A stretch of 64,000 bases of DNA from Diplonema japonicum (GCA_964019335.1 OZ025697.1:310001-374000); one strand, 5' to 3'. Shown: positions 1-64,000, numbered from the stretch's first letter. The notes: generated by a model not told the origin, from the letters alone. Program-made: numbers and translations.

Positions 1-127
1 TCCGTTCCACCGTGAAGGCGTCGCCTATCTTTTTATGCAGCTCGTCCATTGCTGGTAACATTGTGAAGGCCAGCTCTATGTTCTTCTTTGTGCCGTGTAC
101 ATCGGCTGCTACTAGGAGCACGTACAT
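1..127 (-). CDS. BILBO1 N-terminal-domain family protein, 5' part only (runs off the window start)
   Basis: Not in the ORF track. Manual translation from ATG at 127 gives MYVLLVAADVHGTKKNIELAFTMLPAMDELHKKIGDAFTVER. This matches the trypanosome BILBO1 NTD pattern (V-A-A-D-x-x-x-x-K-x-N-x-E-L-x-F-x-x-x-P-x-x-x-E-L). Confidence 0.75.
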   Translation of the reverse strand, partial: MYVLLVAADVHGTKKNIELAFTMLPAMDELHKKIGDAFTVER

Positions 128-207
128 TTGAAACACTGTTGAAGTGGTGGTGCGGTGTGTGACAAAAAAAGAGGGGATAAATTCTAACTGAGAAACCCCC
201 CTAAAAT

Positions 208-3132
208 CTAGATGTAATATTTTCTACCTGTTGCTGTTCGGAAATGTGTGCTTCCCTGTTTTTTTTTTTTTTTTTTTTTTTCTTTTCAATCCATTACCTG
301 CATTGTTCTTGCCTGTGCTTTTCGGACAATGCGAAGCCTCTCCCGAACCGCCTTCATGAAGGCGAAGAAGTCCCATTTTCGTTCCCCCCATTTTCCCGAG
401 ACTGCCTCTTCTTGCATACAAGCTATCGAATCAAGAGCCGCACTGTATTTGTTTTTTTTTTGCCCCCCCTCTTTTCTTTTTGCCGCCGTTATTGATGCAT
501 ACCCATGCCACACCACGAAGTTCGGTGCGTCCAAAGGGGCCAGCGCCCTGTATTCATCGAGGGTAAGGATTTTACCCTTATCCCTTCGTTTTGTCATATG
601 TTTGTACATTGCTTGTGGGTCCTTTAGATGGGCGAACAGCAGAGCAGGATGCGTGGCGTACGGGCATCCCCCGAGCACAGTGGGTTCTGAACATGTTCCT
701 TCACTTTCAAAGTTACTAGCGTTCTTGGTGAACACGTTTTGCGTGAGGATGCTCGCTCGTTTCAAGAGATCCCATTTCAACCCCACTGCCTCCTGTTCAT
801 TGGTAGCCCTCGACACAGGGGGCGACAGGGATCTTGCATGTACTTCCGATCCTCCAAACCGCGAATTCGTTTGCATGTAACTACTCTCCGTTACTTTCGA
901 CCGCCCAGACACAGATGACCTCCTGCTGGGTACAAGCCCCTCGGACGCTGCCAGGTTCGCCTTGATATGCCCTCGCAGACTCGTTTTCATGGACAAAGGT
1001 CTCTGCGGGAAGGTTGTCATGAACGATGAACTAACCGGCAGGCTCCCTATTTCGTCCTCCGGGAAGGCAGGGACAGGTGTCGACTTCGAACGCTTCTTGA
1101 AGTGCGGGATGTCTGGCTTCCTCTCCGTTCTTTCCATCACCGGCTTCCTGATGTGCTGCACCTTTTGCTTCTCGGGAACTGGTTTGCTCGGTTTCGGAGG
1201 AGCGCTTCGTGTCCGCACACGTTGGCTAACTTGTTGTGGCTCCCTGTGTACTTGTTTCGGTTCCCGTTCAACTTGTTTCTCTCGTGACACATTTACCTTT
1301 CGCTCCTCTGACTTTCCCCCGTCAAGTCGTGTTGAGGAGTTCCATCCCTGTGAGGCAGGCGACGTGCTGGAGGATCTTGCAGGGGACACACTGTGTGCGC
1401 TCAGTTTGCTCACGTCACCACTTCTCAGCTGCGGTGAGGTGCTGCGGCGTGCAATCCTTGTCGAACCCGTTTCTTCACCACCTGTCTCACTTTTCCTCCC
1501 ACCCACCCTGCGTGGAAGCGTTGTGCCACGGTCCCGCGCCCTCTCGGGCCACACATTCAACGGGCTGTATGACGGCTTCCTCCTCTCCTTCTCCCTCTCC
1601 TTTTCCTTCTCCTTCTCTCTTGCTTTCTCCCTTTCTCTTGCCTTCTCCTTCTCTCTTGCCTTCTCCCTCTCTCTCGCCTTCTCCTTCTCCCTCTCCTTCT
1701 CTCTCTCTCTTTCTTTTTCTTTTTCCTTCGCTTTCTTCTGACTAATCGAATTACCGCGTGCACCATCCCTGGTACTGTATATCGGCGACACGCTAGGCTC
1801 CCTTACAAAAGCGCGGCTGCCTTTCAGAGTTGCTTGCGACGATGTGCTGTGTTTCCTCTCGGCAGGGTTCGCTCTGTTGGGGGAGATTGACGTGCCGGTA
1901 CTTCGAGTGAGCCGCTCCGGCGATGGCTTGGACTCTTTCGTGGGCGAGGTGAAGTGCCGTCTTGGGGGCGAACTGCGGGCAGGCTCCGCACGCGCTGGGA
2001 ACAAAGCACAGCTTTCGATCGAAGTGCCACGTGTATGTGTAGAGCGCACAGGACGCACGGGGGTGGTATCGCAGCGGGGTGTCGTCACAGGGGACGGGGA
2101 GGGAGGTGGGGTCCTTCTAGGGGTGGATACTGGGGAATCGGAATGCTCTATTGCTGGGTACCCCCGCATATCCCTAAGAGGAGAGGTAGACACATCATGC
2201 TGCACCGGCTGCGGGGACGTGGCAACGGTACGCTGCACGGGCAGAGGAATCGGGGCTGGAGCAGGAGCAGGTGCCGGCGCAACAAGCGGAGAAACAGAAG
2301 GCGAGTCTATAGGCGTCGTGATAGGCGACGTGCTCTGCGCTCTCGACAGCGCAAGTATCGGGGAGGTGCCCACATCGTTATGGCTAACATCTGCCCCACT
2401 CGCTACACTTGTCACCCCTCTTGGTGACGCGCTTTCGACTGTGTACGTTGTGATGACAGACGCCCTGCGCGACTGTTTCACTATCTGCTCTGCTATCCTG
2501 TCTTCAAGAGAGCTTGCTTTGCTCATCTTATCCATGTCAATAGATTCCTTCAAAGACGGCTTAGTGGGCACAGCAACCCTTGTCTGGGATGATTGAACGC
2601 TCGTCTCGTAACTGCTCATCGGCACTGCTGGGATTTCGACTGTAGACGTGACACGCTTCTCCGTCTGGCTGAGGAGAGAGAGGAGGTGGTCCCTGTGGTG
2701 GGTGTCATGCTGTCTTTGTCTTATTGGGGAGATGTCTCTAAAGGGAGAGATCCTCCCGCAGGGTAGAGGTGGAGAGACAGCGGCTTTAATCGGGCTGAAG
2801 TTAGGTGCCGTGAAGACGAAGACAGGTGAGGTAGGAGAAGGGCGAGCGTTGAGGGGCGGGGGAGGCGACCAGTCACGTGAGTGCACTCGTGTTGTGGTCC
2901 TCGGTGGTGGAAAAGACACGGGAGTGGGTGAGGGCACATGCACATGCACAGGCGAAACATCCCTCGAGCACCCCACGTCTTGCTTCACAGCCAGCACCTT
3001 CACTAAGTCGGCAATCTCTTTTTTCAGCTCACCCAACGAGGTCACAACCTTTCTGTTGTACACGGGTTCCACAGAGGGCTGCTTCTCTCTTTTGCCGCTA
3101 CATCCTTTGAGGTACTTATCCAAGATGTCCAT
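208..3132 (-). CDS. Ser/Pro-rich, largely disordered hypothetical protein with a KE/RE charged tract (~960 aa, 2 exons)
   Basis: Long ORF with likely start MDILDKY at 3132, after a pyrimidine tract and AG. GT-AG intron 297->256 (42 nt) gives the C-terminus ...RTMQ|GSTHFRTATGRKYYI*. Confidence 0.75.
1585..1737. repeat. Low-complexity CT-rich repeat encoding a (KEKERE/KAREREK)n charged helix
   Basis: Imperfect tandem repeats of ccttctcc/ctctct, visible in both DNA and translation. Confidence 0.85.
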
Positions 3133-3261
3133 TGACACCCCTCCCAACCTGTCAATACGGTACAACGGGAGGGGGGGGGGGGGGGAGGGTGCAATACAAA
3201 CAAAAGGACAAACTAAAGGATACAAACAGGTACAAAAAAAAAAAAAAACTATTCCATGTAC

Positions 3262-4041
3262 TCAACGTGTCGGGGATGTGGTACGGTAAGGGGAGTGTGA
3301 CCGCCTGGTCTTGGTAGGCGTCCATGGGCGGGATGGGGCTTCGCCGAGCATGAGGGGCAACGTGACGAGGGAACCATGTCGCTCGACGACAAGTGTAATG
3401 ATGGCGTGCGGTTCGTAGCCAGCGAGAAGCCCACGGAGGTCAGCACGGCAGGTGACAGGGTGCCCGTCGATCATGATGATGAGGTCGTTGGGGAAGACCC
3501 CTGCCACCTCACACGGCCCGTTGAGATTGATGGTAAGGATCTTGACACCCTTTCTGTGGTCTTCAGCAACCTCTGCGCCTATGATGCAAGGGACCCTCAC
3601 CCTCTGGGGGGACGGGACCCTAACAGGTGTAACAACCTCCATAGGGAGGACAGGTGGAATCACAGGGACAGGGATAGGTATCGTCTTCTCGTTCAACACC
3701 GCCATCTCCTTTAACAATGAGGCGAACGCAGGTAGCCCGTGGAGGCATCGCATCTTCGCTAGTGGGTCGCTGCTGGTGTTCGCAACCTGCATTTCATAAC
3801 CTGATAGCTGCAGGAGATCCATCAAGCCCCTTACTGTTTCCTCTAGTTGCTTGGTTCTCTCGTTCCCTTCCCGTACTTCTCTCCTCAGCTCTTCCATCTC
3901 CCCCTCCATAGGCCCCGATGTGGCCTGGTACTGTGGGGCAACATGCACCTCCCTTTCCCTCCTTGGGCTCACAGGCAGCATACCCGCAATTTCCTCCAAT
4001 CTGCTGACCTGATCCTCCGCCCGCTTTATACTCTCCGCCAT
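3262..4041 (-). CDS. Coiled-coil plus PDZ-domain protein (~259 aa)
   Basis: Start MAESIK at 4041. Heptad region EMEELRREVREGNERTKQLEETV. PDZ-like segment IIGAEVAE..KGVKILTINLNGPCEVAGVFPNDLIIMIDGHPV...ITLVVERHG. Confidence 0.8.
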   Translation of the reverse strand: MAESIKRAEDQVSRLEEIAGMLPVSPRREREVHVAPQYQATSGPMEGEMEELRREVREGNERTKQLEETVRGLMDLLQLSGYEMQVANTSSDPLAKMRCLHGLPAFASLLKEMAVLNEKTIPIPVPVIPPVLPMEVVTPVRVPSPQRVRVPCIIGAEVAEDHRKGVKILTINLNGPCEVAGVFPNDLIIMIDGHPVTCRADLRGLLAGYEPHAIITLVVERHGSLVTLPLMLGEAPSRPWTPTKTRRSHSPYRTTSPTR

Positions 4042-4282
4042 TTTATTTTCTTTGTGGATGGACCTGTATTGGTTAACTGAGAAGAGAATAAGAAGGGGAA
4101 GAAGAAGAAGAAAAAAAAAAAGAAAAAAAAAAAACAGGGAGAGAGAGAGGGCAGGGAAAACTTGGGTTAGATATTGCCCTGAGCCCTCATCCACCCCTTT
4201 TAATAAGAGAGGGAAATTAACTGGGAGGGAAATAGGAGAAGAAATAATAATCGGAGGGTGAGGGGAGGGGGGTAAGAAAAAG

Positions 4283-5170
4283 CTAAACCAGCTTCCCCTC
4301 CACCCTGGCTTCTCGTATGTGTCCTACCATTTTGCGGAAAGCTCCCCATTCGGTGTTGAGGTTGAAGGTCATCTTCCCTGTGGCATCGATTCTAATATTT
4401 TCGGGAACAGGCACGAGACGGTAGGGATCGGCCGCGTTTATCTTATATGGTTTAACAGATGTGGGTGGTTTAATATACACGGCGGGTGCCTCGTCAGAAG
4501 GGTTGAGCTTTGAACGAAGCAAGCGATGACGCCGGTCAGGATCGTCATGGACCCGATTGTGTTTTGTTGAACCACACCGGCATCTACTTCGCTTCAGTGT
4601 GCAATCGCTACAAGAGCAAGCGCAGCGTCTGTCGGACAACCGGCATTGAGGGCAAAACCCAACACGAGATGGCACGGAGTGTGTGATTTTCCTTTTTTTC
4701 TCATGAAAAAAATAACTGTCTTCGATTTCATAACTGTGACACAGACCGTGACCATCATCATCATCATCATCTTGATCGTGTGGCTCGGTGCCGCGTGGAA
4801 CCACGGGAAGAGGTGTATTATGTTTATAGAACATTTCCGTCCTCTCCTTGACAGTGTCGCACCCGGAGAGTAGGATCTTCCACCAGTCCTTTAGGCCGTC
4901 GTACCACACACCGAGGGCTTGTCGTCTAACCGCGACTTTCCTTTGCCAGTACCCTTGTTTATCACCGTACTGAATCCCTGCCCAGCAGGTTTCACAGAAA
5001 TTTACGAAATCTGTTCGATCTAAATACAGTAGGAGGGCTGCTACGATATCGTGGGGAAGCTCTACGTTGTTTAGATGCAGGCCCTTGATCTCAAATTCGG
5101 ACCGGGTTTCCTCTTTTTTCTCTGGGTAGAAATCGGCTGTGTACTTTGTGCGGGTACTATACCTGCACAT
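4283..5170 (-). CDS. F-box-like protein with a Cys-rich cluster (~295 aa)
   Basis: LPHDIVAALLLYLDRTDFVNFCETC...YW fits the F-box consensus. CPQCRLSDRRCACSCSDCTLKRSRCRC is a putative metal-binding cluster. The start codon is uncertain. Confidence 0.6.
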   Translation of the reverse strand: MCRYSTRTKYTADFYPEKKEETRSEFEIKGLHLNNVELPHDIVAALLLYLDRTDFVNFCETCWAGIQYGDKQGYWQRKVAVRRQALGVWYDGLKDWWKILLSGCDTVKERTEMFYKHNTPLPVVPRGTEPHDQDDDDDDGHGLCHSYEIEDSYFFHEKKRKITHSVPSRVGFCPQCRLSDRRCACSCSDCTLKRSRCRCGSTKHNRVHDDPDRRHRLLRSKLNPSDEAPAVYIKPPTSVKPYKINAADPYRLVPVPENIRIDATGKMTFNLNTEWGAFRKMVGHIREARVEGKLV

Positions 5171-6226
5171 TCCCCCCCCCTTTTTTTTATAATTCCTTTT
5201 TTTTTTTTTTTTTTTTTTGCTTTTTTTTTTTTGCTTTTTTTGAAAAGGGAGAATCGGAGTAGAATAAATGAAATTTGGCGGAAAATAATATAAAAAAAGG
5301 GGGAGTCCGGAGAGGGAAAGAGAGGAAAGGGGAGGGAGAAAGAGAGGAGGGAGAGAACCCACCCTCTTTTTTTTTTTTTAAAAGTGTTTTTTTTTTCCTC
5401 CCCCCCCTCTCCCCCATTGGTTTTTTTTTTCTTTTTTATAAAAAAAGATTTTTGTGTTTTTATACACCCCGAAGGGAAAAAAAAAAGAGAAAAAAAAAAA
5501 GGGTGTGGAGGTACACCCATACCATTATTTGGTTGGTTTTTTTTTTTTTTCTCCCGTCTGCCCCAGAAAAAAAAGATAAAAAAAGAAGTTTTGAATCCGT
5601 GAGCCACCCCTTACTCCACTTATTTTTATTTATTCCTTCTTTCTTTTTTTCTTTTTTTCATTCTTGCTGCACCTGTGCGTCTACACTGTGTAGGAATATA
5701 TAAAAGGGGAGGGGGGAATCTCCTCAAAAAAAAAACTATCGGTATTCTGGCCCCTCACCCCCCTCCTTTTTTTTAAAGCCTTTCATAAAAGGTTATGCAA
5801 AAAAAAAAAAAAAAAAAAAAAAAAGAGAGCCGCGCCGCCAAAAAACGATATTCAGTTCTCAGAAGTACTTCTATTGACAATCTTTGTTTCAATGCGCCTT
5901 TTTTTTTTTTTTTTTTTTTTTTAAAGGCTATCCCCGTTTTTTTTTTAGACCTCTCTGTAGTCAGAAGATACAGGTCAAGTAGATAGCAGAGTTCTTCTCG
6001 GTTTTGTTTTTTTTTTTTTTTCTTCTTTTTTTTTTCTCGTTCCCAGAAAAAAGGAAAAAAAAAAAAGAAAAAAACTGGACATAGGCGGGGAGAGAGACGG
6101 AAATACCTGCTTTCCTATTGTCCTTTTTTTCCCCCTCTCTATCTTCTCCCCCTTTTTTTTTCTTTTTTTTTTCTTCATGTTGTCAATTGTGCAATAGGGA
6201 GGAATAATGGGAAAGATTAAATACGG

Positions 6227-6258
<32 letters not shown>

Positions 6259-6553
6259 AAAAAAAAAGGAGGGAGGCTCGCAGTGTTTATTAAACAAAAA
6301 AAATTTCTTTTTTCTTTTTTTCTTTTGTTTTTTGCATCGTCTTCCCTGTCCAGGCAAGACCGTTTTTCTTTATTCATTTTGCGCTTTTTTTTCTTCTTCT
6401 TCTTTTTTAAAAGTGTGTGTCAAGGATTTTTTTTTCTTTGTTTTTTTTTTTTTTTTTTTTTTTTTTTTCCCTCTCTCTTTTGTTTGATATCGGATAAACA
6501 CTTTTTTTTTTCCCTTTTTTTTTTTTTTTTTTTTTTTTTCCCGTTCAATTTCT

Positions 6554-6640
6554 TTATTCATCCAGCCCAAGGCTTTTTTCATATCTTAGCAAAAGCTCCA
6601 TGAATCCCTTATTTGGGTTAATCATGGGTCGTCTAGATCT

Positions 6641-6688
<48 letters not shown>

Positions 6689-7224
6689 TTTTTTCTTCCC
6701 AACATACTTCACAAGCTCAATTGCAGCATCTCGTTTCAATTTCTTCATTTTCATAAGGTAAGAGATGACCATTGTTGCCGACCTCGATTGTCCTTTAAAA
6801 CAGTGTACCAAGCACCCCGCCTTCTTCTTCAGGGCTTCATCGATAAAGTTGTGGACCTGCTCGAATATCTTCCCAAGATCCGTGTCCACCAGATCATCAA
6901 CATTGCACTGCATGTGAACCATGTCTGGCGACGTAACGACACTCAACTCCCTCCCGATGCTTGCCAAGTAGGTAATGTTCAAAGCTGAATAAATGCGAAC
7001 TTCTTGTGCGCTGCGCAGGCTGCCCAGGTAGAGATCGGGGATAATCTTGTCAGGGAATATCTGGTTGAGCTGTACCGAGATGTTTTTGTTCGTCTCCAAG
7101 AGTGAGTCTCGCTGCTCCAAGAGGCTTGGAGAATTGTCCAAATAAACCACCAGTTTCTTACATTTCCAAATATTCGGATCTGTTGGGAGAGCCAGGTCGG
7201 GGTTTTCCACAATGTACAAAGTCT

Positions 7225-7269
<45 letters not shown>

Positions 7270-8574
7270 TTTCAAACCTCTAGGTTCTCCAGTTCACAGA
7301 GAGGTGTGGGGAACCCCACCACTTCGTTCCAGTCCAACCCCACTTTTTGCAGTTTTTTCAATTTTCGCATCCCGTGCGGGACTTCTCTGAGCTGGTTCTG
7401 GTCCAGCAGAAGCTCTGTCAATTCTCTACAATTCTCGATCTCGTCGGGCAGACGGGTTAGCGAGTTGCTCTTTGCCATGAAACTCTTGAGGTTCACAAGA
7501 GCCCCGATCCCATCGCCGAGGTCCGAGATGTCATTGTTGCTTATGTCCAAGCTTGTGATGTGCACACAGGTGGTGAACACCTCGATGGGCAACGCTGCAA
7601 GTTCAAGCTGTTAATAATAATAAAAAAAAAAATAATAATAATAATTACCTCAAAAAGATCGAGAACAGCGGCTTCATCCTCCACACATTCCTGTATCACC
7701 GTCATGGGGTCGGGGTTGTCATCTTGGGCGAGGGGAAACCCGGTCTTGGGAACACGGGCTTGGATAGAACTGTCGTCGCCGCTGAACGAACTCTGCTATT
7801 TTTTTTTTTTTTTTTTCTCTTTTTTTAAATTATTTTTCAAACCTCATCAGAATCGCAATAAGTTGGCGACGTGATACCCCGCGCCTCCTCCGAGGCGAAA
7901 TCTGAAGGGATCATGCTTCCAAAAGTCGAGCTGAGATGCCGTTGGGGGGGTCGTTGTAGCTGCTGCCCCAAATCATTTCCGGAGGCCAGTGACGCTGAGT
8001 GCGACACATTCTGGGGAGGTGTTGAGCTGCCATCCCGACTGTCGATCACCACCACACTCACGCCTGCTCCCTTCGGTGCCCCGTTCAGGATACACGTTTC
8101 CCTTGAAAAGAGAACATTCGACCGTTTTCGCTGTGTTGACCCCGGTGAGCCCATCAACCCCAACGGCGGTGAGAGGGGATCATCCATGGGCTGGTGATGG
8201 TAGAACCGGCTAGAATCGAACCCACATCGGGAAGACCGTTTTTTCGGTTTTCGGACAAGGCACGTCTGCGCCCTCGGCCGTAACGGAACACCAAGATCGC
8301 ATGAATCTTTAGAAATTTCAAAATGTCTTTCGTCGTTGGAAGTCATCTCACTTCCGCAGGGTATATCCATTACCATCAAGCCTGACCCAACGGTCACTTC
8401 TCCGAGTGTGTCCAGAGACGCCATTGGTGCAGGAGGTGGGGTAAAACATGTTTCCAGCCCTCTTCTTGCGCTGAAGAGTTTCGTTTCAGCTTCTTCATTC
8501 CTCGGGCTTAAAGGAAGCGGCCTCGACATTTTTCGCTTGCCTTTTTCCTTCTCCCCTCCTTCATCTTCTGGCAT
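6554..8574 (-). CDS. LRR plus dual-specificity protein phosphatase (LRR-DSP), ~601 aa, 5 exons
   Basis: GT-AG introns 7842->7793 (50), 7648->7608 (41), 7277->7223 (55) and 6707->6639 (69) join the ORFs in frame. LRR motifs include LDISNNDISDL and LLLDQNQLREVP. DSP motifs are LYLGS, VHCFKGQSRS and RPMINPNKGF. Confidence 0.9.
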
Positions 8575-9123
8575 GGCTTTTTTTTTCTTTTTTTTTTTTC
8601 TTCTTTTTTTTTACCGTCCCCCCACCCCCGCCCCGCCTCCTTGTTTTAAGAAAATTACGAGTTGTAAGGGAAAAAAAAAATTTTTTTTTCAATGGGAAAA
8701 AGAAGAAAAAAAAAAAATGTTGGGGGAGAAATTGGATCATTTAGCATCTTTTGTAAGAAGGATATAAAAATATTTTTGATTCTACATGAAATGAGGGGGG
8801 GGTGGAATAATCGCTATCGATTGAAAAAAGAAAGTAAAGGGGGATGGAGGGATAAAGGGAGGGAGAGTGGGCCATGTGGCCTTTTTTTTTATATACTTTT
8901 TTATGACAGAAAAAAAAATGAGGGTTGCCTCAAGTTATAAAAAAGAAAATATTTTTATCGAGGTAGGCCACGAACTTTTTTTTTTCTTGTTCCTTTTTTT
9001 CCCCCCTCGTCATTTGAAGACTATCACGGGTTGCCTTTAAGAAAAAAAAATTGAAAATTCACAAAACATATGGGTGGGGGAAGAAAGAGGAAAAAAAAAA
9101 GAAGAAAAAAAAAAACCAGACAG

Positions 9124-9170
<47 letters not shown>

Positions 9171-9233
9171 GGCGAGGAAAAAAAAAAAAAAAAAAATCGA
9201 TAAATGTTTTTTTTTTCGGATCCCTCATTATCA

Positions 9234-9269
<36 letters not shown>

Positions 9270-9335
9270 CGTTTGGGAAATGCAAGAATGCAATCCTTCT
9301 TTTGGGAGTGGGAGATAACTAAGAACTTTCCTTCT

Positions 9336-12300
9336 TCAGTTCAAAGCACTGTAATCGGTCGGATCGAGACCCGCTTGTGAAGGGTAGCTGCAGGACTCAA
9401 CAGAAAAGTAGGTCACCGTGAACCGGTGGATACCGTTATTCTGCTTCTTAATGTCAGGCGACCAGATCTGGAAATCCACCACCACTGTAGAATGCGGCCA
9501 CTTCACCAAAACATCCATCTCCTCAAAACTGTCCCCTCTCCCTTCACCAATACTGTTCACACCCGTAAGGTAAGGGACATGTTTGACAAAAACAACGCGC
9601 TCCGCTTGGCGGGGGGGATCGGTAGAGGATTCAGGCGGTTTGTTAGAAGCAATCTTCACTTCAATACCAGTGTCTTGATGTTCAGAATTGTCGGCGATAA
9701 AAAACCCCGCTTTTATTCGAATATGCGAACCCCCTGAAAGCGAGAGAATAGGGCTCATTAACGCGGTTCCAAAGTGTCGGTACACCACAACTCTTGACGA
9801 CAGGAATTTGTAGTTTTTAATATCCCATCTTACTAGAAGTTCGTCTGTCGCAAAGTCCAAGAGATCTTCGAAGTGAGAAATCCTGCAGAGCTTCGTCGTA
9901 CTGTCTTCCTCAATATGTTTTTCGTCGCAAGTTTCACCGCGCCACCCATAAGCGCAAGTTCCACAGTCGTGGCCTGACCAATGCCCTGCACACTGGCACC
10001 CGGACACCCCACACTTTCCGTTACCATTACATACCACTGTTTTTAGGACGCCGCGTGGGGTTGTCTTTTGAACTGCTCCCGGACAGGTACCAGCGTCGTG
10101 AAGGTTTTTCACGGCGAACCCTACCAAACCCACGGTGTCTACCTGAACCCGGCCTTCGCTTGCTGATGCGTTGACAACGAGTCTTATCACTTTAGACCTG
10201 TGTAGCACTGTGTGCTTGCCGATGCTGCTTGGGTTCAAAGACACCTTCGACATCAGGTGTTTGACCGAGCCCCCCTTCAAGGTGTATATTCTGGACAATC
10301 CGCTTTTAAAGAAGACCGGGTTCTGACGTTCCCATATCAGCTCGAAGTCGTTTCGGTTGACGTTGATCTGCGGGAGGGGGGGAAACAACAATTTTTTTTT
10401 TTTTTTTAAAAACACTAAAGTTTTGTTTACCGATGAAGACCCCACAGAGGGCGACGTTGAGGCAATCACATCATTATAAGGTGTGCTGTTGCCACGGTTC
10501 CCGATGGTGTCCGTTGCTTGTGCGGTGAGCTGAGGGGGGGTTTTTTTTTTCTTTTTTTCTTTTTATACCTTTGCGGCTCTTCTTTGCACGGTCAGAACCC
10601 CTTTTGTCCCGTTTGAGAATATGACGGGTTTTCCTGCGGAACCTCCTATCCCGGCGTCGGCACCCCCCGCAGCGGGTTGCGCCCATATCTGCACCACAGA
10701 CCCCGGGAAGTGGTTCTCAAACACCCACACATCAGTGATGAATACGGGGTCTGCATACTCCAACTCGATGTATCTTATTAATTTTTTTTTTACCCCCTTT
10801 TTTTTTTCCAACACGCATACTGCAACGACTCGTTCCACACTGTGTTGACGCACGTCTTGACGGATGACTTTACATCGCACGCAACCTGAAGCGGCTCCCA
10901 TGCTCGGTTCCTGTTGCTGGCATGTTTCCTGTGTTCGATTTCTTTCAAGCGAAGCAGCATACCCGAAGTATGTGTCGACGGCATCGGGCAACCCCAGCAC
11001 AGTGTGCACATTGCCTGGCTCTGTCTGGGTGGAGTAGTCGTTGACCTTGATAGGGTATTGGATGGGTCGGGTCTCTGTGGAAAACTGTCGGTTGTTTTCA
11101 GGGACGGGGTCGCCTTCTTCTCTTGCCTCTGGAGGGCGGAGTGGGGTGTCGCTGCCCTTACACTCTGGACCCGACCACCCTGAAGCGCATCGCCCACAGC
11201 TGTTGCCGCTCCAGAATCCACTTTCGCTGCTGTAGTCACACAAGCATTCACCGTTTTCGCATGTTCCATGTGCTCCGCAGTCGCCTTTTCTGTCGGTTCC
11301 CACTTGCACATTGCCGCATGTCCTCGGGACTGTGCTGCCTTCAACACATGTCTGGCATGCAGGACACGACTGCAGTTCATCTGTGTTCACATCCACCCAG
11401 TCGCACACACCCATGTTAGTGCATGACCTGCATGACTCTGTGCACCTGTTGTGGTGTTGGTGGCTACTCTTTTTTTTATCGTTTTTATCGTCTCACATAC
11501 GCGGTGTTGCAGCACAGCCCTCCCACGCAGTGTCCAGAGGCGCATAGTTTATCACTGTCACAAGCAGCACCAAGTGCCCTTCGTGGTTCACACCTGTGTC
11601 GCATGCAGTGGTACCCCTCTACACAATCAGAAGCCACCTGGCACACCACACTGCAGGTCTTCTTGGTACATCGGTACGGGCTGTATTGATTGGCAAACAA
11701 AGAAGAAAGCATACCGGCAGGTCTCGTCGATGCTGCACGCCACCCCATTAATCGGGGCTGAGCTGGGGGGTGCCCACCAAGGCATGAGCCTAGCGATTTT
11801 GAAGCCGCCATTAACAGGGATGGAGACCTTCAAACACTTCGCAGGCACGTCACCGATGTAGCATCTCCTGTCAATGCTGTCTGGGTCCTGGTACCCTTGT
11901 AGGAGGATATCTCCCTGCACGCACTTGGCACTGGCACAGTAGTGCAGTGGGGCGCAATGCACGTCAAGGTAGCAGGATGTCCTGCACACAGCATTATCGA
12001 GGGGTGCGATGCTCAAGGCGACACCGCATGCATACGGCGTGCAGAAGTCAGCGTCGGCCAATGCACAGCTACCACTGCTTGTGGACGAGCCAAGGAGGCA
12101 CTCACCATTGACACAGTGGTGCGTTCTCGCGCAGTGCGTGTCCACAGAACACGATGTTCTGCACGCAGATCCCGAGAAGTGCTGCTGGGTATTGTTCTTC
12201 CCGCAGCAGTATCCATTGCAGCTGTCGTGTGAGAAACAAAGGTTAGGATCGGCAGACACCACGCATGTACCGGAACCCGTTGCACTGTTTTCCGTGAAGT

Positions 12301-15300
12301 CGCCTGTTGCTGTCGAGCATTGTGATGCGGGCATCGGAAGGTCAGCAGCGCCCGCCAGTCGCAAGTAAGCAGGGATCACATCTTCGGGTGCCTTTGTCCG
12401 GAACACGCACACAGCGTCGCCATTGCAATGGGCATCCGACCAGCACTCCGTGTAACACGTGTTTAGAGAAGTATCGCAGCCGTATGAACCGCATATCGAA
12501 GGATCGGCCCTGCAGCTGCCTGCGATAGGCACAGTTGCGCCGGCAGGCTCACACGCGCTCTCCACGCACGCATAACCATCGATGCAGTGCGCGTCGAGAG
12601 TACATGTGATTTTGCACAAGTCGCCTGCTACAGGTGATGTGTACCTGCCACTGCCGCATACATACGGGTCACAGTACCTTGGTCGTCCGTAGCAGCTCGG
12701 GTCAGTTTCGGCAGTACATCTGTACTGCTTGAGAGGAGCACACTCACAGTCGTCAACATCAGCCGTGAGGAGGGGGCTGCCACCACAAGACACTTCAACA
12801 AAGACGGGCGAAGGACAAGGTGCCGAGAAGTACGCCCCACCCGGCCCTTTGGGTGTGCCTGCAGGGCAGAAGGTGACCGGGCACTGCGTACCAGGTAAGC
12901 ATGTCGTAGAAATGCGGACGTCAGCAGGACACTTGCAGGCGCGTGTGGCACTGATCCTGTCTTTTCCAGGCACCCATGTCCCCTCAGAGGGTAAGGGTCT
13001 GCCTCTGCAGTCTATTTCAACATCAGAAAACGTCACCTCCGGTGCACACAGCTTGGGCTCCGTTCCCGGCTCGCAAACAGGTGCTGGAGGTGGTGGACAC
13101 CCACAGGGATGCTCGACTACTCTGTTCAGGACAGGTGGGAAAGTGTTCTTGCAGTCTATAGTCAGCTGATCATGCCACTTGGGGCAAGCGTCCGCCGCAC
13201 AAAACCCTTCTGACCCTTCTTTGCAGGTGAATACAGGAAGAGGGCACCCGCACGGATCCTTTCCTGTGGTGGAACAGGGGAGTTGTTCAAGCTCAGGTGC
13301 AGGCCAGCCTCCGCAGTCGACAACTAAGTTAGACCCGAGTATAGCGTTCCAGTCGGGGCAGATGGGGGTCCCGTCCAGCTCTGTAAGGCATTTGATCCTT
13401 TCAGTACCATCGACCTTTTTCGGGCTGCCGTCTGCTTTAGTTGTGTTGATGACAGTGTCGGGCTTGCACATCGGGATGGGGGGCGAGTTGCATCCGCAAA
13501 AGTCTTCCTTTGTCTTCAGCCTGTAGGCGTGGATGTCGTGAACCTTCTGCAGGCAATTAATTTCCAGGGGCTGGGCGATCTCTGTGGGGCACTCAAAACA
13601 CTTGCTAGAGCGAGTGTCTTCAGGTATGTCACAGACGTCAGCGGGACACGACAAGAACAGGTTATACATATGCTTCGTAACGTTGATGTGTGCACCCTGG
13701 AATGTGATGTTCGCCGCTAAGGCCTCCGACTCGCTGAGCCTTTCTCCCTTAGGGCACAGGGTTGACGCCATATTCAGGCACCACTTAGGCACAACCGCCT
13801 TCCCAGCTGTCCCTGCAACACAGGAAATAAGCGTGGGGTCTGCACCACAAACGTCAGGGTCGGGGCAGCTTATGTACTGTGACGGGTACCCTTGGCAGTC
13901 GTATTGCACAACGGTCTCCACCTTGCCTTCTACAACACAGCATTCTGTGCTGTTCCCTTCGTCCTTGCAGACAGGGGCTTTCGAAAGCGGGCACCTGTTA
14001 TGTTTCAATCAATTCATCCTGCAGCTTCAAACATACCCACAGATGTCCTTTGCAATGGAAGGAAGGTCAGGTGCACACATGAAAGTGCAGTCGACTTCCG
14101 GGGCGGGGTCCTGCGTGGGTTGTGCTTGGTAGGACAAGACATACTTCCGAGTTAAAATACTCATCGATCACCCACCTGCCGCCAGCAGCACATGTTTTGG
14201 GACACGCCAAGTTGGATGTACAGTCCAGTGCTGTAAAGGTAGTGGTGGAATTCGATGACAGTACTGACTGATACGTGATGTAGTGGGGGTAGAATGGAGG
14301 CGGCGCACACTGCATGCAAGTCTGGCCTGTGTAACCCGGAGCGCAGACGCACTGTTTGTACATGGGGGACAGGGGGTTCAGCTCGCAGTATCCAGAAGAC
14401 ACACCACGGTAGCATGGCAGCAACGAGTGACACCTTGCACCGTCGCACGTCTTGTCGCTGAGGCAAGCAGCGACAGAACAACTCCCCGAGGTCCACCCAT
14501 CAGCGCATTTATCACACACATCACCAACCCAGTTCCCTCGATCAGCAGGAAGCACCACAGGACCTACAAGCCCTGCCGTCGTAATGACAGTACTCACAAA
14601 GTTGTTTGCAGTGTAGATGCGACTGCTCTCGTACGCCTCCCACCCCAAGGGCAGCGATGCGGTCGCTTCAGTCCTCACCTTCCATCCCATGGCGGTCTGC
14701 AACCTGGCGTTCCCCCAGTTGTTCACACCGGAGATGTCCGTCGTCCCTGGCTGTGTCGTCATCTGCAGTGATAGAATAACGTTGCCTGACTCCTTGATCT
14801 TCAAGTCCCTCATGAAGCCCTCGTATAGCATCGAAGGGGTGCCCGATGAGATGTCAGCGCCGATGGTAAGACCCTCCCTCATGAACAGTAAGGATCGCAT
14901 TTTTGGCTTGCCGTGCATGCCTGCAGGTGAAGAGGAAGCCCTGGGGGTGAAGATGTCCTTCCCGCCGATCGTCTCTACAGTGCCGATCTTCACGTCACCG
15001 TTTGCAGCGTCTAGCTCTACTCCGAGCATCAGCCACCTACCTGTTAAGAAGTCACCAAATCCTGGCGCCACAGCCCTCAGCACAGCACCAGTCCCATCTT
15101 GGACAGTCACTGTAACAGTGCCGCTCTTTAGCTCCCCGTCGCCTTCCGAGTTCATGTCTACGTGAATATGCGAACCGTCTGTGTGCGCAGCCCTAAGGAC
15201 CGTCATGGGTCTGTACAGGGCGGTGCTCTTCAACAACACATTGAACGAGAGCGTTGATAGGGGCGGCACAGGGCGGTAGTGCACCAACAGGAACATCCCG

Positions 15301-18300
15301 TGCACCTGAGAAGTGATTGTTTTAGTCTTTTACATTATCGACAATACCTTTATGTCAGCTGTTGCAGGGGCGCCCGATGTCGGGGATAGATCAACAATAA
15401 CCTTCATGTTCTTGATCTGTTGTGTTTGTGTCATGTGTTTCGAATGTGATACCTTGGCGGTGCTCTCCTCTTCCACAGCGAAGAAAGTGGCGTCGATCAC
15501 CGGGGCGAGACTGCCAGGAGTCAAGGTAGTGGACGTCACTGTGCTTTCGGCCAATGCGGTACCCGCTTTGCGGATGGTTCTGCTGCCGTCGGGGAACTCC
15601 AGCATGACCTTCATGTCCATGTTCTGGAAGACGTCTGCGACGATCAAAACCTGCAGACCGATGACTTCGCCTGTCAAGGTTGGGAAGTGGTAATCGTTCC
15701 CGAAGGACATTGACAGCGTGATCCCATCGCCGTAAGTAGGCTGAGACGTGCTGCCACCCTTAGAAGAGCGCCACAGGTGAGGGGTGTAGTCTTTCCATGC
15801 CGACATTCCTGTGCAGCAGTCAGAGATCCTGTACGAGAGGACATCGGGCGGAGTCATGAAGGTGTTTGTCGTCCTTGGGATTTCTGTAGCGCTGGACCAC
15901 TCGGCGAACGCACCCACCTTGTCCACCACTGGGATGTTTGTCACAAATAGCCTGACAGAATCTGCCACACGGGCGGTCAACGCGCCATTCTCGCCCCATG
16001 TCCCTTCTCCGAACCACAACGGCCACGTTGCCCCCGAAGGATCCGACTCCGGACATGCACTGAACAGACCTATGAACTCGTTCAGCAGCGGGTCGTTCTT
16101 CGAATACACACAAACACGGTCGGACTGGTGCTTGTCAGTGCGTCCCATTACTGTCTTGATACTGACAGGAGTCTCTGGTTTTGCGAGTGCTTCTTTGATA
16201 GCCACCTGAAGCTCTACATGTAACACGGCGACCCATTGTGTGCCATCACCTGAAGAGATGATCACAATCGTGTCGCCGGTGGTGTCCAGTACAGGTGGTG
16301 GCTTCCAGAAACCTCCTCCGAAAGTGTTGCCGTCTGCCTCAGTAAGGTAGCACCAGCTAGGCCCTGTTGTGGGTGAGGGGTTTGCGGATGTTGTGGCGGC
16401 GAAGACGTCGACACCGGTAGCGAACATATGCATAGGGCGGAATGGCTCTACTTTGCCAGCAAGCTCATTGGCCTTCATGACAGCTTCACCAATATGGCCA
16501 TCGCCAGCCCATGCGCCGCCGACCACGGCAGCACCCACCGTCCTCCCAGTAGCACTGTCGACAAAGAACCTACAGTACCTCACAACGGTTGCTTGGCCGA
16601 ATGTCGAACACGTGCAGTGCCCTTTGGAGCACGTAAAACCCGGACATTCAGGCTGCAGGTAATACAACCCGTCGTGCGGCCTGCCTAAGTTAAGAAGCGT
16701 ACCGTCTGGGTTCAATTTGTAGCTCTCGACCACATGGTGGCATGATTTGTAAATGGAAGCTTGGTCGGGAGCACCTGGGAACCTGTTTGTAGTTCCGTCA
16801 GGCATCTTGCTTGAGATGGGATACCTCATAAAGTATGAGGTGTCGAAGCGCATTGCCGTTCGGATTCTTATAGACTGCACGCCTTGGTCTTGCCCGAAGC
16901 AGATGCATTTCCCGTCGCCTCTACAAATACCATGCCCAGAACACTCCTTTCCGTTAGGTCCGATGGCACATTTGCTGGTGGTGCACCTGGTGCCTTCGTA
17001 GCCTTCAGCACAGCGTTCGCAGTTGGGTCCAGACCAGTAGCCGTTGATGGCGTCTGTGTAGCATTCGCAAGGGGACGGGAGTTGTTGGCAGAAAGTGTCG
17101 CCGCAGAGAGAGATAAAGGTGGGGGAAGCTGTGTCGGAGACCTTCCCGCCGCAGCACGACGTGAGCGCGTGCTGCAGACAGTAGCGGTCGTACTCTTTCG
17201 TGCTCTCAATGTCGTTCGCGTCGTTGGTGCAGATCCCGTTGTAGTTGCAAGTGGATGCATCACACTTCGGGGCCTCTATGCACATTGGGATGCCAGTAGC
17301 ACATGGCGATTCGCATGTATCGCACGGAAGCACCCCATCCGGGCACACAGGGTCACCGTGCAGACAGGTGAGCGGTGGGCTCTTTACGCGGGTAGGCCCG
17401 CACACCACATCAGAAATAGGGGACCCGTCTTTTTTCAGCGCCGTTGTCGAGTACCTTGTGTGCACGTCATAATCTTCAGAAGGCTCCAATGATATCGAAT
17501 CAAAGGCCACTAGACAGTCCGTGCCGCTAGTGACAGCTGCCGTCGTCACTGCGTCGTACTTGATACACCGCAGCTTAATGACCGCATACAGGGTACCCAA
17601 GGGTGCCACGTGGGTCAGAACCATCTTCCCCCATGACGGGTACTGCTGTCTGTTTGTAGGTGAACCTGACACTGTCACCAAGTCCCTTCCGAACTCGTCA
17701 CGGAAGGACAGCTCGATGACACCAACATCTTCAGTGGGGACGCTGTGTGCCTGACTCATGTGCGTGATCTGTGCAATGAGGGTGTGTTCCTTGAGAGGGA
17801 TTAGCGTGGATGCTGTCTTAGACGTCACGTACATCATCTCGGCGGAGTGCCGACCGGAGCTCTGCCCTGTCGCGGTCACCTGTGAGTAGAAATACACATC
17901 TCCAGCAGCAGGGGCAATAGGACTCCCCTTGAAAGAGAGCCCACCGTAACGCGAAGCTGCTATCCAGTTCCCTGTGTATGCAGGTTGCGAGTTCCTTCCA
18001 TTGTCAGTTGCATCCCACCCCATTGCCCCGGGCACGCTCATGTCAACACCAAACGTGATCAACGGGACTGTCGGGTTAGATGCCGACAGTTGGCTTGCCA
18101 CCTCCTCACCGCCCCCGTTCAGCAAGCCTACAAAAGGCGCTTCATTGTACACAACACTGAAGCGTGCTAAGCTCAGAGGATTATTGGTATCTTTTTCGTC
18201 GACGTTCCCAAATGGGAAAGAGCTCGTCGGTGTGAAGTGATTGTGTTGCGAGCCGTTGACGCTCATGGTGGCGTAGTAGTTCCTGCAATTCCACACCTGC

Positions 18301-21300
18301 TGCAAGGTGGTCCCCACTTTTGCCACTTGAATAGGGAAGACGTCTGTGACCTGCGTGAATGCAGCGTCGCAGTCGACCAAGTTGAGCATCTCGTCCACCA
18401 AACCGACAGAGACCTCCCACGCGTTGCCTTTGATGGCGCTCTTTGCTTGTTCTGCGCACACGAGGGATGCAGGCCACCCAGGCCGCACGGGGATCTTCGC
18501 AGTAGAGCTACCCTTGAGACCAGGCACAGCACAGCCCACGGTGATCACATCAGGTGCCGTGGGGTACCAGATACTGTTTATCACCACTGAATAGTCCAGC
18601 CCTGTGAAGCCACACCCGTTAGCGGCATGTGCTGTCTGGTTGCATGACGAGGGCACTGCATATGTCGTCTTAAGAGCACCGAAGAAAGTTGCTTCTGGAG
18701 TGTCTTGGCTGACTTCAACCCCAGTGGAAGGCTCCAACGTGGACCCCACTGGCTGCACATCAAGGTCGCTGATAGTGTTGGTGAGAATCCCTTTCGGTTT
18801 GATCCTCACCTGCAAGAAAGTCGACTCCACGCCGCTCACGGCACCTGGCGGGTGCTGGCTCAGCTGCTCTGTCGGAAGCCTTGCACCAAATACTCTGATG
18901 TCGTAGACCAGTGCGCTGTCCACGCGCATCTCCAAGAACGGTGGCACGATAGGAGGACCTGTGAGGTCAGTCCACTCGGTCACAGTGTACGTGCTTTTTG
19001 ATACACCGTCCACGAAGATCTCCGCCACACCTACCTGGGAACCAGAGATGGGTTTGTTTGAGATGCCTTCAAATGTAGCAGCGTATGAATGCCACCCGTC
19101 CATCCAAGAGGGGTCCATCTCAACAGAAGCCACAGTGTGACCAGGCGGAACATCCAACTTCAAGAAGTGTGTTTGGAGAGGTTCTTTGCTGAATTCAACG
19201 TACCAAGAAAACTGCGAGTTGTGTAGAAGGATAGACCTTGTCTCTGCGTCAGGTCGCAGCGACAGGAACTTCGCCCACAGCTCTAAGGTGAAGGCGTTCT
19301 GGGAGACTCTTGGAAGTGACGCACCGGGAGCCAATCCCGTAAGGCACATACTTGCAGGCGGCGTGATAGTACTGGTACTACACCCATAAAGCGAACCACC
19401 TAGGATGGAGGCCGCTTTTACATCCCTGTTGGCAGAGCTGCTGGCAGCTTTATTGAGCTGTCCCTTCCCGTGTGTGAGGTGGAGGGAAACAGATATCCCT
19501 TCGGTCCATGTGTGCACACCATGCCCATACTTGTCTTTGATCTGGACACGGTAGGTTTCGAGGTTGGATGGCCCGGCAACGTGTTCCCCCGGGAAGCCAA
19601 GGAATTCACAGTGGTCGGCCTCCGCTGGTGTGAACAGGACAGCACTGGAGGTGATCGTAATGTCAGTACGACACTCCGCAGTGTCGCACTTGTCAATGTA
19701 GGAAACAACGGTAAACCTGAACTGCAGCAGCACTGGGTGGTTTACGTGCAGTCCCGTGAAGTGCGCTACACCATCCGATGAGATGGCTACAATGGTGCCG
19801 TCGATAGACCCGCTCAGCAGAGGGCTGTGAAGCTTCGTCCCCAAAACAGGCACAAGGTTGCTTTTGGTAGTTGCCAGCAACACAGCCCCGCTCCCGACCC
19901 CGACACCCGTCACTAGGGGGTCAATACGTACACCCACGCCATTGTGTCCCGTGTTTGCGTTCCCGTCTACGATCTTGATCTCCGCGAAGAAATGTTCGTT
20001 CACACGCATCTCGCTCAGTACAGGCGAGTCGATCACCAGTGACTGGGGACACCCCGGGCTCACCATAATAGGTGTGATCGGAGCAAGTCCTGCAACGAAG
20101 GTGTATGGGGTAGCCTCCTGTTTGAACACAATGCTCTTGACGGTAGTCGTCGTGAGCGGGAAGGACACATCGCAAAACGTGTCATCGTTACCTTGCGAAG
20201 AAGCACGCGTCCTGTCGATAGCATACTGGCACGAAACAGGCGTCCCACCATCCACGACCGAGACTACAGACACACCGTTCGCCTCTGAAGCTTCCAGCTT
20301 GCGGAAGCTTGCACTCAGGAGCCTCACGCGGAAAGAAAGAGTTGAATTTACTCTTATCGGGCATGTGATGCTAGGGTTTGTGAGCACTGTAATGCGCTTT
20401 GCCTCGATCACCACCACATCGACGGAGGTGCTTGTCATGCTCGGTGCCTGCGGGTCGTCTTCGCCGGCAGTGCTCAAGCGGCGGCACGTTACAGTCAACG
20501 TATGGGTTGCTACGTTCATGAAGGCGAAGTTGTGCCTGAACCAAACAGTGGAGGGCTCAGTGAGCACTTCATTGCCGTCATCATCGTTGCCATAGTGCAT
20601 GTGCAGCCTGGGAACAAGTCCCGCGTTGTCGTCGAGTCTTATGAGTTGCGGCGACTCGAGAGTACACAGCTGTGCGTACCTCAGAGTATCGATGGCAGGG
20701 TTGCCATACTTGTCGACCGATCGCACTTTTAGACCGACGTCCAAGGCTTGCCCTTGAAGAGCAGTCTCATCGTAGTGCACTGCGGTCAACGACGTAGGTT
20801 CATTGTGGATCACTTCCACTGTCTTACTGACGACCTGCACCTCCATGGTGCAGGCTGTTCTCGCTGTGATCGTGTGGGAGGGCACCACCCTTAAGGAAGG
20901 CGCCGCCTTCGTGGATGTCACAGTGAAAACGAAGGTGCTGGCGTCGTTCGAAACAAGCGATGAAACGTAATCCGCGCTATCGATCGTGACCGCGTAAGCC
21001 TCCAAGTTGTGCACAAAGTTAATCTTGTTGCGGTAACGGTCGAGCACCGTGACCGTGACGGTGAATGGCTTTCCAGCAATAACATTTATGGGGAGGTCGG
21101 AGACCTCGATGTATGCAGGTAAGCACGATAAAATGATGACGTCCAACTTCGGCGGGTAAGGGTCCATAGGGACAGCGATAAGCCAGTGAGGTGCGATAGC
21201 CTCGAGAGAAATTGTTTCGGCACTGGTAAAACTCAGTCCTGAAAATGTTCTTCTTCCGGATTGAAGTACGCCAGTCAGCTGCTGTGTTTGAATGGATCCA

Positions 21301-24300
21301 AGCGTTCCTTGACGCGATCTAATGCTCACCTCACCGACGAGCTCATCAGCGTTCCAGTCGATCGACGGATGCGACCACGAGACAAGGTTGTTAAACTCGT
21401 CAAACGCGCTTACCTGCACCGAGAACTGCTGCAGCGCACCGCAATCCAGACACAGTGCATTTCCTTGCAGTGTTTCGTGCACAACGGGTTGCTTCTGCCA
21501 AGCTTCGATTTGCAGCCTGCTAGGCTTGCTCGGTGGGAATACGCGCGTAAACACACCTGTGCAAAGCTCCGAATGGTCAGTCAGATGCACCCTATATGTG
21601 AATAGCACTGATCTAGAATCCTTCACGTACTTCAAGCTGATAAAGGACAGCGAGCTGTGAAGGGCATTGACTTTCGTGGCACCGACAAGAGACGCCATGT
21701 CATTTGTCTCCACAGTTGCCGTCACACCTGTCACATAAGCGGCATCAGACTTGCAAGGCAAGTGAGAGGAGCAGAGGAAAGGTATTTTAACGCACTCTGA
21801 AACAACATCCCATTTTGGCACTTGGTGTCCATTGGTCACTACCCTTCGCAGAACCACGCACTTGCTTCCAGCCTCGATGGCTGCAATGTCAGCTTGCGAC
21901 GGTTTTGTGATCCACGCGGAGTAGCTAGGTCTAGGCTCATCGATAGGGAGGTTGTCGGCATTGATCAGAACTTTGGTGCCATATACGGAGCGCACCCCCA
22001 CATGCAGCCTGATCATGTCCAGGTTCACTTTCTCCAGAACGATTTCCTCCTCCTCGCTGTTTCTTGTTGTTGCAGTTTCGTGGCACGTCATCGCTGCACT
22101 CAAACACCTCGGCCCTTCACCCACAGGGTTCCCCATCAGGTCGAGTGTTGTGACCGAGAATGTGAACGACTCTCCTGTGGGGTATGCAGGCTGGGTAGGT
22201 TCAGTGATTTTGCAAGCAGAAAGCTTGCCAGGGTACACCTTGACTTCCAGTGTGCATTGCGCTGCATCGGTTGCTTGGATGTAGAACGTCCGTGTGACAT
22301 ACAGCGCGCCGTCTGGGATCTTGGTGTGGTAGGTCAGACCTTCGAATACGGCTGAGCCGTCGGCTTTGCTTGCAAGGTCGGTCGGCGTGTTGCCGGCTAT
22401 GTTGCGGAGCTCGCCGCGGGTGCTGGTCGTGTAGTCAAAGGTGGGATCGACCATCGAAAAGGTTGTTTCGTGCGCCACAGGAACTCCGTTAGTAGAGTAG
22501 AGTTGCGCGTTGATGTCGAAAGCCTCGCCTGCACGCACTTCGTGGACACCACCGCAGCGTATCGCCAAGTGTCCCACGTGCGCCGTACAGCTAGAGCTTC
22601 GCAAGTTAGACTTAATACGGAAAGCAAGTGTCGGGGTGCATTTCGGGTCGAAGTTCGGGTCTGCCATACACTCATTGTAGATCTCCTCTTCAGGAACCCA
22701 CACAGCGTTGTCGAACACAGCCACGCCCTGCTCGGACACCACTGGTGTACCTTTCACAACCCTCCCGACATCAGGCTCCAGCTCCACCCTGTATCCAGCT
22801 TCGATCGCAAATATCTGATCCCCGTTTGCCCCGCCGCAATACTCATCGCCTCCAACCGACCCCAAGCATCGCATGGCGCACTCCCTCTCAGGTTGCTCCA
22901 CTCCGCCGGACAACGGCATCCTGCCACATAGACACACCTTTCCACCGCGGAGTCCTATCAGGTCGTACCCCTCGGCAACACATGCATCTGCGCACTTTTG
23001 TGGTGTCAATTCACCCACAGGAATCTCTTGCGATAGTGTGGCACCAGAGAAACAGCCTACAGGGACAAGCTCGTTCGCTTCCGACGTGATGATGTTTCCA
23101 TCCGTGTCTATGATGTTGACGGTGATCGTGGGTAGGGGGCTGCCGATGCCGATGCGCGGCGGGGGGAGGTCAGCAAGGGAGCAGACTTCAGGCGAGATGA
23201 TCTTCGTGCAGCAGGGTACGCCGTGCGTGACTAAGATGTCGTCGGTCAGGGCAGAGATTACGTCGCAGCCCTCCGAGCGGATAGTAAGGAAGATGCTGCC
23301 CGCCTTGGACCATTTCGTGGACACTGTCGCACGCCCGTCTACCAATGCAGCGTCGCCGATGACAACACTGCCTTCGATACCTGACTGGCTCACGGAGACT
23401 TCAAGTTGCGAGTCCAAACAGCCTGCATGGCCATATATCCCGCTCGTTGCTTTTGTCAACACGTTTCCGCACCTGTCCTGGAGTGCCACCTCTAGGTCGA
23501 ATGGGTGTGAGCTTTTCACCACGCCTGGTGGCTGCTCGACGATGACTAGCTTGAAGGCAGGACCAGTTTGGAACTCAATGACATCTGTGTGAATAGTAGG
23601 CCTTGGGTGGGGAACCGTGATGCAGCTGTGGTCGGAGCACTGCTTTCTACAAGAAGGCATGTCAGGCACAATGTCGTTCTTGGGAATGCTCGACGAGCAG
23701 CCAATGCCGTACTTCGAGCACGTCTCGTACACAAGATCGGTATCCAACGCAGACAGGGTGATGGGTTCTGCTTTATTGTACCCGATGCTGAAGCTGACAA
23801 GCCCCTTTTCTGATATCTTAGTAGTCTCACCGGTTAGTTCACCAGTCCCCCCTGCGAGGCTGAGGGTGATCTTGTGTGATGTATCAAGCTGACGGTTGTC
23901 CCAGAAGTCCACAACTTCAAAATTCACGCTTAGCCTGCCTACGAAAGCGCAGTCAGGTGCAGGTACTCCACTCGGCACAGAGAGCGCCCTGAGGTGGTGT
24001 GGTTCACCCGCAGTGATGGTGATAGGCAGCGTGTACTGTATTCCGCACGAGGGCCTCGTCGAGTGGAAAATTTCCAGCTCGATAGTCTCAGCGTAGTTGT
24101 GCCACAGGCCGGAGAACTCTATCCTGTGCGAATCGATAGCGTGCGAGATTTTTTCATGGAGGCGGAAGATAGCGACGTTCGTCCCCTTCTGGTTGATGTT
24201 GGCTCCTTGGCACGTAGCTGACGACACAGCTGTGTGGCTATTGAACTCCTCCAAGCACCCGTAGATGTCATCACCGTACTTATCTTGCGCTACAATGATA

Positions 24301-27300
24301 AGAGGGTGCCCTGCATCACGGCAGCAAGACTTACAAGATTCGATATCAGGGAAGAGATCTAAAGTGTCGATGAGTGTGTCGCTTACAGCAAAACACCCTT
24401 CGGGAATGAGACCCGAGCCAGAGTAAGTGGTTCCCTTCGGGGCACCCTTCGTGGTGGCAAGGCCGGAAGCTATTGGTGCGATTCCTAGGTTGGCGCCTGA
24501 ACAGGGAATCAACCCCACGATGCCAGTCGTACTGCCGACCTCATTGACGGTTTCAGTGTTGCCAGAGCTATCGTATATCTCGCAGAACATGTGGCGGAAG
24601 TTCCACATCATGCACCTGTGGTCCACATCACACTGTTTCTTGCACGACTCCCACGAAGTGGCCCCGTTCAGCGCCACCATTTGTGTCTCAGGTGTCACCT
24701 TTCTGTACATGTTCCTCTGCACACCGCAGTACGCGATGTTGTTGTGCTCGTCGTAAAGATCAACGCTCGTCCCGAACACCTCACCCGCGTTCAAAGTTGA
24801 AGGCTGCTCGGAGGCTATCCACTTGCACGGTCTGTTGGGCACAATGTTGATAGCAATTTCTTTTGAATCACTGCATGCCACGACAGTACCGATAGCTGTG
24901 TGGACCACCTTTATCCACACAGTGGAAGGGGCAACCGTGACGTTGAAAGCCCCCTGCGACATGTCGAAAGTAGCCCCAAGCGTAGTGCTGCCGTCGGGCA
25001 ACGTCACATCCTTCACGTCGACCGTGATTGTCATGGCGCCAACAATGCCTGGGACCTGCCTTGAAACCACAAGCTGTACTTGATAATTACGAAGTGCTGC
25101 AATCTGATCAGCATTCAAAGCCTCGCCGTGCTTTGTGAGCGCGACCTTGATGTCGCCCACAGAGTGGATCGACGGGTATGCGTGTGTGTGTCCGGAGCCA
25201 GGGAAGTTTTCCCCAACAAGAACAGCACGATTCTTGGGGACTTCGATGTCGATCTGGCACAGCATGCAGTTGATGGGCGTTAGCTGTGTTGCGATCTCTG
25301 GCTTGGACTTGCAGCTCATCACGGTCTCAAGTGTCACCTGCAGAGTCCTCACATCCAAGCCGCCGTACAGCGTGAACTGATCGAACTCCACACGGCCGTT
25401 CAGAAGCGGCATGTTCAAGGAGCCTTCGATCGCAATGCCGTACGGGTCAAGCTGTTTGCCTGAAAGTGTACTACCCGCGACATCTGCTGAAATGAGTCTC
25501 TCAGTGGGGTCCGGAAGAGCAATGGTAAAGACATTCCTCGACACAGTGTTGTCACTGCCCGCCCAACGATTCACGACCATCTCCTCGTCCCCGCTCCATC
25601 CCCCGAAGAAGTACGCAGTGTTGGCCACCACAACATGCGGAGTCGTTGCCATGAATGACCTGCCGCCTGGTGCAAGGCTGTACGAAGTGGTGGACGGGAT
25701 AAGAGTGCCGGACAGGTGCTTGTCGTGAACGACCCATTTCTTTGCGGGGATGTCGTAGATCCCCACAGAGGAGCTCAGCTTGGCTGGGTCATAGCCATCT
25801 TTAGTGGACCCGCCGAATGTTACAATGCGCCCAAAGTGGTCGTCATAAGCCATACCGGAAGCTCCGGGTAGCGGGCTTGCCATGCTGCTCCAAGAATCCG
25901 GCTCCGACAGTGAAATCGAATATATCATCTCTTGGGGCTCGCCATCTGCCTTTAAGCCGCCCAGAACGTACATTGTGGCATCCCTCACAAGGGAAGTTGC
26001 TGCATGCAGTGGAGGTGGTTGGTTCTTCGGGTCCAATTTTTTCCACTCTGGAAGCACCGACGTATCGTTGCGGATGATGCCGTCGATATCCAGTACCCAC
26101 AGGTCGTTCTGTGGTCCCTTTTCGTTAGCCCCGCCGAAGACAAACAACTTGTTTTCGTGCACTTGAGCGGTTGCGAAGACGAGCTTGGGTGCATTCTTCG
26201 TAGGAAACATCCTGTGGTGATTCCAAGGTTCCACATTGAACGAGTATCCCGCATCCCACTTCATCAGCACTCTGTCAACCATAGCCACAATGTACAGGTC
26301 GCCGAGGAAGCCGACCCTTGACATTCCTCCAAAGATTAGCATTTTGTCATCGACAGTGGTTGCGGCATGCCCATACCTTGGGCTGATGCACCCGTCGCAC
26401 GGTTGGCTATAGTGGTGCGCCGCATTGCATTGTGGGCAGGCGCTATTAGAGTCAGGGCCCTGCAGCACCTCACGCCATATTTGATAATGTGTGCTGTACC
26501 ACCACAGCTTGTCCGACGCCCCAAGAGGTGCCCTGTCATGGGGTGCCTCACCTGGACCAGGACCTGTCGACGTACCACCAAACACCAAGAAGCTCGTCTT
26601 CCTCAGGGCATGGATATCCACTACCTGCTCTGCATCTCCGCGTAGCACCGTTGCTCTGGAGGGTTCGGCTTCATACCGTTTGAACACGACTTTTTCTGCC
26701 GCCGTAGGTGTCAAGTACTCGAGGACCTCCTCCGCTACGAAACTGCCCCCTTCACGTATAACGGAGTAGCCGTATAAAGGACCGGGGTTTGTTCTCCTCT
26801 CATCGGACGTGCAAATGCCAGTCAGAGCGGTTACCGTCCACTTGCAACGCGCCTTCGTGCAAAGGGCTTCGTTCGTAATGGCGCCACATGTCTGCTCTGT
26901 CCATGCCAATGACACACTTGACGTGCTGCTTGCTATTCTAAGGCTGAAAGTGCAGTCAGGTGCTGACGTTAGCTTGTTCCCAGCTTTGTCAGACACGCTG
27001 ACAAAGACGCTCTGTGCTTCGGTGTGGTTCACGATGCACGTTGCAGGTTGACCCGTTACTGTCATGACCGCAGGCTCGTCGGGCTTAACACATAACACCT
27101 CGCTACGGTCACTGGCTTCCTTTCCGTCGCTCAAAGCATCAGCGCGAAGGCGTATCTGCTCAGCTTTGTCATAATAGATTTTGCTGAATGTTGCAACGCC
27201 ATTCACGGTGATAGCCTTTGTGGTACCGTGGAGAGACCCCGTTGCTCGCGGGTCGAAAGCAGCTGGAAGGATATTCACCACGATGTCATCCCTCTCTACC

Positions 27301-30300
27301 AGTGCATTGCCATACTCGTCCAAAGCAGCGACAACTACCGGAACAAGGAAGTACTTATTGACCTCTTCTTCAGTAGGACATTTGGGTTGTTTGACAAATC
27401 GCAGACTGCTGAAGGTACCCGACGAGATGATGATCGGTTCGCAGATGGCGCTAACCCCGTGCAGAGCAGGCAGCCCAGACACAGAGGCACCTAAGACGAT
27501 GGTCTGCGCGACAATGTAATCAAGTGTATCGAAACGTGCCGTGCCCTCCACGACAGGTGCGTTTGCTGACAACGTGCCGCCGCCTGACTCAAGTGTAACG
27601 GTCGCAATGGACTCCGCAGTCCTGTATGCAATGTTCCCAAGAATGTCGGTGACCGCGACGGTCAAGCCGAATGGGCTGCCTGCCTTTGCAGATGTGGTGT
27701 CCAGCTCGCAAGTCAGTTTATCAGCATCGAGAGCATGAACAGATACATGACACGAACCCTTCAGCATCTTGTCATGCAGCAAGGTTTGGCATTTGATAAT
27801 GTACTCGCCCGTCTTTTCCAATATTAGGGCATCGTGTGTCGGTAGCACGGCAGAGCCCTCTTCCCACGACTCGCGAATGATCTGACCTTCGACCTCGCAG
27901 ATTATGCCACCCTCCGAGGCAGTGGCATGGTTCCCGTACTGATCAAGGAGGCTGGCCGCGAAGGAAATACTAGACCCGGCAGGCGCTGCTTTCGGAGGAC
28001 ACATCAGCTCCATGCTGACAGCAGGAGCAGACACGACATGTATGCCGGGACAATCAATGGGCACAGGGTCGTTGTTTGTAGCTCTTGCAAGCCAAGCCTC
28101 CGACGTCAGCGATGGGTCACGTGTTGTGACTTGCAACGTCACGAAGCCGCTACGTGTGAACTTTGCTTTGAATGTGAGGTACCCATTCTGATCAGTCACA
28201 GCTGCATATGACGATGTGAAAGTGTTTGCCTCAGTAACCCATGCATCGTCGATCTTTGGGAGGGGCGTACCATAGGCTATACGCAGATACGCTTTGAACT
28301 GACCACAGCTCGCGTGTCCTGGGCACGCGGGCTTATAGGCACCATTCTCCCACATTTCAATAGCAGCGGAAATTGTGAATTCTGAACCTGCCGTCACCTC
28401 GGTAGGGGCTACTAGACATGTCATGGCAAGCGAGCCGCTGACGACAATGCCCTGCTCGCCTTGGCATTCCGCAGTGATACCAGAGCTACCCTCAAGGATC
28501 ACCCTCAGTGCATTGGAGGCAGGCCTTTCAGCATCATAACTGACCTCTGCAAAGGAAACGATACCGTTCCTGTCGGGCTTGAGACCTGCCGCTGCGTCGT
28601 TCAAGTGGCCTTGACCACCAATGTAGCCTCCTGTGTTGGAGGCTTCTTTAATGGCAACACGGCAATCATCACAATCCGTAATGGGGTTCCCAAACCTGTC
28701 GAACAGCTGTCCGTGGAAAGCTCCCATTGAGCGCTTAAGGGTGGCCCTTGTGGTTTCTGTCTTGCATTCGATACGCGACCAGCTGCTGTGGTCGACGCAG
28801 ATAGTCGGTGATACCGCTTGCGTCAGACCCTGGCCCACTGCTACGATGTCAAAACACTCAGCTTTCTCGTGCGAGAGGCCGCAGAAGGTCGCTGCGCCCT
28901 CCGTCGTAAACAGCTCAGTCGTACCTTGCAAGTCTGTGCAGTTCTTGTCGCATTCTCGAGACTTCCAGTTGATCCCCAACGCTAAATGGAACCCCTTCGT
29001 TGTCAGCGTCCGTCTAGGACGGGTGCCCGCAACTGTGGAATGGTGTGTACCCTCGTGCTTTTCGTCGACACCGGACTCAATCCTTGCGTTCCTTGAGAGG
29101 ACACCGGTAATAAATTTCGAAGTTCTCTCGTCGCCGTTGTACTGTCCCATCAAGGCCCCTGTGACAGAGGCGGGGTAGGGTTCTGCAAGTGGCCGCAACT
29201 CGTTGAAGATGGATCCCGACTGCTGGGTCTGATACCCGTCGCCGGAGCCCCACAACGCAGCTGCCTTAGGGTTGGATGGGTCTACTTTGTTCCCTTCACT
29301 GTCACGTACCTCAACAGAAACACAGAACTCATCGCCCACCTTTAGTGGCGAGCCTTTTTCATCTGGAGAGTTTCCAACTGGCACTGAAGGTGTCGTGATT
29401 GCCAGACAGCAAGCATCACCAGGGAGGACCTCCACCTCCGGTGCTGACGAGGCTGGGATATCAAGACCTTTCACAGCTACCGTGACAACGATGAAATCAG
29501 GAGCAAGGCCGTAGGATAAGGAGTCGAAGGAAGCAAGGCCACCAGAAATGACAGATGTCGTGTCTCCCCTGAGTTTGCTTTTGCCCTTGGTCAAGGTGAG
29601 CATCACCGTGTAGCCGTCTGATGACATGCTGATGAGGTTTCCGTACCGATCCAAGACAGCAGCGACCACTCTGAAGGGGAGTCCGGCCTTTATCACTCGC
29701 TGCCCGTGAACTCTTCCCGTGACCTCGGGGCGGATGCTCGCTGGCGTACCTGACACGACAAATATAGGACCGCACAGCGCTTGTGCAAGCGGCTTCAGCC
29801 CAGTTGCGATCGGGTAGTCAGACGGGAGCTCCTCACCCAGCTCCTTGACCTTCTTGTTGCTCGTAACAGTCACAGTTGTGTCCTCAATGATATTCGGCAC
29901 CGGGAACACGATGCTATCAGATACAAGGCCTTTCGATCTTGCTACCAATATGTACCCATGCTCCTCCGCCTTTGTGATGACAAGTCCTTCAAAACGGACA
30001 GACGTCTCACCAGGGCTGGGCACAGCAGCGGGTGGGGATGACTCCCATGCGGCAATGCAAGGGAGCCCTTTCGTTTTGGGGCATGCATGAAGCGTTATGG
30101 GGTTGGTCCATCCTGAGGCGGAATAGCCGTTTTTGTCCTGCACCTCGACAACCTTGGAGAACTCAACGCCGACACCGATGACGAAGGGGATTGTCTTGCA
30201 GTCCTTGTCAACAAAGGAAAGGGCTGCGGGGGGGCCGCTCATGATGTTCAGCTCAACGATCTCGCTGGACACATTCATGGCACCGGTGTCGTCGACGGAG

Positions 30301-33300
30301 AAGCGGAACCTATACTGCCCTGGGGCTACCAGCCGCACATTAAACGTTACGTTTCCCCTCACTTCATCGTAGTTCATAGTGGTGACGCCCTCCTGTGGGG
30401 GGACCACCTGCTGCATCACAACACGTGAAGTAGAGTTGAAAGGGCAGCCACCATTCCTGCACCACACACCGCGTTCCTGAATGCCCACTGTGAACGACAC
30501 ACTGCCGCCAGACGCAGCAATGAGCGGATACCCTGCGACACCCACATTATACTTTCGGATGTAGACCGTGGTGCTGTGCTTCACGATAGGGTCGTACTGC
30601 AGGCTATGGAGGTCGAGGGCTTGCGTGAGTCGTTCTGAGTGTGACGCAGGGCACCCAAGGATGGAGTCCCAGCTGCGTTGCAGCGAGACGCGAAGGTAGG
30701 TTGCAGTGTCGTTAACGGGGTTGATCTCTGTTGGTGTGTACACAAGGTTAGACTCTACGTACTCCCCATGAACAAAGGCACGGTGCCCAGATTGCGAGAC
30801 AGTTCCCTCAGTGCTACACTCATCGTTCGCGCATAAGGTAATATCCACTTTCTCGTCTGACCATTTCGCAAGGTTCCCATACACATCCAGAGCTTGCACT
30901 GTCACAGGTGGGAACGGCTTCCCGATACCAACGTTTGTGGGCGTGTGCACCATCAGTCTGCTGACTGGACCTGCATGGAAGCACACTAGGTTGGTTGTGG
31001 AAGAGGAGAGGAGACCGGTTGCTACTGCAATTAGTGACAAGCACTCAGCCTTCCGGTACGCGAACGAGTACTCCAGAATAGCCTCGTCCTTGAAATGTGG
31101 TAAAATGCCTATTTCACTGATAGAAGCCGACGAGCCTTTTACCACCTTGATGTCCATCACGCTGGAGCCCTGGCTGCGAGCGTTCTTCGTACAATCCACC
31201 TCGACTTCTGCGAAGTCACATGTGTACACGTTGTTCTTCTCACCGCAAACCTGCTCTTTCCGTAGCTGGGGCACGCACTCCATGTTCCTCTCAGGTGTCC
31301 CTGCGGCCTTCTCGGAGTGGAGCTGCTTGACATCAGCAGTGTTCCCACCCTTGTCCAGCACACCTATGATCAGGGTCATTTTTTGACCCACAGCTGCCTC
31401 TCTGCAAATACTTTGCTCGTTGTTTGATAAACCGCTACAGGCAGACACGTACTCAGGTGCCATGTGCGCCATGCACGGCTGCTTGTTGATCACCAGCTTG
31501 TAAGGCGCCCCAGCATAGATGGTGAACGGCGTGCACGATACAGGAAGAGGGTCGACGGGTACAGATGACACTTGGTACACAGATAGCCACCTCTGGCCGT
31601 TGTTCTGTTTTCCGCACATTGTGTGCTCCGTTCCGGAGCAACGTGAACACGCCTTTGAATTCGCGTTGTAGTAGTAGCCCGCTTTGCACATACAGAAACC
31701 TGCTTCTCCACACTCCATATTGTGGGTGCAGCCTTTCTTGCAAGGTACATTTGTCATCTTCTCACCGCACGACGTTTTGGAGCAAGGATTCTCACAGAAC
31801 AGCTCCTTTACTGGCCCGTACCTAGGTTTGAAAGGTGTATCGCTGCACCAGCACGTAGTAGTTTGTGCACCCGACACTGTGGATCCAAGTGCAAAAATGG
31901 GCTTCCCATGGCTGATGCATTTTTGAAGGCACCAATCGGGTGTCAAGTCAGCGCTGTCTACACCAACTGTTTCGCTGTGAAGGTCGAAGGTCGCTTTGTG
32001 TGCATCGGAGCAACCTTCACACACAGGGACATCCAGGTAGCAGCCCAACTTCTTGTAGTGAGTTGATACTTTGGCACTGCTAATCTGGACTTCAAGGTTT
32101 CCAGCCTTTGTGTGCACGAGACCCTTCCATGACGCCACACCCCCTTCACCGATGGTCGCCGTGAGGGCACCAACAAGAGCACCACTGTGAGACTTCATGC
32201 TGATCTCAAGGGGAAACCCAGTCGCTGGAACCTTGTTGCCATACTCGTCGTGGATCCATGCAGACACGAGGAGCTTCTCCATCGCGATGGCTGAGTTCAG
32301 CGCGTGATTGCATGTGATGCCAGAAGCGATGCTGGGTACCACTTTGGTGGATGCTATAGTGACTCCCGGTGTGGTGCAGAGAGGACATGTGGGACATGAC
32401 ACACAAGTATCACACGTAACGGTTATCCTCGTCTGCCCGGCCTTCAGCAGCTTCGCCTTCAGCGTTGCGAGGCCGTTGCTTGTAGTGGCTGAGATGACGG
32501 GCGTTGTAGAGAAGGTTGAGTCCACCCAAGGATCGATCTTGGCATGGCGTATCTGAACCGTTGCCTTACAGTGTGCAGGGAACCTATTCGTAGGAGCGCT
32601 GCTTGCCATGGTCACGACATAAAGGGCGATCTCTTCGCCTGCTTGAGTGACAGGCGGCAGAGGACTGGGGATTGCAATGCTTGACGGAAGGGATGTAATT
32701 ACCCGTACCAACCTAGTCGTGCTGGCGATAGGGGAAGTTCCTGTAGCTGAAACTACGAAAAGCAGCGATAGGCAAGCTCCATTGTAGCCAGTGGGCCAGT
32801 CGAGCGACACTGCAAGAGGGCTGCCAGTGAGAGTAACTGCAGGGAACACTTCCACTCCAGAGACGCTGCTGCTTCCCCATACAGCGACAAGCTTCGGTTC
32901 TGAGCGACACATTTCATAGACTTCAACACGTGCTGCGATGGACGTAGGGAGGCTCGAGGACACTTCCACTGTAGATGCAGAGATCGTGATTTCATTGAAC
33001 GTGCTTATAATAGGACTGCCGTGAAGGATGCTGTTTTCCAACAGTTCTGCGCTGCCATCGTCTTGTATCGATTTGAATATTGCCAAAGACAGCTTCTGGC
33101 ACGTCGTCCTGATTTTGCAAGACCCTGTGAGGCCAGCACTCTTAGCCACCAGCGCGATCTCCTGAGAATCGCACTCACCGGGGTACCCAATCCCACTATG
33201 TTGGAAGGTGATTCCAGAGAAAGCTGAAACACCGCAACTCGACTGTTCCGAGACCTCGGATGAACTTTTGCATGAAAAGGAACCTGTACCGCTCTGCTTG

Positions 33301-36300
33301 AGGGCAAACACGACACCGCTCTTTTCCCATTCAGAGCTCGTCCCCAAGCCAGTTACCCTAATCACATAGGTGGCACCCTTCGTAACAGCGAGCGATACTT
33401 TTGCTGTCTTGCCATGGGAGCACCCGATGATCTTGCCTGAAGGGGCAGGGGTGAGGAAGTCTTTTAAGGAGACACCATCTAGGCCTGAAAAGGGGCCCAT
33501 CATGTGAAGAGCGAACTCCGGCGCGACAAATCTTGGATCAGAGCCCACTTCCACCACAACGTTTCCGCTGGTCATGGCAACAACGGTGAAGTAGTTGTCC
33601 ATGTCGAAGGTGCTGAACTGACCGTCGCCCTTGTAGCACACGCTGCCAGGGTTCTCTGTCTTCATTTTGCTCGTAAAAAGTACGGAGTTACCGCCACTCA
33701 AGCAGATGGGACGCAGGTCGGAGCCTTCCAACTGCGAGAAGGACAACGCATTATTCGCAGGAAACATGCTGGGTGCATTCATTGACGCACAGCAACACCC
33801 TGGCTTGTTCTCTTCGTACCTCACATCGCAAGCGCATGTACCAATAGAGCGTGCCAGTGGCGTGGAAAACAGACAGCCCGCCTTCTCGCAGTCTGCTTGA
33901 CTTGCACTGTAACTCTTGCACACGGTGTCGTCCGATGACCGAGACGACACGAGCGCAACACCTTGTGCTGTGATGCCGAGGCTCACCACCTGGTCATCAG
34001 CACACACGTTGTTCCCGAAGTTGTCAACGACGCTGAACAGCACCTCCATGTTCTGCGAGTACATGGTGCTGGGTGGGCACGTTCCTACCAAGGCGGTAGG
34101 CTTCCCTGCTTTGATATTCAGTTTCATGACGCCAGCGGTCAAGGGCGAAGACAACGCCCTCAACTGGGCAGTGCCTGTGTGAGTAGGGAGGGTCACTGTC
34201 ATGGTGCACTGGTTGATTTTGTATGATCTGCATGTGCCCACGATCATGGGCGGCGCACCCTCACTGTCAAGAATGACGTCGATCTGCTCCGACCATATCG
34301 AGAAGGCACCGCCGTCGTCCACTGCGTTGACGGTGAATGTGATAGTTTCGCCTGCTTCGAAGCTTCCACCGACGGTGCTGCCCACGCACAGAACGAGTTT
34401 CTTGGGTGGAAGGGTTTCGAAGTCCAGTGTCAAGGGAGCTGTACCAGTCCCTGAGCTTGTCACTGCCGCGTACACCTCTACCTTCGACCTGAGGTAGGAG
34501 CCGCATACGTTGTTCGTGTTGTATGTTAGCACTACCTGCGTGAAGGACGCGATGCCGTCAGCACCCACTGAGGCAGGAAGCGCGCTCAGTGTAGCATCCC
34601 CTGAAGCAGTCAGTACAGCCTCGCTCTCCGCAGCGTACCCACACCAAAAGGGGAGGAACGTGTCGCACGCCATTGCTTGGTACGGGTATGACGCGCTGGC
34701 ATTGAAAGCAATACACTTTCCATCATTGGAAGGGCCGTGGTCTTTCAAACCTGCGCAGCATGGCATTTTGCTGTTCCATTTCGCATTGAAGTGCACAGGC
34801 GAGACCCCGCTGTCCCACTCCACAACCGGCTGGTCCGGCCTGAAATCAGTCACTTGAAGGCCCACCCAGGCTACTCCTCCTGAGCGCTGAATGAGGTCCT
34901 CCATAGCGTCGTCTTCAACAGACATCAGACTACCTCCCCTGGCCCTGCAGATCGCTGAGGCAGTATCGCGGTTTTCTAAAGCAGGTACGTGTTCTGTGCA
35001 TATGCCATGCACGACGCTCCTACTGCTGCTGTCAAGCAACCATGGGCATGATGTTAGGTATTTCTCCTCAAGGCGTGCAGCGTTCAGCCAGTCGTCCATT
35101 ACCTGTGCTGTCAGACTGAACGGCTTCCCGTTCGTAACCGTCTGCTGTTCAGGCTTTTCTACAAAGCTAAACCTCGTTGGTTCACCCACGCTGACGGTGA
35201 TGCTCTGCTTCAGTACGTTGGAGCCCTTCGCCGACCAGATGAGCACCGTAAGTGCAGGCGACTCAGCGCGTGTGTGCTTAATGATGAATGCAGCATAGCC
35301 ATCAACAGTGTGCACGGCATAGGTCTGCTTGCAAGTACCAGAGTCCAGAGCTTCGTCGTTGCCTTCCTCAGCGTAACCGCTAGGGGGCGGTGCGTAGTGG
35401 GTGTGTTTGGTGAAAACGTCGCAAAAGGAAGGCTTGACACTGAGACATGAAGTCATGGCGTTGTAGCGACAAGCAGTAGCATCTGTGCAGATTCCTGTGC
35501 AGTCTCCTGAGCAAGCAGTGCAGGAGGCGTTGTTGGAGCAGTGCGTAAAACAGCTGTCAAGAGTGTTGAAGGTTGCTTGGATCTCGCCTGTGCATGTGCT
35601 GCCCTCCCGTCTTCTGTAGATGCCACTTGAGGCTTCGAATGCTGAGACATCACCAGAAGTGACGCACATCATGACAGGGACGCGCCCTGCGTAGAGGTCC
35701 CCATCGTCGGTTGTCACCTTTACGAAGAGATTTGTCTTCTGACCAGCATCCACTCTGAGAGGCTCCTTTTGTGTGCCATGCGGGGATGCCCAGTGCAGGA
35801 CAGGTGATTTCATTACTACTTTATCAGCGCAGGTAGTCAGTGGGTCAGGGCACTGCACGTTGCCCTGCAGTGTCCCCCCTCCTGTGAAGTAGCCCCAAGG
35901 CACTGGGATGGGCGTATCACCAGGGCCTATCAGCTTCCCCACATCGTCAACACTACAAGTCCGCACCCTGTTCCCAATGGTGATCTGGACGTCCCAAGAG
36001 AGTCCGGTAAAATCCTCGACGCACTGGTAAGGCAAGCAGTGCCCGGACTGTGTGGTCTTTGACCCTTTCATGTGTAGGTCACCAACGAAACAAGCGGAAG
36101 CCTCTGAGGCAATTGAGAACGGGTCACATTGGGCAGCATCACAGTTTTGTTTTAATGGGTTGAGACCGCCGTCCATCTTGCACGACTCTTGCGCATCCGC
36201 TGCACTCCACACCATGCAGTAGTCCATCACAGGGTCTGCACCGTAAGTCATCTGCGCCTCAGATTCGGACTGGAATAAAGGCCTCGTGCTGTCATAGGCG

Positions 36301-37664
36301 GACTTGAGGAGGTACTGAGGGGGGATAGAAGTCTCGAAAGTGTTGGCGTTACAAGAAGCTATGTAGCTGCGGTCAGGAGAGCAACGTTTACAGCCCGAGC
36401 CTCGGAGACATCCAAAGAGGTACTCCTCGTAGCACCCGTAAGTTCCGGAACCTGGCGACTGATGCCACTCCATGCATGACTTCTGGACGAAATCGCACCC
36501 AGCATGCCGCCCATAAGACAAGTACTCTGCGTGGTCGTAGTTTGCAAGGTAGTAACCAGTGTCCATGAGGGCTGCAAGGGTGAAGGCGCTGAGCCTTGCG
36601 TTCTTCTCGACAACGCTGTTCATTATCTCGCCTTTGAGAATCCTCTTCTCCCAGTGGATGCTAATCGTTGTGCTTTTCGAACGGCCGAATGTCCAATCTT
36701 CGAGTTCCACGCCAGGTAGCTCCCAAGCCCCGAAAAGAGGGCAGCTGAAGTGCTGCCTTGCGACATTCATGACGTGAGGGGTGGTTTGCATGGTGAGGCT
36801 GTTCTTGATGGTGTTGTTGACCTCAGGGAAGAAGGACGGAGAGGAGGATTGAGTGGGACGCTCGAAGGATTGGAAGACGCGTTCTACAGAGCGAGGCGTG
36901 AAAGAGGTGTAGTCGGCCGTCCATTGTTTGTAGAACGTGGTCGAGCCTGATGGCCGTGCGAGCGACGGGGTGATCCCGATGGCGTGTATGAGTTCGTGAA
37001 GGATGACCGTTGCTGTGTAAGGAACAGACACCACGTCTTCCAGCACCATAGAGGGGTTGATGTTGACGTGACCGATCACAGGACGGTGCGTGTTCGGAGC
37101 GAAGTTGCAAGGGTACCCAAAGCCGAGTTCCTCGGAGTCTGCTTGCATCGGCGTTGCAGTCACGAACAGTACAAAGTCTGTCACGATCCCGATAGTGTTG
37201 AGCTTGGTGTCCGTTAATGTGTAAGGACTCTTACACCCAACCTTTACAGGAGAGAGGACAGAGATAGTGTCTTCTTGTGATGTCACTTGAAGCACCGTCA
37301 GCATGGGTGTGATTCGCCTCACGGCACGCGACACTGCTTCTTGAAGCCGCAGCTTTTTTGTGTGAGTCAGAACGTCCTCATCCGTACACCGTTGGTTCCC
37401 TCCGTTCAAGGTGCTGACCTCTGCTCCTTGTGCGTTGCATGTGTATGCTGCGTCTTCTATTTTGTAGATCACGTGGATCCTCATAGGGGTTTGTATGCTC
37501 GTGTCGGGTGGTACAATGCTGCCGTGTGTGCCCAGTACCCTTGCCTCCACCTCCTCCGCGGTCCACCATAACCCGCTCTCCACGCCGTGCGTGCTTTGAT
37601 GCAGAACATCAGAGCTCACGCTTCCCGCAGCCGCAACGAGGGCCAGCCACAGTACGGCCCTCAT
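9336..37664 (-). CDS. Giant secreted leishmanolysin (peptidase M8)-headed multidomain adhesin/lectin protein, ~9,312 aa, 10 exons
   Basis: Start MRAVLWLALVAAAGSVSS (signal peptide) at 37664. Introns: 15347->15306 (42), 14144->14111 (34), 14036->13995 (42), 11714->11681 (34), 11500->11446 (55), 10962->10929 (34), 10820->10774 (47), 10568->10530 (39), 10430->10368 (63). All are GT..AG. 28329-390=27939 nt = 9313 codons including the stop. Each junction continues a recognisable motif. Confidence 0.88.
18890..19330 (-). other. LamG/ConA-like domain (a second one lies at ~14750-15260)
   Basis: FTLELWAKF...DGWHSYAATFEG...IFVDG...VYDIRVFGARL. Confidence 0.75.
22800..23070 (-). other. WSC carbohydrate-binding domain (a second, interrupted one lies at ~31570-32050)
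   Basis: VGCF...LTPQKCADACVAEGYDLIGLRGGKVCLCG...ECAMRCLG...EYCGG. Confidence 0.85.
25520..26580 (-). other. Kelch beta-propeller of the giant protein
   Basis: Repeated GG motifs: LVFGG, PRYGHAATTVDDKMLIFGG, KLFVFGG..PQNDLWVLD, MYVLGG, IVTFGG, YFFGG. Confidence 0.88.
34630..35050 (-). other. C-type lectin-like domain of the giant protein
   Basis: CPW...ASAICRARGGSLMSVED...AWVGL...WDSG...W...P...CIAF...ACDTFLPFWC. Confidence 0.8.
35800..37480 (-). other. Peptidase M8 (leishmanolysin/invadolysin-like) domain of the giant protein
   Basis: DFVLFVTA, HRPVIGHVNINP, HELIHAIG (HExxH at 36984-36998), GVELED, IHWEKR (third Zn ligand), EIM Met-turn, LSAFTLAALMDTGYY, GRHAGCDFV, DPVMDYC. Confidence 0.92.
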
Positions 37665-37952
37665 ATGGCCGCGTGTCCCGTAATTTTCTTTTCTTGTAAC
37701 CACTTTTTCTTTTACCCCTGTTTTTATATGATCTCTCTTTTTTCTTACCCTTTTGTGGGCTTTCGAATTAACAAGAAAAAACAAAAAAAATAAATATTGC
37801 GACCGTGTCAGGAACAAAGCAGAAGGAGGGGGATAGTGGTAAGTAATGTGATGATATGAGTTAAAGGGAGGTCTTTGTGAGACACCCTCCCGTTCTAACA
37901 AGAAAAAAAGAGAGAAAAATGCTGTAAAGCAAATCGAAAGCAGGTCCTAGTT

Positions 37953-40900
37953 TCAGGTTTCATTTATAGGGAGCTGAGAAAGTTTGTGATGCGAGCCTCT
38001 AATCAACGGGGCGAGGCTGCGGGAGATGGTCAGTGCGCGTTTAGTTGTGGATAGAAGCGATCCCTTACGTCTGGAGCGGGTTGATTTGAAACAGGTTTTG
38101 AAAACGTTGAAGATTCTGCAGAGCAGTCCCGCGAACGACCGGTGCAGCACACCGTACTGTCCATTGTTGATCGCTCGGTCTTCTTCCTGTTCTGACTCCA
38201 CAGCAACATTCATCATGCCGGAAAAAGCGTTGCGGAAATTGTTCTTCCACTTCTTGTGAAAGGCTCGACTGTCATTCTCTTGCAGCGTGACGGCCGTTTT
38301 CACCCAATGAAGCAGGAACTCCTCCTCCGTCATCCTCTCGTGGTCCACATCCCCTTGAATCCAGTTTGCATACTGCTTTAAGTACCCTAGAAACCCTCTT
38401 GCCATCTTATGCAGCGTAATCAAATGCTTTTTGAATCTCTCATCTCTGTCATCACTGTCGGTGTCCTGCGGAAAAAGCATGCCCATCCTGGACTCCCTAT
38501 TGGGAGAAAGCGGTCCTTTTCTGTGGTCGTCGAGCTTTTGAGCGTGGAAGCTTTTTCTTTGTGTGGGTTTCCTTCCGGGCTGTCGGTTTGCAGAGTTTTT
38601 GAATTTCGAGATCGCCTTCTTGACTTCAAGCAGTTTGCTGATCACCGCCATGCTAATCTGTTTTCCACCGTCCGCCGGGCCGTCGGATAGCTTTGCCACT
38701 GTCTCGTTCAGATACTCTATAGCACTGTCTGCGCTTTGCATCAGGCTGCTGCTGTTTGTTGACGAATCAACGTGCTCGTTGGTACCGCCATCTTCCAGCT
38801 CCTCCATCACCGATGCTTGCACTTCCTCGCTCACTGCCTCTTGGACTAGCTCACTGCGTAAGAGGTCGACATCTTGCGCCTCCTCCTCCTCTTCAGGACA
38901 TGGGAACTGCCTCGCGCTCAGCACGCTCGGTACCATGCTGTTCACCTGCACCAACAATTTGCTGCCTTTGATGTATCTCTGACTTGTGCTGCACACTTTC
39001 ACAATGTCTGCCAAACCCGCCTTCAGCTGCTCGAACTCTGCCACTACCATGCTGATCTGCCCGCCGCAACTGACATCTGCTATCTGCATTGCCTTGCTCA
39101 CCACCGGTCCGAAATACTCTGTTCGCTTGCTGGAATGGTTGACTTCTGTGTAAACCGGACCGTGTACAATTCCCATCTTCACGCGCAGCCCGCTCCAGAT
39201 CACCTTTCCATTAGCTTTCACCTCTGAGGTGTCTGCCATGCGCTGCAGTTTTGCGGGCCACGGTGCTTCGAGGAGAGAGCACTGCACGTCCGCACACCAC
39301 GACAGGGCCTTCTCCAAAACAGAGAACACTACTAAGTAAGTATTGCCGTTTGCCGCCTCGTAACCTTGGTACTTCTCGGCAGCAGCGCGCATCACCTCTG
39401 TCTTGACAGACAGTGCGGAGCACACAGCAAGCGCGTCGCTCTCCCACAATGAGGAGAAATCCTGCACAGAGGTGGAAACAAGCCATACGTCGCCCGATGG
39501 CGGTGTGACGTCGCTGTCCTCCAGCACAGGTGTCTCGTTCTCCATCATGGCACTTATCGTCTTCAAGTTGCTCAGTTCGTCGTTCACCGATAGAAGCACA
39601 TCGTTCAGACTGTCGCACAGCGGGATGAAGCCTGTCGTGGGGCTAGAGAGCATCGTCGAGCAGTCGCTTCTGTTGGGCTGGTCCATGTGGCGTGCTGTGT
39701 GGAGCTTCATCTGCTCGCCTCGGAACTGTATGGGCTGTGCCTTCTCAACACGTATCTGCTGCAGCTTCGCGGCAGGAATCATACTGTATGCACGATGAGA
39801 GAGCAGCGTGTCGCCTGGTAGACACTGCTTAAGGATAGCATCCAAAGCATCCATCGCGTCACCGCTAAAGTCGGTTGTGTTGGTTTTTGGGCAGAACTTC
39901 ATCTGAGGTCCGCCGTAGTGGACAGCGCAAGACGCCTGGAGGTCCCTCACATCTGTGGAAGCACGTCCGGAGACGTCCAAAGCCGGGGAACGTGTCCACA
40001 ACATGTTCAAGTTCTGCAGCTCAGAGTGGGCGTGGCACGCAAAGAGCAAGGCCTTATCCGCTGTCGTGAAGATAACAATATAATCGTCGCTGTTGCACAT
40101 CATTATATACCCATTGTACCGCCCAGCAGCTTCTAGCATAGTTGCGTGGCATTTGCACAGCACGTCGACCATCTTTTCGGAGTCGGTTTCCCATAAAGTA
40201 GTGCAGTCATGAAGGCGAAGACGTGCCACGGCAACATCCCCATCGGGGCCGTGGCCGTGGCTTCGCATCTCTTTTAAAGAGTCCACTCTTGCGACGCAGT
40301 CGATTTTGGCTTGAAGTTTGTGTCGCTTCTCTTCGATCCATAGTTGGATGGTTTCACTGTCTTCTGGTTGTGTCTCCTCGTACTCTCTATGTAGCCCAGC
40401 AGGCGTGCAGGTGTAGCATTTGTCCTCGGAAGCCCCTGGCAGGCTCACTGTCGAGTCGGTGATGATAGCCATATCGTTAGTGATGTCCGCAAGTGAGTCG
40501 AAAGAGAACCCAACGAGAGTCTCACCGCCTCGGCAACTCTTTGCCAACGCGGAGCATTTTGCCATCAAGGAGCCTTTGATATCTACTGCTTGGCTGGCTC
40601 CATCCATCATGCTTGAACGCACTCTTAACCCCTTCCAAACTATTTTCCCGTGGTGTTTGATCTCGCAGCTCTCAGGCTGGTGGAGAATAGTTTGCGGCCA
40701 TTCCTCGTGCAGAAGGTCTTCTTGGATGTTCATTGCCCACATGACCGCGTCACGGGGCGAGCGAAAGATCGCTGTGTAGGTGTCCCCATCGCAGCTGATC
40801 TCAATACCGTTGTGTATCTCCGCAAGACGTTTGCAATTCTTGACGAAAATAAGACAAGCGCTCTTCATGGCGATGGGTTGGCGGACCCAAAGGGTACGGC

Positions 40901-41657
40901 ATTCGACGGTAGAGTGGAGAAGGACCAGCCTTTCGGGAGGGGGTTGGACGGGAGATGAAAGCGGGAGCGCAGAAGGGGATTTAGAAGCAAGGAGATGCGA
41001 GCTTGCCGGGGAACCGATCGGGGTGGCGATGCCTTCCATGCGGTGTTTCAAGATGGCAATCTCTTCGCGGAGCTGTGTGTTTAACCCCTTCTCGGATTGA
41101 TACAAGGCGTCGAGGTCAAGTATGCCGTTTCTGATGTCATCGAAAATGTAGTTGAGAGAGGCTCCGAGCCGTGAGGCCATGACCTTTGTCGCGATGGTGT
41201 GTAGCTGCTTAACAAGTTCGTTGGATGTTACATCATCGGTGATTGCAAAGGGCTTCGAGTTGCGCGCGTTCATTTCTGGGGGTTCGACTTCGGTGATGTC
41301 AGCTTCGTGCAAGCTAAAAGCTTCGTAACTTCCAGCCTTGTTGCTCTCGTAGTCATCCAGCAGGGCATCTACCTTCTCACCTATCTGTGAAAGCATCACC
41401 TGCGTTCCCTTCCGCTGTCGTTCTGCGTTTGGGTAGTCGGGTATGTCCGCTACCTCCATGCAACCCTCAGCCTCGGGTTGGTAAATGTTGGTTTTCTTCG
41501 TTTTCTTCGCCGTGCCCGACGTCTTGCTCGCAAACACCGGTCGTTTCCATCTGAGGTGCGGTGCCTTTGGAACGGGCTCCAACCCATTACGCGGCTTCTC
41601 GAAACCCCATTTCTCAACGTCCAACTTCGGCTTGAAAGCTTCAAAGCTGGTGAACAT
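37953..41657 (-). CDS. Soluble protein with three tandem degenerate class III (trypanosome/fungal-type) adenylate-cyclase domains (~1,234 aa)
   Basis: Three copies of the pattern (ST)xLW...M...G(Y/I)E..GD...Q..LL...WP...W.GLRV(R/K)MG...Y/F.G...GG(Q/E). No hydrophobic transmembrane segment. Likely start MFTSF at 41657; ATG 41684 is the alternative. Confidence 0.82.
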   Translation of the reverse strand: MFTSFEAFKPKLDVEKWGFEKPRNGLEPVPKAPHLRWKRPVFASKTSGTAKKTKKTNIYQPEAEGCMEVADIPDYPNAERQRKGTQVMLSQIGEKVDALLDDYESNKAGSYEAFSLHEADITEVEPPEMNARNSKPFAITDDVTSNELVKQLHTIATKVMASRLGASLNYIFDDIRNGILDLDALYQSEKGLNTQLREEIAILKHRMEGIATPIGSPASSHLLASKSPSALPLSSPVQPPPERLVLLHSTVECRTLWVRQPIAMKSACLIFVKNCKRLAEIHNGIEISCDGDTYTAIFRSPRDAVMWAMNIQEDLLHEEWPQTILHQPESCEIKHHGKIVWKGLRVRSSMMDGASQAVDIKGSLMAKCSALAKSCRGGETLVGFSFDSLADITNDMAIITDSTVSLPGASEDKCYTCTPAGLHREYEETQPEDSETIQLWIEEKRHKLQAKIDCVARVDSLKEMRSHGHGPDGDVAVARLRLHDCTTLWETDSEKMVDVLCKCHATMLEAAGRYNGYIMMCNSDDYIVIFTTADKALLFACHAHSELQNLNMLWTRSPALDVSGRASTDVRDLQASCAVHYGGPQMKFCPKTNTTDFSGDAMDALDAILKQCLPGDTLLSHRAYSMIPAAKLQQIRVEKAQPIQFRGEQMKLHTARHMDQPNRSDCSTMLSSPTTGFIPLCDSLNDVLLSVNDELSNLKTISAMMENETPVLEDSDVTPPSGDVWLVSTSVQDFSSLWESDALAVCSALSVKTEVMRAAAEKYQGYEAANGNTYLVVFSVLEKALSWCADVQCSLLEAPWPAKLQRMADTSEVKANGKVIWSGLRVKMGIVHGPVYTEVNHSSKRTEYFGPVVSKAMQIADVSCGGQISMVVAEFEQLKAGLADIVKVCSTSQRYIKGSKLLVQVNSMVPSVLSARQFPCPEEEEEAQDVDLLRSELVQEAVSEEVQASVMEELEDGGTNEHVDSSTNSSSLMQSADSAIEYLNETVAKLSDGPADGGKQISMAVISKLLEVKKAISKFKNSANRQPGRKPTQRKSFHAQKLDDHRKGPLSPNRESRMGMLFPQDTDSDDRDERFKKHLITLHKMARGFLGYLKQYANWIQGDVDHERMTEEEFLLHWVKTAVTLQENDSRAFHKKWKNNFRNAFSGMMNVAVESEQEEDRAINNGQYGVLHRSFAGLLCRIFNVFKTCFKSTRSRRKGSLLSTTKRALTISRSLAPLIRGSHHKLSQLPINET

Positions 41658-41816
41658 CACATATGAACCTCCTCTAAACAACATTGAAACAACATGTTAT
41701 AAAACAACAACAAAAAAAAAAAAAAAAAAAAAAAGCAAAAAAGAAACAATGTGTACAATACAAAGGAATTCTGAATTATTTCTTCTATTCTTTTTTTTTT
41801 TTTTTTTTTTTTTTTT

Positions 41817-43133
41817 TCAATAAACGGTATAAGGTCTGGGGGGTGTGGGCCACGCTGTGAACTTTGCCGCGTCGGGCAGCGTCTGCGTGAGGTACCGGAG
41901 GTGGTCTTGTTGAACAAGATGCTCTCGTAGACCGGACTGGTAAAATGGCAGCTCGTGGCGAAGCGCAGGGTCGGTCGTGGTCCTAGGAGGGAAGGACGCA
42001 GGCCGTGCAACAATACGCTTCACCCGACTTCGCTCGAACGCCTCGATCTGCGCGAGGTCTCGCCATGCAGTGTTCTCTGATCGGATGACGACGCCCCGCT
42101 GCACACGCTGCTCTGTCGACAGCGATAAGAACATGCTCTCTGCAGCTGCTTGGTTCGCGTGTTGCAACTTATGCCTTTTCAGGTGCTCTCGTGCTGTGGC
42201 TCTAACTTGCTTTTCGATTGAAGCCTTGCCAGCGTCCATCGACTGCAGAATGCCACTGAGTTCGGTGTTTTGAGCGGTTTTTATCATGGCTGCTTCGTTG
42301 TGCTCTGCCTGCTCCAATGCGAAGATGGCAGTTCCTGTCAGCTTTCCCGGGCAGCCCAGAGTCAGGGCCGACGCGAGGTCTCGCATCTCGTTGTTCCGAA
42401 TACTTTCAAAATATCGTCTCCACTGTTGTTCCAGGCCCAGCAGGATGGTGACGTGGAGGTTGATTTTTGTTGACCAGAGCTCGCGGATTTTGGAGGTTCT
42501 GTCGTGGGCGATGATGTCTCTGAAGAATGTTTCGTTTTTCTCGATCGCCGACAGGGTCGCGGCTGTGGAGCCGCAGCTCTGCTCCGATCTCAGCACCTCT
42601 CTACACGCCCTTTCTTCCGACATAATGGATTTCCGTACACAATACTCGTTTTCTTCAAATTTTCTCGCCGATAAATTTTCGGTTTGTTGTGTAAACCGTT
42701 TCCGTAAGCTGTTCCTGTCTGTTGTTTCGTAGGTGTGAGTGGAGCTTCGGGCATCTTTCTCTTGTGTTTGAAGGGTGTTTAGAAGTGTCTGGGTGTGCTC
42801 TGTGTGCGTTTTGGTTCTTATGATGTGTTCCTCAGCCGCGATGCTGGCCCGTTTTTCCAGTTCGACGCGCAGAGCGTGGGCCTGCCCCCTGAGCGCAACG
42901 GGTTTGCTCTGCGTGTGGGCCATTAGCATTCTGTCCCTCAGCTGTGTTTCAAAGAGCAAAAGCTCGCCCCTTGCCCGGGACTCCTTGTGCTCTGCGGACC
43001 GCATAGACACCCATATAACCTTTTGCACGTACCCAATAGTCAGTGTGTTGAAAACACCCTGCCATTCTTGCTCCAAACCCATCCTCATGAAATACTCTGC
43101 ATCCAGTAAAACTGTTTTTTTTTCGTGCTGCTG

Positions 43134-43136
<3 letters not shown>
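41817..43136 (-). CDS. Helical/coiled-coil hypothetical protein (~439 aa)
   Basis: Long ORF whose ATG follows a poly(A) run. Recurring E..E...R..I...E helical pattern. Confidence 0.7.
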
Positions 43137-43167
<31 letters not shown>

Positions 43168-44419
43168 TGTTGTCCGGGAAAAACATTTTTTTTCCCCCTC
43201 CCCGTTGTGCGAAAAAAAGAAGAAGAAAAAAAATAGAATGGGGGTGCAAAAAGAAAAATGAAGGGGGTGAGAAAAACGTGTGAAACAAGAAAAAGATTTT
43301 TTTTTTTTTTTTTTTGCAGGGCCATTCCGGTTCAAAAACGAGAATTTCTTGGGGGAGGGTTTCTTAAGCCTAAATTTTGGACTAAAAATAAAGAAAATAT
43401 GAGATGATCGTTAACTAGCGGGCCTCTCGGGGAAACTGTTAAGTAGCAATGTTACAAAGCTAGCTTTTTTTTTTTTCTTTTTTTTTTCCTACAGAAAACT
43501 GGAATCGAAATTTTTTCGTTCCTTGCTTCAGTCTTGCCGAATTTAAAAGAAATCAAAAGATGGCTTAAAAATAATTACCCACCCCGGTCTAAAATACACC
43601 TAACCGGAGGCTCTGATTTTTTTTTTTTTTTTTTTTTTTTTTGGCAAGTTAAAAAAAAAAAAAAAATGACCCTTCCTTTTTTTTTTTCCGGGAAGAAAAG
43701 AATTGACAGACCAGACCGTATCAAAAAAAAAGAAAAAAAAAAGGGAAACAGAGGGGGGGTCGGTTGGTTATTTATACAGGCTTTACAGAGGGGGGGAAAG
43801 GGGGGAGAACAGATGGGAAAAAAAAAAAAAAAAAAAAGCTTGAAACCCAACGTTTTGCAGTAATCAACCTATTGTCATACTCTCCTCCGTCCCCTCCCCC
43901 GCCTTTTTTTACCAGTTAAATTAAAGCGTTCCGCCACCTCCTGCGTGTTCCCTTTCTTAGGAAGAAAAAAAAAGGCAAGGCAAAGAAGTAAACTGGCGCG
44001 AAATATTTACTTCCGTGTAGCCACCTCCAAAAGAATAATAATTCACGTGGTGGCGGAGAGAAACCAAACACAAGAATCATAGCTTCTCGTGCTTCTTCCC
44101 ACTCCCCCCCCCCCCCCCCCCCCACAACGAGGAGCCAGTTCCTTTCGAGAAAAAAAAAAGGGGGGGAAGGAGAAAAAAAAAACAATTCATGACTTACATC
44201 TTTGTTGTTTCGCACGAGTAAAGGGGGTGGGGGGGGTACTTTTTTTTTGCTCGGCACAAGTTGGCATAAAGGTAGGGTAAAAAAAAACCCACTGCAGTGG
44301 CGTCCTGGGGGGGGGGGGGGCAATAATAATCTAAGACGAGGATTAAAAAAAAAATAAAAATAAAACACTAGGAAAAAAAAATGAACGAAATAAAAGGGGG
44401 GGGGGGAACGAGAAATTCT

Positions 44420-45897
44420 TCACCAATCGTTGTTGAACTGCGAAAAAAAAAATTTTTTTTTAAAAAAAAAAATTCCCCCTTTCCACATACCCCTTTTGAA
44501 AACTGCTTCATCCTCACCATGGTTCGGCTCCCTCTTCCAGGTTTTTTCGGTGTTGTAGCGGGCTTCGTCGCCGGTTCTTCTTCCTTCTTGGGAACATCAG
44601 AACTACTTTGGTTTTCTTTCTGCCCGTTAACATGACCGTCCTGCTGAATACTATTTATATCTTCCACGACAGGAGCAGGGGGTAGTTCCGGGAGATCTTG
44701 CAGAGGAAGAGGCACAGGGACACCCTGGGGAGAAGGCGGGGGTTGCGTGGATCCCAGCGTCCATGTTGATAGCGATCGGAGAAAATTAGCACGAAGATGC
44801 GGCAAATCGTGATCAAGAGCAGCATCAATACACATTAAACTTAAATCCAAAATAATCGGGTCGATGAAGAGGGAGGAGCAGGACTGGAGTTCGAACCCGG
44901 TGTCGTATCCGAAAGGCATCAATACACACCCAGGCCCATATTTTTTCTCCAAAGCGGCAACACGTTTTGAAGCGTATTTTTCAATCTCGGAACCTTTCAA
45001 TCCGTAGAACGCAATTACCTCGAACCAATTCACAGTTTTCCCGTCGACCCTGCAGGGGGACGTGAACATCGACGGCTTGGGAACACCCTTAACAGGCATG
45101 TTGTTTCGCGTTAGTACTTTCAACCCTTTCAGTTTCAAAAATTTTTCGATCGCCTTTTCCACCATCACCAGCCTTTCATTTCTCTCCCACTGGTGTACCT
45201 CCGACGTGATCGTGTCTACAGAAATCGCTGTTTTCGCACTGGTCAGGTCCCGTTGGTCTGTTATGAATCTTTCAGGGTTCGCCCATAGTTTTTTACACAC
45301 TACATTGTCCTTTGATTCCAAAATGTATCGAACCACAGTACGGGGGGGGAGGTCTAGTTTTAATGAGACATCGATGATGGACATGCCCTCCCGATCGTAT
45401 AAATTTAGGACTGCGAGGACAGTTTCAGGAGGTGGGGAATACAGTGATTTTGAGACAAGGTGCGAGAGGATTTGTGCGGAGAGCTTTCTGGTGTCGTTTT
45501 GCGAAAACGCGGTGTTTTGAAAGGTCTTGATGAGGCTGGAGTAGTCACAGTGCCATTTCCGCTTCCCGTCTTCCAATTGAAGCAACTCCGTACACGTGTT
45601 TCCTGTTATGAGGCTTTGGTTCATGGAAACCAGGTTTTCTGCGACTGTTACGATTCTGCTTTCCAGCCGGACCTCATCTGCTTTGAGCCGTGTCCTTAAT
45701 TCTTCTACCGACCCCTGGATGCTCCCCTCTGGGTTCACCCCCAGCTCCGGGCATATGAGGACTTCCCACTCCCTTAACACATCCCCTCCAAATACTTTGC
45801 GAACCTCCTCTCTGTTATCTTCTTCTATTCTTCGCTTCTTGGGGGAATTTGCGGGCGAGGCCTCTTCAAGAGGCCGTTTTTTGCCTTCATCAGGCAT
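44420..45897 (-). CDS. CDIN1 (C15orf41)-like protein with a degenerate PD-(D/E)xK nuclease domain (~474 aa, 2 exons)
   Basis: IIDVSLKLDLPPRTVVRYILE (HTH-like) and PCRVDGKTVNWFEVIAFYG...KYGPGCVLMPFGY resemble the CDIN1 segment 'V.V.G..I.WIESKASFG...RFGPG.VIYW.GF'. Intron 44490->44438 (53 nt) gives the C-terminus FSKG|FNNDW*. Confidence 0.7.
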
Positions 45898-46144
45898 TTT
45901 TTTTTTTCTCTCTCTTTTTTCTTCTTCTTTTTTTTTTTTAAACAGAAATGTTTAAAACCAGCTCCTTTTGTGTGTGTTTTGTGACGTGTTAGAGAATGGA
46001 GGAGGGGAAGTAGCGGGGGGGGGGAAGAAGAAAAAAATACTTTTTTTTCGATTCAATTTGTAACCCAATCAATCAATCAAAAAAAAAAAATTAAGCGGGG
46101 GGGACAGGGGGGATTTCTGTTGATTTTTTTTAATTTAATTCTAC

Positions 46145-46341
46145 TTATTCTTGAGACGCTTTGCACTCGGCATCGGGGTCCTCGCCCCTGTCGATGGCGT
46201 CCTGCCGCCGCTTCTCATCCTCGGCGACCTTTCTTTTGTGCTCCGCGATTTTTTCCGGGTCGGTCTCCCATTCAATCCGACCGGGCAGCTCGTTGGTTTC
46301 ACCAATGTGAAGCACGGTAAGCTCCAACAGGAGTTGCGACT

Positions 46342-46378
<37 letters not shown>

Positions 46379-47522
46379 CTTTTTCCATCCATACCGATTC
46401 ATGAAGCTCGATCACACCAAACTTCCATCCTGATCTCCATTCAGGCGGCAGGACGAGCATTCTTTTCATTCCGACAGACATACCCACGATGCCACGCTCT
46501 ATCCCGGACATGGTTTGGTTTTCTTGTGTTACAAACTCGATCTCACGGTTTAGAACAACGGTTTTCGTGTGGGAACTCTTGCCCACCACGACCGCCTTCA
46601 CATACTTCTTCTTGTCGTCGGTGACTTTCTCCGCGTCGGTGTGGTTCTGCGGGACGAACAAATCGTCCGCAAAGTACGAAACCATGTTGTCGTACCGGTG
46701 GCCCGCACGCTTTGTCTTTTCCCCGTGGATCCATAGAAGCGCCGATCGGACAGTTTTCTTAAAATCTCCCTGCAACGGGATGTCGAAAACCGCCTTTGCT
46801 GGGGGCTGAACTGATGTATCGTAAGATGTTAAACTGGGTTGTTTTAAATCTCTGTCGCCGTAGGTCACCAACCCGAAGACGCTGTTGAATCTCTCTTTCT
46901 CCGCAACACGGTTTGACAGGGTTGTGGCGAGCTTTCTCGGTTTTTCACCGTGCGAGGGGTCGGGGAGATTGATTGTGAACCCAACACCGTCTCCAAACTC
47001 AGTTGTGTCTTCGAGAAATTTATCGAATTCTTGTTGATCGTTGATGGTTCTGTACGTAGGTCCGCGCATCCTTTTCACAAAGGGAGGCAGATCGATACCT
47101 ATTCTTGAGTTCACCACGAATTGAATCGGTTTCTTCCGGTACCTCACAGATTCCTCTGATTTGAAAACGAGCAAGGCGGGGATGTCCTCTTCAACCCCGT
47201 GCCAGTCTGCAAATAAATCGCCTTCGTCGTGGATGTCAATTTGCCCCACTTCAACTCCGTCCAGCTTGTGCACTTGTTCTGTCGCGTTGTAGAAATGCTC
47301 TGCGTAAAAATCACAGTCCGGGCAATGGCCCTCCCGTAGATACATCACCAGCACATCAGCCTTTTTGAGTGTCATGTAGAAGTCATCGTCCGTGTAGTGC
47401 TGTATGTAGCTCGGGATTTTGATGTCTTTGTTTGGAGGAAGGTCCATATCAGGAGCACCATCGACTGCGATGCGTGGCCGCATGGCCAAGATGGGTATGG
47501 AAAGCAGGGTTAATAGGTGCAT
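46145..47522 (-). CDS. Secretory-pathway thioredoxin-fold (CPDC) plus FKBP-like fusion protein (~440 aa, 2 exons)
   Basis: Signal peptide MHLLTLLSIPILA. Thioredoxin pattern VLVMYLREGHCPDC...VGQID...GVEEDIPALLVFK. FKBP pattern GIERGIVGMSVGMKRMLVLPPEW...S|SQLLLELTVL spans intron 46394->46340 (55 nt). Confidence 0.78.
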
Positions 47523-47560
47523 TATTTTTTTTTTTATTTTTTTTTTAATAAAGATGTGTA

Positions 47561-47597
<37 letters not shown>

Positions 47598-47680
47598 GCG
47601 ATTTGAAAGAGGGAGGGGGGGAAATGAACCACACTTTGTCCCACCTATTTTTTTTTTTTTTCTTTTTTTTTTTTCTCAGC

Positions 47681-48765
47681 TTAATCTTCGCCGTATATCG
47701 GCTCGACGATTTCTGCCTCGACCGCTTGATCACCTTTGAGTTTCATGTTTCTCTCCACTGCAACATCCCACTGGCACTGTCTCTCGAATGTGTCACGAGG
47801 ACGCCCAATCTCTTCAGGTATGACCTATGAAGAAAAAAAAATGAAAAAAGAAATTGTTTCCTTCCATCTACACACCACTCCTTGTTCTCTAAGCTCTTCG
47901 ACGTACTGTGTTCTACGCTTGTTCATTCGGTTCACTTCGTCAGGGGGGAGGCTGTAGGTGAAGGACCCAAAGCGTCTTCTCGAGTTGTTGCTGGAGAAGG
48001 TGTGGTAGTACCCGATCCACCGGTCTGTTTTCGGGTTCTGATCTGGTTGGTCGGGATATTCGTTTGCGTACTGCGGCATCAGCATAGGGGGGGCGGGGAG
48101 GCCCTTCTTTTTCCGCCGTTGGTGGAGCATCATTTCCTGCTTGATGATGTTGTACCTTACGCTGGACATGATTTCCTTTCTGTTGGCAACCTTGTCGTGG
48201 TAGGGCTGCACGGGGTCCTGTCGGATAACTTCTTCGATCTGCTCCGCGAGCTCTTCGTCAATATCCCGTCCATTTGCCTTGGCGTCTTCCCGAAGCTGAT
48301 CTTGCGTCCAAGACAGGATCTCTCGTTGGTTGGGGTGGATGAATAGAAGACCATCTCCACTTGTTTCCAATGGGATAAATTTCGATGATAAAACCTGGGT
48401 TTTTTTTTGGGGGGGGAAAGAAGAAAAAAAAAAAAAAAAGCACCTTTTCCCCCACCACGGCAGCAGGGTTAGACGGTGCCTGCCCCGGGACCTGTGCGTT
48501 GAAGCCTATCGTCGGGTGGGCGTTGATCTTCAACGCGTGAGCCGCCCGTACCCTCGCTTCAGCAAAGTTCTTCATTCGATGGGGCGGGCCCATGTTTCCC
48601 GATCTCACAAATGGCCTGTCCGGGTCCCAAGAGTGCATTCCCGTCAGTGCCCGGTATGTGTCTTTGTGCTGCATAAACGGTCTTTCGTTCAGCGCAGCGA
48701 CTTCTGGAATACCCGCCAGCTTGTCTCTGTTCTTATCCATATACGATTGCCCCTGAGTAGAAAGT

Positions 48766-48807
<42 letters not shown>

Positions 48808-48904
48808 AAACCTGCATAAAATTCGGTGACCTCCCAACAGGGGGCTTGAACTGTGTTGGCATACCGTAGCGCGTGGCTACTGTACCAGAGGCTCGTGTTG
48901 CCAT
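47681..48904 (-). CDS. Conserved-looking hypothetical protein, possibly mitochondrial (~354 aa, 4 exons)
   Basis: Introns 48811->48753 (59), 48443->48395 (49) and 47875->47825 (51) join three track ORFs and a final exon ending IYGED*. The N-terminus is basic with no acidic residues, like a presequence. The gene structure is firm; the function is not. Confidence 0.7.
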
Positions 48905-49099
48905 TTTTTTATTTTATTTTATTTTTTGTACACCCTCTCTCTCTCTCGCTCTCTCTCTCTCTTTCTGTTTCCCCTTCCTGAGATTTTTTTTTTCTTCCCC
49001 TCCCAAAAAAAAAAAAAGAAAAATAAAAATAAAAATAAAAACGGAACAAAGAAAGATTCTCTTCTTTGTCACTCGTGGATTACGCAACTTGTTCACTAT

Positions 49100-49888
49100 T
49101 CAATTGTCCCATCTTGGGCGGACGTGATAATGGAGCAGTACGGATGCGGCATTCGAAGGGGGGAGGATGTGAAGTCTTGCGGAGTCATCGTAATAACAGT
49201 CTTCAGTCCCGTCGGGGAGGGTGGGGGTTGTTTGAGAGGGCAGTGGCGTGGACATGACGGGGCCGTAGAAGCAGTCCTCGCACACGCGGGACGGCTTGTC
49301 GGCAGCGCGAGTGTCAGATCCACAGCAGCTTATGTTGTCTAAGCATTTGGGAGGATCGTTGGGAATACCAGAAACAATTGCAAGATTTCCAGAGCAAGCA
49401 TAACACACCAGCCGACCACACGACCTGCAGTGATGTTTCCTAATATACATGTTGAAGCTTCGACAGCACACAGCACACCCTGATCGCTTCTCGCTCGGTT
49501 CCCAGTTCCATGCCTCTGCCTCGTCCAAAACCAGAATTCTCAGTAGTCCTTTCCCAGAGATTGTCACCTCTATGTCGCCACTCTTTGCGCAGTAAATGAA
49601 TCGAATCTTCGTCACCGAGATCCTCCAATCGCGTGTTTTTCCTTTTTCGTCCAGACTCCTCTTGTCCAGCACCTCGCAGATGTCCCCCTCCGTCCCGTCC
49701 CGCTTTTCATAAGAACAAGTCATCCCGTATTTCGAACCGACGTCTAAGCACCTTGGCCCTCCGTCGACCAGCACCCTTATCCTCACCCCGGTGGGGTCCT
49801 TGCCCCATTTCTCCTGTGATGCAGCAATCGTCAGTAGTCTGCTTCCCGATAGGCGTCTTGGATTAGGCCTGCTAGGCGTGGTGCCCAT
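49100..49888 (-). CDS. FYVE zinc-finger protein (~262 aa), possibly N-myristoylated
   Basis: WEPS..CAVC..F...RKHHCRSCGRLVCYACS...RVCEDC. The start MGTTPS fits MGxxxS. Confidence 0.88.
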   Translation of the reverse strand: MGTTPSRPNPRRLSGSRLLTIAASQEKWGKDPTGVRIRVLVDGGPRCLDVGSKYGMTCSYEKRDGTEGDICEVLDKRSLDEKGKTRDWRISVTKIRFIYCAKSGDIEVTISGKGLLRILVLDEAEAWNWEPSEKRSGCAVCCRSFNMYIRKHHCRSCGRLVCYACSGNLAIVSGIPNDPPKCLDNISCCGSDTRAADKPSRVCEDCFYGPVMSTPLPSQTTPTLPDGTEDCYYDDSARLHILPPSNAASVLLHYHVRPRWDN

Positions 49889-50135
49889 GTTTTTATATTT
49901 TCTTGTTCTTCCCCCCCTCCCGCGGTGTCCATGCTTTTTTTTTTTTTTTTTTTTCTTTCTTGAAAAAAAAAGGGAAGAACAACAAAAAAGGAAAAAGTTA
50001 CGAGGGGGGGGGGGGGGGGGAATCAACATTTTTTTTGGGGAGAGGGTAGAAAGTTTCATTGACAGGGGATAAAGGGGGGGGGAAGAAAAAAAAGAGGTAC
50101 AAAGGTACACAACAACAACAAAAAAACCTTCCCCC

Positions 50136-52943
50136 TCATAACCGCTTGACTCTAAAGGGTTTTGTGTGAGAATGCAGCCTGATTAGCACCTGGTTCCCCT
50201 CCATATTGTTCAGAAAGAGTTTTTGCGCCGTTTCCTCTACCCCTATCGAGGTGAGGATGGAGGACACAAGCTCGGGGAAGGCGTTCGGGCCGATTTTAGT
50301 TTGGAGTTTAGTGAAGGTGCTTCCCGCGAGCGAAAGCATGTCGATGGGCTTGAATATGGCCAATTTAAGGAGAATGGACACGAGAGAAGGGTGGATCGCA
50401 GAAAATACATCTGCAGGCGACTCCACAAGGTATTCGATGATATTGATGAGGCAGCGTATCGAGTTCATAGCACGGAGGTCACTGTGCACAATTTCTTCAC
50501 AGATTTTAACGTAGTTCTGGACCAAGCTGGTTTTTAAAATTTCAGGTCGGAGAAGCGATCGTTGTACCAAACCGTTCTTGACGTTGTTGACAAGTATGGT
50601 GTACTTCATAAGGTTCAGGAACGGGAAGACCATGTCAAGCTGAGAGAAAGGAGGGGTCTGCCCACGCAACGCTGTCCCGTACGCCTCGAAGTACGTCGAT
50701 GTGACCTCAACAAGCTTCGGCACCACCTCTTTGTCACACGCGAAGAGCAGCATCACATCAGTCAACACCCCCATGACATTGGGGTGCTTCTTCACAGAAG
50801 ACCACTCCCCCAACGTTGCCATAATTTCTGGTATCGATTCCCTGGTGTGATTACCTGTAACACTCAGCATGCTCCTTAGTGCGTTGTACACCTCCGCCAT
50901 GAATGCATCATTGAAATTTGTTTTCACTGCCAGATGCTTCAATTCTCCCCATAGATGGCTTTGTATACCGCACCATGCTGCGACTACAGGGTGCGATGCG
51001 ACCCCGCAATGGTGAACTGCTTGTAGAGACGCGTTCTTCAGCTGTTGAGCCACCGCTGCTACACAGCAAGTTGCTTTGAGTGTCAGTCCTTGCTCCGCGT
51101 ATTGTCTTGCGGCCGTGATGACCAGTTTGTAGGTGTATTCGATGTACTCCTTTGTCTCTGATGGGATGCCATGGACGACCTCTGCCACTGCGTAGCTTAT
51201 GTGCACGCAGGACTCCAGCGGGAGGTCGTTCCTTGCGGTGATGTGTTCCAGCATCGTCACTGTTTCCTTCGGGAAGTTCGTACCAAGCTTCCTGCTGCCC
51301 ACCATGCACAACCGCCGGAAATCAGACGTGGCTTCTCTCTGTAGTTTTGGGTTGCCTTGCATTTCGTGCAGACCGCTCATCACGAATCTGAGGGCCTGTC
51401 CGATCTCGTCGGTTGTCCCCGACTGTCGCAGCCATGTGCAGAACCCCGAGGTAGTGAGGATGGAACTTATTGCTTTGACCAATTTGAAATGCGGTTTGAC
51501 GACCCCCATCAGACCGATCACAGCGCTTCCTCGCGACCCCATACTCGCCATCACTGTGCTTGCTTGCCCCAAACAGGTCACCGTCACAGGTATCGCAGAC
51601 AGCATGAACAAAGCTGCCTCTTGTTCCCTCCACGAACGCCCCATAGCCCCCTGCACCAAACCCCACGCGGATTCCAAGGCCGCGGGGAGGTTCGTTCTGG
51701 AAGCGTTCTTCACCGTATCGTGGTAGTGCTGGATCCTCAGCACGTCGAGGGTTTGCTCGTCAGAAGAACCCCAGTAGCCTTGTGCATCGGCTTCAACGGG
51801 GTACTCGCACGCCTTGCAAGCCACCCTGATCAAATGAGAGATGTGCATGTCGAGGTCCGGAACGCTCTTCAACGATCTATCTATTGAGACACCGACGGTG
51901 CCCCACACTTGGATCGCGGCCAGGGAGAGAGATCGTTCGTCGGACCCGACCAGCTGCGCGAGGAGGTTGAAGACAGTCTGCGAGTTGGGTGAGCTGATGG
52001 TGGCGAGGAGCTGAAGGACGTTGGCTTCGGCGACGGCACATATAGCCCTCGCGACTTGGTGGCCGACCTCAGTGGCCTGAACCGCATGCTCGACGGACTG
52101 CTGGTGAACGACGGTGGAGAGAAGCGTTTGGGCAAGTGTGGTTTGTTGCATCCCGCAGGACTCCGCTAATGCGCAGATCACATCGCAGGATGACGCACTG
52201 AACTCAGGCCGGACAATACCCTCCGAAGCAGCGTTGAGGAGTATCGTGACACTGTTGGCGGTGGTGAAGGGAACCCATGCCGCGTAGCACTTAAGCACTT
52301 TGTTTCGGTTTTCCGGTATCAGATGCGTCTCGGAGAATTTCACAAGATTGTTGATGACAAACTCTGAACAAGCCCGTACCGACGCGATGTACTCGTGTGA
52401 GTCCCCTCCTGCGTCCTCTTCGTCCACAGGCGTCACGAAACCTTGCTTCACCGTCGCTTCGGTGACCTTGTTTCTCGTTCGTTCCATTTTAATGTCGCAC
52501 CGCAGCAGGTCGGCTTCCTCCGCCATGTACGTCAGCGTGTCAAGAGTATAGCAAGTCGAATCCGATCCGAGGAGCCCTGCGATAACGGGAATGGAGTCCG
52601 TATGGATGGGTGCGATGATGGCGATTGTTAGACAGATTTGAGTCGAGACCGAAGCAGGAAGCTGTTTCAAATATGGGAGAAGCGACAGCAACCGTCTGAG
52701 GAAGTCAGCCTGCACGGGTGGCGAAAGGGTATGCAGGTCCTTCCTCGCCTTCGTTTTAATTGCATTCGCTGCAAAGAACACGACGACCTCTTCACCATCA
52801 GGCACAATCATATCGAAAAGGCTCCATCCACTGTCGCTTTTAATCAAAGCTTGAAGCCACTCATCTGCTTTCCTGCACCCTGAGTTCCCGGGGTCGTGCA
52901 CGACAAGGAGGGCTTCTCGAACCCCTTCAGCCAACCCTGACAT
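50136..52943 (-). CDS. Importin-beta family karyopherin (transportin-3/importin-13-like), 935 aa
   Basis: N-terminal ADEWL...SDSGW...FFAANAIKTK..DL..L, TQICLTIA and WREQEAALFML. Length and helical composition are typical of HEAT-repeat karyopherins. Confidence 0.82.
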   Translation of the reverse strand: MSGLAEGVREALLVVHDPGNSGCRKADEWLQALIKSDSGWSLFDMIVPDGEEVVVFFAANAIKTKARKDLHTLSPPVQADFLRRLLSLLPYLKQLPASVSTQICLTIAIIAPIHTDSIPVIAGLLGSDSTCYTLDTLTYMAEEADLLRCDIKMERTRNKVTEATVKQGFVTPVDEEDAGGDSHEYIASVRACSEFVINNLVKFSETHLIPENRNKVLKCYAAWVPFTTANSVTILLNAASEGIVRPEFSASSCDVICALAESCGMQQTTLAQTLLSTVVHQQSVEHAVQATEVGHQVARAICAVAEANVLQLLATISSPNSQTVFNLLAQLVGSDERSLSLAAIQVWGTVGVSIDRSLKSVPDLDMHISHLIRVACKACEYPVEADAQGYWGSSDEQTLDVLRIQHYHDTVKNASRTNLPAALESAWGLVQGAMGRSWREQEAALFMLSAIPVTVTCLGQASTVMASMGSRGSAVIGLMGVVKPHFKLVKAISSILTTSGFCTWLRQSGTTDEIGQALRFVMSGLHEMQGNPKLQREATSDFRRLCMVGSRKLGTNFPKETVTMLEHITARNDLPLESCVHISYAVAEVVHGIPSETKEYIEYTYKLVITAARQYAEQGLTLKATCCVAAVAQQLKNASLQAVHHCGVASHPVVAAWCGIQSHLWGELKHLAVKTNFNDAFMAEVYNALRSMLSVTGNHTRESIPEIMATLGEWSSVKKHPNVMGVLTDVMLLFACDKEVVPKLVEVTSTYFEAYGTALRGQTPPFSQLDMVFPFLNLMKYTILVNNVKNGLVQRSLLRPEILKTSLVQNYVKICEEIVHSDLRAMNSIRCLINIIEYLVESPADVFSAIHPSLVSILLKLAIFKPIDMLSLAGSTFTKLQTKIGPNAFPELVSSILTSIGVEETAQKLFLNNMEGNQVLIRLHSHTKPFRVKRL

Positions 52944-53025
52944 TTTTTTTTTTTTTTTTTTTTTTTTCTCCTGAAGAATGTCGAAGGAAAGGGGAGGGAA
53001 AGAGAGAGAGAGAAAAAAAGACTTT

Positions 53026-53238
53026 CTAATCCATGTGCGTTTTCAGACTGAGGGAAGTTGGCATCAAGGAGAATCCCCTGAACAACCCTTCCGCAACAGA
53101 GGACTTGTTTTCTAATTTTTCATGGCTTGGTAGGTTATATTTCTTAGGGTTCTTCTTTCGAAGGCATCTCTCGTAGCACGCCGACGTGTCCTTCACCTCA
53201 TCCTTGTCGCATGACGACAGGCACTTCACCAACGACAT
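53026..53238 (-). CDS. Small 70-aa protein with a twin CX3C motif
   Basis: MSLVKCLSSC-x10-CYERCLRKK. It forms an island of complex sequence between homopolymer spacers and is on the cluster strand. Confidence 0.5.
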   Translation of the reverse strand: MSLVKCLSSCDKDEVKDTSACYERCLRKKNPKKYNLPSHEKLENKSSVAEGLFRGFSLMPTSLSLKTHMD

Positions 53239-53526
53239 CGAAAGGTGGCTATTAGTTTTCGTAAGGTAGTCCCCTCCCCGGTTTTTAATGTGTAAATAAT
53301 TAGCTGAAGAGAACAAACTATCTTTTTTTTTTTTCGGCTATGAGAAAAAAAAAATAAATAAAACGAGAAAACTGTTTTTTTTTTTTTTTTTTTTTTAAAG
53401 GGGGAGAGTGAAAAATAAAACGAGGAAACTATTTCTTTTTTTTTTTCTTTATGTTTCTTGGAAAGGAGAATAGGCTACTACTAAACTTAAAAAAAAAAGA
53501 GAAAGGAAAAAAAAAATCTCTTTTTT

Positions 53527-54507
53527 TCAAAGTATGGAACAGAAAGACCCAGTTTTCTTAACCCACCTTGACCGGGTATTCTGGGGTTGAAACTCGGGTC
53601 GTGGGGCCTTAGGCACGGAGTCGCTGCTTGGTTCCTTTCCGAATGTGTGGTTTGTAGTTGAGTTGGCTGACCGAATAGCATCGAAGGCTCGGATACAGTT
53701 CCCGTAGATAGTTTCATTCACAGCAACAAGGTCAAGGGATCGGAACGAACCCCCAAGGGAGAACCACAAGGTGAAACAGAGGGATGTGGGGTGAACAGCG
53801 TGAGAGGTGTTCATGGAAACACCATTGACGAACCCATGGGATTTAAAATAAGGCCGGAAGGTTGGGTTCCCCGCTCCTCGTTGAACACCAAGAAGCGCTG
53901 TGAGCGGGAACCGTTCCTTTACCTCTTCTGCGTCAGGGCTGGCCATTTTAACGAGACAATGTTCCCGACCGAAGGCCCCCATGGCTCCATTGTGGTTAGG
54001 ATAGGATGCAATTTTGAACCATCTTTCTTTCGGACCGTCTTTCTCATACGATGTTAAATACACCCCACGATGCATTATTTGGACTGCGTCAAGAGCATCT
54101 TGTTGCAGGTATGAAGGCGAGGTGTTTGCTTCAATTGCCCGTCCGTTTGATGACAGAATATCAAGAATGACAGGACCGCCAGGATGCCTGCTTGGGTCCA
54201 CCTGCGGTTGCTGTGGTGCAGGGTTCCGGTTCAACAACGGTTCCCTCAGACAACTCTTGTAACCCGGAACCGTTCCCGTGCCCTCTCTCAGCCCGTCGAA
54301 TGTGTACCGTTGCTCTGCTTGCAACAATGGTGCTTCCACACAGATTTCCTCCTTTGGTATCGTAGGTGACGGGCTCCTTGCGAAGGCTTCCGGGGGTGTC
54401 TGCGACCGCTCGTTGTTGTATATCACATCCCTTTGAGGCTGTGCAGAGACAGTCTCGTCTGCGAACACCGGTGCGTCCGACGCATACACCGAGTGCTTTG
54501 TCGTCAT
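53527..54507 (-). CDS. PH-like domain protein with a C-terminal CaaX motif (~326 aa)
   Basis: RGVYLTSY...PKERWFKI...FPLTALLGVQRG..NPTF...LCFTL....RSLDLVA (PLC/Num1-type PH pattern). Ends in CSIL*. Confidence 0.72.
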   Translation of the reverse strand: MTTKHSVYASDAPVFADETVSAQPQRDVIYNNERSQTPPEAFARSPSPTIPKEEICVEAPLLQAEQRYTFDGLREGTGTVPGYKSCLREPLLNRNPAPQQPQVDPSRHPGGPVILDILSSNGRAIEANTSPSYLQQDALDAVQIMHRGVYLTSYEKDGPKERWFKIASYPNHNGAMGAFGREHCLVKMASPDAEEVKERFPLTALLGVQRGAGNPTFRPYFKSHGFVNGVSMNTSHAVHPTSLCFTLWFSLGGSFRSLDLVAVNETIYGNCIRAFDAIRSANSTTNHTFGKEPSSDSVPKAPRPEFQPQNTRSRWVKKTGSFCSIL

Positions 54508-54627
54508 GTGGGATCGCGTCTCTCTTTTAATACAATATTTTTTTTCTCGCCCCCCCACGTTAAAAACAACATTGTGAAGGAAAACTACAAGAGTGATGGA
54601 GGGCTAGTGGTGAGAAGAACATTTTGG

Positions 54628-54660
<33 letters not shown>

Positions 54661-54697
54661 GGGAGGATGGGAGGGGGGGGGGAACGTGTCTCACCTC

Positions 54698-56204
54698 TCA
54701 ATCCTCTTGTTTCAATCCTGAAAACGTATTTTTCGTAACGTGATAATCGGATAGTTTTTGTTTTTGCAGCTTCCCGCCGGTTGGGCCGGTGGTTTTGCTG
54801 TTCCATTCGTTCAGCGACATCACCTTGCTGGACCCCCCTGGGCCTGTTACCTCCTCCACATCTTCATCCTCTTCGTCGGAGTACTCATCGAGCTTGCTGT
54901 CCTCCGCTGCATCGATCTTCGCATAGTTCTCATAGAATGTCCACTCGTAGTTGTACTTCCCTTTAAAGGCTTCCTGCTGTAGGTTACTGAGGGCGGTCTC
55001 CACTGTGTTTTGTTTTATTGGATTACCCCGTTTTTCTGAACATACAAGCTTTCTGCGTGAAGAAGACCGCAATGACCGCTCGGACAGGCCCGTCGCCTGA
55101 ATGCCGCCTTTTTCTGCGCAAGATCAGCCATTTCCCAGCAGCGTTTGCAAACATCGTGTTGAACACAGCACAGCCGACGCTGACAGGAATGTTGGGGAAG
55201 ACAATGGCGCTCGAAGGGGTCGAGGACAGCTTGTTCTGCGCTGTAGTGTCAGGGTCAGGGGCTGTGCGGGACCATGCGCTGAGGAGTTGAGGTGGCGCGT
55301 GCGTTGACGAGGTGCGTTTAATGTAGCAGGACCTGTTCGGCTCCTTGTCGAGGGACACCACGCTTATGTTGTAGTAAAGGCCAAGCTCGTGAATCAGCTC
55401 CCGTTTCTCCCTGTTCATAGGGGGTAGCATCTTGTAAGAAGTGGAGTTGGTCACCAGCCCATTGAACACTCTTTCAACGTATTGTACATGGGACAAATTC
55501 TTCTTGGCTTGAACCCATAAGTGCTTGCTGTACCAAAAGTACGCAACTGGAGGAGGGAGCTGTTTCTTCTGGCTGGAACGAACCGTGCTCGGAGGTGCTT
55601 TCCAAGCGGCAGCGACGATTTGTCTGGGGGGCGCGACCCGTTGCGGTGTGGGAACTACTGGTTGCTGGTGTTGGTATTCCTGCCTGACAGGCTGCTTGTG
55701 CACCACCTTCAGGTCGTGGCTCACACCACTGTTTCCCGTATTTTTCTTCGCCCCACCCAACACGGGGAATTCATCCAAGTCGTCTAGCTTCACACGCTCT
55801 TCCTCTACATAGTGCGTGTGGTTGTTTTGGTACCCTTTGTATCCCTTGCCTCCTGCTCCTTTACCCATCCCTTTGCCAACTACTGGGCAAGGAGGCGGAG
55901 GCGGTGGTGGTGGTGGAGGCTCCTGTGGAGGATGCGGTGCCTCATATCCCATGCCCATTGCTTGCATGTTCTGTCCTCCCATCCCGTATTGCTGAGGATA
56001 TCCCATGTACCCCACACCAGGTTGGTACCCACGTCCACCGTACCCACCATATCCAGAAGGGACCCCTGGCTGTCCTCCCATGCCCATTGTTTGCATGTTC
56101 TGTCCTCCCATCCCCATGCCCGTTTGTTGCATGTTCCAGTTCACCGAGTTCATCGCCATGAACTGCTGAAACTGCTGAAGCTGCAAGAACTGGTCTTGGT
56201 CCAT
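54698..56204 (-). CDS. R3H-domain RNA-binding protein with a Q/G/M/Y-rich low-complexity N-terminus (~487 aa, 2 exons)
   Basis: LPPMNREKRELIHELGLYYNISVVSLDKEPNRS is an NF-X1-type R3H motif. Intron 55045->55003 (43 nt) joins the acidic C-terminal exon. Confidence 0.85.
55948..56114. repeat. 38-bp direct repeat (2 copies) inside the R3H gene
   Basis: cccatgcccattg(c/t)ttgcatgttctgtcctcccatccc at 55948-55985 and 56077-56114. Encodes GMGGQNMQ(T/A)MGMG. Confidence 0.9.
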
Positions 56205-56407
56205 TTTACCTCCCTCTACCTTCTCCCCCTCTCCTTTGTGTTTTGTTACCACCTTTTTTTTTTTTTTTTGTTTCCCCCCACCCGTTTCCCAGTAGGAAAT
56301 ATATGGGATAAAAAAAGGTAATGGAGCAGGTCGGGGGGGAGGGGACAAAAGACAAAATCCAAGGGGGGGGAAGAGAGTTTCCCCCCCCTTTTCTTTCCTT
56401 TCTTTCT

Positions 56408-57499
56408 TCAGAGCAGTTCTATCGGGTCACGAGAAAGCTGCCGGGACAACACAGGTACAGGAAGGTTGAGCAGCGGCTGTGTTTGGGAGAGGGACGGAGG
56501 GGGTTCAAATACAGGGTTTAAAAACGGGTGGGAAACGAGATGACCCGCGAGAGAGCGTCGCGAAGGGTCGATGGCGAAGCAAGCCTCGAGGAAAGAAAGA
56601 CAATGGGTCGGGGGGTTGTGCGGGAGCTTGGGAGGAAGAGGCTCAGTCCAGTTCCCGATGGTGAACATGGCTTGAAAATTGTTATCGAACGTTCCCCACG
56701 GAGGGCGGGTGGTGAGCATTTCGACAAGGCAGCAACCAACCGACCAAACATCACTGGGCTTGGAAGGATCTCCTTTAACAGCTTCAGGCGCCATCCATGG
56801 GGGTGTACCTATGAGCACATTACATCCATGCGTTTCAACCTCTTTCAAGTCACCATAATCGCTCAGCTTGGCAACACCATCTGAGGTTAGCAGGACGTTG
56901 GCGCATTTCAAATCCCGGTGTAACACGTTTTTCCCATGCAAGAAGGTCAGGCCTTCCAAAATGTCAATTGTATACTTCCGAGCATGTTCGAGGGGGAGCG
57001 GCTCAGATTTTAAAAAATCCGACAGCGGCCCAGCATGGGACAGCTCCATGGTGATGTGTAGTGTGTTGCAAGTGATGTTATTCTGACGTGATGCCACGTG
57101 GGTACACCCGTGGATTGAAATGACGTTTTCATGTCGCAGTTTTGTCATCTCACGGACCTTCTCGACCAGTGCGGAGATCTGTTGCTCAGACATGTTTTTT
57201 TTGAGTTTGACGGCTTTCTCTGCGCAGAGTGTTCCGTTTTTCTTTTTCTTCTGGAACACCTGGCCTGACGACCCGCCGCCGATCAGGACCCCGTCCTCGC
57301 TTTGCGCCTTCTCGAGCTCTTTTAGCGCAGCTTTTTGCTTGTCCATTTTTCTTTTTTTAACCCACAGAAGCAGCCCGACGAGGATTAATATTTGTGACGC
57401 GCCTATAGCCAATATTGCTGCGCCAATGGCGTCTGTCAGTTCGTAACCGGCTGACCCGTCCTCACCTGGAGTGGCCTTCTCTGGTACAGGATCCGCCAT
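56408..57499 (-). CDS. Single-pass membrane STE11/MAP3K-like protein kinase (~363 aa)
   Basis: Transmembrane segment AIGAAILAIGASQILILVGLLLWV followed by KKRK. Kinase motifs GGGSSG, AEK, HRDLKCANVLL, DYG, GTPPWMAPE, SDVWSVGC..EMLT.RPPW. Confidence 0.9.
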   Translation of the reverse strand: MADPVPEKATPGEDGSAGYELTDAIGAAILAIGASQILILVGLLLWVKKRKMDKQKAALKELEKAQSEDGVLIGGGSSGQVFQKKKKNGTLCAEKAVKLKKNMSEQQISALVEKVREMTKLRHENVISIHGCTHVASRQNNITCNTLHITMELSHAGPLSDFLKSEPLPLEHARKYTIDILEGLTFLHGKNVLHRDLKCANVLLTSDGVAKLSDYGDLKEVETHGCNVLIGTPPWMAPEAVKGDPSKPSDVWSVGCCLVEMLTTRPPWGTFDNNFQAMFTIGNWTEPLPPKLPHNPPTHCLSFLEACFAIDPSRRSLAGHLVSHPFLNPVFEPPPSLSQTQPLLNLPVPVLSRQLSRDPIELL

Positions 57500-58103
57500 T
57501 TTGTGTAATGTTGCATGCTTTTCTTTTTTTTTTTTTTTTTTTTTGATGGAATCAATTGACGGAAGAAAAAAAAAAATTGTTGGATATGAAACAGAACGGG
57601 AAGGGGGAAACGAGGGAAAAAAAAAAAAGGATGTGATGGGAGAGAGTATTTTTTTTATTATTTTTGGTTCCATTTTTTTTTTTTTTTTTTTTTTTTTCCT
57701 TCAGAAATACACACATTTGATCCCCCTTTTTTCTCTCGCCTCAACAAAAAAAATAAAAATGAAAAAAAAATAGGGGTTTCAAGTATTTTCGGTTAACACT
57801 TTTCAGGAGTCATCCATTTGGGTGTTCTCAGAATGCGAAAAATATGATTCCCCCCTCCCCCCTCCCTCGCTGGCACATTTTGTGTGGTTCTGAGTCTTAT
57901 TCCTCGTTCACCCCACACACCCTTCCGTTCCCTCCCCGCGTTCCGGTCATCCTAAAGGTTTTTTCAAAACGCACTGTTCCGTATTCTTTTTTTCGTTATT
58001 TCACCCCCCCCCCCCCCAAAATAAAAGGAGTCGGCTGATTGTTTGTGCAAGCCGCTTTCACCCCACAGTACTCTCTTTTTATTTATCTTTTTTTTAATTT
58101 TAA

Positions 58104-59347
58104 CCCATACCACTCCAGGGCCTATCTACATAGGGGTCCCTTTTTTGCTCCTTTTCATAATTTGAGGGGGAAAATGGCAGCATTTAACCCCCGTTTGCAG
58201 GTAAAACGGGTTTTTTGGACCAGGAAAATTAAAAAAAAGTTCAAAAATTTATAAAAATACAAAGGGGATGAAGAGTTGAATGGCCGTAGGGTGATCAAAA
58301 ACGACTATGTCAAAATGGGTTGTGCATGGGGGGGTGTAAATTGAGCATCTTGGGACAAAAAAGGCAGCATCAGGACCCCTCAGATGTCTCAGACCGAGAG
58401 AAGTGCCTATTTGCGGGTGGAATATCGGCCTCGAAATCGTCAAGAGGCCTTTTTGGGGTTATGGAAGAGTGGTACGAAAAAAGCACTTATTTGGACAGAG
58501 GTATTGGTTACAGGTGTAGCATTTGTAGATTGTGCGTAAAGGACAGTAGACCCCAAGCCCCCAATTGCCCCGTGAAGGTACGAGTGTCTCGTCAATGCTT
58601 AAATATTTTCCTGGCACTGCTGCTTTTGCCCACTTGCCACCAATTCTGTCCAGAAACCCTCGTATCTTCACAACACATCACCGTTTGACTCTTCTGTGTG
58701 AGTGAAGTGGAGGCTACTTTTGATTTCCCGGTAGCGTCTCCTGGGCATCGTGTTACTGAAAAGGGGGATTTTCATGGGTCCTGTGGACCAATACGACTGC
58801 TGATTCTAGGCACGCCGCAAACCCATCGCAATGCTCAATCCGAGTGAGCGGTGGAATCCTGGGTCGAAATTTTATCAATCTCAGCGTTCTTTTGCTTGTT
58901 TGTCTCTTCTTGGATGACGTCTGTGAGCTTCTTATAAAAAAACCGAAGGAATAACCATTTTGCGTCGTCAGGTTTCTGCGTACCACGGGACAGCTTTTTT
59001 TCTCCCCACTGGTCTATTTTATGGTCTCTATGGGTACCAACTCCCTTACCCTTGAAGGTTGGACCTCGAGCTGTAGCTGTTTTGGCTTTACCTTTGCGTT
59101 TTTTGGGAACAATTTGGGCACAGTATGCACACCCGTTATTTTGCGTTTTTAGCCTATCTACTTGGATTTGGGACCCACTTGGTGGGATAACAAGGTAAAG
59201 TGATGCAGCGCAGCATGAAATGCAGTTGAAAATAACTCCTCACTATAGTCGTTCTTGGAGATCCAGGGGTCGTGGGGACGAAAAAGTACTTAGAGAAAAA
59301 AACAATTTTCAAAACGACAAATATTTGCGCCTTTGGAGTGTAATGGG
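58104..59347 (-). mobile_element. Degenerate, internally deleted piggyBac-like DNA transposon (1,244 bp)
   Basis: TTAA at 58100-58103 and 59348-59351. Inverted ends CCCATACCACTCCA and CCCATTACACTCCA match at 12/14. Frameshifted transposase motifs on the minus strand: YWST, MPRRRYREIKSSLHF, KIRGFLDRI, PGKYLSIDETLVPSRG. Confidence 0.88.
58300..58900 (-). pseudogene. piggyBac (DDE_Tnp_1_7-type) transposase fragment
   Basis: The motifs above are in the correct order but in different frames with stops. The C-terminal part is missing. Confidence 0.8.
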
Positions 59348-60322
59348 TTAAAAAAAACTTTTTGCAATAACAATTCTTTCAAGGTTCGTACACCTGTTCC
59401 AGCAGAAAAAAGAAAAGAAATGCGCGTGCATTTTTCTAGCTGTAAAGAAAAAGTAGATCTGCTAGTGCACAAAAGCATTTTGTGGGGGTTTTTGTTTTTT
59501 CAATTAAGAAGCAGTGGGGAGAGGAGGGGGGGAAAAAAGCGAAGGAAGTCCAAAAGGGGGAAGAGAACCGACCACCGCGACTGGGAAACTTAGCTACTTG
59601 AGTTAAACGTTTGGTCACAACCCCGAAAAAGGTGACAATGAGTAGACTAGTATGTTCTGGTTGGTTTGCCTTACGCTCTGGCCGGTTGCATGTGGGCGGA
59701 AGCCTACTTAGTGGCCCTCACAAAGCAGGCCACTTTACATTACGAACATCGAGTCAAATAAAAGAAAAGGGAAAGGGTCGCGGGGCAGGTTCGGGTTTGA
59801 TTTTCTTCTCCTTTTTTTTTTCTTTCTCTTCTTCCCATGAACAAAGAGCGAAGAAAAAAAAAGAAACGAGAAGAAAAAGAACGAGAAAAAAAGGGCAATT
59901 GGATAGTTAAATCCACAACGGGGAAAGAGTGTGGAGCGGGAAAGAAAAAAAAAAATACTGCACTCATCAGAATAGGGAGAGGAGAGCCTTTTCCAGCTAC
60001 CCCACAACAAAGAAAAAGAAGAAAAAACCTACGACCCTGAATAAAAAGAAAGAAGTATAGAATAGAATTAAGTATGGAAAAAAAGGGGGGAAATAAGGGG
60101 GAAAAAGAAGAAAAAAGCTGTTCCATGTCGAAAAGCTGCTTTTTCTGTTATCTAATTACCCCTCCTCCCCACCACCCCCGCCTCCCTCCCTTTTTTTTCC
60201 ACGCTGTCAAACGAAAAAGAACAAAAAAACCAGAAAACATACAAGGAAAAATAAATTAAAAGAGAGGTTCCCTTCTCAAAGAAAAAAATAAACGGGGAAA
60301 AGGCCGTACATTGCCAACGTCA

Positions 60323-61732
60323 TCAAATCTGTAGGTGTTAAAAATACCCATCCCCTTAACATACCAATGTGTGTCCTCTACCAGCTGTGCGGTTGATGCT
60401 GTACTGTTCTGACAGAGAGGTAAGAGGAAGGTGGTTATGCTGCGAACGAGGATGAGTAGAATATGTCGACCTGCGCGAATGCGGGAAGTAATAGCTGTCT
60501 TCCCTTTGCGGCGCGGAAAAGTTGCCGTGCCTGGAACGGTGCTCCGGGGGAGGGGGCAGCGTACCGCTGTACTTATCACTGAGCCGGGTGTCTCTTTGCA
60601 ACATCGCCTCGCCTTCAAAGTCCAATGGCACCACTTGCCTATCAATCCTGGTGTCGATTCTTGAAAGAACATCATTCTCGATATTTCTCCAATGCTCGCC
60701 CTGCGCGTCGTACGACGCAACAAAATTCCTCCAGAAGTCGGACTTCTTCCGACTCCTTCTCGGACGGTAACTGGGCAACGACGGTTCTCTCTCTGTTGAC
60801 TGATACCCTTCTTCTGGCTCTTCGTATTCCTCATACAATTCACTCACAGGTTCGACCACCTCTTCATCATTATCATCGTCGTTGAAATCTTGGTATATAA
60901 CTGGTTCCTCAACAGGGTCAATTTCGGAAACAGGGTCGTCGGCTGGTTCTGACGTTGGGGTCGGTTGTAGTTCCACACCGGCTTCAAATTTAACCTTGAT
61001 GTCTTCACGTCGATCATGGCTTCTTTCTAATATGGCTAGAAGACCCTCCGCGTTCATTACAGGCTCGTTGTTGACGTGCGTTATGATCTGGTTTTCGGGT
61101 TTGACCCCAGCACGTGCGGCAGATCCTGAGGGTGTGACGCCTTTTAGTCTGATAGGCCGTCCTATGACGCTCCTCTCTGTCACGTCCATTCCATACCCTT
61201 CAGGTGCGAATTGGATGAGAACTGAACCGTCGTCGGGAGGCGGTGTACGTCTTGGTATTTCCAATCTTTTAGACCGTATCATTTCAAGGGTCTCCTTAGG
61301 CGTTCTGCCCCCGCTTTGCATCGTCAGTCTCGGTTGTAGTAGGATCCTGTCGGATATCTGCAGTTCTTTATTAGCAACGTATGGCTTTCTCAGCTCGTTA
61401 ATTAATTCCAACGCGTTCCCTGGTGTGTGGGTGTTTTTATTGTCAGTTTTCCATCTGAACGCCCAGTCTCTCTCTTTACTTTGGTCGGTCGCCCTGATCA
61501 GTACTCTGCCCCCGTCCGTTTGGACTTCTTGGATTTGGTGTAAAAGGAGGACCCTCTTCACACCCTTTGACACTGCGTCCACCATCAACAGATATGGCGA
61601 GCTAATGATCATAATCCTGTTGAGCTTCTTTGCGTCGTTCGAAGACTGTTTCTCGATCGCCATGCACCCGTGTGCGCTGCTAATTTCTCGCAGGTTCCAT
61701 GACGGATTGAGTCGTTCCATTCGGGGAGCCAT
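60323..61732 (-). CDS. PH-like plus PDZ-domain protein (~457 aa; probable terminal intron)
   Basis: N-terminal K....K...RIMIISSPYLLMVD..GVKRVLLLHQIQEV (PH-like). PDZ GYGMDV...LKGVTPSGSAARAGV...ITHVNNEPV. Probable intron 60364->60329 (36 nt, GTATGT..CAG); unspliced, the ORF ends at 60356. Confidence 0.78.
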
Positions 61733-61782
61733 TGCACCCAACCTGTATGAAGTTTGGTGAGAAATATTGACTTTCTACAAGT

Positions 61783-61788
61783 AAAAAA
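61783..61788 (-). terminator. Pol III T6 terminator of tRNA-Ala
   Basis: TTTTTT begins 2 nt after the discriminator base on the minus strand. Confidence 0.75.
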
Positions 61789-61790
61789 GG

Positions 61791-61862
61791 TGGACATTGA
61801 GGGGTTCGAACCCTCGACCTCCCGTATGCGGAACGGGCGCTCTTCCACTGAGCTAAACGCCC
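61791..61862 (-). tRNA. tRNA-Ala(CGC)
   Basis: GGGCGTTTAGCTCAGTGGAAGAGCGCCCGTTCCGCATACGGGAGGTCGAGGGTTCGAACCCCTCAATGTCCA folds as a cloverleaf. G3:U70 Ala identity pair, anticodon stem CCCGT/ACGGG, and TTCGAA T-loop. Confidence 0.93.
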
Positions 61863-61960
61863 CATGTTTCTTTTTCGCGATAAAAAACTGGGTGAAACTG
61901 GGGTGGGTGCACTCGACAAAGAAAACCACCAGAAGACTGAGAACTGATGAACTAGATTGT

Positions 61961-62085
61961 ATCCCATCAACCTGACAAACTGCCTCGGAAAGCCATGGAA
62001 AAGATGGTTCGACGACGGTTGCCCAAGCCGGGTTCAGGAAAAAGGCGACAAATGTGAATGGGGCAAGTGTGCTCTTGCATTTTTT
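61961..62085 (+). ncRNA. Candidate structured Pol III small RNA, divergent from the tRNA
   Basis: Nested stems, an internal GGTTCGA and a 3' hairpin followed by T6. It starts ~100 nt upstream of the tRNA. Not identified to a family. Confidence 0.35.
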
Positions 62086-62815
62086 AAAGTGTAACAGAAA
62101 AAAAAAAAAACAGACATAGGAAAAGAAGCATTGACAAGTAAACACACAACACAGCATTGAGGGAAAGGGTTCATAAAAAAATTATGTAACTGCATTGGTT
62201 GTTCTACTTTGTTTCTTAGCTAGCTTTTGATTGAGGTGAGGGGTAAAACAGAAATAGAAACACACACACAAGAAGAGGGCTGTACTTAGCATCGACTGTG
62301 CGGCATGCTACTACTTTTTTTTCTTTTTCTTTCTTTTTTTTTGCATTCCAAAAGAAAATTGAGTAGTACTAATAAATACAAAAGAAGGAGGTGAAATGTT
62401 CAATAATAGTCCCCCCCCCCCTCTTTTTATTTTCTTCGTTCTCTATTTTTTTATTTTTCAACAGCCTAGGCAGAAGGGGAAAGGAGGGAAGGACAAAGAG
62501 AAAATAAAGGATATGGGTTCCCAGGGGAAACCACTCGCAGGGGGAGTGGCGATAACTAGGGGGAGGGGGAGGCCAGAGCGATTTCTTCAGTTTTGTGGTC
62601 ATAATATTAGTTTTGGCCTACTTTTGTGAGTTCAAATAATAATAAAAAAAAAAACTAGAAAAAGAAAGAACGAAATGAAAAAGAAACAAAAATTAAGCAT
62701 TCTTTCAGATGGGGTGTTACAACAGGGGGAAGAAGGGTAAAGAAAAAAAAAAAGAGGAAAGGAAAGGACGATCGGAAAAAAGAAAATTTAATTATTTTTG
62801 TGTCAGGGAGGGGCG

Positions 62816-64000
62816 TCACGATGCGTGTGAATTTGGAGTGATCCAAGTGATAGGTGGTGATGGAGAGTGAGAAGAGTCCAAAGCGTCTTTTAGTATATCG
62901 ACGAAAGGCTGCACGGAAGAGGAAAGGGTAACGGTTGTGCTTAAAATGTGCCGGACTTTAGGAACGTCGTGCTGGAGGAAGGCAATACCCGCATCGTTGA
63001 AAATCTCCCATTTCTGCCCAGGGGCAGCCTCGAGTTCGTACATCCATTCTTCTTCGGAGTTCAGCTCCCTGTCGGTCACAGGTGAGGTGCACGACATCTT
63101 CACATGAGCGTCCCAAAGAATTTCGTAATGGAAAAGGGCCTCGTCTTCGAAAATGAAAGGGACCAGGATGGATTCCAGGATCAAGCGTTTTTCATACGCG
63201 TTTCCCACGTCCAATGCGGTCGATCTGTCGCACACCACGTCTAGTTGTTTTCTCCGCCCGTATCTTTCGACCTCAGTGAGGTACGTTGTGAGCTTGCCCA
63301 AGACGCAAAACCTTCGCAGGGCCTTGCACCCTAGGTAGCCACACTGCGCCGTTCCAACAACAATCCCAGCATTGCATGCTTTTGACTTTTTTGTGATGTG
63401 CGAGAACAAGCTTACCACAGACTTGACTGCGGACATAGCATGAAGGCTGCAGGTGTGGGATGCGTTGAACGATGTATAGATTTTGTCGCCGATAAAGTTG
63501 TCGATGACCCCTTTCGCGTTTGAGAAGGCGGCGGTCGCGGACTCAAGGATGAACTCGTGCGTGCTGAGAAAACCCTCCTTGTCGGTTTCGATTAGGTTCA
63601 AGCTGTTTTTTATGTTCACGGCAACCAACGACAGCCGTTTCTTTATCAACGACGGCCTGTCCAGCGTCGATTTCGAGATCGTCGAAGTCTGGTCGTCCAT
63701 ACCGTTGTAAGCTGTTTGCAAACAAGACTGGTCCAGATACGGACGAAAATCCTTCAAACTCATCAGAATTTTTTGATACGCGTTGAGTAACGGTGTCGGA
63801 AGATCTGGTGACGCTGTGTCCAGAGCTGTTGAAGCGTCGTCTAGGTTGTACTCTGCAAGTGCATATGCGATGGTTTCAGCAGCCTCGATGGAGCTTTCCA
63901 TTCGTTTCCGTTCGACAGCCGCGACTGTTGCGAACCAACGCGTGCACCAAAAATCCAACAAAAAGATCAAAAGCTGTGGGAGCAGAACCATGGCTGTTCC
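62816..64000 (-). CDS. Membrane-associated adenylate/guanylate cyclase-like protein, 3' part (probably continues beyond the window end)
   Basis: Hydrophobic segment at the window edge, then LKDFRPYL, LSLVAVNIKNS, GVIDNFIGDKIYTSFNA and AGIVVGTAQCGYLG...FCVLG. This is a class III cyclase fold with the first metal Asp replaced by Asn. Confidence 0.75.
   Translation of the reverse strand, partial: GTAMVLLPQLLIFLLDFWCTRWFATVAAVERKRMESSIEAAETIAYALAEYNLDDASTALDTASPDLPTPLLNAYQKILMSLKDFRPYLDQSCLQTAYNGMDDQTSTISKSTLDRPSLIKKRLSLVAVNIKNSLNLIETDKEGFLSTHEFILESATAAFSNAKGVIDNFIGDKIYTSFNASHTCSLHAMSAVKSVVSLFSHITKKSKACNAGIVVGTAQCGYLGCKALRRFCVLGKLTTYLTEVERYGRRKQLDVVCDRSTALDVGNAYEKRLILESILVPFIFEDEALFHYEILWDAHVKMSCTSPVTDRELNSEEEWMYELEAAPGQKWEIFNDAGIAFLQHDVPKVRHILSTTVTLSSSVQPFVDILKDALDSSHSPSPPITWITPNSHAS

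Follow-up and report, generated by a model that had tools for sequence, protein, structure and literature searches.

Does the protein encoded by a 7,523-codon ORF end where that ORF ends, or does it continue through the ORFs that follow, and what kind of protein would result? The question is raised by the minus strand of the 64,000-nt stretch of the Diplonema japonicum genome analysed here (GCA_964019335.1 OZ025697.1:310001-374000; below, the window, numbered from its first letter). The ORF runs from 37901 to 15330, with its first ATG at 37664 leading into MRAVLWLALVAAAGSVSS. An initial annotation had joined it through nine introns to the downstream ORFs, proposing a single ~1-MDa protein of 9,312 aa with an N-terminal signal peptide, from a euglenozoan host. 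The same length is recovered here: once nine GT-AG introns of 34-63 nt are removed, the ten exons sum to 27,936 nt, or 9,312 aa, with no in-frame stop in any of the ten and sense codons at all five split positions. Read from its sequence, the region from 37664 to 9336 (minus strand) is a single ten-exon gene for a modular 9,312-aa protein that is predicted to be secreted, with a summed mass of 995.6 kDa (∼996 kDa) and 391 cysteines. Length and frame derive from per-exon bookkeeping, and all searches and folds were run exon by exon. The limits and introns of the gene are as follows.

37611 to 37664, minus strand: start codon and predicted signal peptide (aa 1-18, MRAVLWLALVAAAGSVSS); first ATG of the open frame, and the relatives P0001-3 begin at the same place
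15306 to 15347, minus strand: intron 1, 42 nt, GTATTG...CTCAG, phase 0; contains the TAA that ends the 7,523-aa ORF
14111 to 14144, minus strand: intron 2, 34 nt, GTATGT...CGCAG; skipped in an X1 RNA-like contig
13995 to 14036, minus strand: intron 3, 42 nt; skipped in an X1 contig; P0011 and P0006 collinear
11681 to 11714, minus strand: intron 4, 34 nt; skipped in an X1 contig with one base substituted; P0011 3719|3721
11446 to 11500, minus strand: intron 5, 55 nt, A-rich, GTATGT...ACAG; comparative evidence, P0011 3786|3788 and P0006 4083|4085
10929 to 10962, minus strand: intron 6, 34 nt; required for the frame; P0006 and P0010 gapless and collinear across it
10774 to 10820, minus strand: intron 7, 47 nt, A-rich; absent from X1 record 1, with CT..AC as its plus-strand ends; P0011 3983|3985
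10530 to 10568, minus strand: intron 8, 39 nt, A-rich; length offset in X1 record 1
10368 to 10430, minus strand: intron 9, 63 nt; length offset in X1 record 1, as for intron 8
9338 to 9336, minus strand: stop codon TGA, closing exon 10

Six of the nine introns (2, 3, 4, 7, 8 and 9) have no counterpart in the X1 RNA-like contigs, which come from a ∼96%-identical relative and not from the strain itself. For introns 8 and 9 the evidence is one of length: between 10367 and 10571 the genome has 203 nt and X1 record 1 has 101 nt, which equals exon 9 plus 2 nt, so that 39 and 63 nt, the two introns, are missing from it. The same contigs have zero coverage of 15051-15450, which spans the 15347/15306 junction, and of introns 5 and 6; the support for the 15347/15306 junction is therefore wholly comparative. 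Junctions 1 to 7 display residue-exact collinearity with uninterrupted ORFs of relatives (P0011, P0006, P0005, P0010 and P0002); at junction 3, for example, the flanks fall at 2950|2952 in P0011 and 3230|3232 in P0006, leaving exactly one residue for the split codon. These data uphold the proposal of a single protein of about 1 MDa. Intron size, GTATG donors and A-rich tails agree with published D. japonicum introns (PMC12621601), an intron style that fits the euglenozoan host. A minimal-intron dynamic search returned long, biologically wrong 'introns', and consensus, RNA and comparative evidence was used instead. No hidden in-frame introns turned up when exon 1 was scanned, and it has 0 AT-rich windows; the GTATGGCAAC matches that it returned are coding sequence for a D-Y-G-N motif. 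The signal peptide, judged by eye and with a simple hydropathy scan, has its counterpart in the hydrophobic N-termini of P0001-3.

The order of modules in the protein is signal peptide, peptidase M8 domain, a stalk predicted to be Ig-like and carrying C-lectin-like, Kelch, PAN and WSC inserts, a conserved region, a putative LamG/EGF-like module, a cysteine-rich EGF-like stretch and a terminal module.

35979 to 37490, minus strand: peptidase M8 (leishmanolysin) domain, aa 59-562; Pfam PF01457, E 5e-47; match to 1LML, E 2e-15
36984 to 36998, minus strand: HELIH zinc-binding and catalytic motif, aa 223-227; aligned to HEMAH of 1LML
36618 to 36662, minus strand: third zinc-ligand His (SIHWEKR, aa 335-341) and Met-turn (GEIMN, aa 345-349); 1LML alignment
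18111 to 35261, minus strand: stalk of ∼27 highly diverged, ∼110-130-aa Ig-like repeats with a 'D-x-(Y/F)-G-N' core, aa 802-6518; iterated HMM, alignment A1
34710 to 34970, minus strand: C-type-lectin-like insert, aa 899-985; Pfam Lectin_C, sub-threshold (E 0.0016, 19.6 bits vs cutoff 22.6)
25713 to 26405, minus strand: Kelch β-propeller, aa ∼3754-3984; Pfam Kelch families, E 2e-22 and 1.7e-18
24525 to 24644, minus strand: PAN/apple-like insert within one Ig-like repeat, aa ∼4341-4380; Pfam PAN_3, PAN_1 and PAN_4, E 7e-4 to 4e-3
22830 to 23057, minus strand: WSC carbohydrate-binding domain, aa 4870-4945; Pfam PF01822, E 8.8e-11
15348 to 18110, minus strand: conserved region, fold unassigned, aa 6519-7439; collinear with P0001-3 and P0011; precedes intron 1
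14145 to 15305, minus strand: exon 2 (387 aa), LamG/ConA-like lead and EGF-like cysteine modules; ESM Atlas lead, weak Pfam EGF
11715 to 13994, minus strand: exon 4, cysteine-rich region (759 aa, 10.7% Cys); collinear homologues
9339 to 10367, minus strand: exon 10, terminal module (343 aa) with a β-rich part, an EGF-like part and a ∼170-aa jelly-roll; AF2, VIA and Foldseek

The M8 match (161 bits against a cutoff of 21) covers positions 64-485 of the 529 in the profile. SIHWEKR and GEIM supply a His and a Met that align with 'SHIKMR...DELM' of 1LML, and both residues are kept in P0001-3 and in the paralogue C63 but lost in the other paralogues. With HExxH, third His and Met-turn all present, the head is predicted to be catalytically intact. 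Leishmanolysin (GP63) and invadolysin share with the giant the M8 domain, HExxH, distant third His, Met-turn and N-terminal signal peptide. By contrast, GP63 is a GPI-anchored protein of ∼600 aa, whereas M8 makes up 5% of the 9,312-aa chain, in which no anchor was found. GP63 also acts as a binding module. The giant's head shows 24-27% identity to ordinary-sized M8 proteins, compared with 42-44% to the heads of other giants.

Whole-protein self-BLAST detected no repeats and windowed BLAST only weak ones; it took an iterated HMM to bring out those of the stalk. The HMM converged at 26-28 copies per giant in all four giants. The repeat profile matches the Ig domains of the SbsC S-layer protein (E 7e-6), and it is on this similarity that an Ig-like fold is predicted for the ∼27 repeats; the further Pfam matches, to Big_1 (16.8 bits vs cutoff 34.9), Invasin_D3 (E 0.0097), Big_3_5 and Ig_7, are sub-threshold. 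An AF2 model of one repeat is all-β with six strands, although weak (pLDDT 70), and gave no significant fold match in Foldseek or VIA. Inserts scoring above the Pfam cutoff include the Kelch propeller (PF24681, 79.8 bits, and PF24981, 67.4 bits, both against a cutoff of 50; Kelch_4, 46.8 bits), which has several blades above threshold and lies at a collinear position in P0001-3, and the WSC domain (42.3 bits vs cutoff 27.8; profile positions 3-82 of 82). The PAN/apple-like insert is a Pfam match on one repeat of alignment A1, in which it is visible.

A long stalk of tandem, putatively Ig-like repeats, a D-x-G-N type core, megadalton size and ligand- or sugar-binding modules toward one end are features that the giant shares with bacterial BIg-repeat adhesins and invasin/intimin. 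Among the former are Salmonella SiiE (595 kDa) and Marinomonas MpIBP (1.5 MDa) (PMC6272769, PMC5550230). The giant, however, is eukaryotic and predicted to be ER-secreted, without T1SS or outer-membrane anchor elements; its repeats have ∼15% column identity, whereas those of the bacterial adhesins are near-identical; and it has, in addition to the stalk, a protease head, EGF-rich regions and inserts of the Kelch, WSC and PAN types, matching Big_1 only below threshold. Chlamydomonas FUS1, an invasin-like Ig protein of gamete adhesion, is a eukaryotic protein with bacterial-type Ig-like repeats of the sort predicted for the giant, but is a membrane protein of ∼800 aa with no protease, and its match to the repeat profile is not significant (E 0.76).

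Between stalk and terminus, aa 6519-7439 gave no match in Pfam, PDB-sequence or ESM Atlas searches. Exon 2 is 42% identical to P0002 aa 7574-7962 (E 8e-100). Its nearest ESM Atlas clusters are Laminin_G plus EGF at 0.88, which is a lead only; its Pfam EGF matches are weak, Pfam returned no Laminin G/ConA-like match and the PDB sequence search was blank. No homologues of exon 2 alone were found in its own length band, as they sit inside longer ORFs. Exon 4 shares 37-40% identity along its whole length with P0011, P0005 and P0006, and has no Pfam or PDB match. The cysteine-rich EGF-like stretch that follows the LamG/EGF-like module is ∼1,000 aa long.

The terminal module is lineage-restricted, with only 31 relatives among 1.84 billion representatives; in those relatives that are long proteins it is C-terminal. 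In the AF2 model aa 160-330 of the module reach a pLDDT of 70-89, and the last ∼170 aa are modelled as a CBM/MAM/Eph-LBD-like jelly-roll. VIA matched this to CBM22 (Z 10.4, 144 aligned residues; 41 chains at Z ≥8) and to reelin subrepeats (Z 9.1-9.8), and Foldseek to the Eph ligand-binding domain (E 5e-6; 107 matches at E ≤0.001). Sequence identity in these matches is 5-13%, and a Z of ∼10 points to a common fold, not a ligand; the jelly-roll matched no Pfam family, and no particular CBM/MAM sequence family or ligand site was assigned. Against X1, 30 of the 38 listed differences in the last exon fall at third codon positions, a bias that may be counted as a sign of selection. Meprin α/β (astacin, MAM, TRAF and EGF) similarly combines a secreted zinc metzincin with a MAM-type jelly-roll and EGF modules, and its MAM domain matches the giant's jelly-roll (Foldseek E 2.6e-5, VIA Z 8.4); the likeness is in fold and architectural logic only, as meprin has an M12 and not an M8 protease, ∼700 aa and no Ig stalk. 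The reelin repeat, in which an EGF unit separates two jelly-roll subrepeats, recalls the layout of the giant's β part, EGF-like part and jelly-roll. However, many CBMs reach the same Z values as reelin, the model of the first β part is of low confidence, and there is zero sequence similarity to argue for homology.

A literature search on giant M8 proteins, or on M8 in diplonemids, found no description of such an architecture, which appears to be undescribed, as the initial annotation had supposed. The protein is not a one-off but one of a small family of giants: three collinear giants occur in other assemblies (P0001-3, ORFs of 7,231-7,962 aa) and at least six related loci in the D. japonicum genome itself, three of them with single ORFs of >10,600 aa. 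M8-headed giants of 9,300 to ∼11,000 aa number four in this genome, plus shorter ones. Two of the three zinc ligands are gone from the heads of the three paralogues with ORFs of >10,600 aa; the heads of C60, C10 and C2 read HELVQ with His replaced by Phe, and C51, C64, P0021, P0023 and P0024 are also degenerate. The family is thus not united by proteolysis. Since most paralogues keep the head fold but not its full set of zinc ligands, the function common to all is probably to bind or to act as a scaffold, and this member would have retained proteolysis in addition.

The protein is predicted to be secreted, consistent with its N-terminal signal sequence, the lack of any other hydrophobic segment and its 391 cysteines. 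A simple hydropathy scan revealed neither a transmembrane segment nor a GPI-type tail, leaving a secreted or matrix protein as likely as a surface protease. Of the earlier picture of a protease mounted on a long adhesin scaffold, the intact M8 head, aligned to 1LML at all three motifs, and the very long scaffold behind it stand; the roles that it suggested in prey capture, extrusomes or the feeding apparatus are conjectural. With moderate confidence we favour one ten-exon gene for a secreted 996-kDa protein that acts as a glycan- or ligand-binding filament bearing a zinc protease. After export through the ER, the 9,312-aa protein would form an extended extracellular filament, hundreds of nanometres long. 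Its many lectin-type modules and its terminal jelly-roll would attach to glycans or other ligands, whether those of the cell itself (glycocalyx, hair coat or mucilage) or those of prey or particles. The zinc protease would thereby be held at a distance from, or concentrated on, the bound substrate. By analogy, the giant may be a functional counterpart of bacterial BIg adhesins, with their ligand-binding ends, and of meprin, with its protease and MAM domain. In D. japonicum the feeding apparatus and the flagella bear a hair coat and glycocalyx, and sessile cells have a mucilaginous envelope (PMC5845003); the filament may contribute to that coat or to the mucilage. The dead-head paralogues weigh against this reading, as they imply that the scaffold can do without proteolysis.

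Most heads in the family are conserved despite zinc-ligand loss, which lends some weight to a membrane- or wall-anchored surface adhesin in which the M8 head mainly binds and proteolysis is secondary, or serves only self-processing or shedding. This alternative, to which the resemblance of the stalk to invasin, intimin and S-layer Ig domains and the hair coat on the feeding apparatus also lead, is possible although on balance unlikely, given that the hydropathy scan detected no transmembrane or GPI signal. Moreover, not one catalytic residue has been lost in the giant or in its three closest relatives, despite ∼35% overall divergence, which argues for selection on catalysis.

The protease-bearing filament can be given a more specific, and distinctly doubtful, form: the M8-headed giants would be hair-coat or mucilage filaments on the feeding apparatus and flagella, anchored by the terminal jelly-roll. 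What meets prey or surfaces would be an active protease in the product of this gene and an inactive, binding head in the paralogues, and the family would be a eukaryotic counterpart of the megadalton BIg adhesins, constructed from bacterial-type Ig-like domains. Few marine heterotrophic eukaryotes match the diplonemids in abundance and diversity, yet, to our knowledge, almost nothing is known of how they feed and attach. If true, the hair-coat reading would identify a main molecular interface with food for one of the most abundant groups of oceanic heterotrophic protists. The D. japonicum genome paper gives no gene annotation, leaving it to a later pipeline; the megadalton M8/pseudo-protease family provides concrete candidates for hair coat, mucilage or prey interface, and the live and dead protease heads in one genome are a natural comparison.

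It is improbable that the giant is instead a structural protein, of matrix or mucilage, belonging to the sessile stage that starvation induces, cross-linking envelope glycans while the protease frees the swimming cell. The predicted secreted, cysteine-rich, multi-lectin composition would suit such a role, and in D. japonicum and D. aggregatum a mucilaginous envelope is left empty on release (PMC5845003), but nothing links the giant's gene to the envelope.

The single chain itself depends most on junction 1, where the flanks are contiguous in P0011 (2491|2492) and the alignment with P0002 is gapless (ADIK|VHGMFLLVHYR). Head and exon-2 homologue lie in one ORF in the paralogues C60, C10 and C2, with the exon-10 homologue 4-5 kb downstream. 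Independent DNA contigs (X7) are identical over the TAA in intron 1; read-through of this stop was ruled out, as the relatives align gaplessly minus the 14 extra residues. That there are two or more genes, with the 7,523-codon ORF ending at the TAA (15332-15330) and the downstream ORFs independent in a polycistron, is highly improbable: the X1 contigs do leave 15051-15450 uncovered, and the called proteins of two relatives stop near junction 1 (P0001, 7,319 aa; P0003, 7,231 aa), but the frames lie only 42 nt apart, in phase, with a GT start and an AG end, where genuine intergenic spacers here are ∼290 nt or longer with long poly-T tracts, P0011 and P0002 continue without a gap through the equivalent point, both sides lie within one ORF in the three paralogues, and exon 2 lacks both a start context and a signal peptide.

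As a separate observation, ORF-based or prokaryote-style gene calls cut genes of this kind short at a 42-nt in-frame intron.

The minus strand of the window is densely packed with genes, and on it an ORF of 7,523 codons runs from 37901 to 15330, its first ATG lying at 37664. A typical signal sequence, MRAVLWLALVAAAGSVSS, follows this ATG directly, in keeping with the signal peptide of the initial annotation, and the same start methionine is present in relatives of the giant protein. A lone TAA ends the frame, which then reopens at once. DNA contigs from run X3, probably the source, and from run X7 of a separate study match the window base for base across this codon, which is therefore no assembly error. 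The TAA falls inside the first of the predicted introns:

15347-15306, minus strand: intron 1, 42 nt, phase 0, GTATTG...CTCAG, with the TAA at 15332-15330 inside

A further eight segments of 34-63 nt, starting with GTATG or GTAA and ending in AG, extend one frame through the downstream ORFs. When the nine introns are removed the ten exons amount to 27,936 nt, or 9,312 aa (summed mass 995.6 kDa), with no in-frame stop and with all five split codons sense. This length, which derives from per-exon bookkeeping (searches and folds were run exon by exon), is exactly that first proposed for a single frame with nine introns. All of the introns fall within the final 6 kb, no intron-like AT-rich patch being found in the 22.3-kb exon 1, and they match exactly the published style of D. 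japonicum introns (98% GT-AG, median 41 nt, a (G)/GTATG donor and an unusual A-rich 3' tract; PMC12621601). The paper describing the D. japonicum YPF1604 assembly (62.30 Mb) left gene annotation to a later pipeline and lists poly(A) RNA-seq of the strain among its data (PMC13598402).

Related proteins argue that these exons belong together. A search with the M8 (leishmanolysin family) head, restricted to proteins of comparable length, returned three giants, P0001 (7,319 aa), P0002 (7,962 aa) and P0003 (7,231 aa), which have the same Pfam set, heads 42-44% identical to that of the window's protein, and collinearity with exon 1 over ∼7,400 residues at 33-37% identity. The single ORF of P0002 extends past this region through 389 residues that match exon 2 (42% identity, E 8e-100), and the alignment across the exon 1/exon 2 junction is gapless (ADIK/VHGMFLLVHYR versus GDIT/IEAIMLLVHYR in P0002). 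A full-library search with exon 10 identified further long single ORFs, P0011 (4,486 aa), P0006 (4,744 aa), P0005 (6,827 aa), P0012 and P0010, which hold the whole 3' third of the gene model in order. At each split-codon junction exactly one subject residue remains for the split codon. P0011, P0006 and P0005 are entirely without the nine introns.

Positions of the exon junctions in two relatives
Exon 1/exon 2: P0011 2491/2492; P0006 position not resolved
Exon 3/exon 4: P0011 2950/2952; P0006 3230/3232
Exon 4/exon 5: P0011 3719/3721; P0006 4012/4014
Exon 5/exon 6: P0011 3786/3788; P0006 4083/4085
Exon 6/exon 7: P0011 position not resolved; P0006 4253/about 4255
Exon 7/exon 8: P0011 3983/3985; P0006 4289/4291

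The same arrangement was found in the window's own genome (G000; 62.5 Mb, 132 contigs), where three single frames of 10,627 aa (contig C60), 10,884 aa (C10) and 10,830 aa (C2) combine an M8-like head with an exon-2 homologue. In each, an exon-10 homologue is found 4-5 kb farther along that strand, and the distance from head to terminal module is ∼33-34 kb, the window's gene being smaller:

G000:C60:221936-255029: giant paralogue, single frame, M8-like head
G000:C10:763504-797414: giant paralogue, single frame, M8-like head
G000:C2:3595-37269: giant paralogue, single frame, M8-like head

The view that the giant ORF and the downstream ORFs are separate genes, to which the TAA might point, is very unlikely, because single ORFs in relatives (P0002 and P0011) cross the exon 1/exon 2 point and the paralogues hold head and exon-2 homologue in one frame. 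Sequence comparison therefore favours the one gene across 15347/15306 that the initial annotation had predicted.

RNA-derived contigs from run X1 are short and ∼96% identical to the window, and thus come from a close relative. They span introns 2, 3, 4, 7, 8 and 9, with none over 15051-15450 (intron 1), intron 5 or intron 6. Introns 2, 3, 4 and 7 are missing exactly at the predicted GT..AG borders, and a 1,468-nt contig contains 101 nt in place of 203 nt of genome sequence, the exact shortening expected on loss of introns 8 and 9 (39+63 nt). Transcripts of the relative thus bear out part of the proposed splicing, and the 15347/15306 junction stands on comparative support. Exon 10 and X1 show 38 listed differences, 30 of which are at third codon positions, and this indicates purifying selection on the exon. 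At 10651-10850, a stretch that takes in the A-rich intron 7 with its flanks, the depth of X7 DNA contigs rises ∼tenfold. Several of these contigs stop there in loose, T-rich ends, suggesting a low-complexity repeat common to many loci.

The head of the protein (aa 59-562) matches Peptidase_M8 (Pfam, E 5e-47). When aligned to the leishmanolysin structure 1LML, HELIH corresponds to HEMAH, the His of SIHWEKR pairs with the third zinc ligand, and the GEIM Met pairs with the Met-turn; the active site is thus complete, as initially reported. An alignment of heads showed that HExxH, the third His and the Met are also kept in P0001-3 and in a shorter paralogue on contig C63. Conversely, two of the three zinc ligands are missing from the C60, C10 and C2 heads (HELVQ, with Phe replacing the third His), and degenerate heads occur too in P0021, P0023 and P0024 and in two of the three shorter family members. 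The ORFs of these three comprise 2,207-3,276 aa:

C63:132574-134385: shorter family member, 2,207-aa ORF, HELFH head intact
C51:199283-207682: shorter family member, degenerate head, terminal-module homologue
C64:320323-328682: shorter family member, degenerate head, terminal-module homologue

Ordinary-sized M8 proteins display only 24-27% identity to the window's head. This divergence, together with the ligands lost in many heads, marks the family as a deep and lineage-restricted branch of M8, with heads that are in many cases predicted pseudo-proteases.

The stalk that follows the head revealed almost no repeats by plain self-BLAST. An iterated HMM, however, detected a unit of ∼110-130 aa present in 26-28 copies in each of the four giants, 27 of them at aa 802-6518 of the window's protein, with the pattern '...V.aG.P..L....f.v.V.v.D.yGN.v....v.l....G.L.g......G.a.F..l.y.kA'. 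The repeat profile matches the Ig-like domains of SbsC, a Geobacillus S-layer protein (E 7e-6), and single repeats gave sub-threshold matches to Big_1, Invasin_D3, Big_3_5 and Ig_7. As AF2 modelled one repeat as all-beta with weak confidence (pLDDT 70), and this model had no significant structural match, the assignment to bacterial-type Ig-like (BIg) domains is a profile-based one. Some repeats house inserts of C-type-lectin-like, PAN/apple, WSC and Kelch propeller type, including:

near aa 3754-3984: Kelch propeller (Pfam)
aa 4870-4945: WSC domain (Pfam)

Exon 2 is akin to LamG+EGF proteins solely in language-model features (0.88), which provides a lead; exons 3-6 contain 9-19% cysteine and give weak EGF matches, and exons 8 and 9 consist of sequence that is conserved or acts as linker.

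For exon 10 (343 aa) only 31 relatives were found in 1.84 billion representatives, and in the long proteins among them the module is at the extreme C-terminus. Those with N-termini and Pfam matches (P0021, P0023 and P0024) carry M8-like heads. An AF2 model built on a 14-sequence alignment displays a beta-jelly-roll at residues 160-330 (pLDDT 70-89), which resembles CBM22 (Z 10.4) and many other CBMs, reelin subrepeats (Z 9.1-9.8), Eph ligand-binding domains (Foldseek E 5e-6) and the meprin MAM domain. The predicted model shows a binding-type fold, a match of fold that points to no ligand. Taken singly, M8 proteases, giant BIg adhesins and combinations of a protease with MAM are already known. 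A secreted eukaryotic protein of 9,312 aa that fuses them, and the family to which it belongs, were not found in the searched literature, in agreement with the initial failure to recognise the architecture in any described protein.

A hydropathy scan detected no transmembrane segment or hydrophobic C-terminal tail in any exon, from which the product is predicted to be either secreted or retained by non-covalent contacts. We propose that it would leave via the ER as an extended filament carrying a live zinc protease, in which the lectin-type modules and terminal jelly-roll may bind glycans or other ligands. Candidate sites are the hair coat and glycocalyx that cover the feeding apparatus and flagella of D. 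japonicum, the mucilaginous envelope by which sessile cells are attached and which is left behind on release, and the tubular extrusomes (PMC5845003). An envelope matrix protein equipped with a release protease is compatible with these data, as is a binding-only adhesin role for the M8 head; a split into two genes does not fit them.

The gene upstream (37953-41684, minus strand) is a different one. Its product of 1,243 aa contains an adenylate/guanylate cyclase catalytic domain (Pfam E 2.8e-13), and a spacer of ∼290 nt with polypyrimidine tracts separates the two genes. Also on the minus strand are an ORF of 509 aa bearing a TPD sequence-motif domain (44371-45897; PF14811, E 1e-10) and a tRNA gene (61791-61862, 61 bits), the sole Rfam match in the window; the large minus-strand ORFs at 289-3225, 41820-43325 and 50139-52943 have no Pfam match. 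Downstream of the giant gene, the spacer at 8900-9330 (minus strand) is marked on the coding strand by several very long runs of T (up to ∼60 nt), as is typical in this genome of spacers for trans-splicing and polyadenylation.
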